Shown: piece after piece, positions 1-64,000 of the stretch | How positions within the stretch are numbered: the first letter of the stretch is position 1 | Layout of the letters: the number at the start of each line of letters is the position of its first letter | NCBI GenBank assembly: GCA_964489145.1 | Contig: CAZAXL010000004.1 | Coordinates: 8,176-72,175, forward strand | DNA: 64,000 nucleotides | Direction: 5' to 3' | Origin: an uncultured Gammaproteobacteria bacterium | Lineage (GTDB): Bacteria > Patescibacteriota > Microgenomatia > UBA8517 | The notes under the pieces: model-generated | Database searches by the model: none | Seen by the model: only the letters and a program-made list of their open reading frames with translations | Told to the model about the DNA's origin: nothing | Made by a program: the position numbers and the translations under genes

Positions 1-63
1 ATTCTTTCAGAATTTCTAGCATCACGTTCCCGCAGTCGGGAATGTGTTGTAGAATGATCAAGC

Positions 64-1989
64 ATGTCAGATATTAGTATAGCTGGTTTAAACGAACAAC
101 AAAAACTGGCAGTCACTTATACCGACGGGCCGCTTTTGGTTTTGGCGGGGGCGGGCTCCGGAAAGACTAAAGTTCTGACCCATCGTGTTGCATATTTTAT
201 TTCAAAAGGCTTAATGAAACCTGAAAATGCTCTTCTTTTAACATTCACCAATAAAGCCGCTAACGAGATGAAAGAAAGAATTGTTAAACTCCTGAGCAAA
301 CAAACATCCGTCGCCGGCTCTCAACCACTGGCTACTACTTTTCATTCTTTTTGCGCAAAGGTCTTAAGAGTAGATGGAGAGAATATTGGAATTCCCCAAA
401 ATTTCATTATCTATGACGATCAGGATCAAAAGGAAGCAGTTAAACAGATAATGGAGAGGCTTAATATTTCAATCGAACAGTTTAATCCTTCTTCGATTCT
501 CAACGGAATCAGTGAAGCCAAAAATCAAATGCTTAGTCCGGAAGAATATTTAAATTTAGCAAGAAGCGATTGGCAGGAAATTGCCGCCAAAGTTTACCTT
601 GAGTACGAAAAAATTCTTAAAGAAGTCGGGGCTCTGGATTTTGACGATCTTCTTATTAAAACAGTTAAACTTTTCAAAGACGTACCTCAAGTTTTGGAGA
701 AGTGGCAAAAAAGACTTACACATATCTTTATTGATGAATGGCAGGACACAAACAAAATTCAATATATTTTGGCAAAACTTCTTGTGGGCGGGAGTAAAAA
801 TATTACCGCGGTAGGAGATGCTTCCCAGTCTATTTATTCCTGGCGCGGAGCCGACTTCCGAAATATTAATTATCTTGTGCGCGACTACCCCAATATAAAA
901 GTAATTAATCTTGAACAAAATTACAGATCTACGCAGAACATCCTTGACGCAGCCAACCTGGTCATATCAAAAAATACGAGTCATCCTATTTTGAAGCTTT
1001 GGACTGAAAAAGATAAGGGGTCAAAAATCAAACTATATTCAGCCAGGAACGGATTTGATGAGGCAGATTTTATTGTTTCAGAAATTCAATCTCACAATTC
1101 CGAATACGGTGACTTTGCTGTGCTTTATCGCACCAATGCACAATCCCGTGTTTTGGAAGAAGCATTCCTGCACGCAGGCATTCCCTATATTCTTGTCGGT
1201 GGAGTTAAATTTTACGCTAGACGCGAAATTAAAGATGTTCTGGCTTTTGTCAGATACTTTGTAAATCCAAAGGATCCTGTATCCAGAAAAAGGATTGGAA
1301 AACTTGGTAAAACCAGGCTGAAAAAGTATGAAGAACTTGTGAGAACTTGGAAAGAGAGTAATAGAAAGTTGAAAGATCTTAGTACTCTTGAGATTTTGGA
1401 TGAAATCATTCAAAAAACAGATTATCTTGCTCTTTTCCAAAAGGAAACCGAGGAAAATTTGGCTAGATTGGAAAACCTGAAAGAGCTGCGAAGCGTGGCA
1501 ACAGAGTTTCCCGATGTTAATGAATTTTTAGAAAACGTCGCTTTAGTTGAGGCATCTCAAGATTCCAACAAACATATCACTCCCAATGCCCAGTCAGGTG
1601 AACACGTAACCCTTATGACTCTCCACGCCGCTAAGGGTCTGGAGTTTCCGGCCATTTTCATAATAGGTATGGAGGAGGGGCTTTTCCCTCACAGCAGATC
1701 CTTGATGGACACAGACCAGCTGGAAGAAGAACGCCGGCTTGCTTATGTAGGAATTACACGGGCCAAAGATATCCTCTATCTCACTTATGCATCCTCCCGT
1801 CTTTATTTCGGGGAAAGAATCAGTAATCCTCCAAGCAGGTTCATTATGGACATTCCTGAGAATTTATTGGAAAACATCGGAGGAGAGAGCATAAAACCGA
1901 TTGAAAAATTTAAACTGGATTCCATAGATGATATAAAGGGGACTTTTGACGATATAATAGATAAGTATCTGCCACACAATAATGAATAA
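64..1989 (+). CDS. UvrD/PcrA-family ATP-dependent DNA helicase (short form, 641 aa)
   Basis: Walker A GAGSGKT near N-terminus, DEWQDTN (motif II), QNYRST (motif III), VGITRAKDILYL (motif VI); typical SF1A helicase layout. Confidence 0.8.
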   Translation: MSDISIAGLNEQQKLAVTYTDGPLLVLAGAGSGKTKVLTHRVAYFISKGLMKPENALLLTFTNKAANEMKERIVKLLSKQTSVAGSQPLATTFHSFCAKVLRVDGENIGIPQNFIIYDDQDQKEAVKQIMERLNISIEQFNPSSILNGISEAKNQMLSPEEYLNLARSDWQEIAAKVYLEYEKILKEVGALDFDDLLIKTVKLFKDVPQVLEKWQKRLTHIFIDEWQDTNKIQYILAKLLVGGSKNITAVGDASQSIYSWRGADFRNINYLVRDYPNIKVINLEQNYRSTQNILDAANLVISKNTSHPILKLWTEKDKGSKIKLYSARNGFDEADFIVSEIQSHNSEYGDFAVLYRTNAQSRVLEEAFLHAGIPYILVGGVKFYARREIKDVLAFVRYFVNPKDPVSRKRIGKLGKTRLKKYEELVRTWKESNRKLKDLSTLEILDEIIQKTDYLALFQKETEENLARLENLKELRSVATEFPDVNEFLENVALVEASQDSNKHITPNAQSGEHVTLMTLHAAKGLEFPAIFIIGMEEGLFPHSRSLMDTDQLEEERRLAYVGITRAKDILYLTYASSRLYFGERISNPPSRFIMDIPENLLENIGGESIKPIEKFKLDSIDDIKGTFDDIIDKYLPHNNE

Positions 1990-2959
1990 CTTGGACCAAA
2001 TTGCCACACACCCTTTGCAAACTTCTTTTTGGAGAGAATTTAGGAAATCCTGGGGAAATGAAGTTCTTGAAACAAAATACGGAATCCTGACTCTTCACAA
2101 ATTGCCATCAACAAACTACAAAATCGGCATGTTTATAAAGGGGCCGGAACCCAGTCAGCCAATGCTTACAGACTTAAAAGAAATTGGCAGAAAATACAAA
2201 CTTGTTTTCATCAAGTTAGAACCGAATGTTGGTTGGGAATTTCCAATTTCCGATCCAAAATCTTCAATTAAGTCCAAACTAATTAAATTACTGAAACAAA
2301 ACGGAGCTGTGCAAGGAAAGACACTATTTACACCCACCACTTTTCAAATAGATCTGTCCCCAGGTGAAGAAGAATTAATGAAAGGCTTCTCAAGTAAAAC
2401 CCGCTATAACATCAGGCTGGCCGAAAGGAAAGGTGTAATGGTCAAGGAAGACGGCTCCGACAAAGCTTTTACAAAATATCTTGAGCTAACCCGCGAAACC
2501 GTTGGAAGACAAGGATTTTTTGCCCATACTGAAAAATATCACCGGCTGATGTGGAACATTTTGAAAAAAGCCGGAATAGCCCACTTGATGGTTGCTACTT
2601 ATCAGGGTGAAATTATCACCACCTGGATCCTTTTTGTCTGGAAAGACTTTTTATATTACCCATATGGGGCCTCTACCGAAAAACATAAAGAAGTCATGGC
2701 CAACAACCTCATGGTGTGGGAGGCAATAAAATTCGGCAAAAAACTCGGACTTACCACTTTTGATCTCTGGGGGAGGGAAGAAGGTAAAGGTTTTACAAAA
2801 TTTAAGCAAGGTTTCAGCCCGAAAGTAATAGAATTTTTAGGTACGTGGGATCTGGTAATAAACAAACCGCTTTACATGATTTATAAGATAGCCGAATATA
2901 TCAGGTGGCCCATACTTAAGTTGTTTGCGGCGTTTGGATTATCGAAACACAGATTTTAA
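1982..2959 (+). CDS. FemAB-family peptidoglycan interpeptide-bridge aminoacyltransferase (FemX-like)
   Basis: FemAB-like signatures FIKLEPNV and KTRYNIRLAERKGV; ~325 aa GNAT-like size; 8-nt overlap with upstream helicase. Confidence 0.55.
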   Translation: MNNLDQIATHPLQTSFWREFRKSWGNEVLETKYGILTLHKLPSTNYKIGMFIKGPEPSQPMLTDLKEIGRKYKLVFIKLEPNVGWEFPISDPKSSIKSKLIKLLKQNGAVQGKTLFTPTTFQIDLSPGEEELMKGFSSKTRYNIRLAERKGVMVKEDGSDKAFTKYLELTRETVGRQGFFAHTEKYHRLMWNILKKAGIAHLMVATYQGEIITTWILFVWKDFLYYPYGASTEKHKEVMANNLMVWEAIKFGKKLGLTTFDLWGREEGKGFTKFKQGFSPKVIEFLGTWDLVINKPLYMIYKIAEYIRWPILKLFAAFGLSKHRF

Positions 2960-2979
2960 AATTTAAGGAGTGGAAAAAA

Positions 2980-3345
2980 ATGAATAAGAAAATCGTAATT
3001 GCAGTATTTATTTTCATTATGGTTGGCTTTCTGGTGTGGTTGTATTTTAAACCCGCAAAAATAACAACTACCCAGTCAACTAATGACACCACTGCGACGG
3101 CAGACATTACTATTTCGAACTTTAATTTTTCACCGTCATCTTTTACTGTCAATGTGGGACAAAAAATTAGTGTTGTAAATAAGGACTCTGTACAGCATTC
3201 ACTGACGTCCGATGATAAATCGTTTGACACGAGACTCTTATCAACCGGCCGGGAGGGAAGTTTTACGGCACCGACGACTCCGGGAACTTATAAATTCCAC
3301 TGTGCGCCGCACCCAGATATGACAGGCACGCTAATTGTGCAGTAA
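2980..3345 (+). CDS. Membrane-anchored cupredoxin (type-1 blue copper protein, plastocyanin/amicyanin-like)
   Basis: N-terminal TM helix; C-terminal type-1 Cu ligand pattern H...C-x2-H-x2-M (YKFHCAPHPDMTG). Confidence 0.6.
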   Translation: MNKKIVIAVFIFIMVGFLVWLYFKPAKITTTQSTNDTTATADITISNFNFSPSSFTVNVGQKISVVNKDSVQHSLTSDDKSFDTRLLSTGREGSFTAPTTPGTYKFHCAPHPDMTGTLIVQ

Positions 3346-3360
3346 GTTATACTTACTCAA

Positions 3361-4206
3361 ATGGTAGATATACGCCAATCTGTTCATTTTGCCAACTATC
3401 TTAAAAGGCTTGGCTGGACGGTTGAGCGGATCGGAGAGATAAACTACTTCATTAAGAGAATACCCATCGTGGGCTCCATACTCAAGCTGCAGCATCCTGA
3501 AGAAATCAGAATGGATACAATACAAAAGTTATCCCGAAAATATGGTGTTTTCCAGATGATTATAGAACCCAAGAACGACTTGGATGCTAAATATTTAGTG
3601 TCTTCCGGCTTCAAGCTGGCCAAAAGCACGTATTTACCCTCAAAAACCCTCCAAATTGATCTAACTCAGAGCCAGGAACAAATTCTTCGCAATTTTAAAA
3701 AAGATGCGAGACGGGTGATAAAAAGGGGGGAGAGTGTTTATATAAAAGAATGCTCAACCCCCGATGAAATCAAAATATTCCGAAGGGAGTGGAAAAAATC
3801 TGTTAAATTTGATCATTATGTAATAAGTACTGAGCAACTCGTTAAGTTAAAGGAAAGTTTTCCACATTCTAAGTCCCTATTCCTTGCGTCGCACAATATA
3901 TCTGGCAGAATTATAGGAGGAGTGATTTTCACGACTTCTTCACACGAAAGATCAAACTATATCACATATTACTGGCAAGCATTCACAAATAAAGAAGGGC
4001 GCTCTACCCTATCCCAATATTCCCTCCTCTGGAGAGGTATACTATGGGCTAAAAAGCAGGGTTATAAGATCTTTGATTTTGAAGGTATCTTTGATCCCCG
4101 CTTCCCCAACAAAAGCTGGTTGGGATTCACCCACTTCAAGCGCTCTTTCGGCGGCCACGAAGTAGAATATCCAGGTTGTTATACCAAACTTCGCCTACCT
4201 TTATAA
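3361..4206 (+). CDS. Second FemAB-family aminoacyltransferase-like protein
   Basis: LQIDLTQSQEQILRNFKKDARRVIKRGE resembles FemAB core (..idL..s.e.l...KktRynIRkA.k.gv). Confidence 0.45.
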   Translation: MVDIRQSVHFANYLKRLGWTVERIGEINYFIKRIPIVGSILKLQHPEEIRMDTIQKLSRKYGVFQMIIEPKNDLDAKYLVSSGFKLAKSTYLPSKTLQIDLTQSQEQILRNFKKDARRVIKRGESVYIKECSTPDEIKIFRREWKKSVKFDHYVISTEQLVKLKESFPHSKSLFLASHNISGRIIGGVIFTTSSHERSNYITYYWQAFTNKEGRSTLSQYSLLWRGILWAKKQGYKIFDFEGIFDPRFPNKSWLGFTHFKRSFGGHEVEYPGCYTKLRLPL

Positions 4207-4222
4207 CAACCAGGCTTAATGA

Positions 4223-7189
4223 TTATTCTTCACTCTTACAAAACAGTGAAAACTCACAACCCATCTGGCAAAACATGTGGTTGCTACACTTAAGGTCGGA
4301 TTTTTCTATTTCGTCCCTGATTTTAAGAATTTCGGTAACAGCATCTTCTAGTTGTTTTGCTGTACGTGTTGTAGAAATTTTCTCCTGATTATCCAAGAAG
4401 TATAAAGATAATTTAATTTTATCCGGAGTTTTTCCAAATGGTTCAGTTGGAATTTTAGATGCAGCTAGAGCATAGAAACTAAGTTGTAAATTTTTATCAA
4501 CTTCTCGCTGGGATGGAATTGTTGCCCCGGTTTTATAATCAACAATTTCTATTTCTCCGTTGCCCAAATTGTCCACCCTATCAAGCCGCCCGCCAATTTT
4601 CAAATCTTTGCCAAGCGGTATTGTGAATGGCAGTTCCAGTGCAGTCGGAAAAATCTTCGGATTAAATCCCTGCTTCAAAAATCCTGATAAATATAATTTA
4701 CCTTTATTAAAAAATTCTTTCTCGTGAGATTTACTCTTAAACCCTTCTTTTACCCAATTATTTTCAAGAAGTTCATAAATAAACTTTTCTGTTGGTTTTG
4801 ATCCTGCAGCTACCTCTTCAAAAAAATTCTTTAGAGTTGCGTGAATCGCCGTTCCGAAACTTTGAGATGCAGATGGTGGTGTCGGAATTTTCAAAATATA
4901 TTTGAGTTTGTAATGAAGTGGACAAGTTTGGAAAGTTTCAATTTGACTGAAACTTAGATAATCAACATGGAAATCTTTTTCCGGCAGTGTCTCTTTAATA
5001 CCAGTTTTAATTCCATAATCGAGAAAGGACAGTTGGGCAGCCTTAATGAAAGTTTTTTCAGCTCCCATTACTTTCTCCCCCAAAGCCTCGAAAATAAATG
5101 GAGATAGTTTTTTCTCACGCTTCCCCTCTCCATAATAATCGGCAGCTGTAAAATACAGCCTTTCTTTCGCCCTTGTCATACCCACGTAGAACAGACGGCG
5201 TTCTTCCTCCAGGTGAAAGTCCCCCACTGGCAAGACCTCTTTTATAAGCTCATTAGGAATCGGGATTTGTTCACGGCGTTCTGTTGTAGGAAACCTTTGA
5301 GAAACCAGGTTGGCAAGAAAGATCACCGGAAACTCCAATCCTTTTGCGGAATGAGCAGTTAAAATATTTACGGCGTTAATTTCAGTCCAGTCTTCGTTTG
5401 CAGCCAAAGGACTCTCCCCAAGCTCCATTGAAAGATCCAGCCAGTCGACAACAGCGGTGATGGTCGCGTCTTGATTATCAACCTCATAGGTTTTGAGCTT
5501 ATCGAAAAATTTGGAAATATTTTTGGCTTTGCTTTCGGCCTCTACCGATGCCGGAGACAAAAGCTTCTGAATAAGTCCCGTCTCCTCAAGAAAATAATAA
5601 AGTATTTGTCCGGCAGTCTCCCGACGTGTGAGACCAAGATGTTTTTTAATAATACCAACCAATTTAACAACCTTTTCTTTACTGTCACCGGACAGAACTG
5701 GCCAATCTGATGCCTTTCGCGAAGTATCCGTCTCCGATAAGGGAGAGTTTTTTGCTACGATTTCTGCAGTTTCAAAAAGTGAAAGGTTATATTTTTTTGC
5801 ATAATTCCCCATTGCAGCAATGTCGCGCGGGGCAATATCGAAATACTCATTTGATAAAACTTTATAGAAGGCTACGGAATCTTCAAAGTTATAAAGAACT
5901 TTAAGGTATGAAATTAAGTCAACTATCTCGGACTGTTTAAATAGTCTTCCCGGACCCAAAAATTGATAAGGAATTCCGTGGCGAGATAGTGCCCTCATAA
6001 TTGGCTCTGAATGATTGTTGGCGCGAACCAGTATTGCAAAATCCCCCCATTTATATTTCCGGTCTTCCTCTGTTATCTTTTTTATTTCTTTGGCGATAAT
6101 ATCTGCTTCATTTTCGACTCTGTCGGCATGAATGAATTTTATTTCGGCACCATCTTTTGCAACCTGAGACTTTAATCTTTTATCTATTTTTTCAACCACT
6201 TCCAACCTGTCAGGGTCATTAAACCTAATTAGATCATGACTTCGGTCAAGAATTTCCTGGGTGCTTCTGTAATTTTTAGTCAAAACTATGACTTTAGCCT
6301 TCGGATAGCTACTTCTAAATTGAATTATGTTGCTTACCGCCGCCCCCCTAAACCTATAAATACTTTGATCATCATCCCCCACCACATTTATATTTCCGGT
6401 CTTTCCCGCCAAGATTTGGGTTAATTCATTTTGAGCATAATTGGTATCCTGAAATTCATCTACAAGAACATATTTAAATTGTTTTTGATACTCGGCTAAA
6501 ATATTTGGTCTGTCCCTGAAAAGCTTCAATGTCTTTGTTATTAAATCCCCGAAGTCCATTAGGCCTTCCTTAACTTTTATCTCATCATATGCCTTATATG
6601 CCTTAGCAAGTTCTGTATATTTTTCTCCTTCAATTTTTTCCTCGTCGCTCAATTTGGAATTTGGAATTTGGAATTTGGAACTTGCCCAATCAAGATATTG
6701 ACTGGGCGACACATCTTCATCCTGCAACCGGCTAAAGTGCTGAAGCATTCCACTTATAAATTTATTTGGATTTCCAAGAGGTCTGAAATAATTTAAATCC
6801 AGTTTAAAAAGATTTTTTCGCAGAAGCTGGATGGCACTCGCCTCTGACATCAATTTATATCTTGGGTCAAGCCCGATGTGTAGAGCTTCCCGCCGGAGAA
6901 TTCTGTCGCAGAAGGAGTGAAAGGTCATTATCCACATTTGTGTATAACCGTAAGGAAGACCAACATCCACCCTTTCCTCCATTTCGCGGGCTGCTTTATC
7001 TGTAAAAGTTAAGGCAAGGATCTCAGAGGGTTTTGCATGTTTACCAAGAATTAAATATTTTATTCTCTCTGTAACAACTGTAGTTTTTCCGGTTCCCGCA
7101 CCGGCAATAATAAGGAGAGGTCCCTTGCCAAATTTAATCGCATCGATTTGTTCTTTATTTAGTTTTAAATTTGAAAGGTTTTTCGTCAT
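4223..7189 (-). CDS. UvrD-family helicase fused to C-terminal RecB/Cas4-like PD-(D/E)xK nuclease with Cys4 (Fe-S) cluster (AddA/AddB-like single polypeptide)
   Basis: Walker A GAGTGKT, DEFQDTN, QNYRST, VGMTRAKERLY; nuclease motif GRLDRVDNLGNGEIEIVDYKTG; Cys upstream (TFQTCPLHY) and terminal CSNHMFCQMGCEFSLFC. Confidence 0.75.
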   Translation of the reverse strand: MTKNLSNLKLNKEQIDAIKFGKGPLLIIAGAGTGKTTVVTERIKYLILGKHAKPSEILALTFTDKAAREMEERVDVGLPYGYTQMWIMTFHSFCDRILRREALHIGLDPRYKLMSEASAIQLLRKNLFKLDLNYFRPLGNPNKFISGMLQHFSRLQDEDVSPSQYLDWASSKFQIPNSKLSDEEKIEGEKYTELAKAYKAYDEIKVKEGLMDFGDLITKTLKLFRDRPNILAEYQKQFKYVLVDEFQDTNYAQNELTQILAGKTGNINVVGDDDQSIYRFRGAAVSNIIQFRSSYPKAKVIVLTKNYRSTQEILDRSHDLIRFNDPDRLEVVEKIDKRLKSQVAKDGAEIKFIHADRVENEADIIAKEIKKITEEDRKYKWGDFAILVRANNHSEPIMRALSRHGIPYQFLGPGRLFKQSEIVDLISYLKVLYNFEDSVAFYKVLSNEYFDIAPRDIAAMGNYAKKYNLSLFETAEIVAKNSPLSETDTSRKASDWPVLSGDSKEKVVKLVGIIKKHLGLTRRETAGQILYYFLEETGLIQKLLSPASVEAESKAKNISKFFDKLKTYEVDNQDATITAVVDWLDLSMELGESPLAANEDWTEINAVNILTAHSAKGLEFPVIFLANLVSQRFPTTERREQIPIPNELIKEVLPVGDFHLEEERRLFYVGMTRAKERLYFTAADYYGEGKREKKLSPFIFEALGEKVMGAEKTFIKAAQLSFLDYGIKTGIKETLPEKDFHVDYLSFSQIETFQTCPLHYKLKYILKIPTPPSASQSFGTAIHATLKNFFEEVAAGSKPTEKFIYELLENNWVKEGFKSKSHEKEFFNKGKLYLSGFLKQGFNPKIFPTALELPFTIPLGKDLKIGGRLDRVDNLGNGEIEIVDYKTGATIPSQREVDKNLQLSFYALAASKIPTEPFGKTPDKIKLSLYFLDNQEKISTTRTAKQLEDAVTEILKIRDEIEKSDLKCSNHMFCQMGCEFSLFCKSEE

Positions 7190-8190
7190 TGTCCTTCTAC
7201 TTCCTTTTCATCCTTCTTGAGTCCGTCTCCTAAGTTTTGTGTAGAAGAGATTTTTTGACCCAACTGGTTAAATGAAGAGAAAACGTTAGTCATCATGTTG
7301 TAGGCATTGTTTAAATGTTTTTGAAGTGTTCCCAAATTTTCTTCAACTTTTCCGTAATCTTTTTGGATTGCTCTTAAAATCCTGAAAACCTCTTTTGATT
7401 TTAATTCAAGATCCTTTCCCTCAAAAGAAAGAAGAAGGACTTGAAGATGGGCATATAAAGTATTGGGGGAAACCGGATAGACCCTAAGACGTCTGGCAAA
7501 AGTAGAAAGCTCGGGAATATTGACTGCTTCGTAATAAACGGCTTCCGACGGAATATACATTAAAGCAAAATCCATTGTTCCCTCCTCGGGAAGTATGTAT
7601 TTTCTACCGATATCTTCGATGTGTTTTTTAACATCCTGTATAAATTGCTTTTTAGCGGAGTTTCGTTCTCCTTCGGTTTCGGCTGTATGCATCAAGTTAA
7701 AATTCTCCATCGGAAATTTGGAATCAATACAAAGCAACCCCGCATCGGTTTTCAAAACAGCATCAACTTTCACTCCACTTTTAAACGGATACTGCAAATG
7801 AAAAGCGTTTTTGGGAAAAGTTTGCCCAATCATCTCTTTTAAAACTTCCTCCCCAAGTCCCCCGCGGAGTTTTGGCGACTGCAAAAAATCCTGAAGGGTG
7901 CGGATTCCCTTTCCAATCTCACTCATTTCACCTAAATTTCTCTGTACTTGTGAGATGACTCTAGCGGCGTTATCTAACCGTTCATTCATTGCCTGAGTAT
8001 TTTTTTGCAAGGAAGATAGAAGATCCCGTCTGTCCTCGCGGGAACCACTTTGAAGAGTTTTTATTATTTCCAAAAGCTCATCGGAGGGCTTTTGGGATTC
8101 TTTCAGATCAATTAGTTTTCTGTTAATAAATAGGGCTACAATCAGGAGGGCGGCTAATACTATAATAAGGGTAATAATAGGATCCATCAC
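7186..8190 (-). CDS. rmuC: DNA recombination protein RmuC homolog
   Basis: N-terminal TM, coiled-coil region, conserved C-terminal block LPEEGTMDFALMYIPSEAVYYEA; ATGA overlap with upstream helicase-nuclease. Confidence 0.6.
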   Translation of the reverse strand: MMDPIITLIIVLAALLIVALFINRKLIDLKESQKPSDELLEIIKTLQSGSREDRRDLLSSLQKNTQAMNERLDNAARVISQVQRNLGEMSEIGKGIRTLQDFLQSPKLRGGLGEEVLKEMIGQTFPKNAFHLQYPFKSGVKVDAVLKTDAGLLCIDSKFPMENFNLMHTAETEGERNSAKKQFIQDVKKHIEDIGRKYILPEEGTMDFALMYIPSEAVYYEAVNIPELSTFARRLRVYPVSPNTLYAHLQVLLLSFEGKDLELKSKEVFRILRAIQKDYGKVEENLGTLQKHLNNAYNMMTNVFSSFNQLGQKISSTQNLGDGLKKDEKEVEGQ

Positions 8191-8221
8191 TCAATTCTAG
8201 AGTAAAAATTTAAAATTACAA

Positions 8222-8557
8222 ATGAAGAAACATTTCAGAAAAGAACAAATTTTAAAAAGAAAGAATTTTCTTCCGACTCTACTTTTGACAATTCTTCTTT
8301 GGATTCTTTTTGCGGGACTTGTTTATTTTGTCGATCCCCAAACATTTGGAGCAGTGCCACTATTTTTCCTGTTGCTTTTTATCACCTTACTTTTTACATT
8401 TTCCTTGCTTTTTGCCAATTCCCGCCGCGGTCTTGTTATTTCCCTGTCTCTCATTCTTTTTTTTATTCTTTTACTCCTAGGCATCGGAAATGTATTAAAT
8501 TTGATCTTAATACTTGCAATAGCGGTCTGTGTCGAGCTATATTTCTCAACTAGATAA
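8222..8557 (+). CDS. Small hydrophobic membrane protein (3 predicted TM)
   Basis: 111 aa, highly hydrophobic, no recognisable motif. Confidence 0.35.
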   Translation: MKKHFRKEQILKRKNFLPTLLLTILLWILFAGLVYFVDPQTFGAVPLFFLLLFITLLFTFSLLFANSRRGLVISLSLILFFILLLLGIGNVLNLILILAIAVCVELYFSTR

Positions 8558-8629
8558 GCTGCGTTGGCAATAAAATTACCAACGGTCTTGTCATACAAGT
8601 ATAGATTCTAGCTTACAGCTAGGAAAATT

Positions 8630-8965
8630 ATGATGAATCCATCACTCAAAAAGCAGCTTCTTAAAACTTTTTCCAAGATGATAGATGACCTTGAGGGTTT
8701 GAGTGAGATTGAAATATTTTTGAAGGATTTTTTTGACGATGTAGAGCTTGAAAGATATATCAAAAGAATAGCCATTGCTTATTGGCTCAAAAAAGGCAGA
8801 GATAAAGAAAATATTAAAAGAAACCTACTTGCCACCCCAAAAGAAATACTTGATGCGGAAAAATTACTCAAAAAAGACGGGGTCAAACTTGCTCTCAAGA
8901 AAATGGAGGCTGAAGAGTGGGCCAATGTCTGGGCCGAAAAAATTAAAAATTTTACCAAGAAGTAG
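8630..8965 (+). CDS. TrpR-like YerC/YecD-family small protein (putative)
   Basis: FLKDFFDDVELERYIKRIAIAYWLKKG resembles YerC FFDDLCTVNEIQSLAQRLQVAKMIKQG block. Confidence 0.35.
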   Translation: MMNPSLKKQLLKTFSKMIDDLEGLSEIEIFLKDFFDDVELERYIKRIAIAYWLKKGRDKENIKRNLLATPKEILDAEKLLKKDGVKLALKKMEAEEWANVWAEKIKNFTKK

Positions 8966-8998
8966 CTTCAATCCCCTCTTAAGCTGTACAATACAACC

Positions 8999-10414
8999 AT
9001 GGACAAGAAATATTATCTGACAACAACACTGCCTTACGTGAATGCCGAGCCTCATATTGGTTTTGCGCTTGAAATCGTGCAAGCAGATGCCTTGGCGCGT
9101 TTTCATAAGCTTTTGGGGGAAGATGTCGTTTTTAATTTCGGCACAGACGAGCATGGCCAGAAAATTTATCAAAAGGCGCTTGAGGAAGGAAAAGATCCTC
9201 AAAAATATTGTGACGAATATGCAGCCAAGTTTAATGCCTTAAAAAGTGCTCTAAATTTAAGCTACAACCATTTTATAAGAACAACTGACTCTCACCATAT
9301 TAAAGCAGCCCAAGAATTTTGGAAACTTTGCGATAAGAATGGTGACATCTACAAAAAACTTTATAAAACCAAGTATTGCGTCGGCTGCGAGCTGGAAAAA
9401 ACAGATTCTGAACTTACCGATGGTAAATGTCCCCTTCATCCCAACCGTAACTTGGAAACAATTGAAGAGGAAAATTACTTCTTCAGGTTTTCAAAATACC
9501 AGGAACCGCTTTTAGAATTTTATGGGGAAAATCCGGATTTTGTAGTGCCGGAGGGAAAGTTTAACGAGATTAGGAGTTTTGTCAAAGAAGGTTTGCAGGA
9601 TTTCAGCATCTCAAGACTAAAAAACAAGATGCCCTGGGGAATTCCCGTCCCGGGAGATCCAGCCCAAGTGATGTATGTGTGGTTTGACGCCCTTATCAAC
9701 TATATTTCAACCCTAGGCTGGCCGGAAGATACTAAAAATTTTGAAGATTACTGGCCAGGATTCCAAGTTGCAGGTAAGGATAATCTAAGACAGCAAACAG
9801 CAATCTGGCAAGCAATGCTTGCCTCGGCGGGGCTTCCTTTCTCCAAACAAATATTTATCCACGGGTTTGTCACTGCCAACGGTAAAAAAATAAGCAAGAG
9901 CCTGGGCAACACAATAAATCCTATTGAAGTCACCGAAAAATACGGAGCTGACGCCTTGAGATACTACCTACTCGCCAAAATTAATCCAACCGAGGATTCT
10001 GATTTCACTTTTAAAAAGTTTGAGGAAGTCTATAATGGCGAGCTTGCTAACGGACTTGGGAATTTAGTTTCGAGGGTTGCAAAGCTTTGTGAGAAATCCG
10101 ATCTTGAATTTAAACCCACAAAAATACAAAAAGAGGAAAAAATCGAAAACGCACTGAAAGAATATAAATTTGATCTTGCTCTCAAAACTATTTGGGATGG
10201 AATTACCCAAACCGATCAATTTATAAACGAGCAGGAACCATGGAAGCTAACCGGCGGTAAACTTGAGAAAGTTTTAATTCACCTGGTTGACCACATAAGA
10301 GAAATGTCTTTTAATTTGGAACCTTTTTTACCCGAAACTTCCGAAAAAATTCAAAGACAATTTGGGGGTTCAAAAATTGCATCAGGCAGTCCATTATTCC
10401 CCCGCCTGGGTTAA
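8999..10414 (+). CDS. metG: Methionyl-tRNA synthetase (short, 471 aa, no C-terminal tRNA-binding domain)
   Basis: HIGH-class motif PYVNAEPHIGFA, KMSKS variant KISKSLGN, Zn knuckle CVGCE...CPLH, DALRYYLL. Confidence 0.8.
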   Translation: MDKKYYLTTTLPYVNAEPHIGFALEIVQADALARFHKLLGEDVVFNFGTDEHGQKIYQKALEEGKDPQKYCDEYAAKFNALKSALNLSYNHFIRTTDSHHIKAAQEFWKLCDKNGDIYKKLYKTKYCVGCELEKTDSELTDGKCPLHPNRNLETIEEENYFFRFSKYQEPLLEFYGENPDFVVPEGKFNEIRSFVKEGLQDFSISRLKNKMPWGIPVPGDPAQVMYVWFDALINYISTLGWPEDTKNFEDYWPGFQVAGKDNLRQQTAIWQAMLASAGLPFSKQIFIHGFVTANGKKISKSLGNTINPIEVTEKYGADALRYYLLAKINPTEDSDFTFKKFEEVYNGELANGLGNLVSRVAKLCEKSDLEFKPTKIQKEEKIENALKEYKFDLALKTIWDGITQTDQFINEQEPWKLTGGKLEKVLIHLVDHIREMSFNLEPFLPETSEKIQRQFGGSKIASGSPLFPRLG

Positions 10415-10423
10415 ATATTAGCT

Positions 10424-11914
10424 ATGCGTAAATTCATTGAAAAGCATGACAAAGGAATTCTACGAGCCCTGGAAATTTTGCCAGGATTTACCTCCTGGAA
10501 CTTGATTCTTTTTCCGTACTGGGGAATTTTTGTGATCCCTAAGGTCGTGGCCTATTTCGTTCTATTCTTTAATATTTATTGGTTTTACCAATCATTTCAA
10601 ATCGCAATATCAGCCATAATATCAAATATGAGAATACAGGCCGCAAAAATTTATGACTGGATGGGAGATGTAAAAGATTTTCCGGATTGGAAAAAGGTCC
10701 GACACGTTGTCATAATTCCTACCTACAAAGAACCCCTTCATATTCTCGAAAGAACTCTCGACTCCCTCGCCACCCAGGAATTTCCCACTAAAGGAATCGT
10801 TCCCGTTCTTGCGATGGAAAAAAACGAGCCTGAAAAAGACCGATTGTCTAAATGGAAAGCGTTAAACGAAAAATACGGAAAGACGTTTTGCAAACTTTTT
10901 GTAACCGTACACGAACTTAAAGCCGGCGAGGTTACAGGGAAAGCTTCAAACGAAAGATACGCCGCCATTTGGGTAAAAGAGAACTATATAGACGCAGAGA
11001 GACTTAATATTGATTACTTTACGGTCACCTCTTGCGACGCGGATCATAAGTTTCATCCCAAACACTTTGCCAACCTTACTTTCAAATTTTTGGACAATCC
11101 CAACCGATATAAAGTGTTCTGGCAACCCTCTGTTATGTTTTATAACAATATTTGGGAAATACCGGCAATTACCCGTGTGTTAAATACACTAATGTCAATT
11201 TCAAATCTTTCCCAGCTTGCGCGTAAAGACAAACTCATTAATACTCAAAATTATTCACTTTCTTATAAATTACTGGATGCCGTTGGATACTGGGATGCCG
11301 ATAAAATTCCTGAGGACTGGGGAATATTTTTTAAAGCATTCTATAAAAGTGGTGGCGGAATTGAAGTCGAACCGATTTATCTTCCGCTTATGGCCGATGC
11401 CGCGCAATCCGGCTCTTTTTGGAAAACAATTAAAAATCAGTATCAGCAACTTCAAAGATGGGCTTGGGGAGTAAGTGATGATCCCTGGATAATAAAAAGT
11501 TATCTCCTAACAAGGAATATTCCTTTTTGGGATAAAACAATGAGACTAATCCAGGTTCTTTGGTCGCACTTTTTATGGCCGGTTAATTGGTTCATTATTT
11601 CGGTGGGGCTGACCATACCAACCCTTCTTAACCCTGCTTTTGGAAGAACAGCCCTGGGTTACACCGTTCCTAAACTATCATCTTTGATTTTGACACTCGC
11701 ACTTGTATTTCTGTCTGTAATGATAATTATCGACAACATTCAAAAACCAAAAAGGCCAAGCAATGTGTCTCTGCTCAGGAAGATTTTAATACCTTTTGAA
11801 TTTATTCTAATGCCCCTGGCGGGTTTTCTTTTTACAGCTCTTCCCGGAATCGATGCCCACACCCGTCTTATGCTCGGAAAATATATTCAATACAAAGTAA
11901 CTGAGAAGGTGTAG
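10424..11914 (+). CDS. Membrane-embedded processive family-2 glycosyltransferase (CesA/HAS/NodC-like)
   Basis: N- and C-terminal TM helices; GT2 signature VIIPTYKEPLHILERTLDSLATQ, DxD (TSCDADHK), Q(Q/R)xRW motif QQLQRWAWG. Confidence 0.65.
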   Translation: MRKFIEKHDKGILRALEILPGFTSWNLILFPYWGIFVIPKVVAYFVLFFNIYWFYQSFQIAISAIISNMRIQAAKIYDWMGDVKDFPDWKKVRHVVIIPTYKEPLHILERTLDSLATQEFPTKGIVPVLAMEKNEPEKDRLSKWKALNEKYGKTFCKLFVTVHELKAGEVTGKASNERYAAIWVKENYIDAERLNIDYFTVTSCDADHKFHPKHFANLTFKFLDNPNRYKVFWQPSVMFYNNIWEIPAITRVLNTLMSISNLSQLARKDKLINTQNYSLSYKLLDAVGYWDADKIPEDWGIFFKAFYKSGGGIEVEPIYLPLMADAAQSGSFWKTIKNQYQQLQRWAWGVSDDPWIIKSYLLTRNIPFWDKTMRLIQVLWSHFLWPVNWFIISVGLTIPTLLNPAFGRTALGYTVPKLSSLILTLALVFLSVMIIIDNIQKPKRPSNVSLLRKILIPFEFILMPLAGFLFTALPGIDAHTRLMLGKYIQYKVTEKV

Positions 11915-11934
11915 ATCAAGCTTCGGATCTAAAA

Positions 11935-12879
11935 TTAAAAATTACTTTTGTAAAACTCAATAGTTTTTTGAAGACCTGTCTCAATGTTTGTTTTTGGCTC
12001 CCAATCAAGTATTTCCTTTGCTTTTGTAATATCTGGTTGTCTTCTCATTGGGTCGTCTTCCCTGAACGTTCCGCTATACTCAATTTCTGATTTAGAGTCT
12101 GTAAGTTTAATAATTTTTTCAGCCAAATCCTTGATGGTAAACTCATCAGGGTTCCCTAAATTAAAGATCTCCCCCTTGGTTCCTTGTGTAAACATTGCTT
12201 TTGCAACGCCTTCAACCAAATCCTCAACATAGCAAAAAGATCTTGTTTGACTCCCATCGCCATCTATTTTTATTGGAGCGTCCGAAAGAGATTGCATAAT
12301 AAAGTTGCTTACCACTCTCCCATCGTCCTTTTGCATTTTGGGTCCGTACGTATTAAAAATGCGTATTATTCTGGCATCAATATCATGTTTTCGAAAATAA
12401 ACATATGTTGCTGTTTCTGCAAATCTTTTGCTTTCGTCGTAGCACGATCTCGGACCAAACGTGTTTACATTTCCGAAATATGTCTCCTTTTGGGGGTGCT
12501 CCAAGGGATCTCCATAAACTTCTGACGTCGACGCAATTAGCACCTTTGCTCCAGTTTCTTTGGCCAGTTTTAATACGTTTAGAGTACCCGTAGAATTGGC
12601 TAAAAGTGTTTCTTCCGGGTAATTTTGATAATCAATTGGAGATGCTGGAGACGCTAAATGAAAAATGTAATCTAATGACTGAGTATTAAAAATTAATGGT
12701 TGAGTAATGTCTGCTTTGACAAATTCAAAGTTGGGATTGTCTAAAAGATGCTCTACATTTTTTTTTGATCCTGTTAGAAGATTGTCCAAACAAATTACTT
12801 TATAGCCATCATTTAATAATTTGTCGGATAAGTGGCTTCCTATGAACCCAACCCCCCCGGTTATTAACACATTTTGCAT
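11935..12879 (-). CDS. uxs: UDP-glucuronate decarboxylase (UDP-xylose synthase), SDR family
   Basis: Near-colinear similarity to UXS1 core: TGGVGFIGSHL, LASTSEVYGDP, YDESKRFAE (YxxxK), RIFNTYGP, DGRVVSNFI, GSQTRSF. Confidence 0.8.
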   Translation of the reverse strand: MQNVLITGGVGFIGSHLSDKLLNDGYKVICLDNLLTGSKKNVEHLLDNPNFEFVKADITQPLIFNTQSLDYIFHLASPASPIDYQNYPEETLLANSTGTLNVLKLAKETGAKVLIASTSEVYGDPLEHPQKETYFGNVNTFGPRSCYDESKRFAETATYVYFRKHDIDARIIRIFNTYGPKMQKDDGRVVSNFIMQSLSDAPIKIDGDGSQTRSFCYVEDLVEGVAKAMFTQGTKGEIFNLGNPDEFTIKDLAEKIIKLTDSKSEIEYSGTFREDDPMRRQPDITKAKEILDWEPKTNIETGLQKTIEFYKSNF

Positions 12880-12911
12880 ATGAGCGAATTATATCTTAAA
12901 CTAAGAGTAAT

Positions 12912-14420
12912 ATGAAATCACTTTGGCAAAAGCTTCATGAAGTAGGTGATTCCCTCCACCTGCCGGATATTCCAAACTGGCTTATCGTAATATTGGCTTT
13001 GGTGTTTCTCCTGAGAGTTCCCTCATTCTTTGAACCTTATTACTATGGTGACGAGATGATTTATCTGACTCTTGGACAAGGGGTGCGCCAGGGACTTACT
13101 CTTTACAAAGATGTCTACGACAATAAGCCACCTCTTTTATATTTGACCGCTGCCGTTGCCGGAAATCTTTTTTGGTTTAAAGTGATTTTAGCCTTTTGGA
13201 GTTTGATAACAATATTTCTTTTTTACAAACTTACAAAAATAATCCTGGAAAAAAATGAAAAGGCGCAAAAAATATCTACACTGATTTTTGCATTACTAAC
13301 CACGCTTCCCCTCCTTGAGGGTTTAACAATAAATTCCGAACTTTTTATGATTGCCTTTACAATTGCTGCATTTATCATACTTTTGAAAAATGATTTAAAG
13401 GTAAAGGGAGTGTATTTTGCCGGCGTGCTTTTGGGTATAGGCGCACTTTTTAAAATCCCTGCGGCATTTGACGCACCGATTATCGTAATTTACTGGATCA
13501 TTACAGACGGCCTGAAAAATTGGAGGGGGATTCTTAAAAATACTTTCATACTTATGTTGGGCTTTGCATCTCCAATTGTCTTAACCTTAATTTGGTACTA
13601 TTTCAGGGGTGCACTTCCCGAATATATAAAGGCTGCTTTCTTGCAAAATGTTGGTTATTTAAGCAGTTTTAGACCCGGTGACGTTCAAAAATCATTTCTA
13701 GTTAGGAATGCCCCGCTTTTGATCCGGGGTCTTATTGTACTGATTGGATCAGCAACTCTTTTTGTATTCCGAAAAAAGCTTTCAAAGAAGTTTATTTTAT
13801 TGTCTCTCTGGATACTTTTTACCCTTTTTGCGATCACTCTCTCGGAACGTCCTTACCCGCACTACCTTATCCAGGCTGTTGCTCCCATTTCAATACTTCT
13901 CTCGATATTCTTTGCGGAAAAAAGTTTGGAACAATCTCTTGTTGTTCTTCCCCTGGCTCTGACTTTCTTCGTCCCGGTTTATTATAAATTCTGGCTTTAT
14001 CCGACGACGGCTTACTACTCAAGGTTTGTCAGCTTTGCCGTTGGAGGAGGGAATAAATCGGCATACTTTAATGATTTCTCACCAAAGATAAACAGAGATT
14101 ATCAAATCGCGGATTTTTTGGTAAATTCAAGTACGCTGGATGATAAAGTCTTTATGTGGGATCCCGGCTCTCCCGCCGTTTATGCTTTGTCGAAACATTT
14201 ACCCCCTATCAAGTATGTCGTTGATTATCACATAAACGATTATTCAGATAAAACAAAGGAGGCGGAAAATATTGCGAAAGATCCCCCTAAATTTATAATC
14301 CTTACCGACCTCTACCCCTACCCGGAACTTAACTTTCTTCTTAAAAGCAAATATTTGCTGGTAAATCAGATCGATGATGCCAACATTTATTCCCGAATCA
14401 ATTTTGCTCCCACAAAATAG
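12912..14420 (+). CDS. GT-C fold glycosyltransferase, ArnT/PMT (GT39/GT83)-like
   Basis: Polytopic; first extracytoplasmic loop has YYGDEMIYLTLGQ (DE motif) and NKPPLLY, typical of PMT_2/ArnT family. Confidence 0.55.
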   Translation: MKSLWQKLHEVGDSLHLPDIPNWLIVILALVFLLRVPSFFEPYYYGDEMIYLTLGQGVRQGLTLYKDVYDNKPPLLYLTAAVAGNLFWFKVILAFWSLITIFLFYKLTKIILEKNEKAQKISTLIFALLTTLPLLEGLTINSELFMIAFTIAAFIILLKNDLKVKGVYFAGVLLGIGALFKIPAAFDAPIIVIYWIITDGLKNWRGILKNTFILMLGFASPIVLTLIWYYFRGALPEYIKAAFLQNVGYLSSFRPGDVQKSFLVRNAPLLIRGLIVLIGSATLFVFRKKLSKKFILLSLWILFTLFAITLSERPYPHYLIQAVAPISILLSIFFAEKSLEQSLVVLPLALTFFVPVYYKFWLYPTTAYYSRFVSFAVGGGNKSAYFNDFSPKINRDYQIADFLVNSSTLDDKVFMWDPGSPAVYALSKHLPPIKYVVDYHINDYSDKTKEAENIAKDPPKFIILTDLYPYPELNFLLKSKYLLVNQIDDANIYSRINFAPTK

Positions 14421-14448
14421 ATATCGTACAATATAGACCTTAAGCGAT

Positions 14449-14784
14449 ATGCATTGGAAAAAAGTCACTTTTTATAACTACTTTCTGACTGCCTTAATTT
14501 TGAGTGTTTTATTCATCGTCGGAATTCTTCTTGTCAAAAAATTCCTCCCGCCTGTTATTCCTATTTTTTATGGAAAACCGGTAGGAACGGAACAGCTAAG
14601 CACCTTTTGGTTTTTCTTTATCATTCCGGCTGTTTCAATTTTAATTACAGGTATTAACCTTTTAATTAACATATCGATAAAGGACGTATTCATTAAAAAA
14701 ATATTGGCAGTTAGCGCCCTTGCCATTTCACTGATGGCAAGTGTGACTATTTTGAAAATAGTCTTTTTGGTTGGATTTTTTTAA
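14449..14784 (+). CDS. Small membrane protein (3 TM), hypothetical
   Basis: 111 aa hydrophobic; stop overlaps next gene. Confidence 0.3.
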   Translation: MHWKKVTFYNYFLTALILSVLFIVGILLVKKFLPPVIPIFYGKPVGTEQLSTFWFFFIIPAVSILITGINLLINISIKDVFIKKILAVSALAISLMASVTILKIVFLVGFF

Positions 14785-15877
14785 AATGGATGAATTACGT
14801 AATATTTTCTTAATACCATGGCTTATCTCAGCGGTAGTTGCTTTTCTGACAACACCTTTGGCAATTAAGTTTGCCGAAAGAATTGGTATCATAGATGATC
14901 CGGCTAAAAATAAGCATCCTAAAGTAATTCACACCTATCCAGTTCCCCGTGGAGGCGGAATTCCAATTTTTATAGCGGTTCTTGTGTCTAGCCTTATATT
15001 CTTACCGATAGACAAACAACTAATTGGAATTTTGGTGGGTGCTACTATCTTGGTCGTTATGGGGGTGCTTGATGATAAATATAATCTAAATCCATATCTA
15101 AGACTTCTGATCGGATTTGTAGCAGCAGCCGCTCCAATCGCAGCCGGAATAGGAATTTCATTTATTTCAAACCCTTTGGGAGGAACAATAAGCCTGAGTC
15201 AGCCCCAAATTAATTTTGAGCTTTTTGGGGAAACACGCAGTATCTGGATCATCTCCGACGTCTTTGCAATTCTTTGGATCACTTTTTTAATGAATATTGT
15301 AAACATGGGGGCAAAGGGAGTTGATGGACAACTTAGCGGGGTAACTGTAATTGCGGCTCTAACCATTGCATTTTTATCTTTGAGATTTTCGGCTGATATT
15401 ACCCAATGGCCGGTTATAATTTTAGCGGCAATTACTGCGGGAGCCTATCTGGGATTTTTACCTTGGCATATATTCCCTCAAAAAATTATGCCTGGATATA
15501 GCGGTAGTACCCTAGCAGGGTATCTTCTGGCAGTTCTTTCAATTCTTTCAACAACAAAGGTTGGAGCCTTGATGGTTGTACTGGGAATCCCCCTTATTGA
15601 TACCGGATACACAATTATTAGAAGGATTGTTAATCACAAATCCCCTGTCTGGGGAGACAAGGGGCATCTCCATCACAGACTTCTTGATGCCGGTCTTTCC
15701 AAAACCCAGGTTGCAGTTTTTTACTGGGCAATAACAGGAGTTCTCGGTTTTTTGGCACTTAATTTGAATACAACCAGTAAGATCTATACAATGATAGGTA
15801 TAGCCATGTTGTTAGGCGGCTTGATACTATGGTTGACGTACCGACCCAAGAAAAACAACAGTCAAAAACCCCTTTGA
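14771..15877 (+). CDS. Polyprenyl-phosphate sugar-1-phosphate transferase, MraY/WecA (GT4) family
   Basis: ~10 TM; DDxxN-like LDDKYNLN motif, NIVNMGAKGVDG (N..N..DGxDG) block, HHRLLD C-terminal motif. Confidence 0.6.
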   Translation: MDFFKMDELRNIFLIPWLISAVVAFLTTPLAIKFAERIGIIDDPAKNKHPKVIHTYPVPRGGGIPIFIAVLVSSLIFLPIDKQLIGILVGATILVVMGVLDDKYNLNPYLRLLIGFVAAAAPIAAGIGISFISNPLGGTISLSQPQINFELFGETRSIWIISDVFAILWITFLMNIVNMGAKGVDGQLSGVTVIAALTIAFLSLRFSADITQWPVIILAAITAGAYLGFLPWHIFPQKIMPGYSGSTLAGYLLAVLSILSTTKVGALMVVLGIPLIDTGYTIIRRIVNHKSPVWGDKGHLHHRLLDAGLSKTQVAVFYWAITGVLGFLALNLNTTSKIYTMIGIAMLLGGLILWLTYRPKKNNSQKPL

Positions 15878-16806
15878 TAATTGCGGCAATTAAAGTTGCT
15901 AGACCCGTGCATTGGATTAAAAATATCTCTGTTTTTGCCGCCATTTTTTTATCGGGATATTTATTTGAAAAAGATCTCTTCCTAAAAACTTCATGGGCTT
16001 TTGTGGCTTTTTGTTTTACAACTTCGGCAACATACATTATCAACGATATTTTTGACAGAAAGATGGACCGCCTGCACCCTATTAAAAAGAATAGACCCAT
16101 TGCTTCCGGATCTCTTTCTATACCCCTCGCTTTAATTGAAGCATTCCTTCTGATTTTGGGGGCAATTATGGCTACTTTCGCCGGAAATCTGGATCCTATC
16201 TTTTTGACAATAATACTCATTTACCTGATTCTGCAGGTTTTCTACAGCCTGGGCCTCAAAAATATTGCAATTTTGGATATCATCCTTATTGCGGCCGGAT
16301 TCGTTTTAAGGGTTTATGCGGGAGCATTCGTGATCAACGCACACCTTTCCGTCTGGTTTCTTCTTTGTGTAATTTCTGTTGCTTTGTTCCTGGCGTCGGG
16401 GAAAAGGAGGGCAGAGCTAAACCTCATCCAAAATACCGACACGACAACCCGAAAGAGTCTTAGAGCCTACGAAAAGGACTTATTAAATTCTTACGTTACC
16501 ATGTTCGGAAACGCATCCTGGATGTCATGGGCCCTCTTTACATTTTTTGAAAGCCCGCGCGCCTCGCTTCCATTCTGGCTTGTACTTGCAGAGCTATCCA
16601 AGACAACAACGATAGGAAAACTTTTAATGTTTACTATCCCCGTAACAATTTTCGGACTGATGAGATATGAGGCTTTAATCTTTCAAGGCAAAAGCGAAAC
16701 CCCGGAAAAGCTACTTCTTACCGATAAAGCCTTGATTGCGGCAGTTTCTCTTTGGGTGATTCTTGTCTACTGGGTTCTTTACAGCGGCATTACTGTTACA
16801 CAATAA
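15829..16806 (+). CDS. UbiA-family prenyltransferase, decaprenyl-phosphate phosphoribosyltransferase (DPPR synthase)-like
   Basis: NDIFDRKMD = NDxxDxxxD UbiA motif; 8-9 TM; overlaps upstream gene. Confidence 0.5.
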   Translation: MVDVPTQEKQQSKTPLIIAAIKVARPVHWIKNISVFAAIFLSGYLFEKDLFLKTSWAFVAFCFTTSATYIINDIFDRKMDRLHPIKKNRPIASGSLSIPLALIEAFLLILGAIMATFAGNLDPIFLTIILIYLILQVFYSLGLKNIAILDIILIAAGFVLRVYAGAFVINAHLSVWFLLCVISVALFLASGKRRAELNLIQNTDTTTRKSLRAYEKDLLNSYVTMFGNASWMSWALFTFFESPRASLPFWLVLAELSKTTTIGKLLMFTIPVTIFGLMRYEALIFQGKSETPEKLLLTDKALIAAVSLWVILVYWVLYSGITVTQ

Positions 16807-16810
16807 CTCT

Positions 16811-17665
16811 TTATCTCGCCACAGCGCTCACCGTTGCATAATCTGCCGAGATCCATCCGACAATTCCTGATGGCAAACCGGGTTTTGGATCTCCGTATTG
16901 AATTTCAATCCAGCCGGTTGCAGCATCTGTATCAAGATAAGGGAATGTTTCGCCCGGTTTTACCTGAGCAATTTCCTCTCCACCGGCTCCCGGTTTTGAT
17001 CTAACCCTAAGGTACCCTGTTGGGGTCTCTAAAATCTGCACAATTTTGATTTCCGTTTTCAAGGACTCTTTGATGGAGTCCGTATTTTGAGAATCTGTTC
17101 TTTCCAATTTCGCATAAAATGTAAGTCTGTAACCGGTCAAGGTTTTTACTGTCATTGATAAATCCGAATATCCCGGAGCTTTAATTGAAATTGTGTGCAT
17201 TGCGGGGGCTATTGCCGAAGCACTATACGGTGAAAAGCCTCTGGAAACTCCGTCGACCAGTACCTGAGCGTTGTCCGGCTGGGAAATGACCACCAATCCT
17301 GCAGACTGTGCCCCGGTTTTTTCAAAAGAAATGATGCGACCGGAGGATGTATCCTCACTTGTTCCAAAATTTCTACCTACAAATGTTTCGATACCGGGTG
17401 TTAAAGTTATTGATGTCTCAAAAGGCACGAGGTTTTCAGAGGACCCTGTCGGAACCAGTCTTAAAATAACCGCACCCGCTTTATACATCCCGGTAAAAGG
17501 AGTTTCCCCAACCAAACTGCCGTTGACAAAAACTGTAGCCTTTGGGGTAGTTTCGATTCTTATTCCCCCCTGTTTTGGACTTAAAAGTCCAACCAGATAG
17601 AAAGCGGTTCCTGTCAAAATTATCAAAGAGACAACAGAAATTAGAATAATTTTTACCGTCTTCAT
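16811..17665 (-). CDS. Membrane-anchored PEGA-domain protein
   Basis: Start moved to MKTVKIIL (the track's N-terminal extension overlaps tRNA-Cys); N-terminal TM; two PEGA-like repeats (VFVNGSLVGETPF; VLVDGVSRGFSPY). Confidence 0.5.
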   Translation of the reverse strand: MKTVKIILISVVSLIILTGTAFYLVGLLSPKQGGIRIETTPKATVFVNGSLVGETPFTGMYKAGAVILRLVPTGSSENLVPFETSITLTPGIETFVGRNFGTSEDTSSGRIISFEKTGAQSAGLVVISQPDNAQVLVDGVSRGFSPYSASAIAPAMHTISIKAPGYSDLSMTVKTLTGYRLTFYAKLERTDSQNTDSIKESLKTEIKIVQILETPTGYLRVRSKPGAGGEEIAQVKPGETFPYLDTDAATGWIEIQYGDPKPGLPSGIVGWISADYATVSAVAR

Positions 17666-17728
17666 AGTCACCGAGTGTAACATATGGCAAGGAAAGTTTG
17701 CCACTTGCATGATAGAATACAGGGACTC

Positions 17729-17800
17729 GACCGGATGTCGAAGTGGAAACGAAGGTGTCTGCAAAACACCCATGCGCGGGTTCGATTCCCGCTCCGGTCT
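17729..17800 (+). tRNA. tRNA-Cys (anticodon GCA)
   Basis: Perfect 7-bp acceptor GACCGGA/TCCGGTC, 3-bp D stem, anticodon stem GGTGT/ACACC with loop CTGCAAA (U33, GCA, A37), 5-nt variable loop, T arm GCGGG-TTCGATT-CCCGC, discriminator U73; CCA not encoded. Confidence 0.9.
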
Positions 17801-17816
17801 CTAAAGAAATTGTGAA

Positions 17817-17845
17817 CACCCCAAACTTGACTTTGGGGCTTTTCA
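17817..17845 (+). terminator. Rho-independent terminator after tRNA-Cys
   Basis: CCCCAAActtgacTTTGGGG hairpin followed by CTTTTC; a second hairpin CCCGCaataGCGGG+TTTTTTG lies at ~17867-17888. Confidence 0.5.
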
Positions 17846-17979
17846 TAAGCTACAATAGCGACTCGTCCCGCAATAGCGGGATTTTTTGTGTCTGCCCACA
17901 CATACGGGTGAGGTTTTTAGCTTCTGCCAAAAATCGAGCTTGGAATATGACATCCTGTGCCAGGATCTAATGGCACATT

Positions 17980-18654
17980 ATGAGAAAAATAAACGTTGAA
18001 CTGCCTAAGTATCGCCTTCAGCTTAATGTAAAGCTGGTAAAAAGGCGAAAACCTTTGCTGGAAGAACCGATTCTTCCCAAGGCTTCTCTTGTGAGAAAAA
18101 AATACCGAAAAGGGACTTTTCTCGGCAGGCTTGCTAGATATTTTGCGGATCATAAAAATATACGGAAAATTTTTGCTTCCAGTTTTGCTTTCATTGCTAT
18201 TACCACTACCTTTATTCCCCAGTCTGGTGGAGTCCAGGCACAAGGATCGGAAAATATTGTAATCGAGGCTCAAACCAACCTTGTAACCGAAAAGGGCATG
18301 CTTTATCCTGTTGGTCCGATAAAAATTAACCAAGGTTACAGTATTTTTCACAGAGGACTGGATCTTGGGGGAAAAACCGGAGAACCCATCAAACCCATTA
18401 TGGCTGGGGTTGTTGCCTATGCCGGGTGGGATCGCTCGGGATATGGAAATTTGGTTGTACTGCAACACAAAAATGGCCTTGATTCATATTATGCTCATCT
18501 TTCCAAAATCGAGGTTAAAACCGGCCAAACCGTTGAAGTGGGTACAGAAATCGGAAAAATGGGTGTAACGGGGCGCACTACCGGTACACATCTTCATCTT
18601 GAGATTCACCAAAATGGAGTTTCTCTCAATCCTTTAACAGTCTTAAGTAGATAA
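17980..18654 (+). CDS. M23 family (LytM-type) metalloendopeptidase with N-terminal membrane anchor
   Basis: HRGLDLGG...D, YYAHLS, GTHLHLEIH (HxxxD / HxH M23 signature). Confidence 0.8.
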   Translation: MRKINVELPKYRLQLNVKLVKRRKPLLEEPILPKASLVRKKYRKGTFLGRLARYFADHKNIRKIFASSFAFIAITTTFIPQSGGVQAQGSENIVIEAQTNLVTEKGMLYPVGPIKINQGYSIFHRGLDLGGKTGEPIKPIMAGVVAYAGWDRSGYGNLVVLQHKNGLDSYYAHLSKIEVKTGQTVEVGTEIGKMGVTGRTTGTHLHLEIHQNGVSLNPLTVLSR

Positions 18655-18655
18655 G

Positions 18656-19252
18656 CTATCTGTTTTCCAAAGATCTCCAAAGATACCAAGAGGCAACTGT
18701 TCTATAAGGAGACCAGTTTTTAAGGGCAAATTTGGCGGATTTTTCTTTGTTAAATTTTTTACCTGTTACTTTTTCAAATCCGTTTTTAATACCCAGATCT
18801 TCTACAGGAAAAACATCTGGCCTACCCAGTTTAAACATCAAAAACATATCTGCAGTCCAGGGCCCTATACCTTTGACCGCTACTAATTCCTTCCGGACTT
18901 CCTCATCGGAGAGTTTGTCCAAACTTTTTACTTTTAGCTCTCCCTTTTGGGTTCTTGAGGCCAAATCTTTAATGGCTCTGACCTTGCTCCAAGCCATTCC
19001 GCAATTTCTTAAAATGTTTTCATTCATCTTCAGAATCTTTTCCGGAGTCATTGTGCCTTTAATCTTGGCCTTCAAACGGCCTTCGATTACGTCCGCAACC
19101 CTACCTGAAAGCTGTTGGCCGATAATGTCGCCCACAAGCCCCTGAAAATAATCTATATGGAGCTTGGGCTCAATTGTGCAATGCCCCCATTTTTTAATAA
19201 GGGGCCCTAGATTTTTGTCTTTCAGTAGAAATTCCTCAGCATTTTTCCACAC
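18656..19252 (-). CDS. HhH-GPD DNA glycosylase, AlkA-like (DNA-3-methyladenine glycosylase II)
   Basis: VKGIGPWTADMFLMF helix-hairpin-helix/GPD block followed by conserved Asp (VFPVEDLGI). Confidence 0.6.
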   Translation of the reverse strand: MWKNAEEFLLKDKNLGPLIKKWGHCTIEPKLHIDYFQGLVGDIIGQQLSGRVADVIEGRLKAKIKGTMTPEKILKMNENILRNCGMAWSKVRAIKDLASRTQKGELKVKSLDKLSDEEVRKELVAVKGIGPWTADMFLMFKLGRPDVFPVEDLGIKNGFEKVTGKKFNKEKSAKFALKNWSPYRTVASWYLWRSLENR

Positions 19253-19296
19253 GCAACCAATTGTAAATTATTAATTGATAATTGGAAATTAGAAGT

Positions 19297-20940
19297 TTAG
19301 TAGTCCATTCCACCCATTCCGCCTGCGGGAAGTGCCGGCTCTTTCTTTTCTTCGGGAATATCAGTAACTAAGCCTTCTGTGGTTAAAACCATCATAGCGA
19401 CGCTTGCAGCATTCTGGAGAGCACTTCTGGCAACCTTAACCGGATCAACTATCCCCATTCTGGTCATTGATCCGAATTTTCCGGTCAGAGCATTGTAGCC
19501 AAAATCATTGTCTTTACTTGCCAAAACTTTTTTCAAAACACTTTCCCCATCTTCTCCTGCATTTTTAGCAAGCCATTTAATCGGTTCTTCCAACGCCTCC
19601 CAAACAATATTCACTCCAATTTGTTCGTCACCCTTTTCAACTTTAGCGCCTTTCGCAGCGGACCTAGCCCTGAGAAATGCTGTTTCACCACCCGGAACAA
19701 TTCCTTCTTCAGTTGCTGCTTTGGTAGCCCCAACCGCATCTTTAACTCTCTCTTTTTTATCGTTAAGTTCAATCTCTGTAGCCGCCCCCACATTTATTTG
19801 GGCAACTCCTCCAGCGAGCTTGGCAAGTCTCTCTTCAAATTTTTCTTTGTCAAAATCACTATCACTAGCCTCAATCTGTTTTCTGATTGAGGCAATTCTC
19901 GCATCTATCGTTTTTTTGTCTCCCTTTCCTCCAATAATTCTCGCGTTATCTTTATCTGCCCAGACTTTATCGGCACGCCCCAAGTCCGTAACCTCAATTG
20001 ATTCAAATGTGCGTCCGGTATCCCCTGATATAACTGTCCCGCCGGTCAGAATTGCAATGTCTTCCAACATTTCACTTCGACGATCTCCAAAACCTGGAGC
20101 TTTAATGGCTAAAACACTAAAAGTACCGCGAAGTTTATTAACTACTAATGTGGCCAAGGCCTCGCCTTCGATCTCGTCGGCGATAATTATCAAATTCTTC
20201 GAAACTTTGACAAATTTCTCCAAAAAGGGAAGGAGTTCTTGAATTGAAGATATCTTTTTATCAGTCAAAAGAATATAAGGATCTTCAATTTCCGCCTCCA
20301 TTTTGTCCGGATTGGTAACAAAATATGCTGAAGCATAACCCCTATCAAACTCCATACCCTCTTTATATTCAATTTCGATTGTTAAACCCTTTCCTTCCTC
20401 AACCGTAACAACACCATCGCGTCCGACTTTATCTAATGCCTCGGCAATTTTGGCGCCAATTTCGTCGTCTCCTGCAGATATACTCGCAACCTGAGCAATT
20501 TCTTCTTTGTTTTTGATTGGCTTGGCCATTTTTTTGAGTTCTTCAGAAACAGCTTCAACTGCTTTCTCAATTCCCTTTTTGACAATCATTGGGTTTGCGC
20601 CAGCATTAATCTCAACCATTCCTTTTTGGGTCATTACTTGTGCAAGAAGTGTGGAGGTTGTCGTCCCATCACCCGCATTGTCGTTGGTTTTGCTGGCAGC
20701 TTCTTTAACAAGCTGGGCACCCATATTCTCGAACGGATCAGGGAGATCAATTTCTTTGGCTACAGTTACTCCATCATGTACTATGTTCGGGGCCCCCCAC
20801 TTTTTATCTAAGGCAATATTTCTGCCTTTCGGACCAAGGGTTGTTATAACTGCCTTAGCAACAGTATCGATTCCTTTTAATAACGCCTCTCTAGCATCGT
20901 TTGAAAATTTTAATTGTTTTGCCATATATGGTACATCCAA
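19297..20940 (-). CDS. groL: Chaperonin GroEL (Cpn60)
   Basis: [21 protein letters not shown]-terminus, [15 protein letters not shown]-binding block, C-terminal GGMGGMDY tail. Confidence 0.95.
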
Positions 20941-20951
20941 GCATAGATGTC

Positions 20952-21248
20952 TTAGGCCTCGACGGCCAAGATATCTTCAAATTTAACAAATATATATTCC
21001 TTGCCTTCAATTTTTGCCTCATTTCCTCCCCATTTTTTATAAAAAACAACTTCATTTAGTTTGGCGGGAGATTCTATTTTTTGACCTTCTTGCAAGGCAG
21101 ATGCTCCCACTGCAATCACTTTTCCTTTTTGTGGTTTTTCTGAAGCGTTATCGGGTAGATAAATCCCGGAGGCGGTTTTCGTTTCTGCCTCCAAAGGTTC
21201 AATTAAAAGATATCCTGCGGTCGGTTTAAGATTTAATTTACTTGCCAT
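20952..21248 (-). CDS. groS: Co-chaperonin GroES (Cpn10)
   Basis: [18 protein letters not shown]...KGKVIAVG; start moved to internal Met (track ORF extends to 21293). Confidence 0.85.
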
Positions 21249-21326
21249 ATTTTTAATTTTGTGGGTAACAAATAGGTTAGCATTCCAACCCAATGAGTGC
21301 TATTTTACGAATTTGGGTTTCTCTTG

Positions 21327-22178
21327 TCAATAGTCGATCTTACTAAGAATCTTCTTACTCAGGTTATTTGGATGAAAAATTGCTCTCGTAGGAGTGACTA
21401 CTTCACGAGTAATTTTATGTTTCATATAAAAATATTGAATTTTAAAAGACAGCGTTTCTATTATGTTTAATCTTAAAGGTTTCGTATATGATGAACTATT
21501 TTTGTTTAGTCTCACTTCAGCAGCATTCGGCCAAAATTTTAAAGCCCATTTATTTGATGACAAAAAGCGTTCGTATACCCCCCCTCTATCAACAAGCGGA
21601 ACTATTTGAAGAATTTCGTGAGCAGTGTAAAAGTTTCTTTCTTTCTTGCTCCAGGTAAGATCGCTTTCATCGAGCCAAATATTTAAGCATAGTCTGTCTT
21701 TCTGGCGCAGATTTAGCGGCTTTCTTAAACGAAAATTAAATAGTTTGAGAAGCATATAAACTGCGATTCTTGTAGTCCAAAGCCTTCCCTTTTTTGTAAT
21801 AAAAATCAGATCAATATCGCTCTCTTTTCCTGCATTATCCATCGCCAATGAACCGCTTATAGCAACCATTTTTACGCCAGGAATGAAAAAGGTAATTTTA
21901 GAAACTCTTTCGGCAATTTTTCTTTTCCTTAGGGAAAATCTTTTTCTGACAGTTCTCTTATAAACCAACCCCTCCTTCCCTTCAATAAAATAATATCCAT
22001 TCTTATAATCAACTCTAGAACCGGTTTCCGGTGCACCCCTAGGGGTCCACTTGACAAGTTCAGAGAAAGTTAGTGGATATTCAAAAAGGTTGTGGTAAAA
22101 AACAGAAAATCTTTCTGAAGCATTTAAACCGGCTTCCGGCGAGATTTTCCCTGAAGTAAATTCATGCAAAAGAGACAT
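21327..22178 (-). CDS. Pol-beta-superfamily nucleotidyltransferase-domain protein (putative)
   Basis: AISGSLAMDNAGKESDIDLIFI matches GS...x-DxD NTase motif. Confidence 0.35.
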   Translation of the reverse strand: MSLLHEFTSGKISPEAGLNASERFSVFYHNLFEYPLTFSELVKWTPRGAPETGSRVDYKNGYYFIEGKEGLVYKRTVRKRFSLRKRKIAERVSKITFFIPGVKMVAISGSLAMDNAGKESDIDLIFITKKGRLWTTRIAVYMLLKLFNFRLRKPLNLRQKDRLCLNIWLDESDLTWSKKERNFYTAHEILQIVPLVDRGGVYERFLSSNKWALKFWPNAAEVRLNKNSSSYTKPLRLNIIETLSFKIQYFYMKHKITREVVTPTRAIFHPNNLSKKILSKIDY

Positions 22179-23599
22179 TATTTTACGGAGATGCCGTACT
22201 GTACCAGAACTTGAGCAACACCTTGAGCAACTGTGGCGAGAGCCTCGGTTGCTGATTTTTTACCCGTCACAACAGCGTTGACTGCGTCTGCAAAATAATT
22301 GGAAATTTGAGTATTTATTCCAGTAGAACCGTCAAAAGTACGGCTGGCAAGATACCAGCTCCTGGCACCCGGTGCTTGCGTAATAATTGATCCAATAATG
22401 GGGTGGTCTTTGAGTAGTGCTGCCATATCAGTCCTGGGATAGGGCTCGCCAAAGCTCCTTACAGCCGACTCGTTTTTATAAAGTTTTTGTAAGGAATCCG
22501 TACTAGCCAAATAACTTAACAGACCCCAAGCAGCAGACTTATTCGGGCTCTTTGACCAAACACCCTGCGCCCAGTAAGTTGCGTAGGTAATATCTACCTC
22601 ATTAGGACTATCTTTGGGAAGCTGAGGAATAGGAACTGTTTTATACTTTAAATTCGGACTTTTCTGTTGTATTTCAAACGATCTCCAGCTCGGAGCTATA
22701 TACATAGCCAGTTTCCCTGCAGCAAAGGCTTGAGTTGATGTTGGAAGGGTTGCATCCCAGACTCCATCAACTGATGAAAAAATGGTAAAAAATGTCAAAG
22801 CATCCTCTGCATTTTTTCCGACAGGATTGCCCAAATCCACACCGTTTTGGAGCATCAGAAGAGCTAAAATTTCCTGCCAATGATCAACATTTTCTGTCCT
22901 CCCAAGAGCTACACCGGATTGGGTTATACTTCCTTTATCATCTTTTATAGTCAGCTCTTTTGCCAAACTTCTTAAACCATCCCAGGTTGTGGGAGGAATC
23001 TTTCCTGCTTTATCAAAGATGTCCTGGTTTATATACAATGTTAGAGCATCGTAGCCAATGGGGATACCAACAATAGAATTACCGTAGGAAAAATCAGAAG
23101 TAATAACCGGATAAAAGTTTTTGGAATAATCCGCTGCCGTCATTACTGAAGAAGGAAGCGCATCAAGATCGGATTTAAACATTGGCGTCCAGGTATTATG
23201 AAATGTAAAAATATCCGGACCCTCCCCTTTTGCCAAAGCATTTGCCAGCCTTTCGCGATAATCCTCTTTTGATTGTTCAACGTAGGTGATATTTACACCC
23301 GGATGTGCCGATTCATAGGCAGAAATTAAGGGTTCAACAACAGACTGACTTTCCCAAAACCCCCACCAGGTTATGTTTCCCGAACTTTTATTTATGGGGG
23401 TTCCAATCAGTTTAAATGCGGTAAAACCCAGTACTGCCAATAAAAATATTATTCCGACAAAAAGCAAAATCTTGGGGAATTTTTTCTTTGGTGATAGAAC
23501 GACTTGAGGAGGAATGTTTGACAGATTATCCGGCGTGCCAACGGGCACACCAACAGGATTTTGAGTGTTATTGTTTTGGTAAATATTAAGAGGTGGCAT
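22178..23599 (-). CDS. ABC-transporter solute-binding protein, family 1 (sugar-binding, MalE-like), membrane-anchored
   Basis: N-terminal TM then NITWWGFWE...FTFHNTW typical of SBP_bac_1; no permease adjacent. Confidence 0.5.
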   Translation of the reverse strand: MPPLNIYQNNNTQNPVGVPVGTPDNLSNIPPQVVLSPKKKFPKILLFVGIIFLLAVLGFTAFKLIGTPINKSSGNITWWGFWESQSVVEPLISAYESAHPGVNITYVEQSKEDYRERLANALAKGEGPDIFTFHNTWTPMFKSDLDALPSSVMTAADYSKNFYPVITSDFSYGNSIVGIPIGYDALTLYINQDIFDKAGKIPPTTWDGLRSLAKELTIKDDKGSITQSGVALGRTENVDHWQEILALLMLQNGVDLGNPVGKNAEDALTFFTIFSSVDGVWDATLPTSTQAFAAGKLAMYIAPSWRSFEIQQKSPNLKYKTVPIPQLPKDSPNEVDITYATYWAQGVWSKSPNKSAAWGLLSYLASTDSLQKLYKNESAVRSFGEPYPRTDMAALLKDHPIIGSIITQAPGARSWYLASRTFDGSTGINTQISNYFADAVNAVVTGKKSATEALATVAQGVAQVLVQYGISVK

Positions 23600-23647
23600 T
23601 TTCTCTGCGTTTTGGGTTATATTTAAATGGTATCATATGCCTAGAAT

Positions 23648-25432
23648 ATGGCAAGTAATTCCGGTAATAAAATGGGGAAGATAGTTAGATCTTTTTTCAA
23701 AAAATATCTGCTCCGAGGTGTTGTCGTTCTCGGCACACTGATATTAATCGTCCTTGCAGGAATCTTATCCTATCTAATAGTCTATAACGAAAAAATTTAC
23801 CCGAACATTTCTGTGGCTGGCATCAAAGTTGGCGGAGTTACCTCTTCTGAAGCTTCCGGTATTTTATCTAAAAATACAATTACACCCCCAGAACTGACCC
23901 TTACCTATCAAGACCAAGTTTTCAAAATAAAAACAGACGACATCGATCTTTCCTATGATTTTCCAGCCTCTGCCGATAGAGTTTTCGTGTTTACAAGAAC
24001 AGGAAATATTCTTTACGATCTCGAAAACCGTATTAGATTACTCTTTTACCCTAAAAACTTTGGCCTTGTTACCAATATAAGCAGTGATAAGCTTGCAAAA
24101 ACGGTTTCTATTATTGCTGGGCAAATTTCTATTGACCCAATTAATCCGGGTATTAGTAAAGTTAATGGCAGCATTGTTGTAAACAGGGGTTCCCCCGGGA
24201 AAGAGGTCGACCAGGAACGATTAACATCTGATATTGTGCAAAGCTTATCTGTAGGTTCGACCAATCAGATTTCAATTCCAGTTGATAATATCGATAACAC
24301 CCTGGATGAGGCTGGAGCAAAAGCGTTTACGGAACGTGCGCAGAAATTTCTCGGAAAAACCATTTCATTAAAATTCGAGTACAACAATATCCAGCTTCAA
24401 GATACTGATTTGTTCAAACTTCTCGATCCGAAGGGTGGTTATAAAGACGATACCCTTTCCGGATCTATTCAAAAAATTGCGGAAACAATCGAACGGGATC
24501 CGCAAAACCCAAAGTTTGTATTTGAAAATGGAAAAGTAACTGAATTCCAACCATCCCTCCCCGGTATAAAAATAGACAACGAAAACTTTAAAAATTTACT
24601 TATTGAAAAAATGGATACACTAGCCGGTTCAACGGACAAAAATTTAGATCTTGACATTCCTGTAGTTAAATCGCCACCTGAAATCACAACAGATAAAGTC
24701 AATAATCTGGGAATTAAGGAGTTGATTGGGAGGGGAACTTCAACATATTTTCACTCTATTCCAAATCGTGTCCACAATGTATCCCTTGCCGCCTCCCGAA
24801 TAAACGGAACTCTTGTTAAACCTGGTGAAACTTTTTCTTTTAATGAGGCCCTGGGAGACGTCTCAGCTTTTACGGGTTACCAACAGGCTTATATTATCAG
24901 TGGCGGTAAAACAATTCTTGGTGATGGTGGTGGGGTTTGCCAGGTTTCAACTACACTATTCAGGGCGCTTCTGGATGCGGGGCTTCCAATTATTGAACGT
25001 CAAGCCCACGCCTATCGTGTGGGGTATTACGAACAGGATTCTCCCCCGGGGCTTGATGCTACTGTCTATTCACCCTCTCCAGATTTGAAATTTACCAATG
25101 ACACCGGTAACTATATCCTGATTGAAGCAAGTGCAAATCCAAAAAATTATTCTTTGGTTTTTGAACTTTACGGAACACTTGACGGAAGAGTTGCCAGTAT
25201 TTCCAAACCAATTGTAACAGGTGTTTCCTCGCCTCCTGAAGATCTTTATCAAGACGACCCAAGCCTTCCCACCGGAACAATCAAACAAATTGAGTACAAA
25301 GCATGGGGAGCCAAGGTTACTTTCAAGTATGTTGTCACCAAAAACGGCCAGGAAATCATTAATAAAACTTTTGTAAGCAACTATAAGCCCTGGCAGGCAG
25401 TTTACTTACGAGGAACCGGACCTGTAAATTAG
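23648..25432 (+). CDS. VanW-family protein with N-terminal membrane anchor
   Basis: VanW core GGGVCQVSTTLFRALLDAGLPIIERQAHAY. Confidence 0.7.
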   Translation: MASNSGNKMGKIVRSFFKKYLLRGVVVLGTLILIVLAGILSYLIVYNEKIYPNISVAGIKVGGVTSSEASGILSKNTITPPELTLTYQDQVFKIKTDDIDLSYDFPASADRVFVFTRTGNILYDLENRIRLLFYPKNFGLVTNISSDKLAKTVSIIAGQISIDPINPGISKVNGSIVVNRGSPGKEVDQERLTSDIVQSLSVGSTNQISIPVDNIDNTLDEAGAKAFTERAQKFLGKTISLKFEYNNIQLQDTDLFKLLDPKGGYKDDTLSGSIQKIAETIERDPQNPKFVFENGKVTEFQPSLPGIKIDNENFKNLLIEKMDTLAGSTDKNLDLDIPVVKSPPEITTDKVNNLGIKELIGRGTSTYFHSIPNRVHNVSLAASRINGTLVKPGETFSFNEALGDVSAFTGYQQAYIISGGKTILGDGGGVCQVSTTLFRALLDAGLPIIERQAHAYRVGYYEQDSPPGLDATVYSPSPDLKFTNDTGNYILIEASANPKNYSLVFELYGTLDGRVASISKPIVTGVSSPPEDLYQDDPSLPTGTIKQIEYKAWGAKVTFKYVVTKNGQEIINKTFVSNYKPWQAVYLRGTGPVN

Positions 25433-25468
25433 TTTGGGACAAGCCTCAAATTATAGTAAAATGTCCCC

Positions 25469-26524
25469 ATGCAAATTGTTAAATGTAACAAAGATTCAAT
25501 TGAAATTGCCGACGGTATCTTAAAAAGAGGCGGCTTAATAATCTATCCGACTGAAACATTGTATGGTGTCGGGGTTGATGCAACAAACGAAGAAGCAGTT
25601 AAAAAACTTACCGTTTACAAAAACCGTCCTTTGGGAAAACCCTACTCTATAGCAGTTAGGGATATCAAAATGGCCAAGGAGTATGGAAACATAAATCAAA
25701 CCGCAAAAAATCTTTTTCTTGAGTTTTTGCCCGGACCTTTAACTGTCATTGTTAAAGGAAAACATAAACTCGCCAGAGGTATTGAATCCGAAAATGGAAA
25801 GCTTGGAATAAGACTCCCCGACTACGAATTTGTCCAAAAGCTAGTTGGCAAATTTGGCAAACCCATCACAGCGACGTCGGCAAATGCCAGTTATAAAAAA
25901 AGGCCATATCAGGTTTCCGATATATTGGACAACCTAGGTCAAAAACAGAAAGATTTAATTGACCTTGTTATCGACGCCGGAAAACTCCCAGCAAGAGATC
26001 CCTCTACCGTTATCGATACAACCCTTGATGAACCGATGACATTGAGACAAGGAGAAATAAAACTTTCAGATAAAAATGAAGTTTTAAGCAGAAGTGAAGA
26101 GAACACTCAAAATGTTGCCAAGGAAATTTGGCAACATTTTGAATCATACTCGGGTAAAAGGTCGATTGTCTTTGCCATTCAAGGAGAAATGGGAACCGGC
26201 AAAACCCAATTTACAAAGGGGCTTGCCCGCGCAATGGGAATAACAGAACTTGTTACCTCCCCCACTTTTGCCATCGAAAATGAATACGAAACCGGGAAAA
26301 ATAAGCTTTATCATTTTGACGCATGGAGATTGGAAAACTCGGAAGAGCTTAACGTTCTTGGATTCGAAAAATTGGTCCTGCAAAAATCAGTTATTTCTGT
26401 GGAATGGGCCGAAAAAGTTGCTGACGTTATTCGTGGATTTGACAACGAGGCAATAATTATTTGGATCAAAATAAAGTTTGGGGTAAATGAAAATGACAGG
26501 ATAATTTCCTGGGGAAATTTATGA
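25469..26524 (+). CDS. Fused TsaC/YrdC (threonylcarbamoyl-AMP synthase) - TsaE (YjeE ATPase) t6A biosynthesis protein
   Basis: N-half: IYPTETLYGVGVDATNEEAV (YrdC); C-half: FAIQGEMGTGKTQFTKGLARAMGI...VTSPTFAIENEY (TsaE P-loop and SPTF motif). Confidence 0.7.
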   Translation: MQIVKCNKDSIEIADGILKRGGLIIYPTETLYGVGVDATNEEAVKKLTVYKNRPLGKPYSIAVRDIKMAKEYGNINQTAKNLFLEFLPGPLTVIVKGKHKLARGIESENGKLGIRLPDYEFVQKLVGKFGKPITATSANASYKKRPYQVSDILDNLGQKQKDLIDLVIDAGKLPARDPSTVIDTTLDEPMTLRQGEIKLSDKNEVLSRSEENTQNVAKEIWQHFESYSGKRSIVFAIQGEMGTGKTQFTKGLARAMGITELVTSPTFAIENEYETGKNKLYHFDAWRLENSEELNVLGFEKLVLQKSVISVEWAEKVADVIRGFDNEAIIIWIKIKFGVNENDRIISWGNL

Positions 26525-27567
26525 AAATATTGGCAATAGACACATCTTGTGATGAAACCTCGGCCGCATTAACGGACGGAACAAAAATTCTTTCCAACAT
26601 TATCTGGTCTCAATCCTCCGCGCATGCAAAATTCGGAGGTGTCATGCCCTCACTTGCACAGAGAATGCATGAGGAAAGAATCGACTGGGTAATAGATAGG
26701 GCCATTAAAAACTCAAAATGTACAGTTAGTGATTTAGATGCGATAGCGGTAACCACAGGACCCGGTCTTTCAATTGCCTTGGGGGTTGGAATAGACAGAG
26801 CCAAAAAACTGGCAATTAAACACAATAAAAAACTTATTGCTATAAACCATCTTGAGGGACACGTACTCAGTTGTTTGGCGGGGCCAAAAACTGAGAGTTT
26901 AGAATTAAAAATTAATAATTTACAATTCCCAGCATTAGGACTTGTTGTATCCGGAGGGAACACCTTACTCGTTAAAATAAATAAAATCGGCTCCTACGAG
27001 ATTTTAGCCCAGACGACAGACGACGCTTTAGGAGAGGCTTTGGACAAAGGGGCAAGAATGTTGGGGTTGGGTTATCCGGGTGGCGCTGTTTTGGAAAAGG
27101 TCGCACGTGGTGGAGATACAAAAACCTATACCCTGCCTGTCCCAATTGCGGGACAGGAGAAAAGGCAAATATTTACTTACTCCGGACTTAAAACCGCCTT
27201 TTCCCGTCTGGTTAAATCTGAGGAACCGCTGACTAAAGTAAAAATTCAGAATCTCGCCGCTTGTTTCCAGGATATTGCCTTTATTCATTTGATACGTGTT
27301 TTGCGTTATTACATAATTCATAATTCATCATTCGTAATTCATAATTTGCTTGTGGGTGGTGGTGTTTCTGCAAACATTGAAATTCGTAAACGCTTAAGAA
27401 AACTGTGCAGTCAATATTCTATAAATGTACTTTTTCCAAAATCTAAAAAACTTTATGGAGACAATGCCGCAATGATTGGTATAGCGGCGTATTTTAAAGC
27501 TCAAAGAAATGAATATATAAATCCGAATTTGATTGACAGAAAGCCGGGCGCAAAGATTTTTGATTGA
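26521..27567 (+). CDS. tsaD: tRNA N6-adenosine threonylcarbamoyltransferase TsaD (Kae1/Gcp family)
   Basis: MKILAIDTSCDETSAAL N-terminus, metal site INHLEGHVLS (HxEGH); ATGA overlap with tsaC-tsaE. Confidence 0.8.
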   Translation: MKILAIDTSCDETSAALTDGTKILSNIIWSQSSAHAKFGGVMPSLAQRMHEERIDWVIDRAIKNSKCTVSDLDAIAVTTGPGLSIALGVGIDRAKKLAIKHNKKLIAINHLEGHVLSCLAGPKTESLELKINNLQFPALGLVVSGGNTLLVKINKIGSYEILAQTTDDALGEALDKGARMLGLGYPGGAVLEKVARGGDTKTYTLPVPIAGQEKRQIFTYSGLKTAFSRLVKSEEPLTKVKIQNLAACFQDIAFIHLIRVLRYYIIHNSSFVIHNLLVGGGVSANIEIRKRLRKLCSQYSINVLFPKSKKLYGDNAAMIGIAAYFKAQRNEYINPNLIDRKPGAKIFD

Positions 27568-29702
27568 TGCTAAAATACAGGCAAGGCAATATTCAGATGG
27601 ATAAAATTTACGAACACCAGAAATATGAGGGCAAAATTTATAAAAAGTGGGAAGAATCCGACGCATTTACCCCAAAAATTTCAAAATTCAAAAAACCGTT
27701 CACTATAATAATGCCCCCTCCAAATGCCAATGATCCCCTTCACATAGGACATGTAAGGTTTGTTGCTGTCGAGGATACATTAATACGTTATCACAGAATG
27801 AAAGGAGATCCTGCTTTATGGCTTCCTGGAAGTGATCATGCCGGTGTAGAAACGCAGTATGTCTTTGAAAAAAAACTCAGAGAAAAGGGTCAAAGCCGTT
27901 TTGATTTTGACCGCGAAACTCTCTTCAAGATGATTTGGAACTACGTTCAGGAAAATACTGGTGTGATGGAGGCACAGCTCAAAAAATTGGGTGCTTCCTG
28001 TGATTGGACAAAGTCCAGGTTTACACTTAATCCGGAAATAATAAAAATAGTTTATAAGACATTCAAAAAACTTGCAGATGACGGACTGGTTTATAGAGAT
28101 AAAAAACTTGTGAATTATTGCACCCATTGCGGCACCGCTTATTCCAATCTTGAAGTGGATTACATTGAAAGGAAGGATCCCCTTTATTATATGAAGTACG
28201 GGCCTTTTACTTTAGCTACCGTCAGGCCCGAAACAAAATTTGGCGACACTGCGGTTGCAGTGCACCCGGATGACATTAGATACAAAAAGTATGTTGGAAA
28301 AACTATCACAGTAAAGGGACTCATCGGAGATTTCAAAGTCAAAGTCATAGCCGACAGACTGGTTGATTCAACCTTTGGAACCGGTGTTGTAAAAGTAACC
28401 CCCGCACACGACTTTAACGACTTTGAGATGGGGGGAAGACACGGTCTTGAAATCAAACAGGTAATTGGTCTTGATGGAAAACTGAATGAACTTACAGGCA
28501 AATATCAGGGTTTGTATGTCAACCAAGCCAGGAAACAAATTGTGGAAGATCTGGAAAAGACAGGTCTTTTGGTTAAAGTTGATAACGAATACACACACAA
28601 CGTCGGCATTTGCTACAGGTGCAAAAACACCATAGAACCAATGATTATGGAACAATGGTTCCTGAAAGTTGCTCCGTTAACAAAACTGGCTATAGCTGCA
28701 ATCGATAAGGGCGATGTTAAATTTGCCGCAAAGAAATTTGAAAAGATTGCTCTTCATTGGCTTAAAAATCTTAAAGACTGGAATATTAGCCGCCAGATCG
28801 TATGGGGAATAAGAATTCCTGCCTACCGATGCGATAAATGCCTTGAATGGACAATTACGGACGGACCCGCTCCCGAAAAATGCGAGTCATGCGGACACAC
28901 CAAACTAACTCAAGACCTGGATACATTTGATACGTGGTTTTCCTCGGGACAATGGCCATACGCTACTTTGCTAAGTAGCTCAAATTCAGAATTGAGAATT
29001 AAAAATGAAAAATTTGCGGACGATAACAAAAAATCGGACTTTAACATTTTTTATCCGACCAGTGTTATGGAAACGGCCTACGACATTCTTCCTTTCTGGG
29101 TTATAAGAATGATTATGCTTGGAGCCTATATGACCGGAAAAGTTCCCTTTAGAGAAGTTCTTATCCATGGGCTCGTTAGAGATAAAGAAGGTCAAAAAAT
29201 CAGTAAGTCCAAGGGAAACGTGATTAACCCCATTGAAATGGTTGAAAAATATGGCGCGGACGCGCTTCGCATGGGTCTACTTTGGGGTGCCCTTGTGGAA
29301 AACGATATTTCTCTATCGGAGGAGAATATTAATGCCCAAAGAAAATTTTGCAATAAAATATGGAACGCCTCCCGATTTGTTTCCCAATTTAGCGATGAGG
29401 CTAAATTTAATAAATCGTTTGATAAACATCTAAAAGAAGTCACCAAAAACGTTACAAAACGTCTTGAAAAATACCAGCTAAGTCAAGCTGCGGAACTTCT
29501 TTATTCAGAATTCTGGCATTGGTTTTGCGACGAGTGTATAGAAAACTCCAAAAAAGGAGAGATTGGCGCAAAACAACTTAAAGAAGGTCTACTTATATTT
29601 ATAAAATTACTTCATCCTTTTATGCCATTTGTAACAGAACAAATTTGGAGTGAAATTGGTGAAGACGGACTTCTAATTACCTCTCCCTGGCCGAAAGCTT
29701 AA
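27564..29702 (+). CDS. valS: Valyl-tRNA synthetase (short form, 712 aa)
   Basis: PPPNANDPLHIGHV (HIGH), IHGLVRDKEGQKISKSKGNVI (KMSKS), editing-domain-like middle; likely true start MDKIYEH at ~27600. Confidence 0.8.
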   Translation: MMLKYRQGNIQMDKIYEHQKYEGKIYKKWEESDAFTPKISKFKKPFTIIMPPPNANDPLHIGHVRFVAVEDTLIRYHRMKGDPALWLPGSDHAGVETQYVFEKKLREKGQSRFDFDRETLFKMIWNYVQENTGVMEAQLKKLGASCDWTKSRFTLNPEIIKIVYKTFKKLADDGLVYRDKKLVNYCTHCGTAYSNLEVDYIERKDPLYYMKYGPFTLATVRPETKFGDTAVAVHPDDIRYKKYVGKTITVKGLIGDFKVKVIADRLVDSTFGTGVVKVTPAHDFNDFEMGGRHGLEIKQVIGLDGKLNELTGKYQGLYVNQARKQIVEDLEKTGLLVKVDNEYTHNVGICYRCKNTIEPMIMEQWFLKVAPLTKLAIAAIDKGDVKFAAKKFEKIALHWLKNLKDWNISRQIVWGIRIPAYRCDKCLEWTITDGPAPEKCESCGHTKLTQDLDTFDTWFSSGQWPYATLLSSSNSELRIKNEKFADDNKKSDFNIFYPTSVMETAYDILPFWVIRMIMLGAYMTGKVPFREVLIHGLVRDKEGQKISKSKGNVINPIEMVEKYGADALRMGLLWGALVENDISLSEENINAQRKFCNKIWNASRFVSQFSDEAKFNKSFDKHLKEVTKNVTKRLEKYQLSQAAELLYSEFWHWFCDECIENSKKGEIGAKQLKEGLLIFIKLLHPFMPFVTEQIWSEIGEDGLLITSPWPKA

Positions 29703-30595
29703 GGCTTGGCTGTTGCCGATGGTGAACTCGCAGGACTCGCCATCTGTGTGGCTTCTACAAATTTAAAAGTGGAGACCATTTGATCAAATGTGGTCTTATA
29801 CTTCTGTAGATTTTCTTCAGTGAGGACACTAAGGCTTAATCGATATACAATACCTTCTTTTATCCAAACCGCTTCATATGTATAGGCTGGCGCTCCTGCA
29901 AAGTTTGGCGGAATCCCTTGGTAATAGGTGGCGCCCATTACATCACCAGACTTGATATTCGTAAGTTTTGTAACAGCAGACTGGGTAATAGATTCGTTGA
30001 CCTTCAGATTTATTATTTTGTTGTAGAAGTCGGTCATGACAGCACCTGGGTTAGAAAACGACATATTTAACCATATTCCGTCTAGTCCCAATTCAAGCGG
30101 CGCACCCACATTAATTTTATTTGACCAAAATTGTGCATCCTGTTGTGGGTTACTTTGATAGACAAACACTTCAGATGGGTATTTAAATAAGATGCCAGCT
30201 TGAGTATTTGTATATGTCTTCCAATTTACAGTTGGATCAGGAGTTGGTGAAGCAGTAACTATCGCAATGGGTGTTGGGGTTGGTGTCGTACCGGAACCAC
30301 TAAAATATTTTAACCACAACAAATAACCGCCGGCAGCAAGAACCGCAATTAACATTAATATTATTGCAACAATCAGAATTGGAGAGCTTTTCTTTGCAGG
30401 TTCTGGAGAGTTTGGCATGGTTGGTGTTTGTGGTGCGACAGGAGTGCTGGGAACATCTGAGTTGTCTTGTATCTGAACAGGAGGAACAAAAGTCTCCTTG
30501 GGAGTTATAGGTTCAGTCACCAAACTTTGGGGTATTTGTTCCGATGGCTGGGGTGGATTATTTTCCCCTTGTGGTATCGAAGTATTTGGGTCCAT
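29699..30595 (-). CDS. Pro/Thr-rich membrane-anchored extracytoplasmic protein, hypothetical
   Basis: Pro-rich N-terminus, single TM (ILIVAIILMLIAVLAAGGYLLWL), TPTPTP linker, globular C-domain. Confidence 0.35.
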   Translation of the reverse strand: MDPNTSIPQGENNPPQPSEQIPQSLVTEPITPKETFVPPVQIQDNSDVPSTPVAPQTPTMPNSPEPAKKSSPILIVAIILMLIAVLAAGGYLLWLKYFSGSGTTPTPTPIAIVTASPTPDPTVNWKTYTNTQAGILFKYPSEVFVYQSNPQQDAQFWSNKINVGAPLELGLDGIWLNMSFSNPGAVMTDFYNKIINLKVNESITQSAVTKLTNIKSGDVMGATYYQGIPPNFAGAPAYTYEAVWIKEGIVYRLSLSVLTEENLQKYKTTFDQMVSTFKFVEATQMASPASSPSATAKP

Positions 30596-30610
30596 AATTT
30601 AGAGTAACAC

Positions 30611-30877
30611 ATGAATAAGGTTAAGGTCAATAAAAACACCACGTACCTAATTCTTATTGTTAGCGCTTTTATATTGCTACTTCTTAGCATGGTCAACATT
30701 AAAACAATTTCTACAAACAAAGAAGTTCTTGGCATCAAAACTCAAACCGAATCCGATGAAAAATTTTGGGATGATTTTTTAATAAATAATCCAAACTATA
30801 TTCCCGGTTGGATTGAAATAGGTAAGTTTGAAAAAGCCGCTTCCATTAATCCAAACTTTGAAGGTTTAAACAGATAA
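30611..30877 (+). CDS. Small membrane-anchored hypothetical protein
   Basis: 88 aa, one TM. Confidence 0.25.
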   Translation: MNKVKVNKNTTYLILIVSAFILLLLSMVNIKTISTNKEVLGIKTQTESDEKFWDDFLINNPNYIPGWIEIGKFEKAASINPNFEGLNR

Positions 30878-30879
30878 AT

Positions 30880-31563
30880 TTATTCTTTAGGAGCTTCTGT
30901 TGGGTTTTCTCCACCCTCGACCGGCTGTGCTTCGCCCGTTCCTTCGGCTGCACCCTCAGCAGGAGCTTCCCCTTCGGCCGGAGCCGGAGCTTCTACCACT
31001 TCTTCTTTTTGAGGAGGTTCAACCTTGGCAACAATTTCTTCAGCATCAGTTTTAACCTCCACCTTAGATTTGTCGTATTTTAGATCCTTAACCATTATTG
31101 CCTGATCTACTTCAGAAAGAACACTGATATCCACCGTAAATTTCTCAGGTAAGTCTGCGGGCAGTGCTTCGACTTTAATTTCATTGAGATGCTGAACCAC
31201 AGTACCGATCGACTGTTTTTCTGCGGGAGATTCACCGGTCAGTTCGACGGGAATATCTGCTTCTACTTTTTCCTTAAGATCAACCTGCAAAAAATCTACG
31301 TGAACAGGCTCATCTGTGATTGGATGAATTTGAAGATTATGTATAAGAACAGGTCTTTCTTCGCTTCCCAAGGTAAGAGTAAGAAGGCCCGTCTCCCCCG
31401 CCTCTTTGTATATTTTCTCGAAATCTTTTAAATCGACCTGAACGGCCTGTGATTTAACTTTTTTTCCATAAACGTTTCCGGGTATTATTCCTTTTTTACG
31501 AAGATTTTTAACCTTTCTTCCCTCAACCGTTCTTTTATCTGCTTTAAGTATTGTTTTCGGCAT
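30880..31563 (-). CDS. rplY: Ribosomal protein L25 / general stress protein Ctc (long form with acidic C-terminal tail)
   Basis: MPKTILKADKRTVEGRKVKNLRKKGIIPGNVYGK canonical L25 N-terminus. Confidence 0.85.
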   Translation of the reverse strand: MPKTILKADKRTVEGRKVKNLRKKGIIPGNVYGKKVKSQAVQVDLKDFEKIYKEAGETGLLTLTLGSEERPVLIHNLQIHPITDEPVHVDFLQVDLKEKVEADIPVELTGESPAEKQSIGTVVQHLNEIKVEALPADLPEKFTVDISVLSEVDQAIMVKDLKYDKSKVEVKTDAEEIVAKVEPPQKEEVVEAPAPAEGEAPAEGAAEGTGEAQPVEGGENPTEAPKE

Positions 31564-31565
31564 TT

Positions 31566-34223
31566 TTAAAATAATATTCGCGTAAACAAATCGCGAACCA
31601 ATGTTGCATTATAGCAGTATTCATACCCACCCTGCAACGGCGCGTTACGGGGAGTCTTTGAGCACTGGGAAGCAAAGACCGGGTTCGATCCCAAAACCTT
31701 GACGGGGGTAGTTACTTTTATGCTAACCGGAAAGCCATCTATCCCGGCTTGTTTCCTGAAGTAAAAACCATACTGGTTCAAAACACTGTCTGTTTTGTTG
31801 GTCCAAGAAAATATCAACTTTTTACTCTCTCCTCCTAATACTTCAGTTATTATGCCAATTTCTTTACGGCCCTTTGAATCAGTAATCTCGGGTGTCAGTA
31901 CCTGATAGTTTTGGCCGAATGTGCTGGTCACGTTTATGTTGGTGGAATTTTCAGGAACCAAAAGCCTGACATAAGATTTGTATCTTCCCGAAGCACCAAG
32001 GTCCGTATTTGCAGAGTTTTGTAAAGTTAATGTCAGGGTTTTGTTGATTTCTCCTCCTTTGATATTTATGTCAACTTCAGCACTTCTCTTAACAAAATAG
32101 TTTGATTTATTAACACCAACGTTTGCCTCGACAATGCCAGCCAGATCGGAAAAACAATCCCCATCACAACTCGGGATAAACACCGCCCCATCCCAATTAA
32201 GCGCACTTATTGATTTTTGAACATCTGTGGCATGTAAAAATAACTGCACGTGTCTTTGGTCTAAACTTTCATAAATTAACTTTAGAACGGATATTTTCTG
32301 TGATGATGATAAATTTCCGATTTCATCAAGTATGGTTCTTGAAAGGGCTGTCAAAAAACTGGCTTTTTTGTGAGTACCGGGGAAGAAATTATCCTGAACT
32401 TCTGATTGGACTTTTTCATACAAGTTGTCTGATGTTATATCCATATTATAATCGGATAAAAATATTGAACCGCTTACTTCCAGAAAATCTTTAATCGGAT
32501 ACAGGTCGATAGAGACAACCCCGTCCACCCGTTTATCCATTTCTTTATCCAAAAACCACTCGGCTCGCTTCGCGGACGTTGGAAAATCCGGATCCCAGTT
32601 TGAATCTCTAAGCCACCAATTTGCCTCACCCAAATATTGTTTAATTGGTGCCGGCGGCTCAACGTGGCCATTAAGTTGTCCGTCAGCCGAATAAACATCA
32701 CTAATTGCAAAGTCTGAAAGTCTGCCGTTGTCAAAAGTCAAAAGTCCGTAAGAACCTATGAAGCCTCCTGTAGGACGAAGCTCCATATTATTTTCAAAAA
32801 GGACCAAGTATGTTTTACTTTTTTCGCTGCCTAAAATATCCGGCAGTTTCTCTACAATAATCGTCATTTGGGAAACCAGATTTTTATAAGTTTCAAAATC
32901 TATTTTGGACAAAACCATTTTTGCAACAATCGACCCCTCCCCTTTGCCTGTTATTGTTTTTTCTTCAAGGGTTAAAATACTGGTATAAATTTGGCCAAGT
33001 TCCCCATCTGAATCGCTAAGAACACCGGCCACTGAATATGGTGAATTTCCAAGCATACTGCTAAAAAGCGTTTTCCCTTTCTTAATAAGAGGTATTGCGT
33101 TTATTGCCACATCGGAAGTGTTTTTAAATACATATGATGTATATTCGGTTTCTTTGTAAATTTGCCCTATAAGGGGTATGTATTTTAAGACTTTGCTTTC
33201 ATACAGTCCCACATTAGAAACAATTTTGTTTGAATAAAACAGATTTAGAGCAATATCATCACGTCCAGCCCTAAACTCGCGGTATGCAAAGTAGGTTAAC
33301 ACTCCACTAACAATTAGGTTTAATATCGGCAGCAAAAAGACAATTAAAAATGGTAATAAAATTATTTTCATTCTTTTTCCGGAAGGTTTTCCAATAATTT
33401 GTTTGTTGGTTTTTTTTAATGGTGAATTTTTCTGTCTTACATATTTTAAGGGTCTGGAACTAATCCATCTATACGTTTCTGTCAGTGAGTAATTAACATC
33501 TCTATTCATCCTGGATATCTCTATGTTCCTTGGTAATTTATCGGTTGGGGCATTAGGAAGAGAGATGTATTTTACGTCTCCCACCAATTTAGTATTAATT
33601 TGCCAAAATACATTAGAGGAGATTTCTGTCCCCAACAGTAGAATTTCTTTGCCGTAGGGACCAAAAGCAAAAAGCCACTTAACAATCTGTTTTGCCGCAT
33701 CACTGGCAAAGACCGGATAAAAAAGCTCCCCCACTGGCATTGAAACAGACCTTTCTCCTATTATGTCGTTTAGATAACGGGGTAATTTAAGATTACTTGC
33801 CAGGTCAATTCTAGGACCTAAAAGATCACCCACATAAATTATCCCTGCGTTGTCCGGGATTTGTAACCCTTCGACACCTAACACTCCATATATTTCTTTG
33901 GGTAGAATTACAAACGTCTTAGTGTTTTTAAAATTTACAGTCTTCAAAAACTTTTTTATATCATCCTCTGCTGTTGCCTTGTTTAAAAAACCTGAACAAA
34001 AAAATGTATAACCGTAGACCACATTTTTTTGAAAGGTGTCGTATGCGCCAATACTAAACTTATTTCTTACGACAATGTGAGACGTCTTCTCTGCCCAACC
34101 TTTTACATCGGAGGTCACCACATTTACAAAACAATTGTTTGCCAGAAGATTTTCTAATATATATATCGACAGGAAGTTTGGCTCTGAGTAAAGGAGAACT
34201 AACGATTTGCCATCAGGGTTCAT
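31566..34223 (-). CDS. Large hypothetical protein with central TM segment (885 aa)
   Basis: No recognisable catalytic motif; single TM around residue 290; C-terminal extracytoplasmic region ~590 aa. Confidence 0.3.
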   Translation of the reverse strand: MNPDGKSLVLLYSEPNFLSIYILENLLANNCFVNVVTSDVKGWAEKTSHIVVRNKFSIGAYDTFQKNVVYGYTFFCSGFLNKATAEDDIKKFLKTVNFKNTKTFVILPKEIYGVLGVEGLQIPDNAGIIYVGDLLGPRIDLASNLKLPRYLNDIIGERSVSMPVGELFYPVFASDAAKQIVKWLFAFGPYGKEILLLGTEISSNVFWQINTKLVGDVKYISLPNAPTDKLPRNIEISRMNRDVNYSLTETYRWISSRPLKYVRQKNSPLKKTNKQIIGKPSGKRMKIILLPFLIVFLLPILNLIVSGVLTYFAYREFRAGRDDIALNLFYSNKIVSNVGLYESKVLKYIPLIGQIYKETEYTSYVFKNTSDVAINAIPLIKKGKTLFSSMLGNSPYSVAGVLSDSDGELGQIYTSILTLEEKTITGKGEGSIVAKMVLSKIDFETYKNLVSQMTIIVEKLPDILGSEKSKTYLVLFENNMELRPTGGFIGSYGLLTFDNGRLSDFAISDVYSADGQLNGHVEPPAPIKQYLGEANWWLRDSNWDPDFPTSAKRAEWFLDKEMDKRVDGVVSIDLYPIKDFLEVSGSIFLSDYNMDITSDNLYEKVQSEVQDNFFPGTHKKASFLTALSRTILDEIGNLSSSQKISVLKLIYESLDQRHVQLFLHATDVQKSISALNWDGAVFIPSCDGDCFSDLAGIVEANVGVNKSNYFVKRSAEVDINIKGGEINKTLTLTLQNSANTDLGASGRYKSYVRLLVPENSTNINVTSTFGQNYQVLTPEITDSKGRKEIGIITEVLGGESKKLIFSWTNKTDSVLNQYGFYFRKQAGIDGFPVSIKVTTPVKVLGSNPVFASQCSKTPRNAPLQGGYEYCYNATLVRDLFTRILF

Positions 34224-34362
34224 GTTAATTAATATTTTACCGCAACTCCTTATTTTTTATTTAGTTAAAATGCTGCAGGAAAATTAGTTTTCAAGTTGGT
34301 AAAAATTATTAAAACTTGAGTCTCACTCGGAACGTGAAATTTTCACAGAAAATATCCCGAAA

Positions 34363-34785
34363 TTAAAAATGTTTGTCTAGTTCCTCATTTACCAAGAAGT
34401 CTGCGACTTTATTTTGCTCGCGGGGTATGTGTTTAAAAAATATTTTTTTATCTAATTCTCTAAATATTTTTCTAACCGACAAATTCAAAATCTGCAACTC
34501 CGGCTTTTTAATTTTATAAACGCCGTTCAGCTGTTTAACAACCAGTTCGGAATCCAGAAAAAAAATGACATCATTTTCTTTTAATGTGTGTTTACTCTTC
34601 AACAACCAGTCAAGAGCAAGAAGAACCCCTTCATATTCTGCAACATTATTTGTGTTGGTATTTAAAAATTTTGATTGTTTCTCTAAAACTTTACCTTTCA
34701 ACTCTGCAACGAAAGCACATGCCGCGAGTCCAGGATTTCCTCTTGATCCCCCATCTGTATGAATGGTTATTGCATCATTTTGCAT
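34363..34785 (-). CDS. rnhA: Ribonuclease HI
   Basis: ITIHTDGGSRGNPGLAACAFV (DEDD catalytic Asp in TDG), EYEGVLLAL, 140 aa. Confidence 0.8.
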   Translation of the reverse strand: MQNDAITIHTDGGSRGNPGLAACAFVAELKGKVLEKQSKFLNTNTNNVAEYEGVLLALDWLLKSKHTLKENDVIFFLDSELVVKQLNGVYKIKKPELQILNLSVRKIFRELDKKIFFKHIPREQNKVADFLVNEELDKHF

Positions 34786-34820
34786 GCAATAAGTTTACCA
34801 CGAGACTTTCGTTTCGTTGA

Positions 34821-34975
34821 GTGGCAAGCTCTGCTTACCACGAAGCTGTGTTTTAGCCGAGTGGCAAGCTCTGCTTACTTTGAGTTTACGATAAGCAAGC
34901 TCTGCTTTCTTTGGATTTACCACAAGCAAGCTCTGCTTACTTTGAGTTTACGATAAGCAAGCTCTGCTTACCACA
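34821..34975. repeat. Intergenic tandem repeat (~31-bp unit x ~5, each with hairpin-capable core AAGCA-AGCTC-TGCTT)
   Basis: gcaagctctgctt recurs at 34824, 34864, 34895, 34926, 34957 (spacing 40,31,31,31). Confidence 0.8.
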
Positions 34976-34978
34976 AAA

Positions 34979-36364
34979 TTATATTTTTTCTCTGGAAGAA
35001 ATTCCCAAGAAAAGAGATAAAAGAAGCATGTTTTGCTGAATAGTAAACCAGTAGTGGTCAAAAAGTCCCGTCGTCAAAACGAAAAATATTATTAAAATCC
35101 CCCAGATGTTTTTCGTTTTAATATTTCTAACGAAATATAGCGAAATAAAATAATAAAGAAGGAGGATGCCGAGAATTCCTATCTCCGTAATAAGAAGTAA
35201 ATAAATATTATGGACAGGCTGCAGTAACCAAACGCCGGAGGAGGTGCCTGCATAAGAAATTTCATTAATAACAAAATTATTTAAACCAACCCCTGTTATC
35301 CAACTTCCGGAGAATATTTTCCCTGCAATATCAGCCAGTTCCAACCTTTCACTAAAGCTTTGCGAAAAGGTAATTCTACTCTCAAGTATTGATCCGGAAA
35401 AAACACTAAAGTAAAAACTTAACAAAAAAAATAAAATTATAAATAAATTAAACCCTTTAACATTAAAGATATGCTTTTTAAAAGCAAAATATGAAGCTCC
35501 CCAACCTAACGGTCGGGGTATCTTCTCCCAGCGCTTCGTCGGGAGCGGAATCCCTCCGAAGCGAACTCCACTTCGCTGCACCCACAGAGGCTTTAAGCCC
35601 GGGGTATTCGCGAAGGGGGATAAAAACAGACAAAAGGAAAGTCCAACAAAAGCAGATAATGAGAATGTTAAAACAAAAGCCGACAGTATTACCAGTAGCC
35701 CAAAAAATCTATAGATATTAATATTTTTCAAATAGTTAAAATATAGAAAAATTAGTGATGCTCCCAAAAATCCAGCAAACGAGTTTGGGTGAGAAAATGT
35801 CGAATAAATCCGAAGACGGTTATCTCCAAACAAATTAACAAGAGCAATGCCGGGAGTGAAAATTGTAAAAGATCTTTCTCCCAATAGATATAAAATGTTA
35901 CCCAGTGTTCTCCCTCTGAAAAACTGCAACACCCCGATAAACGAAAAAAATATTAACGAATAAAACAATGTCGTAGAAACATTCCTGATGTTAAACCTGT
36001 CTTCTCTGTTTTTGACATAATACCCAAGCGCTATAAACTCAATAATTTTCAGCCATTTAATAAACGACACATAAAAAACAGATGAAAAAAATAAATTAAA
36101 GACAATGAGCCCGGAAAGAGATAGCAGTAAATATTTATATTTTTTGATGTCAGATATGGCTTTTATTCTTTTTCTAATAATCCATGGCACAAAAAGACTA
36201 ATAAATAAAAGGTCCGTTAAATATATTGTTGGTGAAAGATAATCAACACGTATGCCGAATACAAATGCAAAGTTTGGCCAAAAATGAAGAGCTAATTGTG
36301 TCGGAAAAAGAAAAATTAAAAGAAGATTTAAATATTTATCAAGAAGTTTTGATTTAAGAATCAC
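34979..36364 (-). CDS. Polytopic membrane protein, O-antigen ligase/polymerase (Wzy/WaaL)-like
   Basis: >=10 TM helices with one large extracytoplasmic loop; family assignment by topology only. Confidence 0.35.
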   Translation of the reverse strand: MILKSKLLDKYLNLLLIFLFPTQLALHFWPNFAFVFGIRVDYLSPTIYLTDLLFISLFVPWIIRKRIKAISDIKKYKYLLLSLSGLIVFNLFFSSVFYVSFIKWLKIIEFIALGYYVKNREDRFNIRNVSTTLFYSLIFFSFIGVLQFFRGRTLGNILYLLGERSFTIFTPGIALVNLFGDNRLRIYSTFSHPNSFAGFLGASLIFLYFNYLKNINIYRFFGLLVILSAFVLTFSLSAFVGLSFCLFLSPFANTPGLKPLWVQRSGVRFGGIPLPTKRWEKIPRPLGWGASYFAFKKHIFNVKGFNLFIILFFLLSFYFSVFSGSILESRITFSQSFSERLELADIAGKIFSGSWITGVGLNNFVINEISYAGTSSGVWLLQPVHNIYLLLITEIGILGILLLYYFISLYFVRNIKTKNIWGILIIFFVLTTGLFDHYWFTIQQNMLLLSLFLGISSREKI

Positions 36365-36822
36365 TTTTTAGGACTGATAATTAAGAATCTATCTTCTCCT
36401 TCGCCCTCAGAAATAGTCTCCACATCTTTATTGTCAGCAAGAACCATGTGGACGATTCTTCTTTGCCAGGCTTTCAAATTGTAAAGGTTTTGAGCGGTTC
36501 CTGTCTCAATTGCTCTTTGTGCGGTTGTAGTAGCCAAATCTTTAAGATACTCTTCCTCTTTTTGTCTATAATCCCCCACGTTGACAACAATTTTTGACCA
36601 CTCCCCTGTCTTTTGTTTAAAAAGAACCGACAAAATATTTTGAATACTTAAAAGTGTTTCCCCCCTTTTGCCAATCAGAAGGCCTGTGGCATCTCCTGCA
36701 TCAATTTCCACAGTAAAAACTTCATCACTCTCGTTGAAGCTAACCGAGGACTTAACATCGGTTGCCATTAAAGAAAAAAGTTCATTCACAAGTTCTTTTA
36801 ATATTTCGGTTTTCTCTTTCAT
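36361..36822 (-). CDS. jag: Jag/KhpB RNA-binding protein (KH + R3H domains)
   Basis: KH block LLIGKRGETLLSIQNI; C-terminal R3H-like QRRIVHMVLADNKDVETISEGEGEDRFLIISP; conserved position after yidC. Confidence 0.7.
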   Translation of the reverse strand: MKEKTEILKELVNELFSLMATDVKSSVSFNESDEVFTVEIDAGDATGLLIGKRGETLLSIQNILSVLFKQKTGEWSKIVVNVGDYRQKEEEYLKDLATTTAQRAIETGTAQNLYNLKAWQRRIVHMVLADNKDVETISEGEGEDRFLIISPKK

Positions 36823-37643
36823 TGTTTCTTTATGAGTCTAGATTTTACCAGATTTATTGCGGGCGTCAAACTTCCCCAACCGGACATTGAAACCTGTTGC
36901 CAAACATTAACCAGCGAATAAACCAACCAATAAAGCGCCAGTCCGGATGGAAGACTTAATCCAAAAATTAAAGTCATTAAAGGCATCATGTAAGTCATGG
37001 ACTTTTGCATGGCAACCTGAGTATCATCAAGTGTGCCTTTGGATTTTTTGGCAATTTTTTGCTCTTGTGTTATGTATGGACTTGTTATTTTCACGGACAA
37101 AAACTGCGCAATAGTTGCGAGAATTAAGAATAATCCCGGTATGCCAAACGGTATACCCTGGATGTGAAAAGCGTCCGGTTTGCTTATATCTAAATATAAG
37201 AAGCGCGTATTGAGTGGTTGATCGTCCGAAAACTTGAGAGGGGCGTATAAAAGATTATTAAGTTTTCCTGATGCTATATCTTGACTGGATAAAGCTGCTG
37301 TAAAAACCTGAAAAAGGGCAATTAATACCAAAAACTGTAATATGTAAGGAAGGCATCCCGCCGTGGGGTTGATTTTGTTTTGTTTATAAAGTTCTGCTTG
37401 TGCTTGTGAAATCTTTACCTTGTCGCTTCCGTATTTTTTCCTAAGCTTCGCAAGCTGTGGTTCCATCTCCTTAATTCTTTTCATCGACTCCATGTACGGC
37501 TTTGTAAGAGGTCTCAGGAGAAAAATTAAAAATACGCTAAAAAGAATAATTGCAATTCCAAGATTTTGTCCCAAATACTTATAAAAAAGAATAAGACCGT
37601 TTGTTAATGGCTGAACTAGTATTGTTGTAAAAATATTTCCCAT
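36819..37643 (-). CDS. yidC: Membrane protein insertase YidC (short monoderm type)
   Basis: C-terminal conserved PLMTLIFGLSLPSGLALYWLVYSLVNVWQQ; 5 TM. Confidence 0.85.
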   Translation of the reverse strand: MGNIFTTILVQPLTNGLILFYKYLGQNLGIAIILFSVFLIFLLRPLTKPYMESMKRIKEMEPQLAKLRKKYGSDKVKISQAQAELYKQNKINPTAGCLPYILQFLVLIALFQVFTAALSSQDIASGKLNNLLYAPLKFSDDQPLNTRFLYLDISKPDAFHIQGIPFGIPGLFLILATIAQFLSVKITSPYITQEQKIAKKSKGTLDDTQVAMQKSMTYMMPLMTLIFGLSLPSGLALYWLVYSLVNVWQQVSMSGWGSLTPAINLVKSRLIKKQ

Positions 37644-37650
37644 TTATTGT

Positions 37651-37872
37651 TTATTTTACGGGGTCAAATCCGTAATCTCCCCAAGGATGGCATTTACTAA
37701 GCCTTTTTAAACCCATTTCCAAACCTTTGGGAAAACCAAATTTTTCCAAGGCCTCAATTGTATATTCCGAACAGGTCGGTGTAAAACGACAGGCTTTACC
37801 AAAAACAGTCTCCAGAACCGGAGAGATAAATTTTTTATAAAAGCCTAATACAAAGATCAATATTTTTTTCAT
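37651..37872 (-). CDS. yidD: Membrane protein insertion efficiency factor YidD
   Basis: CRFTPTCSEYTIEALEKFG...KCHPWGDYGFDPV Cys-rich YidD signature. Confidence 0.8.
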   Translation of the reverse strand: MKKILIFVLGFYKKFISPVLETVFGKACRFTPTCSEYTIEALEKFGFPKGLEMGLKRLSKCHPWGDYGFDPVK

Positions 37873-38213
37873 TTCATTAGTCCCGCTTTTCTAAGCGAGA
37901 AACGAACCTCTTTCATTATGTCTGTCGTTGAAACTCTGTAAATACTTGTCTTTGCCAAAAAAACCACATCGTATCCTTGAACAAGGTTGATACTATCGAT
38001 TCGAACAGCCTCGCTCATTGCTCTTTTGAATCTGTTCCTATCAACCGCATCTTTTGCAATTTTTGTAGAGACTATAAATCCAAATTTACTGGGTTCCTTG
38101 TCCCCTCTCTCTACATATGCTATTCCGAAACTGTCTGATTGAAATACTTTTCCTTCAGTTTGAACCCTGGCATAATCCTTTGCACCGGTAAGTTTAAATT
38201 TTTTTGCAAGCAT
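37869..38213 (-). CDS. rnpA: RNase P protein component
   Basis: 114 aa basic protein, FKRAMSEAVR block, conserved position between rpmH and yidD. Confidence 0.7.
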   Translation of the reverse strand: MLAKKFKLTGAKDYARVQTEGKVFQSDSFGIAYVERGDKEPSKFGFIVSTKIAKDAVDRNRFKRAMSEAVRIDSINLVQGYDVVFLAKTSIYRVSTTDIMKEVRFSLRKAGLMK

Positions 38214-38222
38214 AATTGGAGC

Positions 38223-38363
38223 TTAAACAGAAAGATGTTTTCTCCCCTTCAGTCTTCGTCTTTTGATTATATTTCTGCCGGACTTGGTGCTCATTCTGAC
38301 TCTGAAGCCGTGAGCTCTAACTCTCTTAATTTTACTTGGTTGATAGGTTCTCTTAGTTGCCAT
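38223..38363 (-). CDS. rpmH: Ribosomal protein L34 (not in the supplied ORF track; found by manual translation)
   Basis: Minus-strand translation [46 protein letters not shown] (46 aa). Confidence 0.85.
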
Positions 38364-38502
38364 GACGTTTATTATAGTTTAACTATTAAATTTTGGCAAT
38401 TGGGGCTTGACGAATTGTGGATAACTTTGTAAATAGTACTAAGTACTTAGAAATTTCTGCTCCAAAGCCTCTTGATTTTTACAAGGTACAGATTAATCAA
38501 TT
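38364..38502. promoter_or_regulatory. rpmH-dnaA intergenic region with perfect DnaA box TGTGGATAA (38415..38423); dnaA promoter / oriC part
   Basis: ttgtggataac = reverse-orientation TTATCCACA; AT-rich. Confidence 0.55.
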
Positions 38503-39864
38503 ATGAACAATGAACAAGTTTGGAAAGATTCGCTAGAAATTATAAAGGTCACGGTTTCACCCGCAATATTTTCTACCTGGTTCTCACAAACCCATCTTGT
38601 TTCCATAGAAGACTTAAGCGAGAGGACTATTGTTGAAATAGGGTGTCCCACTTCTTTCGCAAAAAATACTATTGAGGCTAGATATTTCGGTTTGGTCCAG
38701 GACTCATTATCAAAAGTGGTGGGAAAGAAGTGTGACTTAACTTTCATGGTTAAATCAAATCCTAAAATAATTAAGGACACACTAGGGGAGTCCTCTCCGC
38801 TCTTTTCGGTTGAAAAAGATGAAAAAAGCTCTCTTGAGGTTTTACAAAGAGCAAGGGTAAGACCGAGTTTCACTTTTGAAAATTTTGCAGTTTCTTCTTC
38901 AAATCAAATGGCTCATGCCGCAGCAGAGGCAGTTTCTAAAAACTTGGGGTCTGCATATAATCCTCTTTTTATCTGGGGTGGGGTAGGAGTCGGAAAGACT
39001 CATCTCATGGTTTCCGTAGGAAATTCTGTTCTAAAAAAAGATCCCGAGAAAAAAGTACTTTTTTGCACCGGAGAGGATTTCACAAATGATATTGTTGAGG
39101 GTATCAGAAACAAGACAACACAGGCTTTTAGAAACAAATACAGGAAGCTTAATCTGCTTCTTATTGATGATATTCAATTTATTGCCGGCAAAGTCACCGT
39201 ACAGGAAGAATTTTTCCATACTTTCAATTCAGTTACTTCCGTCGGAGGACAAATTATATTAACTTCCGATAGACCACCTTCCGAAATTTCCAAACTTGAA
39301 GAAAGGCTCAGAAGCCGATTTGAGGCCGGTCTTATCGTAGACATAGCCCCGCCGGATTTTGAACTAAGGTGCGCAATCACCCAAATTAAAGCAAGAGAAA
39401 AGGGAGTTGATGTCTCTTCTGAACAAGTTCAAATGATTGCAGCAAATACTGAATCCGCCAGAAAAATTGAGGGAATTCTGACAAGAATTTTAACCGAGAT
39501 ACACATAAAGAATGTTGTTGTTACAAACGAGTTAATCGAGTCGATGTTTTCAAAAAGCTTAGAAACTTCAGGGAAAATAACTCGAAGTTCTCCCGATGAA
39601 GTTATTGATGCTGTTTCTAAATACTTCCAGATAGGAAAGAGGCTGCTTTTGGGGGAGAGTAGGGCGCGGCCCATCGCAAGGCCAAGACAAGTTTTAATGT
39701 ATATCTTAAGAACTCATCTAGGAATTCCTCTGGAGGAAATTGGGAGAGTGGTCGGAGGAAGAGACCATACTACAGTAATGCACGCTGTGGAAAAGATAAC
39801 AGGATTGGCCACAATCGATGTGCAAATCCGTGAGGATATTTTGAAGATAAAACAAACCATTTGA
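38503..39864 (+). CDS. dnaA: Chromosomal replication initiator DnaA
   Basis: AAA+ Walker A GGVGVGKTHL, Walker B LLLIDDIQF, C-terminal DNA-binding domain (RPRQVLMYILRTHL...GGRDHTTVMHA). Confidence 0.9.
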   Translation: MNNEQVWKDSLEIIKVTVSPAIFSTWFSQTHLVSIEDLSERTIVEIGCPTSFAKNTIEARYFGLVQDSLSKVVGKKCDLTFMVKSNPKIIKDTLGESSPLFSVEKDEKSSLEVLQRARVRPSFTFENFAVSSSNQMAHAAAEAVSKNLGSAYNPLFIWGGVGVGKTHLMVSVGNSVLKKDPEKKVLFCTGEDFTNDIVEGIRNKTTQAFRNKYRKLNLLLIDDIQFIAGKVTVQEEFFHTFNSVTSVGGQIILTSDRPPSEISKLEERLRSRFEAGLIVDIAPPDFELRCAITQIKAREKGVDVSSEQVQMIAANTESARKIEGILTRILTEIHIKNVVVTNELIESMFSKSLETSGKITRSSPDEVIDAVSKYFQIGKRLLLGESRARPIARPRQVLMYILRTHLGIPLEEIGRVVGGRDHTTVMHAVEKITGLATIDVQIREDILKIKQTI

Positions 39865-40180
39865 AAACAATTTTAAAGTTTATTGACTTATCAACAACAA
39901 GATTCAAATTATCCACAAATCTATTCACAATTGTCTATGCCTACCATCAACACAAAATCATCCCGAAAAGTAAATTTGTTTTTGAAAAGTTTTCTACTTA
40001 TCAACACTCTCTACTACTAGAACTACTAGTTAATATATGATAAACAAAGTTTGTCACAAACTACCGTTTATGATATTTGTCACAAACTACCGTTTATGAT
40101 ATTTGTCACAAACTACCGTTTATGATATTTGTCACAAACTACCGTTTATGATAAACAAGGTAAAGAAAAATTAACGAAAT
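39865..40180. promoter_or_regulatory. Putative oriC: dnaA-dnaN intergenic region with DnaA boxes and 4 x 26-bp direct repeats
   Basis: Perfect TTATCCACA at 39908..39916; TTATCAACA variants x3; TTTGTCACAAACTACCGTTTATGATA repeated exactly 4x at 40050..40153. Confidence 0.65.
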
Positions 40181-41293
40181 ATGAAATTGCAGGTACTTCA
40201 GGAAAATCTGGAAAAAGCAGTCAGTATAACGACAAGATTTGCGAGCACTAAAGCACAGCTTCCTATTTTAGGAAACATTCTTTTATCTGCAAAAAAAAGC
40301 AAAATATTCCTATCTTCAACAAATCTGGAGATATCAGCATCAGTGCAAATTGGGGCAAAAGTTGAGAAAGAAGGAGAAATAAGCATTCCGGCAAAAGTCA
40401 TTACAGACCTTATTTCTAATTTACCCAAAGAAACAATAAACCTTGAATCTGAGAAAGAACAATTAAAAGTTTCAACAACAGGATTTTCATCCACTATTTT
40501 AGGAATTGATCCTACGGATTTTCCGAAGGTTCCCAACACACTTAACGATAAAAACACCATTGTTTTTTCAAAAAAAGAGATATCTGATTCTTTGAATAAG
40601 GTTATTTTTGCCACTTCGGTTGACGAAACAAGGCCAATCTTGACGGGAGTTCTTTTTATATTGGATAAAAATTCCTTATCTTTAGTCGCTACGGATGGAT
40701 TTAGGCTTTCCAAAAAAGTTATTCCTCTTAAAGACTCTAAAAGTGACAAAAAAACTGTAGTTATTCCAAAAGGTGTTTTAGGGGAAATTAATAGGGGAAT
40801 TTTCGAAGCTGATGAAATTCTTTTTGATTTGGAAGAAAATGAAAAACAAATTATTTTTGGAATAGAAGATACTGTTTTAACATCCAGACTATTGGAAGGA
40901 GAGTATCCTGATTTTGAAAAGATAATTCCCAAAGAGTCTAATATCAAAATCACACTGGATAAAGAAGAATTTTTGAGAGCGGTGAAGCTTGCCTCTATTT
41001 TTGCCAGAGAATCCGCGAATGTTGTAAAAATTAAAATTTTGAAAGATTTGATAAAAGTTTCGGCTGAAAGTAGCGCGGCGGGAAGTCAGGAAACTAAGGT
41101 TGATGCAAAAATTGACAAGGGAAGTTCTGAGGAATTTGAAATTGCTTTTAACTACAGGTATATAGAAGATTTTCTACATTCGGTGGTAGGGGAGGAAATA
41201 AAAATGGAGTTTTTGAATTCGACCTCTGCAGGAGTTTTTAGAGATACGAATGATTCAAGTTATCTTCATTTGATAATGCCGGTAAAAATATAA
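40181..41293 (+). CDS. dnaN: DNA polymerase III beta sliding clamp
   Basis: MKLQVLQENLEKAVSI start, three-domain ~370 aa, position after dnaA. Confidence 0.85.
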   Translation: MKLQVLQENLEKAVSITTRFASTKAQLPILGNILLSAKKSKIFLSSTNLEISASVQIGAKVEKEGEISIPAKVITDLISNLPKETINLESEKEQLKVSTTGFSSTILGIDPTDFPKVPNTLNDKNTIVFSKKEISDSLNKVIFATSVDETRPILTGVLFILDKNSLSLVATDGFRLSKKVIPLKDSKSDKKTVVIPKGVLGEINRGIFEADEILFDLEENEKQIIFGIEDTVLTSRLLEGEYPDFEKIIPKESNIKITLDKEEFLRAVKLASIFARESANVVKIKILKDLIKVSAESSAAGSQETKVDAKIDKGSSEEFEIAFNYRYIEDFLHSVVGEEIKMEFLNSTSAGVFRDTNDSSYLHLIMPVKI

Positions 41294-41295
41294 CA

Positions 41296-41859
41296 CTACT
41301 GGCCCTCGACGGGATTTTCCGAAAAGGCTTGTCCAAAACTTGTTTTAAATTCATTAAAAGTTGTTGGTTTAAAATACCAAACCTCCAATACAATTCCCGA
41401 TCCCTGGTGTCCAATGTATGCAATTCCTTTATCAGGGTAAATATAAAGATTAAATCCGCTATATGAACTTGATTTATACAAAACATTTTTGTAATTGCCG
41501 TATTTTTCGTTTATGTCTGAAATTGTAATATCATCTTTTGATGAAACAATTTGTTTAACCAGAGTTAGTATTTCGGAATCTATAGAAAATTGATTATTAA
41601 AGTTTGGATTGTTTGATTCATATTCAAGTGTTGTGAGCGTATCGCTTCGGTTTTCTTTCACTGCGGTTCCCATTTGACCAACAACATCGTCTTTGGTGCT
41701 AATACCGGGCGTAAGACTGTTATATGAGGCTCCGGTTTCGGGAATCTTAGTTTTTTGGTTGGTGTCACCTCTACCGGAAAGGGAAATGTAGACAAGATAA
41801 GCTATCGATAACAGCGAAATTGCGGCGATTGCTAAAATTATTTTCTTGTTTTTAAACAT
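41296..41859 (-). CDS. Membrane-anchored extracytoplasmic hypothetical protein (last gene of T4SS-like operon)
   Basis: N-terminal TM (IILAIAAISLLSIAYLVYISL), 187 aa; 14-nt gap to upstream gene. Confidence 0.3.
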   Translation of the reverse strand: MFKNKKIILAIAAISLLSIAYLVYISLSGRGDTNQKTKIPETGASYNSLTPGISTKDDVVGQMGTAVKENRSDTLTTLEYESNNPNFNNQFSIDSEILTLVKQIVSSKDDITISDINEKYGNYKNVLYKSSSYSGFNLYIYPDKGIAYIGHQGSGIVLEVWYFKPTTFNEFKTSFGQAFSENPVEGQ

Positions 41860-41873
41860 ATTTATATTTTACC

Positions 41874-44723
41874 CTAATTGAAAATATATCTCATTAAAAA
41901 TTGGTAGTGAATTGGCCATTTTTGTTGGACGTTTCCACACCTAGGTTGGACAACATAGAGAGCTATTGCTTCCGGTAGAGATTCGCCATCGTTCCAATTT
42001 TGGGTAGCACTATAAAAACAATACGGCGACTCACTTGTTATTCCCGGATACTCTAAATACAACTGATAGAGTTTTGCGGTTTTATTTCCCCACGATAATG
42101 AATGTCCTAGTTCGTGAGAAAGGGTGTAAAGGGCATCTGCCTGATTTTTAACACCAAGTTTGTAAAAATCTACATAGCTTCCATGATTCCAGCCCCAAAA
42201 GCTTTCAAATGAGAAGGGATTGTACCTAAGAGGTAATGATGGATAAGACATACAAACTTTTGAGATGTAACTGCTATATTTTGAAACCATGACACCCCTT
42301 GCATTAACAATGTTGGCATAATATTCTGATGGCCAAGCGTTGGAATCGATATTTAAACATGCCGCCGGGGGAGTGCCTATTGATATAGAGGCCGCACCGG
42401 ACACTTCTTGTTGGGCAGCTTCTTCTGAATCTGCTATGACAGTAAAAGTATCTAAAATAACGGAATCTTTATAATCATTTCCGGAATAATTTTCGGTATA
42501 AGTAAAAACATAAGGGGCACTGGGAGATATTGAATCAGGAATGTCGGTGGACACTTCAGATGGGCAGGTTTTTGTCGGACCCGTCGAAAATATTTGGCAG
42601 TCATTTTTGAAGGCAATATTGGTTAAGGGGCTTTTCTTTGCGGTAACAGTAATGGTATAGCTAATTTGTAGTGGTAATTCAGTGTTTTTAAATGGTCCCT
42701 GAGGGGTTGCTACTTTGTCAACTTGAATGTGGGGGTTCGAACTTAAAGTTGTTATTTGTGTAGGAGGAACAACATAAGCGCCAGAGTTAATGATAAAAAG
42801 AATAAGAGCAACTACTACAGGGAAAACTAAAAGAGTTATCAAAACAGGTGTTCCAATTGAGACAAGAACCGCCCCTCCAAGGGTTGTAAAAAAACTGCCG
42901 ATACTTGTTCCGACAGTTCCCAGATTGATTGTTCCACCTGCGGCCGCCGATGCTAGGCCGAAAGAACCTATTCCGACCACAACTCCCACGAGAGGTCCCG
43001 CAATTGCGAAAGATCCAATTCCCAGAACAGCTCCTATTATGTAGGGGGCGTTTTTCTTGATTTTGTCCCAGGGGATTTTACTTGCAATCCAGCCAACTGC
43101 TGCACCAATTGCAGCTGTTACTACTGCGAGCGGACCACCAGCCAGTCCTAATGCCGCACCCGTTCCGGCACCGGTGGCTGCACCGCCGGCTGCTCCCACT
43201 GCGGTTCCAGTTGCCCCACCCGCTGCAACTCCGACACCTGTTCCAACGGCTTCACCAGCAATCACACCTCCAACCCCGGCAGTCACGACTCCGGTTTCTA
43301 AAACGGCGGTTCCCGCAATGGCACTGACCCCCTCGGTGGCGACAATTGCTGTACTAGCAACCTCAGTCGCAGCCGGTGTTATAATCGTAAAACCAAAATC
43401 AATTCCCAATGAGCTTCCCAGTCCTTCAAAAAAAGTTGAGGCTCCTGGTATTTGCTGGATAATAGGAATAAACACACCGTCCCCAAAGGGGGTGTACTTG
43501 GTTAGTCCAACAACAGAAAGAGCTTGTTGTCCAAGCTCACTGTTATATATTCCCGTAATTAAACTGTCGGAGGGCAATTTCATAATTTGAGAGTCGAGAA
43601 AATTACGGGCTTGTCCAAGCAGGAAACCTTGGGCTTGGTCTTTGCTAAATGAGGTCACACTGTCCAGTAAATTTGATTGAGATTGAAGAAGGTTTGAATA
43701 GCCGTCACTTAGTTGATGAAGATCAATCTCGTGTGTATATCCCTCTATCGGCTGGGTAGTGAGTGTAACTTTAATTTCATTTGGATCGGGTCCAAAAACC
43801 ACAGCAGCAAGATCTCCATTTACAGACGTAAGAATGTTTCTGCTTAGTTGAGTGGAATTATTAAAGAAGGCTAATTCTTGCGTAGCTGTTTTTAAAAAAT
43901 TCTGTACGTTTGCGTCGGAACTAATACTTTTGACGATATTGGTTTCTTTAGAGACAGACTTCAAAATAGCTGTTTGGAAATTTGTTTCTATTTGCTGTGA
44001 GGGGTTGTTAATTGCAAGCACTGTGTCATTTGCCGTTTTGTCAGATAAAACCGTAATTTCTTCTTCTGACAAATTTTTGGCAAATTCGCTCGAGTGAATT
44101 TTTGCCTTTACAATGTTGGAAATTTCTTTTCTGAAAGATTGAGGATATTTTTTGGCTTCCTCAATAAACTGTTTGGTGTTTTCATCCGGTGTTTGAGTTT
44201 GAGGCGCCTCAACTTTTACATAAATTTTTTTATTTTCCAAAAAACTTTGTATTTCTTTTTGTTTTTGTGTTTTTTCTTCAAAAGACTTCTTTATTCTTTC
44301 GATTTCTTGTTGTCTTTTATATGTTTCTTGTTTTTTTCTTAAAGCCTCCTCAACATTTTTTTGAGCACTTTTTTGGGTTTCTTTTAGTTCAGCTTCTCTT
44401 TTTTGCCGTTCGAGTTCCAGAAGTTCCCTCGCTTCTTTATCCGGCAGATTTGAATCAACCGGCTTTTCCTCTTGTTTATTTGAAGTGAGTGCTTCAACGG
44501 CAAGCTGTGCCCTTTTTATATTTTCCAGATCCCTTTCGGATTTAATTAAGACCCCTGTAAGACGACTTATGAAATCTATGAAATCTGCACGGTTTTTCCA
44601 GTTAAACTCACCCGAAACATAAGATTTGTCTGCCGCATAAATTGTGTCTTCGGGGAAAAAATGGGCAAATGCGTCTATTAAATATTTTGTGTTTTCGGAA
44701 GTCAAACTAATTTTATTTGCCAT
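41874..44723 (-). CDS. Large membrane protein of T4SS-like locus: N-terminal coiled-coil domain, Gly/Ala-rich multi-TM segment, C-terminal HExxH zinc-metallopeptidase-like domain
   Basis: Coiled-coil/charged region aa 80-190; ~180-aa G/A/V-rich hydrophobic block; TLSHELGHSL (HExxH) near C-terminus; immediately follows VirB4. Confidence 0.45.
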   Translation of the reverse strand: MANKISLTSENTKYLIDAFAHFFPEDTIYAADKSYVSGEFNWKNRADFIDFISRLTGVLIKSERDLENIKRAQLAVEALTSNKQEEKPVDSNLPDKEARELLELERQKREAELKETQKSAQKNVEEALRKKQETYKRQQEIERIKKSFEEKTQKQKEIQSFLENKKIYVKVEAPQTQTPDENTKQFIEEAKKYPQSFRKEISNIVKAKIHSSEFAKNLSEEEITVLSDKTANDTVLAINNPSQQIETNFQTAILKSVSKETNIVKSISSDANVQNFLKTATQELAFFNNSTQLSRNILTSVNGDLAAVVFGPDPNEIKVTLTTQPIEGYTHEIDLHQLSDGYSNLLQSQSNLLDSVTSFSKDQAQGFLLGQARNFLDSQIMKLPSDSLITGIYNSELGQQALSVVGLTKYTPFGDGVFIPIIQQIPGASTFFEGLGSSLGIDFGFTIITPAATEVASTAIVATEGVSAIAGTAVLETGVVTAGVGGVIAGEAVGTGVGVAAGGATGTAVGAAGGAATGAGTGAALGLAGGPLAVVTAAIGAAVGWIASKIPWDKIKKNAPYIIGAVLGIGSFAIAGPLVGVVVGIGSFGLASAAAGGTINLGTVGTSIGSFFTTLGGAVLVSIGTPVLITLLVFPVVVALILFIINSGAYVVPPTQITTLSSNPHIQVDKVATPQGPFKNTELPLQISYTITVTAKKSPLTNIAFKNDCQIFSTGPTKTCPSEVSTDIPDSISPSAPYVFTYTENYSGNDYKDSVILDTFTVIADSEEAAQQEVSGAASISIGTPPAACLNIDSNAWPSEYYANIVNARGVMVSKYSSYISKVCMSYPSLPLRYNPFSFESFWGWNHGSYVDFYKLGVKNQADALYTLSHELGHSLSWGNKTAKLYQLYLEYPGITSESPYCFYSATQNWNDGESLPEAIALYVVQPRCGNVQQKWPIHYQFLMRYIFN

Positions 44724-44725
44724 AG

Positions 44726-46546
44726 TTATTTACCGGAGTAGGGATTTGTTGCCACCCTAATTACTTCCTGCGGCTTGGTTGTTATAAGCTTGTTCTCATT
44801 CTCCGAGGCAACAATTCTGATTGGTGCGTGGTGAGGTCCGGCAAAGAAAATTCCTTCTCCGACGTTGGCAGCCAGAAGAAGTCTCTTTTCTCCCTGGGAA
44901 AGGTAAAAGACCTCGCCGATTTTATCAATTGCCGCCGGTGATTGCTTCAGGAGGACCTGCATAGCGCTGTTTGTGACAATAGCCTTTCCTATGTCCTGTC
45001 CGAGGAAGTCTTCGACGTCCTGGGTTATCGTAGTGAGTCCCAGATAGTATTTGCGGGCCCTCTTGACAACACTCCAAAGAAATTGCGCCGTATCTGGATA
45101 TCTCATCATGTGCCAAGCCTCGTCAACTATCAGAATTCTTTTCTTTAAATCTTTCTTAACCCTTGTCCAAATATAATCGAGAATTATGAACATGGCGATG
45201 GGGCGGAGTGCATCCTGCAGATCTTTAACGGAGAAAACAGTAAATGGGTTAGTGATATTAATATTCGTTTGCTGATCAAAAATTCCCACAAAACTTCCTT
45301 TGACAAATTTCTCGATTCTGGCGGCCAGATCCAGTGCGTCGGGGACCTCCATTCCAATAAGAGTTTTGTAAAGATCCTCCATTAAAGGCGGTTCTTTTCC
45401 TTGAGTATCAGGATCCATAGTTATTCCCTTGGCTTTATAGGTGATAATCAGGGCTCTATCCAAAAGTGCTTCCTGAGTTGGAGTAATTGCTCCCATGATT
45501 ACTTTCATCAGAGAATGAAGTGAGAGAATTTTAAGTCCAAGCTGGTTTTCTCCCTCCTCCCTGATTTGTGATAAGTCGAAGGGGTTTATTTTTGCGGTTG
45601 AGTTGTAGGAGAAAGAAATGTATTCGCCCCCCACAGCTTCAGCAATGGTTTTGTACTCGCTTTCCGGATCAATAACAATTGTTTCTATCCCAACCATGAG
45701 TGACCTAATTGCTTCCAGTTTGACAAAATAAGACTTGCCGGCGCCACTGGTTGCGAAGATTGTCATATTGGCGTTTTGCAGGCTAAATCTATCAAAAATG
45801 ATAAAAGACTCGTTTTGGGAATTTATACCAAAGAGCACCCCGCGGTCGCTTGAAAGCTCAGTTGAGGTTAAGGGAAAAGTTGTGGCTACGGAGGTTGTGT
45901 CCATATTTCTCGTAATGTTTAACCTGTCTATTCCAAAGGGAGCCGTTGCCGTAAAACCCTCGGACATATCAAGCATGGCGTGTTTACTGACAATCATTAA
46001 GGATCCAAGTTGGGATTCAACCTGTTTGGTTATTTGGTTAAGTTCCTCGGGGGAGTTGGCGGGAATTGTTATGTAAAATCCAAATTCATAAAAACGCTCG
46101 ATTCCCTTGACAAGTTGTTCCTGAAGAGCTTGTGCGTCTTCGAGTTTAGCCTGTGTAACGGGGTCGACGATTTTACCGCGTTCGATATCGGTCATTATCT
46201 CAGCTTCCATTTCGGCAATTTTACGTCTTAGATCATCGAGCACACTTTTTCCGTCTACAGGATAAATGTAAAAAGAAATATCGAGAGAAGTATCTATATT
46301 CACAACCGGCTCAAGCCATCCGGGTGCAACAAATCTCGGATAACCTCCAACAAAAATAGTCCTGAAGTAGATATCGTTTATTTTTAAATAATCAAAATCT
46401 ACCTCGACAGATTGAGGGGAAATCACATCCAATAAACTCATTTTTTGATTCATGACTGAAAAAGCCGGAGATATGATCTGCGGTTTAGCCTCGGTTTCCT
46501 GGATGGGAACCGTCGGTTGCTGGCCTTGTTTATTGTCTGGTTTCAT
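44726..46546 (-). CDS. VirB4/TraC/TrbE-family T4SS ATPase, ATPase (C-terminal) part
   Basis: Walker A FATSGAGKS, VirB4-type Walker B ILIVDEAWHMM, downstream TTITQD; 606 aa is ~200 aa short of full VirB4. Confidence 0.7.
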   Translation of the reverse strand: MKPDNKQGQQPTVPIQETEAKPQIISPAFSVMNQKMSLLDVISPQSVEVDFDYLKINDIYFRTIFVGGYPRFVAPGWLEPVVNIDTSLDISFYIYPVDGKSVLDDLRRKIAEMEAEIMTDIERGKIVDPVTQAKLEDAQALQEQLVKGIERFYEFGFYITIPANSPEELNQITKQVESQLGSLMIVSKHAMLDMSEGFTATAPFGIDRLNITRNMDTTSVATTFPLTSTELSSDRGVLFGINSQNESFIIFDRFSLQNANMTIFATSGAGKSYFVKLEAIRSLMVGIETIVIDPESEYKTIAEAVGGEYISFSYNSTAKINPFDLSQIREEGENQLGLKILSLHSLMKVIMGAITPTQEALLDRALIITYKAKGITMDPDTQGKEPPLMEDLYKTLIGMEVPDALDLAARIEKFVKGSFVGIFDQQTNINITNPFTVFSVKDLQDALRPIAMFIILDYIWTRVKKDLKKRILIVDEAWHMMRYPDTAQFLWSVVKRARKYYLGLTTITQDVEDFLGQDIGKAIVTNSAMQVLLKQSPAAIDKIGEVFYLSQGEKRLLLAANVGEGIFFAGPHHAPIRIVASENENKLITTKPQEVIRVATNPYSGK

Positions 46547-47226
46547 TTGTTTTCAAGTATTACCTCGGGCTCTTTTTTGACGGCTGGCTTTTCCGGATTG
46601 TAAATTGAATAAAACAAGTTTATAAGATCGGGGGTTGTAAGTTGTTTGAATTTAATTCCAAGTCGTCCTGCCTGACGGACAAGATGGTCGCGTCTTGGGT
46701 AAAGAGCAATTTTTGCTTTTTTAATAACATATGATTTAGTAAATGGAAGGGGTCCGGATAATTTCGTAACCGCGGCTATAGATTTTGCTACCCCAAGCTC
46801 AAGTGGAGACAGATAAAGAACGACAAAAAATCTTTTTCCTAAAACATTTTTCTTTTTAACGGATTCGGTTATAAAGTTTTTATAATCCTGCATGAGATTT
46901 GCAAGAAGGGGCTGAGTAATCTTTTTTGATTGCTCATCCAGAAAGTTTAGATATGATGAAATATCTTTCTTTTGGGTTAAAACAACAATTTGTACGGAGA
47001 AAGTAAGTGAATTTACCATGGCTGCATAAGCAGCAATTACGGCTTCCTGTTCTTTTTCCGAAAGGAGCCCAAAGTTTAGGGAACTTGACTCCATGATAAG
47101 TGCTGCTCCGCCATCTTTATAAATAACGATGTCATTGGTAATGTCGGCAACAGGTACAAAATCTTGAGTGGTTGAAGTTAAAGGTTTGTCGGGAATATTT
47201 ATAAATGGAATTTTAGGTATATTCAT
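46543..47226 (-). CDS. Probable VirB4 N-terminal domain encoded as a separate ORF (split VirB4)
   Basis: 227 aa, soluble; DIVIYKDGGAALIMESSSLNFGLLSEKEQE resembles VirB4/TrbE N-domain; ATGA overlaps with flanking genes on both sides. Confidence 0.4.
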   Translation of the reverse strand: MNIPKIPFINIPDKPLTSTTQDFVPVADITNDIVIYKDGGAALIMESSSLNFGLLSEKEQEAVIAAYAAMVNSLTFSVQIVVLTQKKDISSYLNFLDEQSKKITQPLLANLMQDYKNFITESVKKKNVLGKRFFVVLYLSPLELGVAKSIAAVTKLSGPLPFTKSYVIKKAKIALYPRRDHLVRQAGRLGIKFKQLTTPDLINLFYSIYNPEKPAVKKEPEVILENK

Positions 47227-48290
47227 TGGTTTGTTAGTATGTTTGTCGGTTGTTGCATTGGGGTTGCTTGAGTCGTCACAAGTGACCTTCCTTCTACCAG
47301 AATCGGGGGAATAATTTCTCCTTTGGCCTCAAAATTAACGGGCATGAATTGATATCCGTCCTTTTCACTGATAATGCCATATTGGCCGTTATCAAGAGCA
47401 GTGACCGCCATAAAGTGTCCGAGCTTGTTGCTTCTAAGGGCTCTAATGGGCCTGCCGTATTCGTCTCTAATCTCAATAATTGCTCCTTCAATAATTCTTC
47501 TTGCCTCGTCAACAACCTGACCCACCACTACGTTGGGATATGTAGGCGGGTTTGGGGGAGTGGCGTCAATTGAAAAAATGGCTTCTCTGGTAGAAACTAT
47601 TTCTTCCCCAGCAATTGTAGGATTAACATGCTGAGTCTGGACTTGCACTGTTTGAGAAACGGGTTGAACCCTTTCCTCGACGACAAGGTGGGTGGTCTGC
47701 ATGGGGGTTATTTTGACAGATGTGCTTACGGGAATCTCCAGTTTTTTGGGAGCAGGGGGGGGTGTTGGGACGGTGGGGGTTTGGGCTGTGGCCACAGGAG
47801 TTACAGGACCTTTAATGCCGGCAAATATACCGGCAAGGGCAGCCAGGAAACCCTGTTCCGCACCCTCCAATTTAGCAAGAGGTCCGGCCATTTGTTTAGC
47901 GCTTTCCAAATAGTTTTTGAGAGCAGCGTCTTGGTTTTGATTTCCCTGTTGGGGCGGAATATTGCTGACCGCAGTTTCATCTTGAAAAAACCTGGGAACC
48001 TCTTTTGTTTTTTTCCAGTTGAAAATTGTTGGAGAATAGATTGTTTTAAAAAACGATAAAATCCACTGTTCCAGGGGACGCTCCTCAAGAGGGACAAAAG
48101 CCATGGCGGCGCCCAAAATTACAGAGACAATTGCAAACGGCCATTTGATTATTCCAATTAAAGGAGATGAATAAAAAATTAAACCAACCAAAAACCCCCC
48201 CGCAAGCTGAAAGAATTGCTTGAGAGTCATATCTCCCACCAACCGGAATTGGTAAGAAGATATATTTTGCGGAATTGGATGTTGTTCCAT
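47223..48290 (-). CDS. PrgI/VirB3-like membrane protein with ~250-aa C-terminal extension (first gene of operon)
   Basis: DMTLKQFFQLAGGFLVGLIFY...two TM resembles PrgI-family PLTLRQF..L..G block; directly upstream of VirB4 as in monoderm T4SS. Confidence 0.5.
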   Translation of the reverse strand: MEQHPIPQNISSYQFRLVGDMTLKQFFQLAGGFLVGLIFYSSPLIGIIKWPFAIVSVILGAAMAFVPLEERPLEQWILSFFKTIYSPTIFNWKKTKEVPRFFQDETAVSNIPPQQGNQNQDAALKNYLESAKQMAGPLAKLEGAEQGFLAALAGIFAGIKGPVTPVATAQTPTVPTPPPAPKKLEIPVSTSVKITPMQTTHLVVEERVQPVSQTVQVQTQHVNPTIAGEEIVSTREAIFSIDATPPNPPTYPNVVVGQVVDEARRIIEGAIIEIRDEYGRPIRALRSNKLGHFMAVTALDNGQYGIISEKDGYQFMPVNFEAKGEIIPPILVEGRSLVTTQATPMQQPTNILTNQ

Positions 48291-48431
48291 GCTTTAAGGC
48301 AGGGCGAAGAATATTAAAAGCAATCTTTTTTGTCTTTACCCTATACTTCTAGGCTACAGCGTGAACGACTGCTTTCAAGTGGTATACTTTTTCACAACAA
48401 ATAAGTATTAATCTTTCGCTTCAAGGCAATC

Positions 48432-51152
48432 TTGTTATATAATTTACATATGCCCGACGGTATGTCACCTGAAAACAAACCACAATCAAGTATTGAATTT
48501 ATGAAATCCCTCGGAGGACCGACCAGACTTCCTGCTAATGAAATAACAGGCCAGGCTGCGAAAGATTTTCCTCAACCTGAATCAAGAGCTAATGTTCCGG
48601 ATATAAGGATGCAGGTGGGCAATGGTGATGAAGAAAGTAATGCAGCAGCGGAGCGTGCAAAGCTGGAATATTTAATACGAATGGGTGAGCTTATGGGTTC
48701 AGAAGAGGGTGGGGGTTATTTAAATAAGTTTATAGACAACATTCGGGGTTTATCCAAAAAAGTAGAAGACCCCACAACTCACGAGTCAAGAAATAAAACC
48801 GAGGAAGAGAAAGATAAAGTTAGGGAGAATATTGCAGAGGCTTACGTTCATCTGTGCCATGCAGAGCTTGATGAAATAAACACAATAAATAAATATCTTG
48901 AGGATTTGAAAAACCCATTCCCTTACGATTCAAGGTGGACAATCCAGACTTTTGAAAGGATCGAAGAAAGAATAAATGGAGTACTTAGGGAAAAGAAAGG
49001 TAGGGCAGTTGATGGTGAAGGTAGGGCGCTACTCCATATGTACAAAAGGGATCTGAAGTGGGCGCTAGCCACAGCAAAAATAAACGAAGCAATGGGGCCA
49101 GCCTACGAGCTTTATTTTGACGGTGAGTTAGAAATGCAGCGCCTAAGAACTCCGCATAGCGAAGTTAAAGCATCAGATTTCATGAGTGCTTTTCAGGGAC
49201 ACGAAACCGGTTTTGAGAAGGATGTACTTGATGAAGAAAATAAATTAATACAGAAAACACTTTTGAAGATTCCACCCGAATATCTTAAAGATGTGGACGG
49301 AGAAAACACTTTTAAAGAAAAGACTTTGGTGGAAAAGGCAATAGAATATCAAGATTTATATAGCACACTGTCGCTCGATGCTTTCGCTTCGGCCCAAAAA
49401 AATCTTGAATATGGGTTCGGTGCTGGAGACGATAAAGAAGCTGGAAATCATTATAAAAACATAGATTATGTTACCTTTCGCTTAATGAATGAACTTTTTA
49501 GCTCTTCTAAGGCAGTTGAGGATGGAAAAGTTGTGGAAGCAGAGGACGAGAATTTAGTTTATGTTAATCGAAAAGGAGAGGGATTTAATGTTAAAGCTCA
49601 TCCGATTTTGAACCCTCACAATATGCAGAGGGATGACGATCTTGCCTACCGTCAATATTATTCGAGGATGCATGAGCTTATGCTTCATTGGAATGATGCT
49701 TACAGTAGTCAAATTGATGAAGTTAGGAATGTTTCAGACTTGTCAAAAGACGATATAGACGAAAAAATTAGAGCAATTGCCGACGGAATTGTAGCTAAAG
49801 CGGATAAAAGAGCTAAATCACAAAGAACTTTAGACGAAGGCCATCCGTATGACAGGTTAATAGATACTGTAATTAATTCTCAAATTAATCTGGAACGCGG
49901 AATTCTTGCAAGTGGAGAGTATGGCTGGGGTTGGTCTTATAATGAGAAGACTGATAAAAGAGGAAATGTTGTGGTAGTAAGGAAATCTGAACTTGGAAGC
50001 ATATATGATAACCACGATCTCACAACTATGGTTTATTGGGCTAGGCACATTATTGACTACGATAACATGGGGGAGACACGGGGAGCTCTTCTGTTTCCTA
50101 CAATTGGCAGTTACAGAGAAAGGTGGATGAGCGAACCTCCATATTGGAAGCCGGAATTGACTGAGTTTGCCCAAAATGATAACACTCTTCTTCGAAGATT
50201 AGGGTTGGAAGGCAGTTATGGGATTCTTTCCCAGAAAAATTTCCTGGAGGATAAAGTTGGTAGAAAAACGTACTTTAAGGGGGCGAAAGGGTGGCAAGAG
50301 CAAAAATATGGCAAGTTTGATGAGTCTTGTGCAAAGTATATCAAAGAGAACGCCTGGGCATTTGTTACTTGTTGGTTAAACGAACCTGGTAAAGGGAGCG
50401 ATGAATACAATCTTGTCTTCCCAGTCTTTTTACCGACAATGATTGAAGATGTTAATTTTTGGAGATCTGTTAGCCTCCAGGGACCGTCTGAAAAAATTAA
50501 TACTTACCCTCTTGCAGATCCTAAAAAGGGTGATCCAAAAAGTCTTTGGAATGAAAGGATGGAAGGGAAAAAGTTGTCAGAAATGCGGTGGGAATATATG
50601 TCCAAGTATAAATACAATTGGACAATGGTGAACCTGGATCAGATGGAGCGCTGGTTTGGGCCAATGGTAACGCCACACGATTTCAATAAGTCAACCGCGC
50701 CGGAATTTGAAAAACACTACAACATGCCAGGTGGTAAAAGTGAAAAAGAGGCAGGGAAAAGAGGAAGATTGGGAGCAAGGGGCTCACGTTGGGTGGATGG
50801 AGTTATTAGAGCAACGGTTTTGGCCCAAAACAAGGTGCTATCTGCGGTCCAGTTAAGTGGAGTTATGGGTGTGGATGTTTCTGCGCTTACAAATGTAAAT
50901 GAGAGAAATTCTTCCTTGAATAAGGAATTGGATACATGGAGATTAAATTGGATAGCCCCTTGGATAAACACAATGCTAGATATGCCCTCCGATGTGCGCA
51001 AGGTTAAAAATTATGGAGGAACAGCTGCTCAATCACTTCTGGTGTCTTACCTTCAAGTTCGAAGAATTATAGCCTCTGCTGTTGCCCACAGTAATGGTCA
51101 AAAGCTGGACGTTAACAAATCTATAGACCAAATAGAAGAAGGATTTACTTAA
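48432..51152 (+). CDS. Large soluble hypothetical protein (906 aa), plus-strand gene inside the minus-strand T4SS-like locus
   Basis: No TM, no recognisable motifs; TATAAT lies inside the first codons, so true start may be MPDGMSPEN at 48450. Confidence 0.4.
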   Translation: MLYNLHMPDGMSPENKPQSSIEFMKSLGGPTRLPANEITGQAAKDFPQPESRANVPDIRMQVGNGDEESNAAAERAKLEYLIRMGELMGSEEGGGYLNKFIDNIRGLSKKVEDPTTHESRNKTEEEKDKVRENIAEAYVHLCHAELDEINTINKYLEDLKNPFPYDSRWTIQTFERIEERINGVLREKKGRAVDGEGRALLHMYKRDLKWALATAKINEAMGPAYELYFDGELEMQRLRTPHSEVKASDFMSAFQGHETGFEKDVLDEENKLIQKTLLKIPPEYLKDVDGENTFKEKTLVEKAIEYQDLYSTLSLDAFASAQKNLEYGFGAGDDKEAGNHYKNIDYVTFRLMNELFSSSKAVEDGKVVEAEDENLVYVNRKGEGFNVKAHPILNPHNMQRDDDLAYRQYYSRMHELMLHWNDAYSSQIDEVRNVSDLSKDDIDEKIRAIADGIVAKADKRAKSQRTLDEGHPYDRLIDTVINSQINLERGILASGEYGWGWSYNEKTDKRGNVVVVRKSELGSIYDNHDLTTMVYWARHIIDYDNMGETRGALLFPTIGSYRERWMSEPPYWKPELTEFAQNDNTLLRRLGLEGSYGILSQKNFLEDKVGRKTYFKGAKGWQEQKYGKFDESCAKYIKENAWAFVTCWLNEPGKGSDEYNLVFPVFLPTMIEDVNFWRSVSLQGPSEKINTYPLADPKKGDPKSLWNERMEGKKLSEMRWEYMSKYKYNWTMVNLDQMERWFGPMVTPHDFNKSTAPEFEKHYNMPGGKSEKEAGKRGRLGARGSRWVDGVIRATVLAQNKVLSAVQLSGVMGVDVSALTNVNERNSSLNKELDTWRLNWIAPWINTMLDMPSDVRKVKNYGGTAAQSLLVSYLQVRRIIASAVAHSNGQKLDVNKSIDQIEEGFT

Positions 51153-51161
51153 ATTGTATTT

Positions 51162-52889
51162 CTAACGCTCCCCGGGCCCTTTCTGGCCGCCGGTACCTGG
51201 TTGTCCGCCTTGTTTTTGCATACTCTTCAAGATATCATTCAACACTTTCATTGCTCCTCGTCCTCCACCCCTGCTTTCAATTGCTTGCTGCAACCTTCCC
51301 GCTGCATATGTCGTTCCAGCTTCTGCTCCATATTTCTGTACACCGGAGGCAACTCCACTAAACGGTCCCAGAGCCTCACCAATTCCTGTTCCTGCAAATT
51401 CTTTGCCTGCCATAAATGATTCGATAGCCTCAGATATTTTTGGTATCATCATGATTATACCAACACTCATCAACAAAAATGCAATTGCCGTAGCAGAAGC
51501 GGGGTTTCCTAGCATTGGAGGTCCCCAAGCATTGCAAAAATCTAGAGTATTAGCAGGGTCAAAAAATTCAATTCCTGTAAATTTACTTATCAACCCCAAC
51601 TCCAATCTTAGTACGGGTTTAAGTATGCTCATGAGACCGTTGTTGCAAATAGCGCCGTATACAGATGTGGCCATGGAGTATCCCAGTAGGAAAAAAGATA
51701 TATAAATGAATATTCCGGTAAGGGGAAATACTAGTAGTTTTGAAAACAATTTCTTGAGCCAGCTACTAAAACCCGACTGTGGAAAGAGTGTGCCCATGGT
51801 GATCTGGAGTGGGGCAATTATTATAAGGCCATACACTGCCGCTAGGTTTTTAAAAAGCATAAATATGACTCTGACAGTGCTTACAATAAGTATAAGTAGC
51901 AAGATTATTGTGAAGATAATGAGAAGCAGGCTAAAAAGTGTTGAAGAAATATGGAAACCTGAAACCGATGCTAATAAAGCAACGACCGCAGCAACAAAAA
52001 ATAATATTATATATGCGATAAAATAAAAAAATATTGCGATACCACCATCTTGTAGAAGTGGGATAGACCCGTTGATGAAAGCAAAAATAATTTTTCCCTC
52101 TGCCACCTTCAAAAAATTTGTTGGAATAAAGGACGACATCATAGCAGAAAATACACCCATAATGACATATATTAGGTCAATCATGAATCCAGCAATCGCG
52201 AATGAAAATGTTACTAAAATAAGCGAAATAACTATTTTAGGTAAAGCAGATTGAACACTAATTACTAGTTGAGGGGATAACTTAACCCTCAACATGATCA
52301 TAAAAGCGAAAACAATTGTTACTATTACGAACAGGAAGAAGGAGAAATTTCTGGTTAGTCCCCAAAGTGGTCTAATTACTGTTAATACCGTATAACCATA
52401 TCCGGTGGTTTGGGCGTGAACTTCCGTAACCGGGTCCAGTTTTCTTATTATGTTTTTGACATAACTAATGCCAGAAATTGGTCTATCAGCAAAAATCTGG
52501 GAAGCAATAGATGGTTGATGTTGTGTGTTTTCGGTTAAACCAAGGTCGGCTGTAGAATCATTTATAAAATTAGTGAGACCATCAACACAAGCATCTAGTT
52601 GAATATTTGACGCAACGGCCCCCATAAAACAACTGGCAACATCAGTATTGCCTCCGGTTACCAAGTTAATAAACATAGAAGGAAGGCTGTAGATAATCCA
52701 TTGAACCTGAGCTGCGGTATAACGCTCTCCAAAAATTTCATTTTGATTTGAATTGTCGTATACCTTTAGGTACCATTCAGGGAGAGATTGGTTGTACCAA
52801 GTTGTTTGAGCCTTGGCCTGAGAGAATGGGCCGAGGGAAATAAGAAAAGTAGTGCCGATTAGGATGGATATGAGCAGTTTTTTAAACAT
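51162..52889 (-). CDS. Polytopic membrane protein, VirB6/TrbL-like (inferred)
   Basis: Signal peptide, ~150-aa extracytoplasmic N-domain, >=6 TM, Gly/Pro/Gln-rich C-terminal tail (GGQPGTGGQKGPGER) as in TrbL; position between surface protein and VirB3/4. Confidence 0.4.
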   Translation of the reverse strand: MFKKLLISILIGTTFLISLGPFSQAKAQTTWYNQSLPEWYLKVYDNSNQNEIFGERYTAAQVQWIIYSLPSMFINLVTGGNTDVASCFMGAVASNIQLDACVDGLTNFINDSTADLGLTENTQHQPSIASQIFADRPISGISYVKNIIRKLDPVTEVHAQTTGYGYTVLTVIRPLWGLTRNFSFFLFVIVTIVFAFMIMLRVKLSPQLVISVQSALPKIVISLILVTFSFAIAGFMIDLIYVIMGVFSAMMSSFIPTNFLKVAEGKIIFAFINGSIPLLQDGGIAIFFYFIAYIILFFVAAVVALLASVSGFHISSTLFSLLLIIFTIILLLILIVSTVRVIFMLFKNLAAVYGLIIIAPLQITMGTLFPQSGFSSWLKKLFSKLLVFPLTGIFIYISFFLLGYSMATSVYGAICNNGLMSILKPVLRLELGLISKFTGIEFFDPANTLDFCNAWGPPMLGNPASATAIAFLLMSVGIIMMIPKISEAIESFMAGKEFAGTGIGEALGPFSGVASGVQKYGAEAGTTYAAGRLQQAIESRGGGRGAMKVLNDILKSMQKQGGQPGTGGQKGPGER

Positions 52890-52922
52890 GACAGGTGCCT
52901 CTAATTGATTATTAGGATAGCA

Positions 52923-55313
52923 TTAATTTGGGTAATTAGGTAGTGCTATTCCCGGTGCAATGACGGAATAAATAAAGTTCAAATCGTTCGTATAACTTGA
53001 TATTTTATCTTTTTCGTTTTGATTTAGTGGGGAGCAGTGTCCAAACCAAAACATTGAAATAAAGGTACTCATATCCTTTTTACCACACTTGGCAGCGTAT
53101 GAACTTGGTAAATTTAAAAAGAAGTCTAGTTGTTTACTAAAATTATTAGTTGGTACACTTTGATTACCGTGGATGCCAAAATCTTCGACAGGATAGTTTA
53201 CAGCCTCGTAATTACTTGCATCGGATTCATGTATCCAGATGGCAAGAGTAAATATTGGATCTATATTTTTGTTTTTTGACCTCTGAATAACATCATTATT
53301 ACATTCTTTGAAGTAAGGTCTGCCGGGACCCGTCGCATACCAGATCTTGGTTATATTTTCCGCCTCGGTTTTGTTTAAACCATTCACAGCAATTTCCGGA
53401 ATGGTTTGATTGCAATTTATTTCACCGCTACTGCTCGAATCTTCATCAGAATTCGGTGCAAAAGAAATTGCGTCACCAAGCCCTTTGGGTCTGAGAGCGG
53501 TTTGGATACCATTTAAGAAATATTCGGAAATTCCTCCCAGATGGGGGAGTTTTAAATCGGTGTTTGATTGAGAGACATTCGTGCCTGAATAATTAATATT
53601 AGTAGATCCCGGCATATCCATTATCTGCCCGACGCTTCCAGCCGTGTTGGTTTTTGGGAAAATTCTCTTGAAAACCGCCATTGGACCCGCCACAAGGCGC
53701 GACCAAATATCGTCGGCGAGAGGAATTTTTGAGGTAGTTGAGAGGTTGATATAAACATCTTTTTTACACTCCTGGGTAGAAGTGGGCGCGGAGGTCGGGT
53801 TAGCATCAGGATAGAGACAATCTGCTCGGCATTCGTTGGGCGCGCCTCCGAAATAAGTACATCTTTCATAGCAACCGGTGGGGATAGGGGCGTCAAAAGT
53901 ACAAGAAAAATTGGCTGTATAGGAAAGATCCCCCGTCAGCTGTGTGGCAAAAAGATCATCTCCCTTATTTGAACGCACCTCAACGGTATTACAGGAAGTT
54001 TCCGATGCAACATTTGTCGGACTCCCGACTTTATCCTCCCCTTTTGGAGTATAGGTATCTTGCAGGAGAGAACTAAGTTGGTCAGATTCTTCCATGTGGG
54101 AGAAAAAAAGAGTAGCGGGATTTTGATTTGAGAATGCAATATTTTTTACGATTACATTTGAGTCTGACGTGCCTTGCGCGGATGATACTTGGTCGATGGA
54201 AATATTTCCTTCGACATCCTCAGTTGAAGAGAGGGGAATGTAGGAAAAGAGATCCGAATATTCATTCGAAATAAGAATATTATTCAAGCACAAAAGTATT
54301 TTAGGAAAAGGAGTAATAATACAAGAGTTTCCCTGCCATTCCTTATACGCTTTTTGATATGTTAAAGAGTCAAAGGGCTTGCCGCTTGGATCAACTCCCC
54401 AGGAAAGCGGAGGGACTCGATACGGCCAAGCTTTATTCTGGTCTAATGCCTGTGTGATAATATCTCCCGGAATAGATGGAAATGTATTAAGAAAAAGATC
54501 GAGAAGTGAAATGCCGGCGTTTTGTAGGGTATTTACAATCGAAAGATTTCCATCCCAGTTTGTTAATCTCCATTTCTCTTCACCCGGACAATCGGTGGCA
54601 ACTGTTTGACCGACGCCCAGGTTCTCCAAACCCCATTTAAGGAAAGATGGAATTAGGCTGGAGTTGATTTCTTTTTTTGTGCAAACCACAACCTGGTCGT
54701 GTCTTGTGACTTTTGCGTTTTTTATTTGCGTAAACCTATTTGCGTTTTGGATTTCCAACGGAAGAAGCTTGGCTAAGGGGCCAGAAAAATTTACTAATGA
54801 ATCATCGTCACTCTTATCAGGATATTCTTTTTTGTTTGTTACTCCTCCAAGATACCAACTTACGTAATCATTCATTTTGTCGGCGTCTGAAAGCGCGTCT
54901 TCGGTGTTGCCCATAAAAGGCAGGTCCGCACCGCTTAAATCAATCGTTACTTTGTGGCTGGGGACAGACACGTTGTATGTGCAATAAACTTTACTTCCTT
55001 TTGTGGTACAATTTCCGCCTCCTCCTGTGTATGTTTTTTCGATGGTTTCCTTCAAGGTGAGATTGTTTCCGCAAAAAGTTGCCTCACTGGCCGTTTGAGA
55101 AGTGCATTGGGTATTTGCTTGGTATGGACGAAGAGAGTTAAATTCAGTATCGGAAACATTTCCACAGGAGATATTTGTGTTAGCAGGAACTTGGGCATTT
55201 ACAGTTCCAATTTCTAATTTCAAATTTCTAATTTCTAATAAAATTACAATTAATAAAATTACAAGAACTGAAAGTTTAAAATTCGAGATTTTAGATTTGA
55301 GATTGAGAATCAT
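52923..55313 (-). CDS. Large Cys-rich secreted/surface protein (796 aa), possible C-terminal lysozyme-like domain
   Basis: N-terminal TM/signal anchor, many Cys pairs, C-terminal FTLAIWIHESDASNYEAV resembles transglycosylase ES motif (weak). Confidence 0.35.
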   Translation of the reverse strand: MILNLKSKISNFKLSVLVILLIVILLEIRNLKLEIGTVNAQVPANTNISCGNVSDTEFNSLRPYQANTQCTSQTASEATFCGNNLTLKETIEKTYTGGGGNCTTKGSKVYCTYNVSVPSHKVTIDLSGADLPFMGNTEDALSDADKMNDYVSWYLGGVTNKKEYPDKSDDDSLVNFSGPLAKLLPLEIQNANRFTQIKNAKVTRHDQVVVCTKKEINSSLIPSFLKWGLENLGVGQTVATDCPGEEKWRLTNWDGNLSIVNTLQNAGISLLDLFLNTFPSIPGDIITQALDQNKAWPYRVPPLSWGVDPSGKPFDSLTYQKAYKEWQGNSCIITPFPKILLCLNNILISNEYSDLFSYIPLSSTEDVEGNISIDQVSSAQGTSDSNVIVKNIAFSNQNPATLFFSHMEESDQLSSLLQDTYTPKGEDKVGSPTNVASETSCNTVEVRSNKGDDLFATQLTGDLSYTANFSCTFDAPIPTGCYERCTYFGGAPNECRADCLYPDANPTSAPTSTQECKKDVYINLSTTSKIPLADDIWSRLVAGPMAVFKRIFPKTNTAGSVGQIMDMPGSTNINYSGTNVSQSNTDLKLPHLGGISEYFLNGIQTALRPKGLGDAISFAPNSDEDSSSSGEINCNQTIPEIAVNGLNKTEAENITKIWYATGPGRPYFKECNNDVIQRSKNKNIDPIFTLAIWIHESDASNYEAVNYPVEDFGIHGNQSVPTNNFSKQLDFFLNLPSSYAAKCGKKDMSTFISMFWFGHCSPLNQNEKDKISSYTNDLNFIYSVIAPGIALPNYPN

Positions 55314-55350
55314 GTCTAATTATTATATCAGTTAAACCTGAGAAGATTTA

Positions 55351-55632
55351 TTAGGGGAGGACTATATTGAAGTTTGTTACATCAACCCCTGTGATATTTG
55401 TGATCAACAAAAGAATTAGATAGGAAAGAAGAATAATGATAAGTCCAGCAATTGCGGAAGTTAGGGTTTTTTTGGCGCTCTCGACAGCTTTTGGGTCACC
55501 ACCGGAAGTGATAAATTTGAACCCCCCAACTACAAGAAGAACAAAGAGAACAATTCCGGCAAAACCTAAAGCATAGCCTACAACCCTTTGGAACAGAACC
55601 CCGAAATCCTCAATTGTTGCAACATCTTCCAT
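55351..55632 (-). CDS. T4SS pilin-like small two-TM protein, paralog 8 (VirB2/TrbC-like)
   Basis: TM1 - SGGDPKAVESAKKTLTSAIAGLIIIL - TM2 shared family motif. Confidence 0.5.
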   Translation of the reverse strand: MEDVATIEDFGVLFQRVVGYALGFAGIVLFVLLVVGGFKFITSGGDPKAVESAKKTLTSAIAGLIIILLSYLILLLITNITGVDVTNFNIVLP

Positions 55633-55677
55633 AACAACACCATTTTAGAGTAAACAGCGAAGTCGAGCAAGAGAGAC

Positions 55678-56025
55678 TTACTGAGGAATGGTAGGAATGG
55701 TCAGGACGTTTAACACATCAAGCCCAAAAAAGACCTTGATGAGAGCCAGAATTGCCCAGGCAGCAAATACGATAACAAGTCCAACTAAGGCCGCTGTTAT
55801 CTGATTTCTTGCAGCTTCTGTTTGAGCCTTGTCTCCACCAGAGGCGATCCAGCGAATTCCACCTATTACTAAAATGAAGAAGAATATGATTGCAGCTATA
55901 ACAACTGAAAGTCTTATTAGACCGGAAACGATTCCAGAAACCGTAAGATTACCCAACGTAGAAAACTGCCCAACTGGCTGAAGATCTATAGGTGCGTTAT
56001 CGGCGACGGCGAGTAATTTTTGCAT
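55678..56025 (-). CDS. T4SS pilin-like small two-TM protein, paralog 7
   Basis: ASGGDKAQTEAARNQITAALVGLVIVF motif between two hydrophobic helices. Confidence 0.5.
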   Translation of the reverse strand: MQKLLAVADNAPIDLQPVGQFSTLGNLTVSGIVSGLIRLSVVIAAIIFFFILVIGGIRWIASGGDKAQTEAARNQITAALVGLVIVFAAWAILALIKVFFGLDVLNVLTIPTIPQ

Positions 56026-56040
56026 ATCTTATTGTGTATA

Positions 56041-56403
56041 TTATCGAATTATTAGATTACCTATGTCAAGAGTCAATATTGAAACACCAATAAAGCCTTC
56101 TATAAGTTTGACGATAGCAAACACAGAAAACATAATAACGAGTCCGATAATAGCGCTCGTGATTTTTCCTCTTGCGTTCTCAAGAGATTGTTTATCTCCA
56201 CCAGAGGATATCCATTGAATCGCTCCAATAATTAACATAAAGAAAAAAATTACAACCCCAACAACGAAGGCTAAAGTTATAAGGTTGGGGATGAAGGTCT
56301 GAAAAAAACTTAAACCGCTTGCGTTATCACCCAAGCCCCCCAATACTGGATTTTTAATTTCAGAAGCTCCCCCTGTTGCTCCCGCTAGTAAATTATTTGA
56401 CAT
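56041..56403 (-). CDS. T4SS pilin-like small two-TM protein, paralog 6
   Basis: SSGGDKQSLENARGKITSAIIGLVIMF motif. Confidence 0.5.
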   Translation of the reverse strand: MSNNLLAGATGGASEIKNPVLGGLGDNASGLSFFQTFIPNLITLAFVVGVVIFFFMLIIGAIQWISSGGDKQSLENARGKITSAIIGLVIMFSVFAIVKLIEGFIGVSILTLDIGNLIIR

Positions 56404-56411
56404 TTTTATGT

Positions 56412-56801
56412 TTATGGATTGACAGTGTTGCCTGTAATAACACTAAAGAGTGATGGAAAATTTAAAATATCGGGAATACCAAGGAGTTCTCCTACCAGTT
56501 TTATGGCAAATATTGAAACAATAACGATGATAAGCCCAATTATTCCGTTTACAATCCTTTTTCTTGCAGATTCGACTGCGGCCTTATCCCCGCCAGAAGA
56601 CATGTAACTAATTGCACCGGTAATAAATAGGAAAACCGACCATATGATTGCTATAACAGTTATTATTCCTATAAACGAAGAAAGGAAGTTTGTAAAGATA
56701 ATATCTGCATTACCGGCCTCGCTTCCTTGGAGTCCAAGTTTGCCAAACCCTTTAAATCCGCCATCTGGAGCTATTTTAATTTCTGCCAATAAATTTTTCA
56801 T
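56412..56801 (-). CDS. T4SS pilin-like small two-TM protein, paralog 5
   Basis: SSGGDKAAVESARKRIVNGIIGLIIVI motif. Confidence 0.5.
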   Translation of the reverse strand: MKNLLAEIKIAPDGGFKGFGKLGLQGSEAGNADIIFTNFLSSFIGIITVIAIIWSVFLFITGAISYMSSGGDKAAVESARKRIVNGIIGLIIVIVSIFAIKLVGELLGIPDILNFPSLFSVITGNTVNP

Positions 56802-57151
56802 TAAAGTGTTGGAATTACCGGATTAAGAATAAAATCCCATTTGCCAAAAATCAATTGACCAAAGAGTGCTGCGAGAACAAAGGCTCCTGCTGAAAATGCA
56901 AGTCCTAATGCTGTTTGCCAAATCTTTGCCCAAGCTCCTGCAACTTTTTTGGGGTCATCCCCTGCGGACATAAATGCGTATCCGGCCAAAACAAAATTAA
57001 ATAAAGCATATATTGAGGCTCCTATTATCAAAATCCAAATAACCTTTTGTATCAATGCTCCGATAGCCACACCCGGTTCCCCACTATACTTTTCCAAACC
57101 CGATGGGGGAGGAATGACTCCAAAAGGATTTGCTGCTAATAATTTTGTCAT
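56801..57151 (-). CDS. T4SS pilin-like small two-TM protein, paralog 4 (most diverged)
   Basis: SAGDDPKKVAGAWAKIWQTALGLAF variant motif; start overlaps stop of the upstream paralog. Confidence 0.45.
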   Translation of the reverse strand: MTKLLAANPFGVIPPPSGLEKYSGEPGVAIGALIQKVIWILIIGASIYALFNFVLAGYAFMSAGDDPKKVAGAWAKIWQTALGLAFSAGAFVLAALFGQLIFGKWDFILNPVIPTL

Positions 57152-57152
57152 T

Positions 57153-57461
57153 TTAGAAAATAAGATTTTGTACCCCCAAAAGAGAACTAACCAATTTTAC
57201 TATCCAATAGGATGTAAATACAATAACAAAGCCGATTACGGCCGAAGTAATAGTTTTTTTAGCTTGCTCGGCTTTCTGGGGATCGCTTTGTCCTGCGCTT
57301 CCTATCATGCCGATCCCTCCCAGGATAAAAAAGAAAAGGAGAATGAGACCCGCAAGAACAAAAGCAATATTTAAGAAAAGTGAAACCACAGAACCTATCC
57401 CTGTAATGTTTTTGAAAGCACTTAAACCAGATTTTCCTAGAAAGGCATCACCTATATTCAT
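57153..57461 (-). CDS. T4SS pilin-like small two-TM protein, paralog 3
   Basis: SAGQSDPQKAEQAKKTITSAVIGFVIVF motif. Confidence 0.5.
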   Translation of the reverse strand: MNIGDAFLGKSGLSAFKNITGIGSVVSLFLNIAFVLAGLILLFFFILGGIGMIGSAGQSDPQKAEQAKKTITSAVIGFVIVFTSYWIVKLVSSLLGVQNLIF

Positions 57462-57526
57462 ACTACAATTTTATTGTAAAGCCATTTTATTATAATAGAC
57501 CTTCTGAAGCAAGTCAGTGTAGATTG

Positions 57527-57859
57527 TTATTTTCCACCGAAGATTTGACTAAAAAAAGTACCTTCAAGACCAAGAACCTGCCCAAAAATTTGGACGATTG
57601 TGAAGGCAAAAAAGACAATAATAAAACCAATCACGGCATTCGTGATTTTTGTTTGAGCAGATTGCATAGCTTTGGGGTCTCCTCTTGAGGTCATCATTTG
57701 CAGGCCGCCGATCACTAGATAAATCAGAAGTGCGACTCCGGCTGCACCAAATATATATGGAAGTATCATACTAATGACATCCCCAACTTTTGCTTCTCCG
57801 CCAAATTTAAAATTTGGAAATGCGCGTGTTTGTATATCGTCAAAATTTTGTGCAAGCAT
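57527..57859 (-). CDS. T4SS pilin-like small two-TM protein, paralog 2
   Basis: SRGDPKAMQSAQTKITNAVIGFIIVF motif; start moved to MLAQNF (the track's longer ORF overlaps paralog 1). Confidence 0.5.
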   Translation of the reverse strand: MLAQNFDDIQTRAFPNFKFGGEAKVGDVISMILPYIFGAAGVALLIYLVIGGLQMMTSRGDPKAMQSAQTKITNAVIGFIIVFFAFTIVQIFGQVLGLEGTFFSQIFGGK

Positions 57860-57860
57860 G

Positions 57861-58268
57861 TTATTTTCCAAAACCAAATTTATCCAATCCCAGTATATCA
57901 ACTCCGATAAACTTAAGTATGAATATCGAAAAAATCAAAAGAATAAGCCCTGCAATGGCCGAAGTTAAAAGTTCCTGGCCGGCTTTCAATCTTTCGGGGT
58001 TCCCTGAGGCTGTCATGGTCATAAACCCGGCATAAAGCATCAGGAGAAACGCAATTCCTCCCCCGATGCCAACTCCCCAATTGAGGACGAAAGATATGAA
58101 TTCGGACTGATTAAATACCGGAATACATCCGATTGCCGTATTAAGCTCTGTTCCTAAAAAATCACAATATTTAGAGTCCATAGACTGAGCCCTAATGGGT
58201 GTTGGGGCCAAAAATATGTTGACAAACAGAAACATTAGGGGAAATACACTTCCCAAGAATCTTTTCAT
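57861..58268 (-). CDS. T4SS pilin-like protein, paralog 1 with classical signal peptide and Cys pair
   Basis: Signal peptide MKRFLGSVFPLMFLFVNIFLAPTPIRAQS, CDFLGTELNTAIGC, then TM-ASGNPERLKAGQELLTSAIAGLILLIF-TM. Confidence 0.5.
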   Translation of the reverse strand: MKRFLGSVFPLMFLFVNIFLAPTPIRAQSMDSKYCDFLGTELNTAIGCIPVFNQSEFISFVLNWGVGIGGGIAFLLMLYAGFMTMTASGNPERLKAGQELLTSAIAGLILLIFSIFILKFIGVDILGLDKFGFGK

Positions 58269-58329
58269 TATTAATATTTTAACTCAACTGAATAAAAAGA
58301 AAAGAGCGGGCCTGTTATAATAGATTGCC

Positions 58330-60075
58330 GTGGGTGGCCAATTAAAAATGAAGAATTTAAAATTTAAAATTAAACAAAGAGCTTTCAAGAGGCTGGTTTT
58401 GGTTGCAGTCCTGGTTTTTGTTTTTTCATTCTTCACCTTTACTTTTGTAAAGGCTCAGGATTGCGGAACGGACCTTGATTGTCAAATATCTCAGATTCAA
58501 AAGGAAATTGACGCACTTTCTCCGGCTCAGGAAAAGAATAAACAGGATTTGACAGCGCTTAATAAACAAATTGCCGACCTGAACTTTAAGATTTCAAAAT
58601 TAACATCGCAACTCAAATCTCTTGAAATACAGATCTCCGGCAGAGAAAAAGATTTAGTCTACACAAAAGCAATATTTGATGAAAAGGCAAAAGGGCACTA
58701 TACATTTTTGAGGCTTTACGACCCAATTACTCCGTTTCTTTTCTCCGACAGTGCGTCGCAAGCTTTTCAGGAAATTGTAATGCGGCAAAAAGCGGCTGAT
58801 TCTGACAGAAAGGTGATGGAGGAGTATGCAACTGATTTATCTTCTTTAAAAACAGACAAAGAAACTTTAGAAAAAAGCAAAGTAAGTCTTTCCTCTCTCC
58901 AATCACAAGTTGCTGAAAAACAAAAGTTTTTGGCAGGAGAAGTTGCAAAAGTGGACAGCTACCTTTCGACCCTCTCAGCGAAACAGAACGAACTCGCTGC
59001 CCTCAAGGCAGGCGGATTCCAGACCTCAATCGGTGATACCCCTCCAACTCTTGAGCCATGTAGTGGTCCTCCCGGATCATCCGCGTTTTGCAATCCTGGT
59101 TTCTCTCCCGCCTTTGCTGCATTTTCTTTTGGTGCACCCCATAGAACTGGCATGAGTCAGTATGGCGCTTATGGAAGAAGCAAATCTGGGCAATCCGCGG
59201 AAACGATTCTTTCGGCTTATTATCAAGGTGCTTCGTTAAATAAGAGTTACCCCACATCTACAAACATATGTGTTGGATCGAGTAAATCGAGTTGTACAAA
59301 TGTGGATCTGGAAACCTATGTAAAAAGAATATATGAGGTTCCAAATAGTTGGGGAGACAACAATGGTATGGAGGCGTTGAAAGCCCAGGCGGTGGCAGCC
59401 CGTTCGTATGCTCTTTATCAGATGAAAGGTGTTGGATATATCTGCTCTACCGAATCCTGTCAGGTATATAAGCCGTCAAATAAGGGTGGAAATTGGGAGA
59501 CAGCAGTAAATGCTACTCCTGGCTGGGTTCTAGAAAAAGGAGGGAGTCCGGCGGCTGCTTACTTCTCGGCGAGTACGGGTGGTTACACAATTTCTCAGTG
59601 GGGCTGGAGTGGAATTAAAGATGCTTCAGGAAATTGGCCAGATACGGCTTATGAAAAAATCGGGGGATCGCCCTGGTTTTATAAAGGCTGGTATAAAAGT
59701 CGCGGTGGGGCAACTTGTGGACGAAATAATCCCTGGCTAACCTCTGAGGAGATGGCGGATATCCTGAACGCATGGAGGGTTTTACATGATGGAGCCGGTG
59801 GAGATAAATCAAGAATAGTCCCTGTGTCCTGTTGGGGAGGTAATCCTTATTCGATGCAAGAACTAAGAGATATTGGGGGAATAACTAGTGTGTCAAATGT
59901 GTCAGTTGTTTATTCGAATGAGGGAAAAACACTATCCGCTTCTTTCTCGACAAATAAAGGTACGATTACGGTACAGGGATGGCAATTGTCAGACTCGAAA
60001 GAAGGAGCATTCAATCTTAGAGCTCCTGGATATATCGGTTTAAAAAGTTCACTTTTCAACATAGAGAAGTTTTAA
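58330..60075 (+). CDS. SpoIID/LytB-domain protein with N-terminal TM and coiled-coil (peptidoglycan remodelling)
   Basis: MEALKAQAVAARSYALYQ = SpoIID (PF08486) signature; N-terminal TM and ~180-aa coiled-coil. Confidence 0.65.
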   Translation: MGGQLKMKNLKFKIKQRAFKRLVLVAVLVFVFSFFTFTFVKAQDCGTDLDCQISQIQKEIDALSPAQEKNKQDLTALNKQIADLNFKISKLTSQLKSLEIQISGREKDLVYTKAIFDEKAKGHYTFLRLYDPITPFLFSDSASQAFQEIVMRQKAADSDRKVMEEYATDLSSLKTDKETLEKSKVSLSSLQSQVAEKQKFLAGEVAKVDSYLSTLSAKQNELAALKAGGFQTSIGDTPPTLEPCSGPPGSSAFCNPGFSPAFAAFSFGAPHRTGMSQYGAYGRSKSGQSAETILSAYYQGASLNKSYPTSTNICVGSSKSSCTNVDLETYVKRIYEVPNSWGDNNGMEALKAQAVAARSYALYQMKGVGYICSTESCQVYKPSNKGGNWETAVNATPGWVLEKGGSPAAAYFSASTGGYTISQWGWSGIKDASGNWPDTAYEKIGGSPWFYKGWYKSRGGATCGRNNPWLTSEEMADILNAWRVLHDGAGGDKSRIVPVSCWGGNPYSMQELRDIGGITSVSNVSVVYSNEGKTLSASFSTNKGTITVQGWQLSDSKEGAFNLRAPGYIGLKSSLFNIEKF

Positions 60076-60126
60076 AAGACAGAAAGTGAAAAACTTTTAG
60101 TTTTGAGATGATATAATCATCCTAGA

Positions 60127-60744
60127 ATGCCTGAGATATTTGTTTCCCCAGATAAAGAGGTTGGTAAAATACCTACAACAGAAACCCAAAAAAGTACCTT
60201 TGGAAGCCATTCACACAACCGCTTTTCAGCTTTCAATCTCTACCCGGATGGTATAAATTTTGAGACGAAAGAAAAAGAAGAAAAGGTAATTTTAATGCTT
60301 AGGCAGCATCCGGTGGTTAACCTTAAGTGGATTCTCATTACACTCCTTCTATTGACCGGTCCGTCGGTTTTAGCAGGAATAGGCGTGACTTCGTTTTTAC
60401 CGATAGGATATCAAGTGATTCTTTCCCTTGTTTGGTATTTGTTTACCACGACCTATGCTATTGAAGGATTTTTGGGATGGTATTTTAATGTGTACTTTGT
60501 TACTACCCGAAGAGTAATAGATGTTGATTTTTTTAATCTGATAGATAAAAGAGTATCGGATGCGGAAATTGAAAAAATACAGGATGTTAGTTATACGACT
60601 AAAGGCGTTTTAGGAACTACTTTAAATTTTGGTGATGTGATGATTCAAACAGCATCGGAAGTTCAGGAATTTGATTTTGGGAGGGTTCCGAAACCGGAAA
60701 AGGTTGCCAAAATACTGAATGATCTTAGAGCAAATGTACACTAA
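60127..60744 (+). CDS. Membrane-flanked bacterial PH-domain (bPH_2/DUF304, YdbS-like) protein
   Basis: Two TM followed by YFVTTRRVIDVDF...LNFGDVMIQTAS pattern. Confidence 0.45.
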   Translation: MPEIFVSPDKEVGKIPTTETQKSTFGSHSHNRFSAFNLYPDGINFETKEKEEKVILMLRQHPVVNLKWILITLLLLTGPSVLAGIGVTSFLPIGYQVILSLVWYLFTTTYAIEGFLGWYFNVYFVTTRRVIDVDFFNLIDKRVSDAEIEKIQDVSYTTKGVLGTTLNFGDVMIQTASEVQEFDFGRVPKPEKVAKILNDLRANVH

Positions 60745-60749
60745 ATAAT

Positions 60750-60974
60750 ATGGAAAATTTAATTTTACCTGGTTTTGATATCTGGATTGTGATAAAAATA
60801 TTTTCCCTGATAATTTTGGGGATGTATATAATTTTTGCGTTTGTTATAACAAGGCAGGTTAAACTTATGACGGAAACACTTACCTTGGGTTTTGAGCCAA
60901 TTGTCAAAATTTTGTCGCTTTTCCATTTGATATTTGCAATTTTAGTTTTTCTGGCTGCAATAATAGTTCTTTAG
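60750..60974 (+). CDS. Small two-TM membrane protein, hypothetical
   Basis: 74 aa hydrophobic. Confidence 0.3.
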   Translation: MENLILPGFDIWIVIKIFSLIILGMYIIFAFVITRQVKLMTETLTLGFEPIVKILSLFHLIFAILVFLAAIIVL

Positions 60975-60975
60975 A

Positions 60976-62868
60976 ATGTTGAGAATAACTAGCGCTAAAG
61001 TTACCGCTTCTCCGGGAGTTTCAGGTTGGGTTCAGATTCATGGATTTACTCCAGGAGAACCCGAGAAATTAAAGACCAGAGGACAACTTTTTGTGGTTGT
61101 TGCTTCAAAAAACGGAAAGGAAGGAATTGAGGCAATCTCTTTTGAAAGGGAAATTGTCGGAAGACTTCGTGAAGAATACTATAACGAGTCCCAAGAAAAA
61201 GCGTTTGACGCGTTAAGAGGTGCAACCCAAAGGGTTATTGCTGAATTCGGTGCCAATGCAACCGACCTTGAAATTGCCTGTTGTGCCTTTGCGGACGGAG
61301 TTGTTTACTCCGCGGCCATAGGGGGAAGCAGGGTTCTTATCAGTCGCGACGGATCTTTAGCTACAATTTTAGAAAGTGGCAGCGAAGTTATCACATCCTC
61401 AGGGTTTCCCAAGAATGAAGACATAATTCTTGTCGGAACAAAACCTTTTTTTGAAAAAGTTTCATCAACCAGCATCAAAAACAGTTTAATTGCCAAAAAT
61501 CCGGAATCTTCCGTTGAGGAACTGACGCCGCTTGTTTATGGGGGAAACGAGATCGGTACTGCCGGGGCTATCATAATTAAGTTTGAAGAAGGATCTGAAT
61601 CCGAGAATATCTTTATACCCGCTCAACCCGAAGTTTTGAGAAGTGAAACCACCCCTGTTGCCGGAAAGCAAGGCATCGATTTAAAACAAAAATTTTCCGG
61701 TTTTTTTGACAAAATTGGTAAAAAATTTCCCAGAAGAAATATATATATAAAACCGGGTATTCAGGACGAAGCTGTCTCACAAAGCCGTAAACTCACCCTT
61801 TCCGTCGGCGTAATACTTCTTGTAATTTTAGTTGTCAGTATAGGCTTTGGTGTAAGACAGAAAAAAATGAATGATCTGAAAAAAGAATACCAGGATCTTC
61901 TTACTCAGGCGACAAGCGAAGTTGAACAGGCAATTAGTCTTGCCAGTGTCAACCCTGACGAGTCCAGGCAGCTGTTTTTAGATAGTGAACAAAAATTGGT
62001 GCAAATTCAGGCGCTAAAAGTTAAAGATCCAAAAATTGATGAATTACAGAAAAGGATTGAAGACAGCCGTGCTGCGGTTTTGGGGGAATACGCGGCAGAG
62101 CCGGAGCTTTTTTTGGATCTTGGGCTTTTGTCATCCGGATTTAAAGGAGATACGGTTTCTTCTTCAGGGGGAAATATTTATGTTCTTGATAAAGTCGGTG
62201 CCAGAGTGGTCAGTATTGCCGTAGATACTAAAAAAAGCAAAATAGTTGCCGGCCCTGCCGTTATCGAGAACCCGCTTGACCTGGCCGCATATGAAAATAG
62301 TGTTTATGTCCTTCTTTCCGATGGAATTTATCTGGTTGGATCTCAAAAAACCAAGGTTATCGATAAGGTTTGGTCCGGGGATGCCCTGATTTATTCATTT
62401 GCGGGCAATTTGTATGTGCTCGATAAGGCCGGAAATATGATTTACAGATATTCGGGACAGACCGGAAACACTTTTGGGAGCCAGCAGAACTGGTTGTCAG
62501 GTTCGACCCGGGCTGACTTTTCCGGGGCGCTTGGATGGGGAATGAATGGGGCTATCTATGTGCTCTATCCCCAATCAAGAATTTTGAAATATAGCCTGGG
62601 GTCTCCCCAAAGCTTTTCAATTTCGGGGGTAACTCCTGAGGTGGGTAACATAGATGCTATATATGCAGACCCCGATAATCAATATGTTTATCTTTTGGAT
62701 AAAGCCGGAAAACGAATAGTGGTTATCGACAGGAACGGAAAATATAAAGCTCAATATATAAACGACCAGATCTCCGGCGTATCAAGACTGATGGTTTCGG
62801 AGGAGCAGAAGAAAATAATACTTCTCACAGGGGAAAAACTTCTTTCAATGGAGATTAAGCATCTCTGA
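60976..62868 (+). CDS. Membrane-anchored protein with degenerate PP2C-like N-domain and C-terminal beta-propeller-like repeats (hypothetical)
   Basis: TM at ~aa 270-295; repeated YVLDKxG / YVLxxDG / YVYLLDKAG blades; N-terminal GDGVVYSAAIGGSRVLISRDGS weakly PP2C-like. Confidence 0.3.
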   Translation: MLRITSAKVTASPGVSGWVQIHGFTPGEPEKLKTRGQLFVVVASKNGKEGIEAISFEREIVGRLREEYYNESQEKAFDALRGATQRVIAEFGANATDLEIACCAFADGVVYSAAIGGSRVLISRDGSLATILESGSEVITSSGFPKNEDIILVGTKPFFEKVSSTSIKNSLIAKNPESSVEELTPLVYGGNEIGTAGAIIIKFEEGSESENIFIPAQPEVLRSETTPVAGKQGIDLKQKFSGFFDKIGKKFPRRNIYIKPGIQDEAVSQSRKLTLSVGVILLVILVVSIGFGVRQKKMNDLKKEYQDLLTQATSEVEQAISLASVNPDESRQLFLDSEQKLVQIQALKVKDPKIDELQKRIEDSRAAVLGEYAAEPELFLDLGLLSSGFKGDTVSSSGGNIYVLDKVGARVVSIAVDTKKSKIVAGPAVIENPLDLAAYENSVYVLLSDGIYLVGSQKTKVIDKVWSGDALIYSFAGNLYVLDKAGNMIYRYSGQTGNTFGSQQNWLSGSTRADFSGALGWGMNGAIYVLYPQSRILKYSLGSPQSFSISGVTPEVGNIDAIYADPDNQYVYLLDKAGKRIVVIDRNGKYKAQYINDQISGVSRLMVSEEQKKIILLTGEKLLSMEIKHL

Positions 62869-62901
62869 TGAAAAATGTCTTTAATGCTAAAATAGGGTAA
62901 G

Positions 62902-63336
62902 GTGAAAATCTTCAACAAAAGAGCGAAATTTGAATATGAGCTTACCGGTGAAGGGGTTGAGGCAGGGATTTCCCTTTTGGGAGCCGAGGCTAAATCTGTG
63001 CGTGAAGGAAGAGTCGATATTTCCCAGTCAGCGGTTAGGATTTTGAATGATGAAATGTATTTGATTAATGCAAATATTCCTGCTGCCGGGTTGACCAAAC
63101 ATGACTCGACCCGCATGAGAAAGCTTTTGCTTCACAGGGCCGAAATACTCTCACTTATTACCAAAATGAAGCAGAAAAGGTTGCAAATTGTGCCTCTTAG
63201 GGTATACAATAAAGGTCGCTTAATTAAGCTTTACCTTGAGCTTGGGAAGGGTAAGCGCAAGTTCGAAAAGAAGGAAGCTCTTAAGCGTCACGACATAAAC
63301 CGAGACATAGAAAAGGAACTCAAGGGTTCGATTTAA
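62902..63336 (+). CDS. smpB: SsrA-binding protein SmpB
   Basis: NKRAKFEYELTGEGVEAGISLLGAEAKSVREGRVDIS canonical SmpB N-terminus; adjacent to tmRNA. Confidence 0.85.
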   Translation: MKIFNKRAKFEYELTGEGVEAGISLLGAEAKSVREGRVDISQSAVRILNDEMYLINANIPAAGLTKHDSTRMRKLLLHRAEILSLITKMKQKRLQIVPLRVYNKGRLIKLYLELGKGKRKFEKKEALKRHDINRDIEKELKGSI

Positions 63337-63339
63337 GTC

Positions 63340-63699
63340 GGGGACGATCGGTCTCGACGGAAAGCTCTTTACAATACTGCAAGCCAAGTTTGATCAACAC
63401 TTGTCAAAAGAGATCAAAAAACAAAAGCTAACTCTAACAGGTCAGCTTCAGCTAACTACGCATTAGCGTACGCTTAACTGACGTCCTTAGATTTGATTCT
63501 CGGTTGAATCGAAAGGGTGTAAACCAATCCGGGATGCCATTCAAATTTTTAACTAGAGATTTAAATGAAAGAATTTTAGTTTTACTTTAAACCGTCCTGT
63601 TAGTTGGTTAGGTTTAGAGGACATAAAATAAACTAAATAAGCTTGTAGAAGTGTTGTTTTAAGTATTTTCGGACGCGGGTTCGATTCCCGCCGTCTCCA
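63340..63699 (+). ncRNA. ssrA: tmRNA (SsrA), with CCA not encoded
   Basis: 5' GGGGACGATCGGTCTCGACGG pairs with 3' CGTCTCC+A; T-arm GCGGGTTCGATTCCCGC; internal tag ORF ending ...ANYALAYA-TAA (63427..63477); directly after smpB. Confidence 0.8.
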
Positions 63700-63705
63700 C
63701 AAAGC

Positions 63706-63733
63706 AAAAACCCGCTTTATCGGCGGGTTTTTT
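63706..63733 (+). terminator. Rho-independent terminator after ssrA
   Basis: AAAAACCCGCtttatcgGCGGGTTTTTT. Confidence 0.7.
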
Positions 63734-63751
63734 AGTGGAAAAATGTTCTAA

Positions 63752-64000
63752 ATGGGTATTTTGGATTTTGTTTTTCCCAAAAGTTGTTTCGGATGCGGCA
63801 GGGAGGGGAGATATTTATGTCTAAATTGTATTGCAAAATGTCTTTCGGCCAAATCAATTTGTCCATATTGCAAACACCCTTCAATTGATGGAGCCACACA
63901 CATAAATTGCAGAAAAAAACTGGGAATTGATGGCTTAACTTCAGTTTGGGAATACGAAGGGGTTATTAGAAAGGCAATACTTTCTCTTAAATATAAATAC
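63752..64000 (+). CDS. ComF-family protein (ComFC-like phosphoribosyltransferase), N-terminal part (runs off window); not in ORF track
   Basis: Manual translation MGILDFVFPKSCFGCGREGRYLCLNCIAKCLSAKSICPYCKHPSIDGATHINC...VWEYEGVIRKAILSLKYKY = ComF double zinc-ribbon N-terminus. Confidence 0.55.
   Translation, partial: MGILDFVFPKSCFGCGREGRYLCLNCIAKCLSAKSICPYCKHPSIDGATHINCRKKLGIDGLTSVWEYEGVIRKAILSLKYKY

Follow-up and report, generated by a model that had tools for sequence, protein, structure and literature searches.

The dnaA-dnaN spacer of the window (the whole 64-kb stretch of DNA that was analyzed) carries an ordinary Bacillus-type chromosomal oriC in the 185 bp ahead of a tandem array of four exact 26-bp repeats. 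The array is probably a recent, strain-specific and neutral tandem amplification, and the T4SS block that follows dnaN is an ancestral, conserved neighbor of the origin in the phylum, not an insertion. As one joint explanation for the region, we give this reading a probability of about 0.78.

The position of the origin is consistent with its gene neighborhood (Table 1). Pfam matches bore out the order rpmH-rnpA-yidD-yidC-jag/dnaA-dnaN for all seven genes, as proposed in an earlier reading of the same DNA (hereafter, the original prediction). The 316-bp spacer has Pfam matches to DnaA and DnaN on either side, and the nearest database homologs of the window's DnaA are labeled as DnaA proteins of Microgenomates or Woesebacteria. 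Furthermore, the cumulative GC skew of the 64-kb window reaches its minimum at 38335, the boundary between rpmH and dnaA, as predicted for an origin neighborhood. When genes were separated by strand, the mean skew of the two strand classes changed from about -0.04 on the left of the origin to about +0.08 on the right. The genes to the left of dnaA had been described as running on the minus strand, which holds for 29699-38363 only; farther left, the strands are mixed. A promoter-like sequence (TTGCCA-17-TATAAT) is present upstream of rpmH at 38399-38371 on the minus strand.

We also identified a putative dnaA promoter whose spacer contains a perfect DnaA box. In seven relatives, the block GGGGCTTGACGAATTGTGGATAACTTTGTAAA shows little or no change, and the spacer around it varies. 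This promoter-embedded box upstream of dnaA most likely serves as an autoregulatory operator. The two perfect DnaA boxes of the original prediction do exist, with coordinates that were off by one; they lie at 38416-38424 on the minus strand and at 39909-39917 on the plus strand.

Boxes with up to one mismatch are not enriched in the window as a whole (21 found versus 17.9 expected). Within the 185 bp of 39865-40049, a scan allowing up to two mismatches found four boxes, all on the plus strand, versus 0.83 expected. In an alignment of 11 spacers, the boxes do not vary at their core positions. Past the upstream cluster (39888-39952), the unwinding module (BUS) opens with a one-mismatch box (TTATCAACA, 39998-40006) and, after the 4-bp spacer, has a trio run (40011-40029) that reads CTA CTA CTA GAA CTA CTA G. 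On the bottom strand, this is 3'-GAT GAT GAT CTT GAT GAT-5', the DnaA-trio motif, the consensus of which is 3'-GAT-5' (PMC10201434). The published BUS search rule looks for a DnaA box with up to two mismatches, a spacer of 0-16 bp and at least three central-A trinucleotides on the trio strand (PMC8287927), and the module conforms to it as TTATCAACA, CTCT and then CTA CTA CTA (GAA) CTA CTA. The sequence CTACTACTAGAACTACTAG after the boxes has a DnaA-trio layout like that of the Bacillales, with the least stable AT-rich stretch next to it. By nearest-neighbor calculation, the 20-bp windows that start between 40018 and 40031 come to about -18.2 to -19.2 kcal/mol, close to the 99th percentile of the window (-19.09), and the duplex-stability low of the spacer spans 40018-40050. 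Neither CTACTACTA nor CTACTA varies among 11 relatives, and TTAATATATGATA in the AT-rich stretch is almost invariant among relatives. Across 11 related spacers, the origin core is invariant or nearly so and the sequence between its elements drifts. Gene context, conserved co-oriented boxes, trios with AT-rich DNA and the skew switch all support the predicted chromosomal oriC in this spacer.

We infer that DnaA binds in the dnaA-dnaN spacer and that replication starts there. By analogy with the model organism, DnaA would bind four or five co-oriented boxes (39888-40006) and oligomerize from the last of them onto the bottom-strand 3'-GAT-5' trios (40011-40029). DnaA could then open the AT-rich stretch at 40030-40049.

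Table 1. Features of the origin region and its neighbors (coordinates are those of the window).
Feature	Coordinates	Strand	Evidence or remark
Leftward block rpmH-rnpA-yidD-yidC-jag	36361-38363	-	Pfam
jag (KH/R3H Jag)	36361-36822	-	Pfam
yidC (YidC)	36819-37643	-	Pfam
yidD (YidD)	37651-37872	-	Pfam
rnpA (RNase P protein)	37869-38213	-	Pfam
rpmH (ribosomal protein L34)	38223-38363	-	Pfam PF00468, E 9e-23; heads leftward block
Putative dnaA promoter	38407-38435	+	TTGACG 38407-38412, 17-nt spacer, TAAATA 38430-38435; presumed role
Perfect DnaA box TGTGGATAA	38416-38424	-	Within spacer of putative dnaA promoter
dnaA	38503-39864	+	Pfam DnaA_N, Bac_DnaA, Bac_DnaA_C
Upstream DnaA-box cluster, all co-oriented	39888-39952	+	Box scan, spacers of relatives
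DnaA box TTATCAACA	39888-39896	+	Upstream cluster
Perfect DnaA box TTATCCACA	39909-39917	+	Upstream cluster
DnaA box CTATTCACA	39921-39929	+	Upstream cluster
DnaA box CCATCAACA	39944-39952	+	Upstream cluster; TTATCAACA here in some relatives
Conserved motif AAAATCATCCCGAAAA within oriC	39954-39969	+	CCCGAA invariant, alignment columns C98-A103
Unwinding module (BUS)	39998-40029	+	DnaA box, 4-bp spacer CTCT, trio run
AT-rich stretch TTAATATATGATAAACAAAG, likely DNA unwinding element (DUE)	40030-40049	.	Least stable duplex of spacer
Four exact tandem copies of TTTGTCACAAACTACCGTTTATGATA	40050-40153	+	TRF
dnaN (sliding clamp)	40181-41293	+	Pfam DNA_pol3_beta domains 1-3
Patescibacteria chromosomal T4SS block	41296-58268	mostly -	Pfam, Pfam of relatives, tblastn synteny, literature
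VirB4/TraG-P-loop ATPase	44726-46546		Within T4SS block; Pfam
TraC-like gene	46543-47226		Within T4SS block; Pfam
PrgI/VirB3-like gene	47223-48290		Within T4SS block; Pfam
Conserved 906-aa gene	48432-51152	+	Sole plus-strand gene of T4SS block
Nine small ORFs	55351-58268		Within T4SS block; 7/9 match T4SS pilin family

The four exact 26-bp repeats that had been proposed at 40050-40153, ahead of the dnaN leader, were recovered by TRF (period 26, 4.0 copies, 100% matches). The complete identity of the four copies implies that the amplification was recent. A search of the window for TTTGTCACAAACTACCGTTTATGATA with up to three mismatches returned just these four copies (0 expected from shuffles). 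No ORF of at least 60 aa covers the array, which has a GC content of 31% compared to 28% for the whole spacer. Each unit repeats the final 7 bp (TATGATA) of the AT-rich stretch and adds 19 bp of novel sequence. It also holds a 5-1-5 palindrome, (G)TTTGT-C-ACAAA(C), which extends to 6-1-6 in the first copy, as it does in L088, a distant relative from an unrelated sample. Folding the array as DNA gave a modest z of -2.2, due to the self-complementary GTTTGTCACAAAC segments, which we read as an aid to slippage and not as a designed structure. The array probably started as a lineage-specific insertion that was then amplified in tandem via replication slippage or unequal recombination, and short self-complementary segments in the unit could favor slipped structures. 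The array is probably dispensable for origin function; at most, it places dnaN 111 bp farther from the unwinding region.

Searches for a source or a known counterpart of the unit were negative. Rfam returned no match for 39800-40250 (E up to 1), and neither did a megablast search of plasmids with the region. Duplication of a promoter was rejected as the origin of the array, with TTGTCA and TATGAT just 12 bp apart in each unit. A promoter scan found no plus-strand sigma-70-like site in the array, and site counts in the region matched chance expectation. The gene dnaN was also rejected as the source; the dnaN of L176 has an 11-nt match (AACTACCGTTT), spotted by eye, but the window's own dnaN lacks it, and the match is treated as chance. 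By eye, the unit fits a parS consensus at no more than about 8 of the 16 positions. A second strain-specific tandem array is located 5 kb away (34824-34971) and is missing from 178 of 178 loci compared. Therefore, this genome forms such arrays in ordinary spacers too.

The distribution of the array across relatives is consistent with a recent gain. It is missing in L081, L083, L086, L169, L171, L174, L175, L176 and L177, and 11 lineages other than that of the window lack it and keep the origin core. The nearest relatives examined (L179-L183, five samples, 98.2% DnaA identity), a set that leaves out P0122, P0125 and P0128 (99.6-99.8% DnaA identity), share one identical and clean empty site (...TATGATAAACAAAG directly followed by AAAAGAAAAATTAACG) that is 111 bp shorter. 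Relative to this empty site, the insertion comprises the array and the preceding 7 bp. An exact array of at least three copies in the dnaA-dnaN spacer is unique among 132 loci. In 2.76 Mb of related loci searched with up to six mismatches, the unit was found outside the window's array only once, in L088, where one diverged copy occupies the same site. Scans of JGI metagenome contigs (exact 21-mer) and of viral contigs (degenerate 26-mer) found no copy. A DnaA scan of metagenome contigs recovered distant relatives only, with at most 63% identity among the matches listed.

These comparisons argue against the suggestion in the original prediction that the array may resemble an iteron or act in unwinding. 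The absence of the 26-bp repeats from close relatives had been named beforehand as an observation that would speak against this view, and relatives with the same core, even one with 98% DnaA identity, do lack the repeats. The array also contains no DnaA box (scan with up to two mismatches), has average duplex stability and has no Rep-type gene nearby. Alternatively, its units could extend the DNA unwinding element as extra meltable or DnaA-ssDNA-binding DNA, similarly to the 13-mers of the E. coli oriC. The array abuts the AT-rich stretch, its units echo the final TATGATA, and the unit junctions give five central-T triplets on the top strand that fit a loose (.A.){3,} pattern. However, the units have stabilities of -22 to -24.7 kcal/mol per 20 bp (window mean -24.7, SD 2.6), compared to the minimum of about -18.2 to -19 at 40018-40050. 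The junction triplets do not resemble CTA or GAT and lack a DnaA box within the 16 bp of the BUS rule (PMC8287927), and the relatives do without the array. All this makes a contribution to unwinding highly improbable.

A second functional reading, the iteron-like one, is that the units are sites for a dimeric palindrome-binding regulator that tunes firing, helicase loading or dnaN expression. This would agree with the palindrome in each unit, the location of the array directly beside the unwinding region and its uniqueness among the 132 loci. Furthermore, the window and L088 have the same 13-nt palindrome GTTTGTCACAAAC, letter for letter, although their DNA is otherwise about 74% identical (about 71-74% for dnaA and dnaN). 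Such conservation, beyond that of neutral spacer DNA seen elsewhere, could mean function. Yet the unit is missing in the 11 lineages with the same core, including the relatives with 98% DnaA identity, and the Pfam-scanned neighbors (DnaA, DnaN and T4SS) include no Rep-type initiator or other candidate gene for a binding protein. Outside the array, which has no DnaA box, the window contains no further instance of the motif TTTGTNACAAA, and the contiguous 26-bp period is unlike the roughly 22-bp, helically phased spacing of plasmid iterons. Thus, we consider a regulatory role of the units unlikely.

The source of the sequence, a metagenome-assembled genome, raises the question of whether the array or its copy number is an artifact of short-read assembly. 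The exact tandem repeat spans about 104 bp, which is close to the length of short reads. The array occurs in just one other assembly, L085, whose contig ends 131 bp upstream of dnaA. This assembly may not be independent, because its record name, which carries SAMN03842445, points to the same study and maybe the same reads. On the other hand, the two assemblies are different and agree on four copies, mis-assembly cannot invent 19 bp of novel sequence, and a homolog of this sequence occupies the same site in the unrelated sample L088. Assemblers also tend to collapse tandem repeats more often than they expand them. We therefore regard an artifact as very improbable and infer an exact copy number of four.

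The unit sits in two non-sister lineages, those of the window and L088, and closer relatives of each have empty sites. A single simple duplication does not explain this pattern. A 19-26-bp palindrome module (GTTTGTCACAAAC...GTTTATGATA) may have inserted at one position on two occasions or been exchanged between lineages through recombination, a history that we consider unlikely. This position lies at TATGATAAACA(A/C)AG, immediately behind the unwinding region of the oriC. If true, the module could represent an origin-targeting insertion, the footprint of templated repair or a binding site for an accessory regulator, used by some strains only, that acts on initiation or dnaN, with a four-fold amplification in this genome. 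The alternative to two gains or recombination would be that the unit was precisely deleted, more than once, between the 14-bp direct repeats TATGATAAACAA(A/G)G.

The same relatives inform the history of the T4SS block, for which the original prediction took a break in strand bias after dnaN as a hint of insertion or rearrangement. Genes co-oriented with the leading strand make up 50% on the left of the origin and 44% on the right, so the window has no leading-strand gene bias on either side and, therefore, nothing to break at dnaN. The description of the first 17 kb to the right of dnaN as minus-strand is accurate for about 83% and fails for the conserved 906-aa gene (48432-51152, plus strand). 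In all relatives (82-98% DnaA identity), the block follows dnaN with unchanged order and strand, and in distant Patescibacteria, tblastn synteny puts T4SS genes no more than about 10 kb away from dnaA-dnaN. Its GC content (0.38-0.44) is typical of the window, and its plus-strand skew fits the right replichore. We found no match to an integrase or relaxase among the ORFs scanned and no tRNA in or adjoining the block. Indeed, a T4SS beside dnaA/dnaN has been reported for Microgenomatia and Paceibacteria (PMC12102498). A conserved T4SS is essential in a Saccharibacterium, according to the citation of Wang et al. (2023) in PMC12857230.

A well-supported origin for a Microgenomates genome aids genome orientation, coverage-based estimates of growth rate and the curation of MAGs. 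It also indicates that the Bacillus-type module of box, trios and AT-rich unwinding DNA is nearly unchanged in an ultra-small and uncultivated lineage. A search of the full-text literature found no paper that joins 'Candidate Phyla Radiation', 'oriC' and 'DnaA box'. The array shows that about 110 bp are tolerated between the unwinding region and dnaN, with no displacement of the origin core. The proximity of the T4SS to the origin repeats a published pattern (PMC12102498).

Like the B. subtilis-type oriC (incC), the window's origin is sited between dnaA and dnaN and has the strand layout of a 5'-TTATC(C/A)ACA box, about 4 bp, 5'-CTA repeats, AT-rich DNA and dnaN. Five Bacillales loci (L043, L049, L026, L024 and L077) have the identical strand and order of box, spacer, CTA and AT-rich DNA. 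A DnaA box in the dnaA promoter is another shared trait. Unlike the tandem pair of boxes in the Bacillales, however, one box abuts the trios in the window, and the trio run is broken by GAA (3 + 2 trios). The window's origin also differs in having a 111-bp strain-specific tandem array between the AT-rich DNA and dnaN, and in having a single box upstream of dnaA rather than a large box cluster. With this single upstream box, the origin looks monopartite. The T4SS block matches the conserved Patescibacteria T4SS in its genes for a VirB4-like ATPase and for PrgI/VirB3-like and TraC-like proteins, in its VirB2-like pilin array and in having no relaxase or integrase match among the ORFs scanned. 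It is a typical example with nothing notably different.

The array itself shares traits with several repeat systems. Iterons of plasmids and secondary chromosomes are also several identical direct repeats in a replication origin region, but here there is no Rep gene, the copies are contiguous with a 26-bp period, the array is missing even in relatives with 98% DnaA identity, and the DnaA-dependent core of the origin is already complete. The AT-rich 13-mers (L, M and R) of the E. coli oriC are direct repeats that adjoin a DnaA-box cluster, as in the window, whereas the 26-mers are exact, lineage-specific copies that are not unusually AT-rich or unstable. In VNTR- or minisatellite-like intergenic arrays, as here, exact head-to-tail copies lie in a non-coding spacer and their presence differs between close relatives. 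What sets the array apart from these is its unusual site beside the unwinding region of oriC, found in 1 of 132 dnaA-dnaN loci.

The window carries rpmH, rnpA, yidD, yidC and a Jag-like gene on the minus strand beside dnaA and dnaN, as recognized in the original prediction and corroborated by Pfam (table below). The top DnaA homologues are named as Microgenomates or Woesebacteria, which identifies the organism as a Patescibacteria (CPR) bacterium. Cumulative GC skew in the 64-kb window is lowest at 38335, on the boundary between rpmH and dnaA. Computed separately for genes of each orientation, plus-strand skew in the left arm was 0.004 for plus genes and -0.089 for minus genes; in the right arm, it was 0.141 and 0.025, respectively. 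Gene orientation therefore accounts for approximately 0.05; averaged over both classes, the skew switches from approximately -0.04 to approximately +0.08 at the rpmH/dnaA boundary. Elsewhere in the window, smpB directly precedes the tmRNA gene, and there is a single tRNA.

Features of the origin region and other elements of the window
Feature	Position	Strand	Sequence or evidence
tRNA (sole)	17729-17800		
Second tandem array	34824-34971		five copies of GCAAGCTCTGCTTAC
KH/R3H Jag-like gene	36361-36822	-	Pfam
yidC	36819-37643	-	Pfam
yidD	37651-37872	-	Pfam
rnpA	37869-38213	-	Pfam
rpmH	38223-38363	-	Pfam
Perfect DnaA box	38416-38424	-	
dnaA	38503-39864	+	
Perfect DnaA box	39909-39917	+	
Motif between DnaA boxes	39954-39969		AAAATCATCCCGAAAA
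Last DnaA box	39998-40006		TTATCAACA, then CTCT
Trio stretch	40011-40029		CTACTACTAGAACTACTAG; complement 3'-GAT GAT GAT CTT GAT GAT-5'
AT-rich stretch	40030-40049		TTAATATATGATAAACAAAG
26-bp array	40050-40153		unit TTTGTCACAAACTACCGTTTATGATA
dnaN	40181-41293	+	
Small ORFs (nine, 93-135 aa)	55351-58268	-	
smpB	62902-63336		Pfam SmpB
tmRNA gene	63340-63702		Rfam, 157 bits

The genes to the right of dnaN encode a type IV secretion system (T4SS), with a TraG-P-loop/VirB4-like ATPase, a TraC-like gene and a PrgI-like gene. They had been described as lying wholly on the minus strand; this holds for 41296-48290 and 51162-58268 but not for 48432-51152, which is on the plus strand. The block had also been read, tentatively, as an insertion or rearrangement that breaks the leading-strand bias after dnaN. 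However, coding bases co-oriented with replication amount to just 50% in the left arm and 44% in the right, so there is no bias here to break. Every close relative has the T4SS genes downstream of dnaN in identical order and orientation, and by tblastn the block and dnaA-dnaN are separated by no more than approximately 10 kb in loci from other Microgenomates, Paceibacteria and Saccharibacteria. The ORFs scanned included no integrase or relaxase, the block is not accompanied by a tRNA, and its plus-strand GC skew has the right-arm value. These results do not support an insertion or rearrangement. The closeness of the Patescibacteria T4SS to dnaA, dnaN, rnpA and rpmH has already been described (PMC12102498), and the literature treats the system as conserved chromosomal machinery, essential in a Saccharibacterium that has been cultivated (PMC12857230; PMC7427843). 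Four Paceibacteria-like loci (L004, L005, L006, L074) retain the linkage in a different local arrangement, with VirB4/TraC/PrgI-like genes upstream of dnaA and rpmH, yidC and jag after dnaN, all on the plus strand. Seven of the nine small ORFs at 55351-58268 match the T4SS pilin family PF18895 (one also TrbC/VirB2); T4SS loci of Patescibacteria are known to contain such an array of VirB2-like pilins.

The dnaA-dnaN spacer (316 bp) has, from its last DnaA box onwards, the arrangement of a published unwinding module. The two perfect DnaA boxes of the original prediction are present, each one position away from its reported coordinates. Boxes with ≤2 mismatches cluster in the 185 bp at 39865-40049 (four, all in plus orientation, versus 0.83 expected), while boxes with ≤1 mismatch across the whole window are at chance level (21 versus 17.9 expected). 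Published work defines the DnaA box as 5'-TTATCCACA-3' and the DnaA-trio as 3'-GAT-5' (PMC10201434; PMC10721633), and a search rule asks for a box with ≤2 mismatches that is followed, after 0-16 bp, by three or more triplets whose middle base is A (PMC8287927); the window agrees with these descriptions on every point. In a nearest-neighbour scan, duplex stability within the spacer is lowest at 40018-40050 (approximately the 99th percentile of the window). Furthermore, the aligned spacers of 11 relatives show little or no variation in the boxes, CTACTACTA, CTACTA and TTAATATATGATA, and the stretches between them drift. The motif between the boxes at 39954-39969 differs from a DnaA box and contains CCCGAA, which is invariant in the same relatives. 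Upstream of dnaA, a conserved TTGACG-N17-TAAATA block with a perfect DnaA box within its spacer is probably the autoregulated dnaA promoter. The skew minimum, local boxes, module layout, stability minimum and conserved core bear out the predicted origin and make its assignment to the dnaA-dnaN spacer well supported.

The 26-bp array begins immediately 3' of the AT-rich stretch. TRF (period 26, 4.0 copies, 100% matches) upheld the four exact copies originally noted, and a search allowing ≤3 mismatches recovered just these four in the 64-kb window (0 in shuffles). The array contains no DnaA box with ≤2 mismatches, its duplex is about as stable as the rest of the window (-22 to -24.7 kcal/mol for each 20 bp versus a window mean of -24.7), and it yielded no Rfam match and no plus-strand promoter-like site in a promoter scan. 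These properties argue against a role at the origin. Folded as single-stranded DNA, the array has z = -2.2, and adjacent units can pair via self-complementary GTTTGTCACAAAC segments, which would promote slippage.

Relatives with 82-90% DnaA identity keep the gene order and origin core in spacers of 205-268 bp, and the array was not found in any of those compared (L081/L082, L083/L084, L086/L087, L169/L170, L171-L173, L174, L175, L176, L177/L178). In L176 (GCA_964446695.1), dnaN is uncalled at 5362-6130, where a run of N (scaffold gap) interrupts it; this is an assembly issue, not gene loss. The DnaA 90% cluster includes variants 98.0-99.8% identical to the window's protein. From these we compared the spacer of variant P0121 (98.2%), encoded at five places in five samples (L179-L183). 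The spacer is the same in all five and has a cleanly empty site, ...TATGATAAACAAAG|AAAAGAAAAATTAACGAAATATG, where the window reads ...TATGATAAACAAAG + 4 x 26 bp + AACAAGGTAAAGAAAAATTAACGAAATATG and is thus longer by 111 bp; DNA identity is 93.7% in dnaA and 90.8% in dnaN. The sole other sequence carrying the array, L085, has an identical DnaA and belongs to a different assembly, apparently from the same study. Among 132 adjacent dnaA/dnaN loci, the window alone has at least three exact copies; nine others have approximately two, with 13-23-bp periods and mostly 78-93% identity. The iteron-like or unwinding role first suggested for the array is thus not supported, in view of its own properties and, decisively, of relatives that keep the origin core without it.

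We also identified a second strain-specific tandem array 5 kb away, between Wzy_C-like and RNase H-like genes. Its repeats lie within 31-bp units, each in a hairpin-forming segment whose minus (sense) strand can pair into a 9-bp stem (GTGGTAAGC-AGA-GCTTGCCAC). It was not found in any of the 178 related loci compared; in relatives, this spacer measures approximately 4-50 bp or the genes overlap. Arrays of this kind thus also arise in ordinary spacers of this genome. Together with the relatives and the 132-locus survey, this points to the 26-bp array as a recent, strain-specific insertion with tandem amplification, dispensable for the origin.

A single diverged copy of the unit (TTTGTCACAAACTTCGTTTTGTGATA, 22/26 identical) occupies the same site, after the AT-rich stretch and with homologous flanks, in L088 (contig_19271, ERZ25039477; 11549-11574), a relative with 82% DnaA identity and 71-74% identity in gene DNA. 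A 26-mer with ≤4 mismatches has a calculated expectation of approximately 0.0015 in the DNA searched, so the copy reflects true homology. The segment could be ancestral and repeatedly lost by precise deletion between the flanking 14-bp direct repeats TATGATAAACAA(A/G)G; it is also possible that it was gained twice or transferred by recombination. Closer relatives of L088 (L175-L177, 92-94% DnaA identity to it) have empty sites. Separately, a spacer patch at approximately 39977-39997 (TTTGTTTTTGAAAAGTTTTCT) is much closer to L174 (89% DnaA identity) than to L179 (98%), which hints at inter-lineage recombination inside the origin region.

By analogy with B. subtilis, DnaA would occupy the boxes and then oligomerize onto the trios, after which the AT-rich stretch would melt. 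As a comparison control, five Bacillales dnaA-dnaN spacers (L043, L049, L026, L024, L077) read TTATCCACA-TATCCACAA-GxCC-CTACTACTATTACTACTA-AT-rich-dnaN, and the strand order of box, trio and AT-rich elements in the window is the same. The origin is of an already known type, and the locus is a further example of it, with a strain-specific tandem repeat.

Follow-up and report, generated by a model that had tools for sequence, protein, structure and literature searches.

What kind of machine is encoded by the secretion block that directly adjoins dnaA and dnaN in the 64-kb stretch of DNA analysed here (the window), and what would it move? The open reading frames of the block are located at exactly the positions of the original prediction (ORF comparison; Table 1). 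A co-oriented minus-strand block had been described, which is correct for the other genes but not for the 906-aa ORF, a plus-strand gene that points away from prgI and towards the 575-aa gene. The cumulative GC-skew minimum falls at 36-38 kb, beside yidC-jag-rnpA-dnaA, and the contigs closest to the window's VirB4 are labelled Microgenomates and Woesebacteria; the adjoining dnaA and dnaN and these labels bear out a location near the origin and a locus of CPR type.

Table 1. Features of the secretion locus (positions in the window)
Feature	Position	Strand	Length (aa)	Remarks
Membrane-anchored protein	41296..41859	(-)	187	Last gene of block; prgL (VirB8-like) position
Membrane protein	41874..44723	(-)	949	Directly downstream of virB4; prgK position
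VirB4-type ATPase, CD1110/MPF_FATA type	44726..46546	(-)	606	NF045971, 4ag5 and motifs
TrsD-like protein	46543..47226	(-)	227	Matches VirB4 N-terminal region
PrgI/VirB3-like membrane protein	47223..48290	(-)	355	Pfam PrgI
Hypervariable cytoplasmic protein	48450..51152	(+)	900	Probable ATG start 48450
Polytopic membrane protein	51162..52889	(-)	575	Only position and topology suggest a VirB6 analogue
Exported or anchored Cys-rich protein	52923..55313	(-)	796	
Eight VirB2-like pilin paralogs	55351..58268	(-)		T4SS_pilin and hairpin topology
Pilins, first four	55351-55632, 55678-56025, 56041-56403, 56412-56801	(-)		
Pilins, last four	56801-57151, 57153-57461, 57527-57901, 57861-58268	(-)		
Hypervariable segment	48620..52685	unstranded		3' bodies of convergent 906-aa and 575-aa genes (blastn)
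Second variable segment	41296..44380	unstranded		187-aa gene and C-terminal two-thirds of 949-aa gene

The identity of the ATPase is well established. The 606-aa protein carries the GAGKS and DEAW motifs and matches the NCBIfam model NF045971 ('VirB4-like conjugal transfer ATPase, CD1110 family') with 369.4 bits (3.6e-110), above the cut-off of 325 bits. It also matches PDB 4ag5, the solved VirB4 C-terminal domain (6.8e-45), TIGR00929 (1.9e-33) and Pfam P-loop_TraG (2e-27), and has 593 relatives in genome contigs. The NF045971 match spans model positions 180-735 of 752, the protein being without the N-terminal ~180 model positions. The stop of the trsD-like gene and the start of virB4 overlap by 4 nt, and its 227-aa product, which had been overlooked originally, matches NF045975 VirB4_plasma at positions 102-234 (1.5e-9) and NF041427 TrsD (3.8e-8, under the curated cut-off). 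The same-position gene of sister loci is recorded as PF26593 TraC-like, and the TrsD-like protein is detected in 74/80 related loci (tblastn). At the level of sequence, these matches demonstrate a CD1110-type VirB4 ATPase encoded as two proteins, a TrsD-like N-domain and an ATPase body. The 355-aa protein, predicted to be PrgI/VirB3-like, indeed passes the Pfam PrgI cut-off (29.7 bits; cut-off 27) and is detected in 71/80 related loci (tblastn); it has TM helices at 30-48 and 50-68, followed by a linker rich in Pro and, at the C-terminus, a beta-sandwich-like domain, and matches CarboxypepD_reg under the cut-off (4.2e-4). The proposal that the ATPase is of the FtsK/HerA or phage-packaging P-loop type, among unrelated membrane proteins, draws on its matches to DUF87 (HerA central domain, 1e-8) and AAA_10 (8.6e-10), but is refuted, and retains practically no credence, because these are far weaker than P-loop_TraG, NF045971 and 4ag5, because VirB4 has PrgI, a TrsD-like protein and seven proteins matching T4SS_pilin as neighbours, and because no capsid, portal or terminase matches were found among the locus proteins; the locus is a T4SS, as originally held.

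The eight VirB2-like pilin paralogs are also confirmed. Seven of the eight match Pfam T4SS_pilin (PF18895), six above the cut-off and one at 20.9 bits, the last having no match; all eight co-align, each with two hydrophobic helices (hairpin), and most copies share the loop motif 'SGGD(P/K)'. Their pairwise identity has a maximum of 42% and a mean of 29%, against an average of 25% in PMC12102498. Tandem, highly divergent VirB2 paralogs likewise lie beside the effector-translocating T4SSs of Bartonella and Anaplasma, where PMC12102498 cites their interpretation as an adaptation to host surfaces that vary. Those systems are diderm MPF_T machines with VirB7-11 and VirD4 and eukaryotic targets, whereas the window encodes a monoderm-type system of a bacterial epibiont.

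The remaining membrane proteins can be placed by comparison with the Prg/Pcf system of pCF10 (Enterococcus), the MPF_FATA prototype, which has the same VirB4 family (CD1110) and a PrgI. Its prgH-I-J-K-L genes are collinear with the window's 575-aa protein, PrgI, VirB4, 949-aa and 187-aa genes, PrgH being polytopic, PrgJ the VirB4, PrgK a membrane-anchored cell-wall hydrolase and PrgL a small anchored protein. In profile comparison by hhalign, however, the 575-, 949- and 187-aa proteins do not resemble PrgH, PrgK and PrgL (probabilities of 0.15%, 0.3% and 2%, respectively). pCF10 lacks pilins but encodes adhesins, a relaxase and a T4CP (PcfC). In the window there is neither T4CP nor relaxase, while the pilins number eight, VirB4 is split and a further protein has a lysozyme domain. 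The 575-aa protein, originally called VirB6/TrbL-like, keeps that description in topology (about 8 hydrophobic segments and a ~160-aa external N-domain) and in position: like prgH of pCF10, its gene precedes prgI in the same orientation, here with the 906-aa gene between the two. Every sequence test fails: besides the PrgH comparison, TrbL has no match to the protein or 74 relatives, and is matched by 1/17 of its locus homologs, at 1.5e-3. Its own family comprises 3023 representative clusters at E<=1e-3.

Three very large proteins had been thought to lack T4SS counterparts, a view that must be abandoned for two of them, since the 949- and 796-aa proteins possess or exchange modules of cell-wall hydrolases. 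The 796-aa protein consists of a ~600-aa N-terminal body of no assigned fold and a C-terminal lysozyme-like (VirB1-like) domain. The 949-aa protein has a cytoplasmic N-terminal ~440 aa, then a region rich in Gly and Ala that holds three TM segments (525-645), and a C-terminus with an HExxH...E motif, which is probably extracellular; this end has no direct Pfam or PDB match. Its homologs retain the N-terminal 70-84% and differ in their C-termini, with Peptidase_M23 (P0011 and others) or Amidase_2 (P0030) standing where the window protein has its HExxH end, and 11 of the 12 sequences aligned share H870, E871, H874, E914 and E918. Comparison of the members shows that the extracellular end holds different cell-wall hydrolase modules from one member to another, and the 949-aa protein is itself a putative cell-wall hydrolase. 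The 187-aa protein, left out of the original prediction, has a TM helix at 7-25 and homologs in 8 related loci; other relatives have a 150-176-aa Big_5 protein in its slot. Neither PDB nor Pfam gives it an assignment, 2/9 homologs have a BamE-like match (1.4e-3), and the VirB8 assignment fails sequence tests.

How the cell came by this locus is indicated by its setting. In Woesebacteria and Microgenomates relatives the order is pilins-p796-p575-[slot]-prgI-trsD-virB4-p949-(p187)-dnaN-dnaA, where the slot is the position of the 906-aa gene, and dnaA and dnaN stand beside virB4 in 63/80 related loci, the oriC context being kept across Microgenomatia relatives. Among the loci examined, VirB4 identity drops in step with DnaA identity, a pattern that vertical inheritance is expected to give. 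The homology of VirB4, PrgI and TrsD to Gram-positive conjugation proteins, the pCF10-like gene order and the T4CP-like ATPase beside prgI in some Gottesmanbacteria-type relatives (TrwB_AAD_bind, 33.2 bits; cut-off 20.5) would fit the transfer module of an integrated conjugative element, or its decaying remnant. Such an origin is nevertheless highly improbable given this conserved position and parallel descent, since the locus has the G+C of its surroundings without a compositional break, all its genes are intact, no attachment-type repeats were found for it, and no relaxase, coupling protein (T4CP) or integrase is present among the scanned ORFs of the window. The lack of VirD4, relaxase and integrase was thus rightly noted at the outset for these ORFs, and the non-conjugative reading holds within the window. 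We consider it very probable that the locus is a chromosomal, vertically inherited Patescibacteria-type T4SS of an ultra-small Microgenomatia (Woesebacteria-like) bacterium, with a VirB4 clade nested in monoderm MPF_FATA and a position beside oriC.

The component set, originally regarded as poorly described and perhaps new, has in fact been published. Both Wang et al. 2023 (PMC10633639) and, in 2025, Quinonero-Coronel et al. (PMC12102498) treat the VirB4 clade, TrsD, PrgI/VirB3, the VirB2 arrays, the missing relaxase and the proximity to dnaA/dnaN. In the latter paper the clade is nested in MPF_FATA and the arrays comprise 2-11 genes, above all in Microgenomatia; it also reports that VirB6 homologs are scarce in that class and that VirD4-like genes lie distant from virB4 in many Patescibacteria. 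The window shares with this clade the MPF_FATA-related VirB4, separate TrsD-like protein, PrgI/VirB3, divergent VirB2-like array, lack of relaxase, place beside dnaA/dnaN and peptidase-type and lysozyme-type genes. It differs as a Microgenomatia/Woesebacteria case with the 575-aa family in the VirB6 position, without sequence similarity. Such clusters having been described across the phylum in 2023-2025, only two fast-changing segments may be new. No description of either segment, of the opposite-strand 906-aa gene or of the modular 949-aa C-terminus was found in the main-text passages of the literature that the search covered.

The first segment removes the bodies of two genes from recognition while leaving their 5' ends conserved outside it. 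Against relative L086, blastn gives 92% identity to 48611 and 90.5% from 52698, with nothing detectable between; against L081, similarity ends at 48619 and restarts at 52686, the sole match between being 130 nt (52189-52318). In protein comparison with L086, the 575-aa protein is 36% identical and the 906-aa protein has no match past residue 80, whereas the C-terminus of the neighbouring 796-aa protein is 94% identical. A ~4-kb segment in which close relatives have no detectable DNA similarity, while its flanks are 90-92% identical, is possibly a new observation. The second segment is bounded by the dnaN stop codon and includes the domain swapping at the 949-aa C-terminus. Against L081 (blastn), the alignment of dnaN ends at 41292 and that of the locus sets in at 44380, with nothing between; L001, L003 and L084 have a similar gap, with only short 81-235-nt matches around 42.6-42.9 kb.

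The 906-aa protein, named after the maximal ORF from TTG 48432 (48432-51152), has no TM segment, Walker A motif or Pfam/NCBIfam match, and its AF2 model (pLDDT 54, mostly helical) has no fold match. Only 7 homologs were found in 5.8 billion proteins, and the five that were looked up all sit in the same slot of the same locus. In relatives with VirB4 identities of up to 89%, the proteins in this slot are not alignable. Going by these comparisons, a slot conserved in relatives, whose sequence is unrecognisable between them, may also be new.

What such a machine would carry is less certain, and the role of the T4SS has been termed 'completely unknown' (PMC11665869). The main alternative to protein export is a ComB- or Ced-like import machine, in which host DNA, RNA or other macromolecules would enter through T4SS and pilus and feed a cell unable to make nucleotides; PMC12102498 favours it, PMC11665869 names it as a candidate pathway and PMC12857230 offers it as speculation. 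The absence of coupling protein and relaxase from the window and the weak matches between VirB4 and CedB (1.1e-13) and CedD (1.3e-7), DNA importers of archaea, are consistent with it. However, the Ced scores are far under their cut-offs (50.7 bits against 700) while the conjugative CD1110 family passes its own, Ced or ComB accessory proteins were not detected, and import leaves the hypervariable cytoplasmic protein unexplained; we regard it as possible but doubtful. Protein export is tentatively preferred, at somewhat less than even confidence, with the 906-aa protein as candidate substrate or cytoplasmic specificity factor.

In Southlakia epibionticum, a Saccharibacterium, the T4SS locus (SEML1_0006-0019) is experimentally essential for epibiotic growth and ComEC is dispensable (PMC10633639, PMC12857230). 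For the machine of the window, we infer that VirB4 and TrsD would dock on PrgI and on the 575-aa VirB6 analogue, that the two hydrolase-bearing proteins would open the peptidoglycan, and that the ATPase would pull pilins from the membrane into a pilus or conduit touching the host bacterium. Macromolecules could then pass between epibiont and host without conjugation, because relaxase and coupling protein are absent from the window.

The 606-aa ATPase of the locus adjoining dnaN carries the Walker A motif GAGKS and the Walker B motif DEAW, and it matches the NCBIfam model NF045971 ('VirB4-like conjugal transfer ATPase, CD1110 family') with 369.4 bits, above the cut-off of 325, over model positions 180-735 of 752. 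In addition, the solved VirB4 C-terminal domain 4ag5 is matched at 6.8e-45, and the closest relatives of the protein all lie on Patescibacteria contigs. At the level of sequence, it is thus the signature ATPase of a T4SS, probably of the Patescibacteria clade within MPF_FATA. The original prediction of a T4SS-like locus had named a better fit of this ATPase to FtsK/HerA as the result that would speak against it. The DUF87 (HerA) match reaches only 1e-8, far weaker than the VirB4-family matches, and T4SS proteins adjoin the gene, so that neither an FtsK/HerA nor a phage packaging ATPase module can account for the locus. The N-terminal VirB4 part that is absent from the 606-aa protein appears to be encoded separately by the 227-aa TrsD-like protein, which matches VirB4_plasma positions 102-234 at 1.5e-9 and TrsD NF041427 at 3.8e-8 (33.4 bits, curated cut-off 200), in both cases below the curated cut-off; the gene in the equivalent position of sister loci is recorded as PF26593 TraC-like. 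Only this trsD-like gene lies between virB4 and prgI, whose 355-aa product has two TM helices and scores 29.7 bits against Pfam PrgI (cut-off 27).

Coordinates of the locus genes and of the T4CP-like genes found next to prgI in related loci
Feature	Position	Strand
dnaN	40181-41293	+
p187, 187 aa	41296-41859	-
p949, 949 aa	41874-44723	-
VirB4-type ATPase, 606 aa	44726-46546	-
TrsD-like protein, 227 aa	46543-47226	-
PrgI/VirB3-like protein, 355 aa	47223-48290	-
p906, 906 aa	48432-51152	+
p575, 575 aa	51162-52889	-
p796, 796 aa	52923-55313	-
VirB2-like pilins, eight ORFs of 93-135 aa	55351-58268	-
T4CP-like slot gene, L036 (locus coordinates)	1036-3237	-
T4CP-like slot gene, L040 (locus coordinates)	5544-7739	-
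T4CP-like slot gene, L044 (locus coordinates)	5659-7845	-
T4CP-like slot gene, L045 (locus coordinates)	5555-7729	-
T4CP-like slot gene, L052 (locus coordinates)	5521-7713	-

An ORF map confirmed the gene coordinates first proposed for this locus. The block had also been described as co-oriented, which does not hold for the gene of the 906-aa protein p906, as it is divergent from prgI and convergent with the p575 gene. Only 2 nt separate the end of the locus from the stop codon of dnaN. Its flanks are ordinary chromosomal genes: yidC, jag, rnpA, dnaA and dnaN lie at the dnaN end, and SpoIID, smpB and tmRNA lie beyond the pilin array; tRNA synthetases and GroEL are also found among the surrounding genes of the window. 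The cumulative GC-skew minimum falls at 36-38 kb, and no G+C break was seen across the locus. This is the replication-origin region of a small genome. A promoter and terminator scan returned sites no more numerous than in shuffled sequence.

Several features of the surroundings deserve mention in their own right. Just beyond the pilin array lie divergent plus-strand genes for a SpoIID-domain protein (58330-60075) and a bPH_2 membrane protein (60127-60744), followed, as the third gene, by one for a 630-aa protein that has a single TM segment (60976-62868, plus strand); the three may form part of an extended cell-wall or T4SS neighbourhood. The SpoIID gene and a following gene of about 206 aa hold the same position in the related loci L081 and L084; in L087, the corresponding position is taken by a partial ORF with a match to SpoIID. 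Further on, smpB is directly followed by the tmRNA gene (62902-63702; Rfam 157 bits, tag ANSNRSASANYALAYA), while a second, permuted 'tmRNA*' call by ARAGORN at 63608-64029 overruns the window end and is probably an artefact. On the other side, Sua5/YrdC and TsaE domains (t6A synthesis) share a single ORF at 25469-26524, with TsaD directly after, an apparent fusion of genes in a reduced genome, and a stand-alone RNase H/RVT_3-type protein of 140 aa (34363-34785, minus strand) is encoded among the near-origin housekeeping genes.

In the survey of Quinonero-Coronel et al. 2025 (PMC12102498), 2417 of 3035 Patescibacteria genomes have VirB4, which forms a clade nested in MPF_FATA, and TrsD, PrgI/VirB3, VirB6 and VirB2-like proteins are encoded near virB4. 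The survey further describes arrays of 2-11 pilin genes, above all in Microgenomatia and Saccharimonadia, proximity to dnaA/dnaN in Microgenomatia and Paceibacteria, and a near absence of relaxases. This is the system found in the window. The initial interpretation was therefore right in substance, the feature being real and correctly recognised as a T4SS, but not in its suggestion of novelty, as the architecture had already been published (PMC12102498, PMC10633639). The locus type itself is not new, and the value of the present example rests on a hypervariable segment and on the annotation of its giant proteins.

At least 593 VirB4 relatives were found among species-representative genomes, the closest being labelled Microgenomates or Woesebacteria (89-72% identity). 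In these, the order is conserved as pilin array, p796, p575, an opposite-strand large gene, prgI, trsD, virB4, p949, (p187), dnaN and dnaA, and the same dnaA/dnaN neighbours occur in 63 of 80 related loci. Among the loci examined, VirB4 identity drops in step with DnaA identity, the pattern that vertical inheritance would give.

Seven of the eight small ORFs of the array match T4SS_pilin (PF18895), six above the cut-off and one below it, and the remaining ORF gave no match. All eight paralogs possess two hydrophobic helices and align on a common loop motif, 'SGGD(P/K)' in most copies, with a mean pairwise identity of 29%. A short conserved 'LLA' motif (M.KLLA / MSNNLLA / NNMLA) that could be a processing site is present near the N-terminus of five of the eight. 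These five are devoid of a classical hydrophobic signal peptide, which is found only in the outermost paralog (57861-58268).

A VirB1-type cell-wall hydrolase component is present in the locus. The 796-aa protein p796 has an N-terminal TM or signal segment, 20 cysteines and at least 289 homologs; two of 58 of these homologs reach SLT_3 or SLT. An AlphaFold model built from the 58-sequence alignment has a pLDDT of 79, and no PDB fold match was obtained for its first ~600 residues. The 949-aa protein p949, encoded directly after virB4, consists of an N-terminal region of about 440 residues free of hydrophobic segments, three TM segments within a Gly/Ala-rich stretch and, beyond the last of these, a region with a conserved HExxH...E motif. 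Its homologs retain the first 70-84% of the protein and then carry a different end, Peptidase_M23 or Amidase_2. The HExxH domain of the window protein matched nothing in Pfam or PDB, a PDB sequence search with the C-terminal 310 aa also returned nothing, and hhalign detected no similarity between the p949 profile and PrgK of the pCF10 Prg system, the Enterococcus conjugation system that is the MPF_FATA prototype. We infer that p949 is anchored in the membrane and hydrolyses the cell wall through a catalytic end that can be exchanged, as a functional counterpart of PrgK. Two formerly unannotated giant proteins of the locus, p796 and p949, are thereby given cell-wall-hydrolase roles.

The pCF10 order prgH, prgI, prgJ, prgK, prgL is collinear with p575, PrgI, (TrsD), VirB4, p949 and p187 in the window, which suggests analogous roles for the locus proteins by position only. 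The 575-aa protein p575 belongs to a very large family (3023 representative clusters), and its roughly eight hydrophobic segments, together with its position, suit VirB6/PrgH. Its identification as VirB6 by sequence failed throughout. Pfam TrbL matched neither p575 nor 74 representative-library relatives, and was reached by one of 17 p575 locus homologs, at 1.5e-3; a PDB profile search gave a sole, insignificant match (E 0.41) to an MBP-ClpS fusion, and hhalign against PrgH gave 0.15%. The VirB6/TrbL label proposed for p575 is thus suggested by position and topology, but by none of the sequence tests. The 187-aa protein p187 is a VirB8-like candidate by its position, size and single TM helix; it matched nothing in Pfam or PDB, its profile scored 2% against PrgL in hhalign, and these comparisons do not identify it as a VirB8-like (NTF2-fold) anchored protein. 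The VirB6 and VirB8 positions are therefore occupied by families without sequence similarity to known ones.

Coupling protein, relaxase and integrase had been noted as not visible, and this holds within the 64-kb window. No relaxase (MOB) domain was found in any window ORF scanned, the window gave no TrwB, TraG or T4CP match, its scanned ORFs gave no integrase match, and no attachment-like direct repeats flank the locus, the repeat search detecting only pilin paralogy. When the T4CP-like protein of L040 was used in a tblastn search of the window, only the VirB4 P-loop was found (E 0.16). VirB4 does not qualify as a Ced-type import ATPase either (CedB 50.7 bits, cut-off 700; CedD 30.7, cut-off 600), and there were no other Ced or ComB matches.

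The slot next to prgI is held in the window by the p906 gene, whose probable start is the ATG at 48450, since homologs begin there. The protein is soluble and acidic, with about 29% charged residues, and has neither a Walker A motif nor a family match. Only seven homologs were found among 5.8 billion proteins searched, and the five that were looked up all fill this slot in a locus of this kind. Where relatives have a VirB4 up to 89% identical, their slot genes are alike in size and character (mostly 655-925 aa, soluble, charged), and their products cannot be aligned with p906 by BLASTP or HMM. The p906-family HMM links no other slot protein, save for a weak collinear match to that of L004, and Pfam matched none of 18 slot proteins. 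The protein P0008 is 76% identical to the first 74-80 residues of p906, but its body is related to the protein that fills the slot in another locus. An AlphaFold (AF2) model from an 8-sequence alignment was poor (pLDDT 54), and its Foldseek matches (Exo70, 14-3-3, CRM1) were disregarded, as all had E>0.1.

Gottesmanbacteria-type relatives have in this slot a conserved T4CP-like ATPase of about 730 aa, 63-72% identical between loci, which scores 33.2 bits against TrwB_AAD_bind (cut-off 20.5) and lies near the cut-off for TraG-D_C. The same opposite-strand slot thus holds a non-ATPase hypervariable protein in the lineage of the window, whereas it holds a T4CP-like ATPase in these relatives. That p906 is a degenerate T4CP is unsupported, given its lack of a Walker A motif and of similarity to the L040 protein. 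In the more distant L043 (4915-7905) and L054 (3017-7348), a minus-strand ClpB-type AAA+ chaperone gene adjoins prgI, so the neighbour of the T4SS core varies between Microgenomatia lineages. L081 (8810-9904, 364 aa) and L084 (9314-9916, 200 aa) carry an extra unannotated minus-strand gene between prgI and the slot gene, which the window does not have.

DNA comparisons with close relatives delimit the variation. Identity between contig L086 and the window is 92% up to 48611 and 90.5% from 52698 on, with nothing detectable between; L081 breaks at 48619 and 52686, with one 130-nt match (52189-52318) between. From these breakpoints, the bodies of p906 and p575 constitute a hypervariable segment of about 4 kb, the 5' ends of both genes being conserved. 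A second variable segment, 41296-44380, comprises p187 and the outer two-thirds of p949; there, the only similarity left in L001, L003 and L084 consists of short internal matches (81-235 nt) near 42.6-42.9 kb. Neither the p906 gene nor the two variable segments was found described in the main text of the accounts of Patescibacteria T4SS that were consulted.

It may be postulated, as a reading that we regard as rather unlikely, that the locus holds a specificity cassette exchanged by recombination, with p906-type proteins acting as effectors or as a receptor. Strains that are otherwise nearly identical appear to have had the bodies of p906 and p575 replaced, with the 5' ends of both genes retained. 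The identities of the two proteins do not co-vary tightly across loci, so no claim of strict exchange as a single unit is made. On one hand, p906-type proteins could be effectors, polymorphic and translocated, that share a conserved N-terminal delivery module of ~60-80 residues. On the other hand, they could be a non-ATPase substrate receptor, an option suggested by the T4CP-like ATPase in the same slot of Gottesmanbacteria-type relatives. If the cassette reading is true, p906-type proteins would help to determine which host bacterium can be exploited by the epibiont.

In the mechanism that we propose, PrgI and the polytopic p575 would serve as the anchor for VirB4 with TrsD, the peptidoglycan would be opened by p796 and p949, and the pilins would be built into a pilus or conduit reaching the host, in a transfer that is presumably non-conjugative. 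Reviews of these bacteria (PMC11665869, PMC12857230) describe the role of the T4SS as unknown, and raise the export of effectors or an uptake from the host as speculation. Export of protein, for which p906-type proteins would serve as the cargo or as a specificity factor, is tentatively favoured at somewhat less than an even chance, because the fastest-evolving gene of a host-interface locus encodes a cytoplasmic protein. The main rival, import of host macromolecules, which would accord with the uptake raised in those reviews, seems somewhat less probable than protein export.

Few machines are known to be essential to Patescibacteria living as epibionts, and the T4SS is among them. Wang et al. 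2023 (PMC10633639) showed that epibiotic growth requires the homologous locus SEML1_0006-0019 with its pilin array, and PMC12102498 states that homologs of peptidase and lysozyme encoded downstream of virB4 in the SEML1 strain are essential as well. Rather than a new kind of system, the window offers a Microgenomatia example in good resolution, from which three leads can be tested: the hydrolase roles of p796 and p949, the families without known relatives in the VirB6 and VirB8 positions, and the fast-evolving segment encoding a cytoplasmic protein and a channel protein, in which cargo or determinants of host specificity could have their first concrete candidate.

Follow-up and report, generated by a model that had tools for sequence, protein, structure and literature searches.

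The window, a stretch of 64,000 nucleotides, comes from a Woesebacteria (Patescibacteria/CPR) genome and carries a chromosomal, dnaA-proximal T4SS locus. The open reading frame studied here is a component of this locus, which we call slot-X. It lies on the minus strand, a point left unspecified in the preliminary description, and its ATG is found 2 nt past the TAA of virB4 (606 aa, 44726-46546), an arrangement in which slot-X would be translated in tandem with virB4. The neighbouring genes and the parts of slot-X are listed below, from high to low coordinates.

47223..48290, minus strand, PrgI (VirB3-like) with a C-terminal CarboxypepD_reg-like domain
46543..47226, minus strand, TrsD/TraC-like protein, 227 aa, resembling the N-terminal region of VirB4
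44726..46546, minus strand, VirB4 ATPase, 606 aa, directly upstream of slot-X (NCBIfam conju_CD1110, 3.6e-110, and Pfam P-loop_TraG)
41874..44723, minus strand, whole slot-X open reading frame, 949 aa plus stop codon, ATG start
44481..44723, minus strand, N-terminal alpha/beta domain, aa 1-81 (aa 9-81 in the model), AF2 pLDDT ~85-93, conserved in the family, without signal peptide
44241..44438, minus strand, single long Lys/Glu-rich helix, aa 96-161, predicted by AF2 (18.5% K, 22% E)
43581..44228, minus strand, predicted helical domain, aa 166-381, pLDDT 90-95
43131..43406, minus strand, Gly/Ala/Thr/Val-rich low-complexity linker, aa 440-531 (26% G, 25% A; pLDDT ~30)
42774..43130, minus strand, hydrophobic glycine-zipper helices, predicted membrane anchor, aa 532-650 (hydropathy; five AF2 helices of low confidence)
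42762..42794, minus strand, invariant motif IINSGAYVVPP, aa 644-654, closing the last helix on its predicted outer side and marking where homology between cassettes stops
42378..42728, minus strand, predicted Ig-like beta-sandwich spacer, aa 666-782, pLDDT 90-95, with a conserved Cys pair, C709/C720
41877..42371, minus strand, predicted gluzincin-type metallopeptidase domain, aa 785-949 (AF2 pLDDT 92.5, pTM 0.90; Foldseek and profile search)
42102..42116, minus strand, HELGH, aa 870-874, with H870 and H874 as putative zinc ligands and E871 as putative catalytic base, aligned with HETAH of PPEP-1
42012..42014, minus strand, conserved Y904, ten positions N-terminal to the Glu ligand, possibly equivalent to catalytic Tyr178 in PPEP-1
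41970..41984, minus strand, ESLPE, with E914 as putative third zinc ligand and E918 as putative helper of the ExxxD/E type
41296..41859, minus strand, p187, membrane-anchored protein of 187 aa, starting 14 nt downstream of slot-X

The gene order PrgI-TrsD-VirB4-X-p187-dnaN-dnaA is found across Woesebacteria, in 9-10 of 12 related genome loci gathered with an eight-sequence alignment as the query, the closest relative being Ca. Woesebacteria UBA8517. An identical slot-X protein is encoded on at least 23 groundwater metagenome contigs. The 2-nt gap and the synteny kept in relatives bear out the position immediately downstream of VirB4 reported earlier, and the PrgI-TrsD-VirB4-X order common to these relatives bears out the association with the T4SS. 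The locus also contains at least seven VirB2-like pilin genes and a separate VirB6 candidate, a polytopic protein of 575 aa (51162-52889). Identification of slot-X itself as VirB6 was considered and rejected, with this candidate elsewhere in the locus and no VirB6, VirB8, TrbL or PrgH match for slot-X in Pfam or NCBIfam. The idea of an SLT-like lysozyme at the C-terminus of a 796-aa neighbour (motif IWIHESDAS) was dropped because it found no Pfam or PDB support.

The N-terminal part had been described as a long coiled-coil domain. One 66-residue Lys/Glu-rich helix (aa 96-161) is indeed predicted, but it is flanked by the alpha/beta domain and by the well-predicted helical domain, and the description holds for the helix, not for its surroundings. 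The alpha/beta domain (aa 1-81) has no PDB or Pfam match and the helical domain (aa 166-381) no informative fold or sequence match. The N-terminal 440 aa taken together retrieved nothing in Pfam, PDB sequences or a fold search, the full-length Foldseek matches all arising from the Ig-like domain. In one relative, the N-terminal part carries a J-domain, which fits a cytoplasmic location.

The Gly/Ala-rich segment noticed previously is real, with 20% Gly and 19% Ala over aa 440-650. AF2 divides it into a low-confidence, probably disordered stretch (aa 446-531) and, over aa 532-648, five helices of hydrophobic character. Hydropathy of aa 532-650 supports the membrane anchoring proposed at the outset; these glycine-zipper helices would hold slot-X in the membrane, the last of them ending at the IINSGAYvVPP motif, in which N646, A649 and P653 do not vary across 78 sequences. 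How many times the chain crosses the membrane is uncertain because the anchor region has low pLDDT. The orientation can be approached from residue composition. On average, homologues have 0.2 Cys per protein before aa 655 vs. 8.3 after it, the latter with conserved pairs, and the N-terminal ~530 aa of slot-X are free of Cys. A conserved Lys-rich loop (aa 549-559) has a net charge of +2.7 across the 78 sequences and the last helix is uncharged; the positive loop and an acidic stretch after the last helix agree with an outside C-terminus. Short homologues consist of an Arg-rich N-terminus followed by one helix and the zincin domain. Charge, the distribution of Cys and the kinds of domain that relatives carry lead us to infer that the Ig-like spacer and the gluzincin lie outside the cell, the first ~530 aa (alpha/beta domain, charged helix, helical domain and linker) being probably cytoplasmic. 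The outer face would display a disulfide-stabilised Ig-like spacer and a gluzincin of ~165 aa. Within the invariant motif, SGA|Y may be a signal-peptidase-type site; the variants INNSAY and INQSAY fit the rule less well.

Foldseek matches of the Ig-like spacer are to the E-set folds RhoGDI, ApaG and Spo0M, and weak DUF7507 matches to this region occur in relatives. The C-terminal ~165 aa that follow define a domain family of 427 clusters at 50% identity, for which no Pfam or NCBIfam model reached threshold. The HELGH motif, at aa 870-874, is not a chance occurrence: 0.005 HExxH motifs are expected from the composition of slot-X, and HExxH is retained in 161 of 162 family representatives and in all of the 146 full-length domains. 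In the same 146 domains, conservation reaches 100% for E914 (also invariant in a set of 69), 99% for E918 and 97% for Y904. Two Cys pairs are ~100% conserved, and a total of six Cys are conserved. In the predicted structure, HELGH lies within helix 861-878 (helix 80-97 of the domain-only model) and E914 is at helix 915-924 (helix 131-143 of the domain model).

The best PDB matches of this confident AF2 model in Foldseek are PPEP-1, PPEP-2, PPEP-3 and anthrax LF, which are M34 gluzincins (TM-score 0.57-0.66, E ~5e-3). A profile of the family found, at borderline significance, only PPEP-1 (E=9e-4, 22.5 bits) and lethal factor (0.035-0.13) among PDB sequences, pairing HELGH with HETAH, E914 with the PPEP-1 zinc ligand E185, and E918 with E189. 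In the fold matches to PPEP-1/Zmp1 and the other M34/ATLF gluzincins, the HExxH- and Glu-bearing helices align, and the distance from H874 to E914 is 40 residues vs. 39 in PPEP-1. Y904 lies 10 residues before E914 and the catalytic Y178 of PPEP-1 seven before E185; the two Tyr are two columns apart in the HMM alignment and may be equivalent. In contrast, sequence identity with M34 enzymes is 10-14%, and Pfam ATLF (PF07737) matches neither the full protein nor eight domain sequences, even at E<=10. Moreover, the two conserved disulfide-type Cys pairs set the domain apart from M34, as does its constant location at the end of a membrane protein encoded in a T4SS locus, M34 enzymes being soluble and secreted. 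Searched against the viral library BFVD, the domain gave top matches that were all generic zincins, with no endolysins; consisting of generic zincins only, they say nothing about a peptidoglycan substrate.

The C-terminus is thus confidently predicted to be a genuine zincin-type (gluzincin) domain. By homology with PPEP-1 and anthrax lethal factor, H870, H874 and E914 would bind zinc and E871 would activate water, with Y904 and E918 assisting catalysis. The invariant E914 would supply the third zinc ligand that the preliminary description had proposed to look for downstream. Because the fold is predicted and the motif is conserved, neither of the two grounds given there for abandoning the protease proposal, lack of a zincin-like fold and lack of conservation in orthologs, holds. 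The combination of domains had also been called unusual. In fact, at least 68 clusters (50% identity) have the whole architecture.

Comparison of related loci brings out what we regard as the most informative feature, one that could not be seen in the single sequence first described: the extracellular module and the gene after it are swapped as a single cassette. In close relatives, the identical locus slot is occupied by variants in which the same scaffold, 59-77% identical to that of the HExxH type, bears Peptidase_M23, CHAP or Amidase_2. Between genomes that are otherwise collinear at 75-78% nucleotide identity, colinearity fails precisely in the segment made up of the extracellular part of X plus the following gene, and the breakpoints fall at the invariant IINSGAYvVPP junction. 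p187 follows X genes of the HExxH type, and unrelated genes are found in the M23, Amidase_2 and CHAP loci; the downstream proteins group by enzyme type, not by kinship of the scaffold. A homologue search with a scaffold profile gave nine proteins among the matches listed, low-complexity words having saturated the candidates. The extracellular module and p187 are inherited and swapped as one unit, and for this reason p187 is probably a cognate partner of the zincin module, whether inhibitor, immunity protein or regulator. p187 has no PDB match and no detectable similarity to known immunity or inhibitor families; sub-threshold matches to BamE (0.0014) and DUF4309 (0.0057) were given by one or two of 11 members.

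The reading that we favour, with moderate confidence, is that slot-X is a VirB1-like envelope peptidase dedicated to the T4SS, with p187 as cognate partner. Since the tip is swapped for classical wall hydrolases in relatives, the zincin most likely cuts the cell envelope. The enzyme would cleave envelope peptide bonds beside the secretion machine, peptidoglycan peptides being the most likely substrate, and would let a VirB2-type pilus or channel pass the wall, as VirB1-like hydrolases (PrgK, TraG) do in monoderm T4SSs. The wall-remodelling role suggested earlier is strengthened by the close relatives in which this scaffold bears M23, CHAP or Amidase_2 in this very slot. Domain fusions add to this picture, each as a single case among ~160 representatives: in another lineage, a gene two places after virB4 joins the HExxH domain to a canonical SLT lytic transglycosylase, and in a third, a gene right after a nine-gene T4SS-pilin array joins it to an NAGPA glycosidase. 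The peptidoglycan peptidases described so far are mostly LAS (M15/M23/M74), NlpC/P60 or CHAP enzymes and not HExxH zincins. It also speaks against a wall hydrolase that the nearest characterised relatives, PPEP-1 and anthrax LF, cleave proteins, and that the resemblance in structure and profile is weak (Foldseek E ~5e-3; HMM ~22 bits).

Known VirB1-like hydrolases (PrgK of pCF10, TraG of pIP501, Orf14 of Tn916, CD419) offer a close parallel. They too are encoded in the T4SS operon and are modular, with a make-up that varies by system. Anchored in the membrane, they keep their N-terminal part, which is long in PrgK, inside the cell and one or more catalytic domains outside (PMC12857230), a topology that is predicted for slot-X. 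Coupling of SLT with HExxH in the relative P0107 recalls that of SLT with CHAP in TraG. However, slot-X carries an HExxH gluzincin where these proteins have SLT, muramidase, CHAP, NlpC or LytM domains, no resemblance to them could be detected in its ~530-aa N-terminal part or its Gly/Ala-rich multi-helix anchor, and its module is swapped with the downstream gene.

The exchange of cassettes also allows a possible, less probable reading as a polymorphic effector with its immunity protein. The scaffold would be docked on the T4SS, the variable enzyme would attack the envelope of a host or competitor, perhaps after release at the IINSGAY/VPP junction and at the contact between epibiont and host, and p187 would protect the wall of the producer. 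A conserved scaffold with a variable C-terminal enzyme, downstream families that track the enzyme, and colinearity broken at an invariant junction motif are what such a system would display, and the frequent swapping among close relatives suits a role in conflict or host adaptation better than pure housekeeping. Polymorphic toxins are known to carry anthrax-LF-like metallopeptidases as C-terminal toxin modules (PMC3482391), and two reports describe bacteria-killing T4SSs that deliver peptidoglycan hydrolases with cognate immunity proteins (PMC6759196, PMC6536674). Polymorphic toxins (CdiA-CT, Rhs, LXG; Zhang et al., 2012) and Xanthomonadales X-T4SS pairs likewise combine a conserved N-terminal part, a variable enzyme after a junction motif and a co-varying downstream gene, with LF-like and peptidoglycan hydrolase payloads known. 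Unlike them, the slot-X scaffold is a conserved, membrane-anchored gene product of an essential chromosomal T4SS locus. Because the tether is just ~12 residues and one Ig domain, the enzyme would have little reach past the producer's own wall unless cleaved. No orphan cassettes were seen, nor any recognisable secretion or cleavage signal, and p187, with BamE and DUF4309 as its only weak hints, shows no detectable likeness to known protective families. A cognate regulator of a self-directed autolysin predicts the same co-swapping. The specific proposal of a polymorphic warhead, in which the extracellular zincin module and its protector p187 recombine at IINSGAY-VPP and are aimed at the host envelope, is one that we regard as doubtful.

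The M34 resemblance could instead point to a protein-specific endopeptidase that matures or releases T4SS or attachment parts by cleaving one defined protein, such as the precursor of a VirB2-type pilin, an adhesin, an S-layer protein or a protein on the host surface. The nearest fold and profile relatives are indeed protein endopeptidases, pilin genes are numerous in the locus, and in one lineage the protein encoded after the pilin array ends in the HExxH domain. We consider this unlikely, given that an amidase, found like M23 and CHAP in the same slot, cannot stand in for a pilin protease, that the SLT fusion points to peptidoglycan, and that remote similarity to M34 says little on specificity. 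Finally, the HExxH domain might be a degenerate enzyme that serves only to bind the wall or to regulate, a parallel being PrgK, whose LytM and CHAP domains are described as regulatory and not catalytic (PMC12857230), or HExxH might be a fortuitous motif in a VirB6/VirB8-like channel protein, for which the membrane segment looks polytopic. Retention of the catalytic residues at 97-100% over 146-162 divergent representatives, the very low chance expectation, and the separate VirB6 candidate together with the lack of a VirB6 or VirB8 model match make such a non-catalytic role highly improbable.

The T4SSs of Patescibacteria are the first shown to be essential for their own bacterium (PMC10633639, PMC12857230). 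Surveys of these genomes mostly find no canonical VirB1 in the vicinity of virB4 (PMC12102498). The favoured reading, a VirB1-like envelope peptidase, would fill this gap for Woesebacteria/Microgenomatia, the gene after virB4 being a conserved scaffold for an interchangeable wall-active enzyme, of which one widespread version is the unannotated gluzincin family of 427 clusters. In these bacteria, enzyme and next gene move as a cassette. The catalytic residues, the putative p187 interaction and the junction motif all relate to the way in which ultrasmall epibionts breach their own wall or that of the host. The cassette type is a suggested genomic marker, one that could track wall chemistry or host range. 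If the module were aimed at the host envelope, the cassette type would reflect host range, and slot-X would be a core T4SS component to which an effector/immunity system is fused, its zincin being the first enzyme of HExxH type to breach a wall in any T4SS.

A counterpart by description is found in Saccharibacteria. SEML1_0007 of Southlakia epibionticum ML1 obeys the same locus logic, with PrgI, a TrsD-like protein, VirB4 and a protein of ~1000 aa beside dnaA/dnaN (PMC10633639 supplement; PMC12102498). The likeness is one of locus and architecture, its C-terminus having a Hedgehog/DD-peptidase (LAS) fold vs. the zincin of slot-X. According to the supplement of PMC10633639, the S. epibionticum gene directly after virB4 encodes 1113 aa with a DD-peptidase fold at the end, Tn-seq showed that epibiotic growth requires it, and the next gene encodes lysozyme and Cys-peptidase folds.

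The reading frame of slot X, as we call the 949-aa membrane protein of this type IV secretion system (T4SS) locus, opens with an ATG located 2 bases past the TAA of the upstream gene. The product of the latter matches the NCBIfam model conju_CD1110 (3.6e-110) and the Pfam model P-loop_TraG, so that the position immediately downstream of VirB4 given in the preliminary description is correct. The locus is organized as follows.

Genes of the T4SS locus
41296-41859, minus strand, p187, a membrane-anchored protein of 187 aa, 14 bases downstream of slot X
41874-44723, minus strand, slot X, 949 codons
46543-47226, minus strand, TrsD/TraC-like protein, 227 aa, upstream of virB4
47223-48290, minus strand, PrgI/VirB3-like protein, upstream of the TrsD/TraC-like gene
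51162-52889, minus strand, polytopic VirB6 candidate, 575 aa
52923-55313, minus strand, exported Cys-rich protein, 796 aa, directly after the pilin array
55351-58268, minus strand, array of VirB2-like pilin genes, about 8 small two-helix proteins

Beyond p187, dnaN and then dnaA are found on the opposite strand. The two members of the pilin array that were tested both match PF18895 T4SS_pilin (3e-9 and 5e-8). This layout matches that of the T4SSs of Patescibacteria, which are MPF-FATA-like, adjoin dnaA, carry TrsD and VirB2 arrays and have no relaxase (PMC12102498). The closest genome is that of Ca. Woesebacteria UBA8517, and an identical slot-X protein occurs with the same neighbours on groundwater metagenome contigs.

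Some other features of the cluster can be mentioned. VirB4 is encoded in two pieces, the 227-aa TrsD/TraC-like protein and a 606-aa ATPase, the frames of which overlap by 4 nt (44726-47226, minus strand); this arrangement is reported as typical for Patescibacteria. The VirB2-like pilin array is also typical of their T4SS loci. The PrgI part (aa 5-83) of the PrgI/VirB3-like protein is fused to an extra ~270 aa in which aa 255-314 weakly resemble a beta-sandwich of the CarboxypepD_reg type; such a fusion is uncommon for VirB3. A 906-aa ORF without family match lies on the opposite strand in the middle of the cluster (48432-51152, plus strand); it is kept in the related loci L005 and L006, and a 900-aa gene is present in L001-L004. 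Finally, the C-terminus of the 796-aa protein (…IWIHESDASNY…) was considered as lysozyme/SLT-like, and no Pfam or PDB match was obtained.

The HELGH motif of slot X (aa 870-874), previously read as a zinc-protease signature, is not a chance occurrence, since 0.005 HExxH motifs are expected from the composition of the protein and 161 of 162 representatives of the domain family retain it. When 1.84 billion cluster representatives were screened with a profile made from the C-terminal ~170 aa, this family amounted to 427 clusters at E<=1e-3 (303 at E<=1e-10), and in every match the domain is C-terminal. Among 146 full-length domains, the H, E and H of the motif and a Glu 40 residues past the second His (E914) are 100% conserved, a second Glu 4 residues further (E918) is 99% conserved, and a Tyr 97%. 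Two Cys pairs are 92-100% conserved.

An AlphaFold2 model of the domain, built from a 46-sequence alignment, has a pLDDT of 92.5 and a pTM of 0.90. Using Foldseek against the PDB, the top ranks are occupied by PPEP-1/Zmp1, PPEP-2 and PPEP-3, then by anthrax lethal factor and M1 aminopeptidases, the zincin matches having TM-scores of 0.57-0.66 and E-values of only about 5e-3. Independently of this comparison, the family HMM run against all PDB sequences retrieved PPEP-1 at E=9e-4, with HELGH aligned to HETAH (H142/E143/H146), E914 to the zinc ligand E185 and E918 to E189. E914 would thus be the third zinc ligand sought downstream of the motif. In Pfam and NCBIfam, no model is matched and only sub-threshold zincin similarities appear (Reprolysin_5, DUF6055, Mx1). 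Taken together, these matches indicate that HELGH sits in a predicted zincin fold and that the C-terminus of slot X is, as modelled, a bona fide gluzincin-type domain, a distant relative of M34 but not a member by curated criteria.

The full-length protein was modelled from 78 sequences (mean pLDDT 76), which delineates the following parts.

Predicted parts of slot X
aa 9-81, alpha/beta domain
aa 96-161, single Lys/Glu-rich helix of 66 residues
aa 166-381, helical domain, confidently predicted
aa ~388-531, region rich in Gly, Ala, Thr and Val, predicted with very low confidence
aa 532-648, five hydrophobic helices
aa 666-782, Ig-like beta-sandwich (Foldseek matches RhoGDI, ApaG and Spo0M)
last part of the protein, zincin domain

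The last hydrophobic helix is closed by IINSGAYVVPP, in which N646, A649 and P653 are invariant in the 78 sequences. Several features are indirect but consistent indications of an N-in/C-out topology with 1, 3 or 5 membrane passes. Slot X lacks a signal peptide, its conserved loop (aa 549-559) carries a net charge of +2.7 and an acidic stretch follows the last hydrophobic helix. Cysteines average 0.2 before aa 655 and 8.3 after it, with conserved pairs. Short Woesebacteria homologues are reduced to the HExxH-type domain preceded by an N-terminus rich in Arg and by a single hydrophobic segment that bears the same motif as the last helix of slot X, and one relative carries a J-domain within its N-terminal part.

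In 27 full-length homologues of slot X, conservation reaches to around aa 655 or 795 and the C-terminus varies, being of HExxH type (including HETTH and HESGH), Peptidase_M23 (clear and degenerate), CHAP or Amidase_2. The M23, Amidase_2, CHAP and M23-like variants occupy the exact same slot, between virB4 and dnaN. Moreover, the closest proteins in the scaffold, i.e., the conserved N-terminal and membrane part, frequently bear another enzyme: scaffold identity is 77% between P0010 (HExxH) and P0009 (M23), 73% between P0005 (HExxH) and P0022 (Amidase_2), and 59% between this ORF and P0003 (M23).

The downstream gene tracks the enzyme type. With HExxH, it belongs to the p187 family (mutual E-values of 1e-28 to 1e-70, with tblastn matches in 9 further loci); with M23, in three loci, to an unrelated ~335-aa family (1e-36 to 1e-80); and still other proteins follow the Amidase_2, CHAP and M23-like modules and the module of a fourth M23 locus. 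Partners of different enzyme types resemble each other only in the N-terminal membrane anchor. In the p187 family, the anchor precedes a ~150-aa domain with invariant G52, G64, W161, Y162 and F163, for which only sub-threshold BamE/DUF4309 similarity was detected. Among the loci examined, homologues (L005-L012, L015, L021, L022) stand only beside HExxH-type modules.

Two locus pairs were compared at the DNA level. L021 (HExxH) and L017 (M23) are 77.5% identical over 5.7 kb ending at codon ~637 of slot X, share nothing over the remainder of the gene and the next one, and are again 74.8% identical from dnaN on. L022 (HExxH) and L018 (Amidase_2) show the same pattern, interrupted at codon ~606. 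In both pairs, the break comes directly past INSGAY(I/V)(V)PP; between this ORF and P0003, it lies past the Ig domain, near aa 795-800. Thus, the extracellular module and the neighbour gene are swapped in one piece, the scaffold remaining stable. We found no description of such cassette exchange for Patescibacteria T4SSs, and this additional feature adds to the interest of the locus.

The HExxH domain also occurs in other architectures. Two genes past virB4 in another CPR lineage, the 772-aa P0107 (L019:8001-10319) carries the HExxH domain together with the Ig-like domain, a canonical SLT lytic transglycosylase (QRESSGNP...GLMQ) and, at the N-terminus, a segment weakly similar to T4SS_pilin. 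In a further lineage, P0116 (L020:8001-10844) links an NAGPA glycosidase to the HExxH domain, directly past nine pilin genes; its position is equivalent to that of the 796-aa Cys-rich protein of the window. In the cultivated S. epibionticum, the gene right after virB4 encodes a 1113-aa protein with a DD-peptidase fold at its C-terminus and the gene next to it a lysozyme/Cys-peptidase protein, both genes being essential (PMC10633639). The slot exchange with M23, CHAP and Amidase_2, the SLT and NAGPA fusions and the S. epibionticum genes support the view that the zincin module lyses the envelope in the manner of VirB1, with peptidoglycan as its putative substrate.

We read slot X as a T4SS wall-hydrolase slot filled here by an unannotated gluzincin family; what the preliminary description observed is real, and its interpretation was largely on target. 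On balance, we lean toward an extracytoplasmic Zn-dependent peptidase whose cytoplasmic and membrane scaffold, possibly docked to VirB4, would keep it at the T4SS, where it would open the envelope to let the pilus or channel through, with p187 as cognate inhibitor or regulator. Cassette exchange is a signature of enzyme/cognate-partner pairs and also of polymorphic toxin/immunity systems, in which lethal-factor-like metallopeptidases are known payloads (PMC3482391). This behaviour would suit a host-directed effector/immunity pair, which we nevertheless consider unlikely, the module being tethered closely to the producer's own membrane. Kinship with M34 would rather evoke a protein-specific protease, for pilins or adhesins for example; however, an amidase replaces the module in slot X and the domain is fused to SLT, which makes this reading quite improbable. 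With the motif so widely retained, it is hardly credible that the domain is non-catalytic or that the motif arose by chance.

Two minor observations concern related loci. L007, L009, L013, L014 and L016 come from MAGs named "uncultured Gammaproteobacteria/Pseudomonadales" or "Anaerolineales", yet show Woesebacteria-type PrgI-TrsD-VirB4-X-dnaN-dnaA synteny; mislabelled records or contaminated bins are the probable explanation. In L007 (2111-5719), VirB4 is a single 1202-aa ORF with a ~596-aa insertion inside Walker A (GAGKS|ISYSD...VHN|SYFVK); the inserted part contains LAGLIDADG-like motifs and resembles an intein of the homing-endonuclease type within the T4SS ATPase.

Follow-up and report, generated by a model that had tools for sequence, protein, structure and literature searches.

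A VirB4 encoded by two genes, for TrsD and a short VirB4-type ATPase, in a dnaA-proximal T4SS locus of Microgenomatia

Results

Organization of the locus

The window (the whole 64,000-nucleotide stretch of DNA analysed here) contains a T4SS locus where VirB4 is encoded by two genes, and this two-gene VirB4 is a genuine split rather than the product of a frameshift. The genomes closest to the locus belong to the Woesebacteria/Microgenomates. We consider it very probable that the locus represents a conserved prgI (virB3-like)–trsD–virB4 core of an origin-proximal chromosomal T4SS of the Woesebacteria/Microgenomatia, with VirB4 made as two proteins.

The genes form a tightly packed block on the minus strand. 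It is headed by a gene for a PrgI/VirB3-like membrane protein of 355 aa (47223..48290). This is followed, according to the list of open reading frames, by the trsD-like gene for a soluble protein of 227 aa (46543..47226), the gene for a short VirB4-type ATPase of 606 aa (44726..46546), and a downstream gene of 949 aa (41874..44723). The spacing along the block is a 4-nt overlap, another 4-nt overlap and a 2-nt gap, the last at the junction TAA-CT-ATG between the virB4 stop codon and the 949-aa gene. Both overlaps, read from the sequence, are ATGA. One joins the prgI-like stop to the trsD start (47223..47226, minus strand). The other is at positions 46543..46546, where TCAT on the plus strand reads ATGA on the coding strand, so that the TGA stop of trsD overlaps the ATG start of virB4. 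The coordinates, the sizes of 227 and 606 aa and the two overlaps, as given in the initial annotation, hold on reading the sequence. A scan for promoters and terminators produced nothing exceeding the shuffled expectation and no terminator-like site at the junctions, and no Shine-Dalgarno-like sequence is seen ahead of the internal trsD or virB4 start.

The PrgI-like protein matches the Pfam PrgI family at aa 5–83 (E 9.5e-7, 29.7 bits against a cut-off of 27) and has a hydrophobic segment around aa 44; its C-terminal part matches CarboxypepD_reg at aa 255–314 with a score under the Pfam cut-off. The 949-aa protein has no Pfam match. It has a hydrophobic core rich in G, A, V and T, with 59 hydrophobic windows, and a HELGH motif near the C-terminus (aa 870–874). 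The relatives L036 and L039 encode a large protein in the corresponding slot. The 949-aa gene is probably a member of the same operon as the prgI-like gene, trsD and virB4.

The block adjoins dnaN, dnaA and rnpA (dnaA at 38503–39864, dnaN at 40181–41293). Two genes for VirB2-like pilins, identified by Pfam matches to PF18895, are located at 55351–55632 and 55678–56025. A scan of nine neighbouring proteins detected no relaxase.

The short VirB4-type ATPase

The 606-aa protein scores 369.4 bits with the NCBIfam model conju_CD1110 (NF045971; cut-off 325, E 3.6e-110), matching positions 180–735 of 752. With the other models the matched regions are positions 288–893 of 894 (Mbov_0397) and 238–724 of 792 (TIGR00929). 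The Pfam matches are P-loop_TraG (2e-27, 96.3 bits against a cut-off of 25.8), AAA_10 and DUF87, and the match to the VirB4 C-terminal domain in PDB entry 4ag5 has an E-value of 6.8e-45. Both nucleotide-binding motifs are intact: Walker A, ATSGAGKS (TIFATSGAGKSYFVKLE), at aa 265–272 (45731..45754, minus strand), and Walker B, ILIVDEAW, at aa 471–478 (45113..45136, minus strand). Both motifs were read from the sequence; the residue numbers of Walker A come from an alignment and its nucleotide coordinates were calculated by the formula used for Walker B. The shortfall relative to full-length VirB4 models is about 150–290 aa, in agreement with the roughly 200 aa proposed initially. Missing from the 606-aa protein are positions 1–180 of the CD1110 model, while the separate 227-aa ORF matches positions 21–111. 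In terms of VirB4 domains, the 606-aa protein has the P-loop C-terminal domain in full and, ahead of it, the latter half of the N-terminal domain.

The TrsD-like protein

The 227-aa protein is a member of the TrsD family, homologous to the N-terminal 200 or so residues of full-length VirB4. Among the NCBIfam models it matches VirB4_plasma at positions 102–234 of 894 (1.5e-9), TrsD/TraD (NF041427) at positions 13–142 of 201 (E 3.8e-8) and CD1110 at positions 21–111 of 752 (0.004). The NF041427 score, 33.4 bits, is below the cut-off of 200; judged by its sequence, the protein is a remote homologue outside the narrow staphylococcal/enterococcal TrsD/TraD subfamily. A database protein of 227 aa, P0001, listed with 100% identity and coverage to it, has a precomputed annotation as PF26593 "TraC-like" (PF26593.2), as do all 120 best homologues and the TrsD of L039. 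In a local Pfam scan PF26593 was absent, possibly because the local copy has no such model, and the sole match, to DUF643, was below threshold; the literature searched had nothing on "PF26593".

The most conserved block of the family, IVIYKDGGAALIMESSSLNFGLLSEKEQE (aa 33–61; 47044..47130, minus strand), is the one pointed out in the initial annotation as resembling the VirB4 N-domain. In the 40-sequence alignment A1, three columns of this block (N51, F52 and E59) are among the eleven that are invariant, and G39, L54, L55, S56 and Q60 are nearly invariant. The protein was also described as soluble, and indeed it has no convincing membrane helix: the highest 19-residue Kyte-Doolittle mean is 1.63, and this peak maps to a helix and a strand of a globular model. 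Many TrsD homologues bear long low-complexity tails.

Comparison of the 227-aa protein with PDB chains, both as a single sequence and as a family profile, yielded nothing or chance-level matches; the matches to DciF and a prenyltransferase (E at least 0.05) were rejected as such. The N-terminal domain of TrwK, the VirB4 of R388, is beyond the reach of sequence profiles: the full-length profile has a weak match to TrwK confined to the ATPase domain, and the similarity of TrwK to the TrsD of the window is seen in the fold alone. The AF2 model of TrsD (pLDDT 77) was compared with the PDB by Foldseek, and all of the 13 best matches were TrwK/VirB4, with probability up to 1.00 over about 214 columns; these were the sole matches above noise. 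The E-values for TrsD alone are weak (3.9e-3 at best, TMq 0.46), and the aligned TrwK residues are not reported. The concatenated TrsD+VirB4 model, built on an alignment of natural fusions, matches full-length TrwK over 837 columns with E 2e-20. The pLDDT of this model is 68 and its pTM is 0.43, hence it is uninformative about the docking of TrsD to VirB4.

Related loci with two genes

In all 33 related Woesebacteria/Microgenomates genomes having both genes, trsD and virB4 are separate ORFs in the same order; trsD is always closed by a stop codon and virB4 is always an ORF of its own. Since the order recurs in 33 of 33 genomes, the pattern is not due to chance. The two genes overlap by as much as 26 nt or are separated by as much as 72 nt, with frame relations 0, 1 and 2 all represented. 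The ATGA junction is found in 11 of the 33 loci and in L039, whereas the other 22 have overlaps of 1–26 nt or gaps of 1–72 nt. The identity across these loci is 55–97% for TrsD and 60–98% for VirB4, the lowest VirB4 value coming from a 43-residue fragment. Stand-alone TrsD homologues form 1455 clusters from independent assemblies; the best 120 of these are all 219–249 aa long and 77–100% identical. The database protein listed as identical to the 227-aa protein over its full length is found on 21 contigs from several sources.

One of the two options offered in the initial annotation was that a frameshift had broken one gene in two. Such a break, by a sequencing or assembly error or by a recent pseudogenising mutation in a full-length virB4, could in principle be imagined, as one-piece versions do exist in relatives, and two ORFs in different frames with a 4-nt overlap is a geometry that a 1-nt indel may create. 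However, all 33 relatives are split, with diverse junctions in all frames, the identical 227-aa protein and the 1455 clusters come from many contigs and assemblies, and both ORFs of the window keep clean ATG starts and are strongly conserved. The comparative data thus refute the broken gene, leaving it a negligible probability, and the other option, a genuine split, stands. Neither of the outcomes named in the initial annotation as refuting it was seen: no unrelated family was found for the 227-aa protein, and every relative examined has the upstream partner.

The same variety of junctions bears on the possibility that programmed ribosomal frameshifting at the ATGA joins the two ORFs into a single full-length VirB4. 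It is true that, relative to trsD, virB4 is read in the -1 frame and that the junction, GAAAACAAATGAAACC, is A-rich. On inspection, however, the junction shows no canonical slippery heptamer (X XXY YYZ). Moreover, the junction is not conserved, relatives having gaps of 1–72 nt or other overlaps, those with trsD and virB4 in frame would need readthrough instead, and the joined product offers nothing beyond what two separate proteins can provide. We regard frameshifting as very improbable.

Related proteins in one piece

The protein P0140 is a natural fusion. Residues 14–210 of TrsD align to its residues 4–199 with 48% identity, and residues 30–596 of the short VirB4 align to its residues 201–768. 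Among the 120 best homologues of P0140, 43 are fused TrsD–VirB4 proteins of 738–897 aa. The two parts are thus collinear both with the full-length NCBIfam models and with the natural fusions. The split locus L039 and the fused locus L036 have identical synteny, and their ATPase parts are 88% identical.

On the ATPase tree of 122 close relatives (neighbour-joining, 25 bootstraps; the upstream trsD was checked for the loci used and for P0295), parsimony requires 7–10 changes between the fused and split states. Hence the two forms appear to have interconverted at least about seven times among these 122 sequences. We found no mention of this polymorphism in PMC12102498 or in searches of the related literature. 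We somewhat favour a reading of TrsD and the VirB4 ATPase as a module repeatedly detached and re-attached in the Microgenomatia through small changes in a short linker, with synteny unchanged.

An alternative is that the 227-aa protein acts independently as an accessory factor, a regulator or chaperone for instance, that has no more than a distant relationship to the VirB4 N-terminus and does not complete the ATPase structurally, and that the short VirB4 works alone. The Gracilibacteria have TrsD homologues encoded away from virB4 (PMC12102498), the long low-complexity tails of many homologues would be needless for a plain VirB4 subdomain, and AF2 gave no confident docking of the two proteins. 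On the other hand, in the 43 natural fusions a short linker connects the same two parts, TrsD preceding the ATPase as in canonical VirB4, and at least seven interconversions among close relatives with identical synteny form the pattern expected for parts of one complex. Further, positions 1–180 of CD1110, missing from the short ATPase, are the region that TrsD matches. An accessory factor is therefore improbable, if less so than frameshifting, and we retain the interpretation of TrsD as a part of VirB4.

Discussion

Comparison with known systems

The architecture of TrsD plus a short VirB4 has been published already, both for the Staphylococcus aureus conjugative plasmid pGO1 (TrsD and TrsE) and for the Patescibacteria (PMC12102498). 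The locus shares with pGO1 the order of VirB3-like trsC, trsD and VirB4-type trsE. The window proteins are of 355, 227 and 606 aa (PrgI-like, TrsD and VirB4), whereas TrsD and TrsE of pGO1 are of 227 and 672 aa. The pGO1 TrsD matches alignment A1 with 95.7% probability (hhalign, E 1e-8, 180 columns); the match spans residues 18–212 on the side of A1 and 32–218 of pGO1 TrsD, with only about 19% identity. Residues 39–596 of the window VirB4 are 26% identical to residues 35–635 of TrsE, and since the two are alignable from residues 39 and 35, respectively, the split point is common to the window and pGO1. It is situated in a short variable linker, in the same position as in pGO1. The systems differ in that trsD and trsE of pGO1 are 14 nt apart, whereas the window has the ATGA overlap, and in that pGO1 is a conjugative plasmid with a relaxase and a coupling protein, whereas the cluster in the window is chromosomal and believed to be non-conjugative.

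Full-length VirB4 proteins (TrwK of R388, CD1110 and Mbov_0397 of monoderm ICEs) are single chains of about 750–900 aa, collinear with TrsD and the 606-aa protein, whereas the window encodes two chains. Fluid boundaries between VirB3, the VirB4 N-domain and the ATPase are likewise evident from the VirB3–VirB4 fusions of some conjugative systems (PMC12102498). These add a partner, whereas the window detaches the VirB4 N-terminus, which is the opposite direction; no such fusions are reported in the Patescibacteria (PMC12102498).

The locus is an instance of the TrsD + VirB4 T4SS of the Patescibacteria. Quinonero-Coronel et al. 2025 (Microb Genom; PMC12102498) found TrsD to be more abundant in these bacteria than any other T4SS component and to adjoin virB4 for 1,664 of 2,272 homologues; they describe a remote homology between TrsD and the N-terminus of VirB4, note that TrsD lacks an assigned function, and place the TrsD–virB4 cluster often near dnaA. 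TrsD is reported to be essential in Ca. Southlakia epibionticum ML1, the one species tested, where the T4SS is needed for epibiotic growth (cited in PMC12102498). The window shares with that system the stand-alone TrsD directly upstream of an MPF-FATA-related virB4, PrgI/VirB3, VirB2-like pilins, the lack of a relaxase (among the nine proteins scanned) and the position near dnaA, and nothing essential differs. In that survey the VirB3 homologues of the Microgenomatia are mostly away from virB4, adjoining it in 22.6%, whereas prgI is directly upstream of trsD in the window and in all 35 related loci reaching that far. The one-piece proteins found here among relatives are not mentioned there. 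Guglielmini et al. 2014 do not name TrsD in their main text, thus the statement of homology rests on PMC12102498 and our own tests.

Proposed model

In the model that we propose, TrsD would stand in for roughly the initial 200 residues of the N-terminal domain of VirB4, and the 606-aa protein would contribute the remainder of that domain together with the ATPase domain carrying Walker A and B. The two would associate non-covalently to form a full VirB4-like protomer. In R388 the surface of the VirB4 N-terminal domain is wrapped by VirB3 and makes the VirB4–VirB4 dimer contacts (PMC9259494); by analogy, TrsD may provide in trans the functions that the R388 structure gives to the whole domain. 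Translational coupling of trsD and virB4 is plausible from the overlap geometry: because of the ATGA overlaps and the lack of Shine-Dalgarno-like sequences before the internal starts, both junctions may couple translation by termination-reinitiation. Against this stands the lack of the ATGA overlap in 22 of the 33 relatives. PrgI, TrsD and VirB4 would then be made together and in matched amounts.

Implications

The 227-aa "hypothetical protein" should be annotated as a TrsD-family VirB4 N-terminal-domain protein, and neither a truncation nor a pseudogene label is warranted for the 606-aa ATPase. These findings leave present views of T4SS architecture as they are. If TrsD and the ATPase do form a detachable module, the fused and split proteins constitute a "Rosetta-stone" series that would cast TrsD as the N-terminal subdomain of VirB4 working in trans. 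Detachment could then be adaptive, for example by allowing a different TrsD:VirB4 stoichiometry, and it might let TrsD gain long disordered tails, as in other Patescibacteria. The series yields the testable hypothesis that TrsD provides in trans the part of VirB4 responsible for VirB3 docking and dimerisation, and the fused variants are ready-made for structural work.

Identification of the two proteins

The 606-aa ORF at 44726..46546 (-) encodes a VirB4-type ATPase. Its Pfam domains are P-loop_TraG, AAA_10 and DUF87, both nucleotide-binding motifs, Walker A (ATSGAGKS) and Walker B (ILIVDEAW), are intact, and it matches the structure of the VirB4 C-terminal domain, 4ag5, at 6.8e-45. The score against the NCBIfam model conju_CD1110 is 369 bits (cut-off 325), with only positions 180–735 of 752 covered, and the other full-length NCBIfam VirB4 models are matched only from about position 240–290 on. 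Of the VirB4 N-terminal domain, the second half is kept as a weak Pfam CagE_TrbE_VirB match at residues 57–200 (E 0.093, below the curated cut-off).

The region absent from the ATPase is the one matched by TrsD, the 227-aa product of the ORF at 46543..47226 (-). The latter aligns with positions 102–234 of 894 in NCBIfam VirB4_plasma (1.5e-9), 21–111 in CD1110 (0.004) and 13–142 of 201 in the stand-alone TrsD/TraD family (3.8e-8, far under the 200-bit cut-off). PF26593 ('TraC-like') is present in the precomputed Pfam annotations of a 227-aa database protein listed at 100% identity and coverage and of its homologues; the local Pfam scan did not return it for the 227-aa protein.

Four concordant independent lines (HMMs, fusions, structure and pGO1) indicate that the small protein is the VirB4 N-terminus; TrsD corresponds to the first half of the N-terminal domain and the 606-aa protein keeps the second. 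Firstly, the two ORFs are collinear on full-length VirB4 HMMs. Secondly, in P0140, a 787-aa one-piece relative, residues 4–199 align with TrsD residues 14–210 (48% identity) and residues 201–768 with VirB4 residues 30–596 (65%), boundaries that place the split point, on this alignment, within a short variable linker. Thirdly, the 13 best PDB matches of the AF2 model of TrsD (pLDDT 77, pTM 0.64) are all R388 T4SS chains of TrwK/VirB4, with E-values from 3.9e-3 to 0.15, probabilities reaching 1.00 and about 214 aligned columns, and matches ranked below them are noise; the TrwK N-terminal domain was out of reach for sequence profiles alone. The concatenated TrsD and VirB4 model matches full-length TrwK over about 837 columns (E 2e-20), its inter-domain geometry being unreliable (pTM 0.43). 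Finally, the S. aureus conjugative plasmid pGO1 has the same gene order, trsC (VirB3-like), trsD (also 227 aa) and trsE (672-aa VirB4 type), and its TrsD is matched by the window TrsD family profile with 95.7% probability over 180 columns. TrsE from residue 35 aligns with the window ATPase from residue 39, so both are split at the same point.

Q/P/S/T-rich low-complexity C-terminal tails of 100–500 aa without a Pfam match are found on many of the TrsD homologues in more distant genomes, including P0174 (715 aa), P0152 (597 aa), P0128 and P0124; the tail of the window TrsD is only about 17 aa.

Split and fused forms

The initial annotation had read the locus as a VirB4 split in two, either genuinely or by a frameshift. 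The two ORFs, their sizes and coordinates and both 4-nt overlaps are as it described. Homologues of the 227-aa protein form 1455 clusters; the top 120 are all 219–249 aa long and 77–100% identical, and come from many independent Woesebacteria/Microgenomates assemblies. The prgI-trsD-virB4 order is kept in 35 related genome loci wherever the contig is long enough, and all 33 loci with both genes have a trsD stop codon and a separate virB4 ORF. Their junctions are ATGA in 11 cases, other overlaps of 1–26 nt in six and gaps of 1–72 nt in 16, and all three frame relations occur. No single frameshift, whether from sequencing or mutation, could yield such variety, and this alternative is excluded. 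The varied junctions and frames show a genuine split, and one under selection; the collinear HMM matches and the natural fusions also support the reading as a genuinely divided VirB4.

P0140 is found in at least two independent samples with unchanged synteny: prgI precedes the fusion, and a large protein, dnaN and dnaA follow it in that order. One-piece TrsD-VirB4 proteins of 738–897 aa, some named Amesbacteria, account for 43 of the 120 best P0140 homologues. Ranked among them are short VirB4s with up to 88% identity over the ATPase part. One such short form, P0295 (locus L039), is accompanied by a separate TraC-like gene of 198 aa; the two overlap by 4 nt, and the synteny is the same. Parsimony on a neighbour-joining tree built from the ATPase part (122 sequences, 25 bootstrap replicates; upstream trsD confirmed only for the loci used and P0295) gives nine fused/split changes, 7–10 over the bootstraps, versus about 36 with shuffled states. 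The state is thus, on this neighbour-joining tree, heritable yet repeatedly switched, and the clade containing the window sequence is split throughout. Quinonero-Coronel et al. 2025 (PMC12102498) make no mention of TrsD-VirB4 fusions.

In some relatives virB4 contains an intein of about 580 aa at the Walker A region (Pfam Intein_splicing and LAGLIDADG_3), yielding ORFs of 1158–1215 aa (L014:6754-10326, also L016 and L031; proteins P0308, P0309, P0312, P0318, P0319, P0360, P0362, P0371 and P0387). The window virB4 has none.

Gene block and genomic context

The 355-aa PrgI-like ORF (47223..48290, -) directly precedes trsD and overlaps it by ATGA at 47223–47226 (-), as read from the sequence. A second ATGA, at 46543–46546 (-), joins trsD to the ATPase gene, whose ATG is embedded in the coding-strand end ...AAC AAA TGA, and a 949-aa ORF starts 2 nt past the ATPase stop. 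Hence these four genes form one tightly packed block. The terminator scan gave no terminator-like sites at its junctions, the promoter scan gave no more promoter-like sites than the shuffled expectation, and no Shine-Dalgarno-like sequence lies within range of the trsD or virB4 start.

The PrgI/VirB3-like protein is unusually long, with a PrgI domain (aa 5–83), a P/Q/T-rich middle and a CarboxypepD_reg-like beta-sandwich (aa 255–314, below the Pfam cut-off). The 949-aa protein (41874–44723, -) has no Pfam match; its N-terminus is charged and coiled-coil-like, its centre is very hydrophobic and rich in G/A/V/T, and a HELGH metalloprotease-like motif lies near the C-terminus (aa 870–874, nt 42102–42116). 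In the fused-form locus L036 its slot is occupied by an 890-aa Peptidase_M23 protein.

The pGO1 subclass of MPF-FATA includes TrsD, to which no function has been assigned. Among the T4SS components of Patescibacteria it is the most abundant, with 2,272 homologues (1,664 adjoining virB4), and in Ca. Southlakia epibionticum it is essential; the cluster is often close to dnaA, dnaN and rnpA (PMC12102498). The window fits this description, with these three genes at 38–41 kb and two VirB2-like pilin genes at 55.3–56.0 kb, and is therefore an instance of the known TrsD and VirB4 architecture of Patescibacteria and pGO1-type T4SS. Since rnpA, dnaA and dnaN (37869–41293) adjoin the T4SS block, the cluster sits next to the replication origin, a location reported for many Patescibacteria. 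Further upstream, the opposite strand has a 906-aa ORF with a TTG start and without a Pfam hit (48432–51152, +). Beyond it come a polytopic membrane protein of 575 aa (51162–52889, -), possibly a divergent analogue of VirB6, a 796-aa protein that looks secreted (52923–55313, -) and the two T4SS_pilin (PF18895) genes (55351–56025, -).

Several MAG records with Woesebacteria-type prgI-trsD-virB4 (55–89% protein identity; loci L002, L005, L009–L011, L016, L021, L024, L027, L029, L032–L035) bear the titles 'uncultured Gammaproteobacteria', 'Alphaproteobacteria' or 'Nitrospiraceae'; the bins in question have probably been mislabelled or are contaminated.

Possible assembly of the protomer

In R388, VirB3 wraps around the VirB4 N-terminal domain (TrwK residues 15–400), which alone forms the central/outside VirB4 dimer interface and binds the VirB8 tails; these roles are described for the domain as a whole, not for its first ~200 residues (PMC9259494). 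With TrsD as the first half of this domain and the 606-aa protein carrying the second, the most economical reading would be that TrsD and the short VirB4 associate non-covalently, restoring a complete protomer. TrsD bound in this way would add to the PrgI/VirB3-docking and oligomerisation surfaces, and the prgI-trsD-virB4 order with its ATGA overlaps may favour co-translational assembly in matched amounts.
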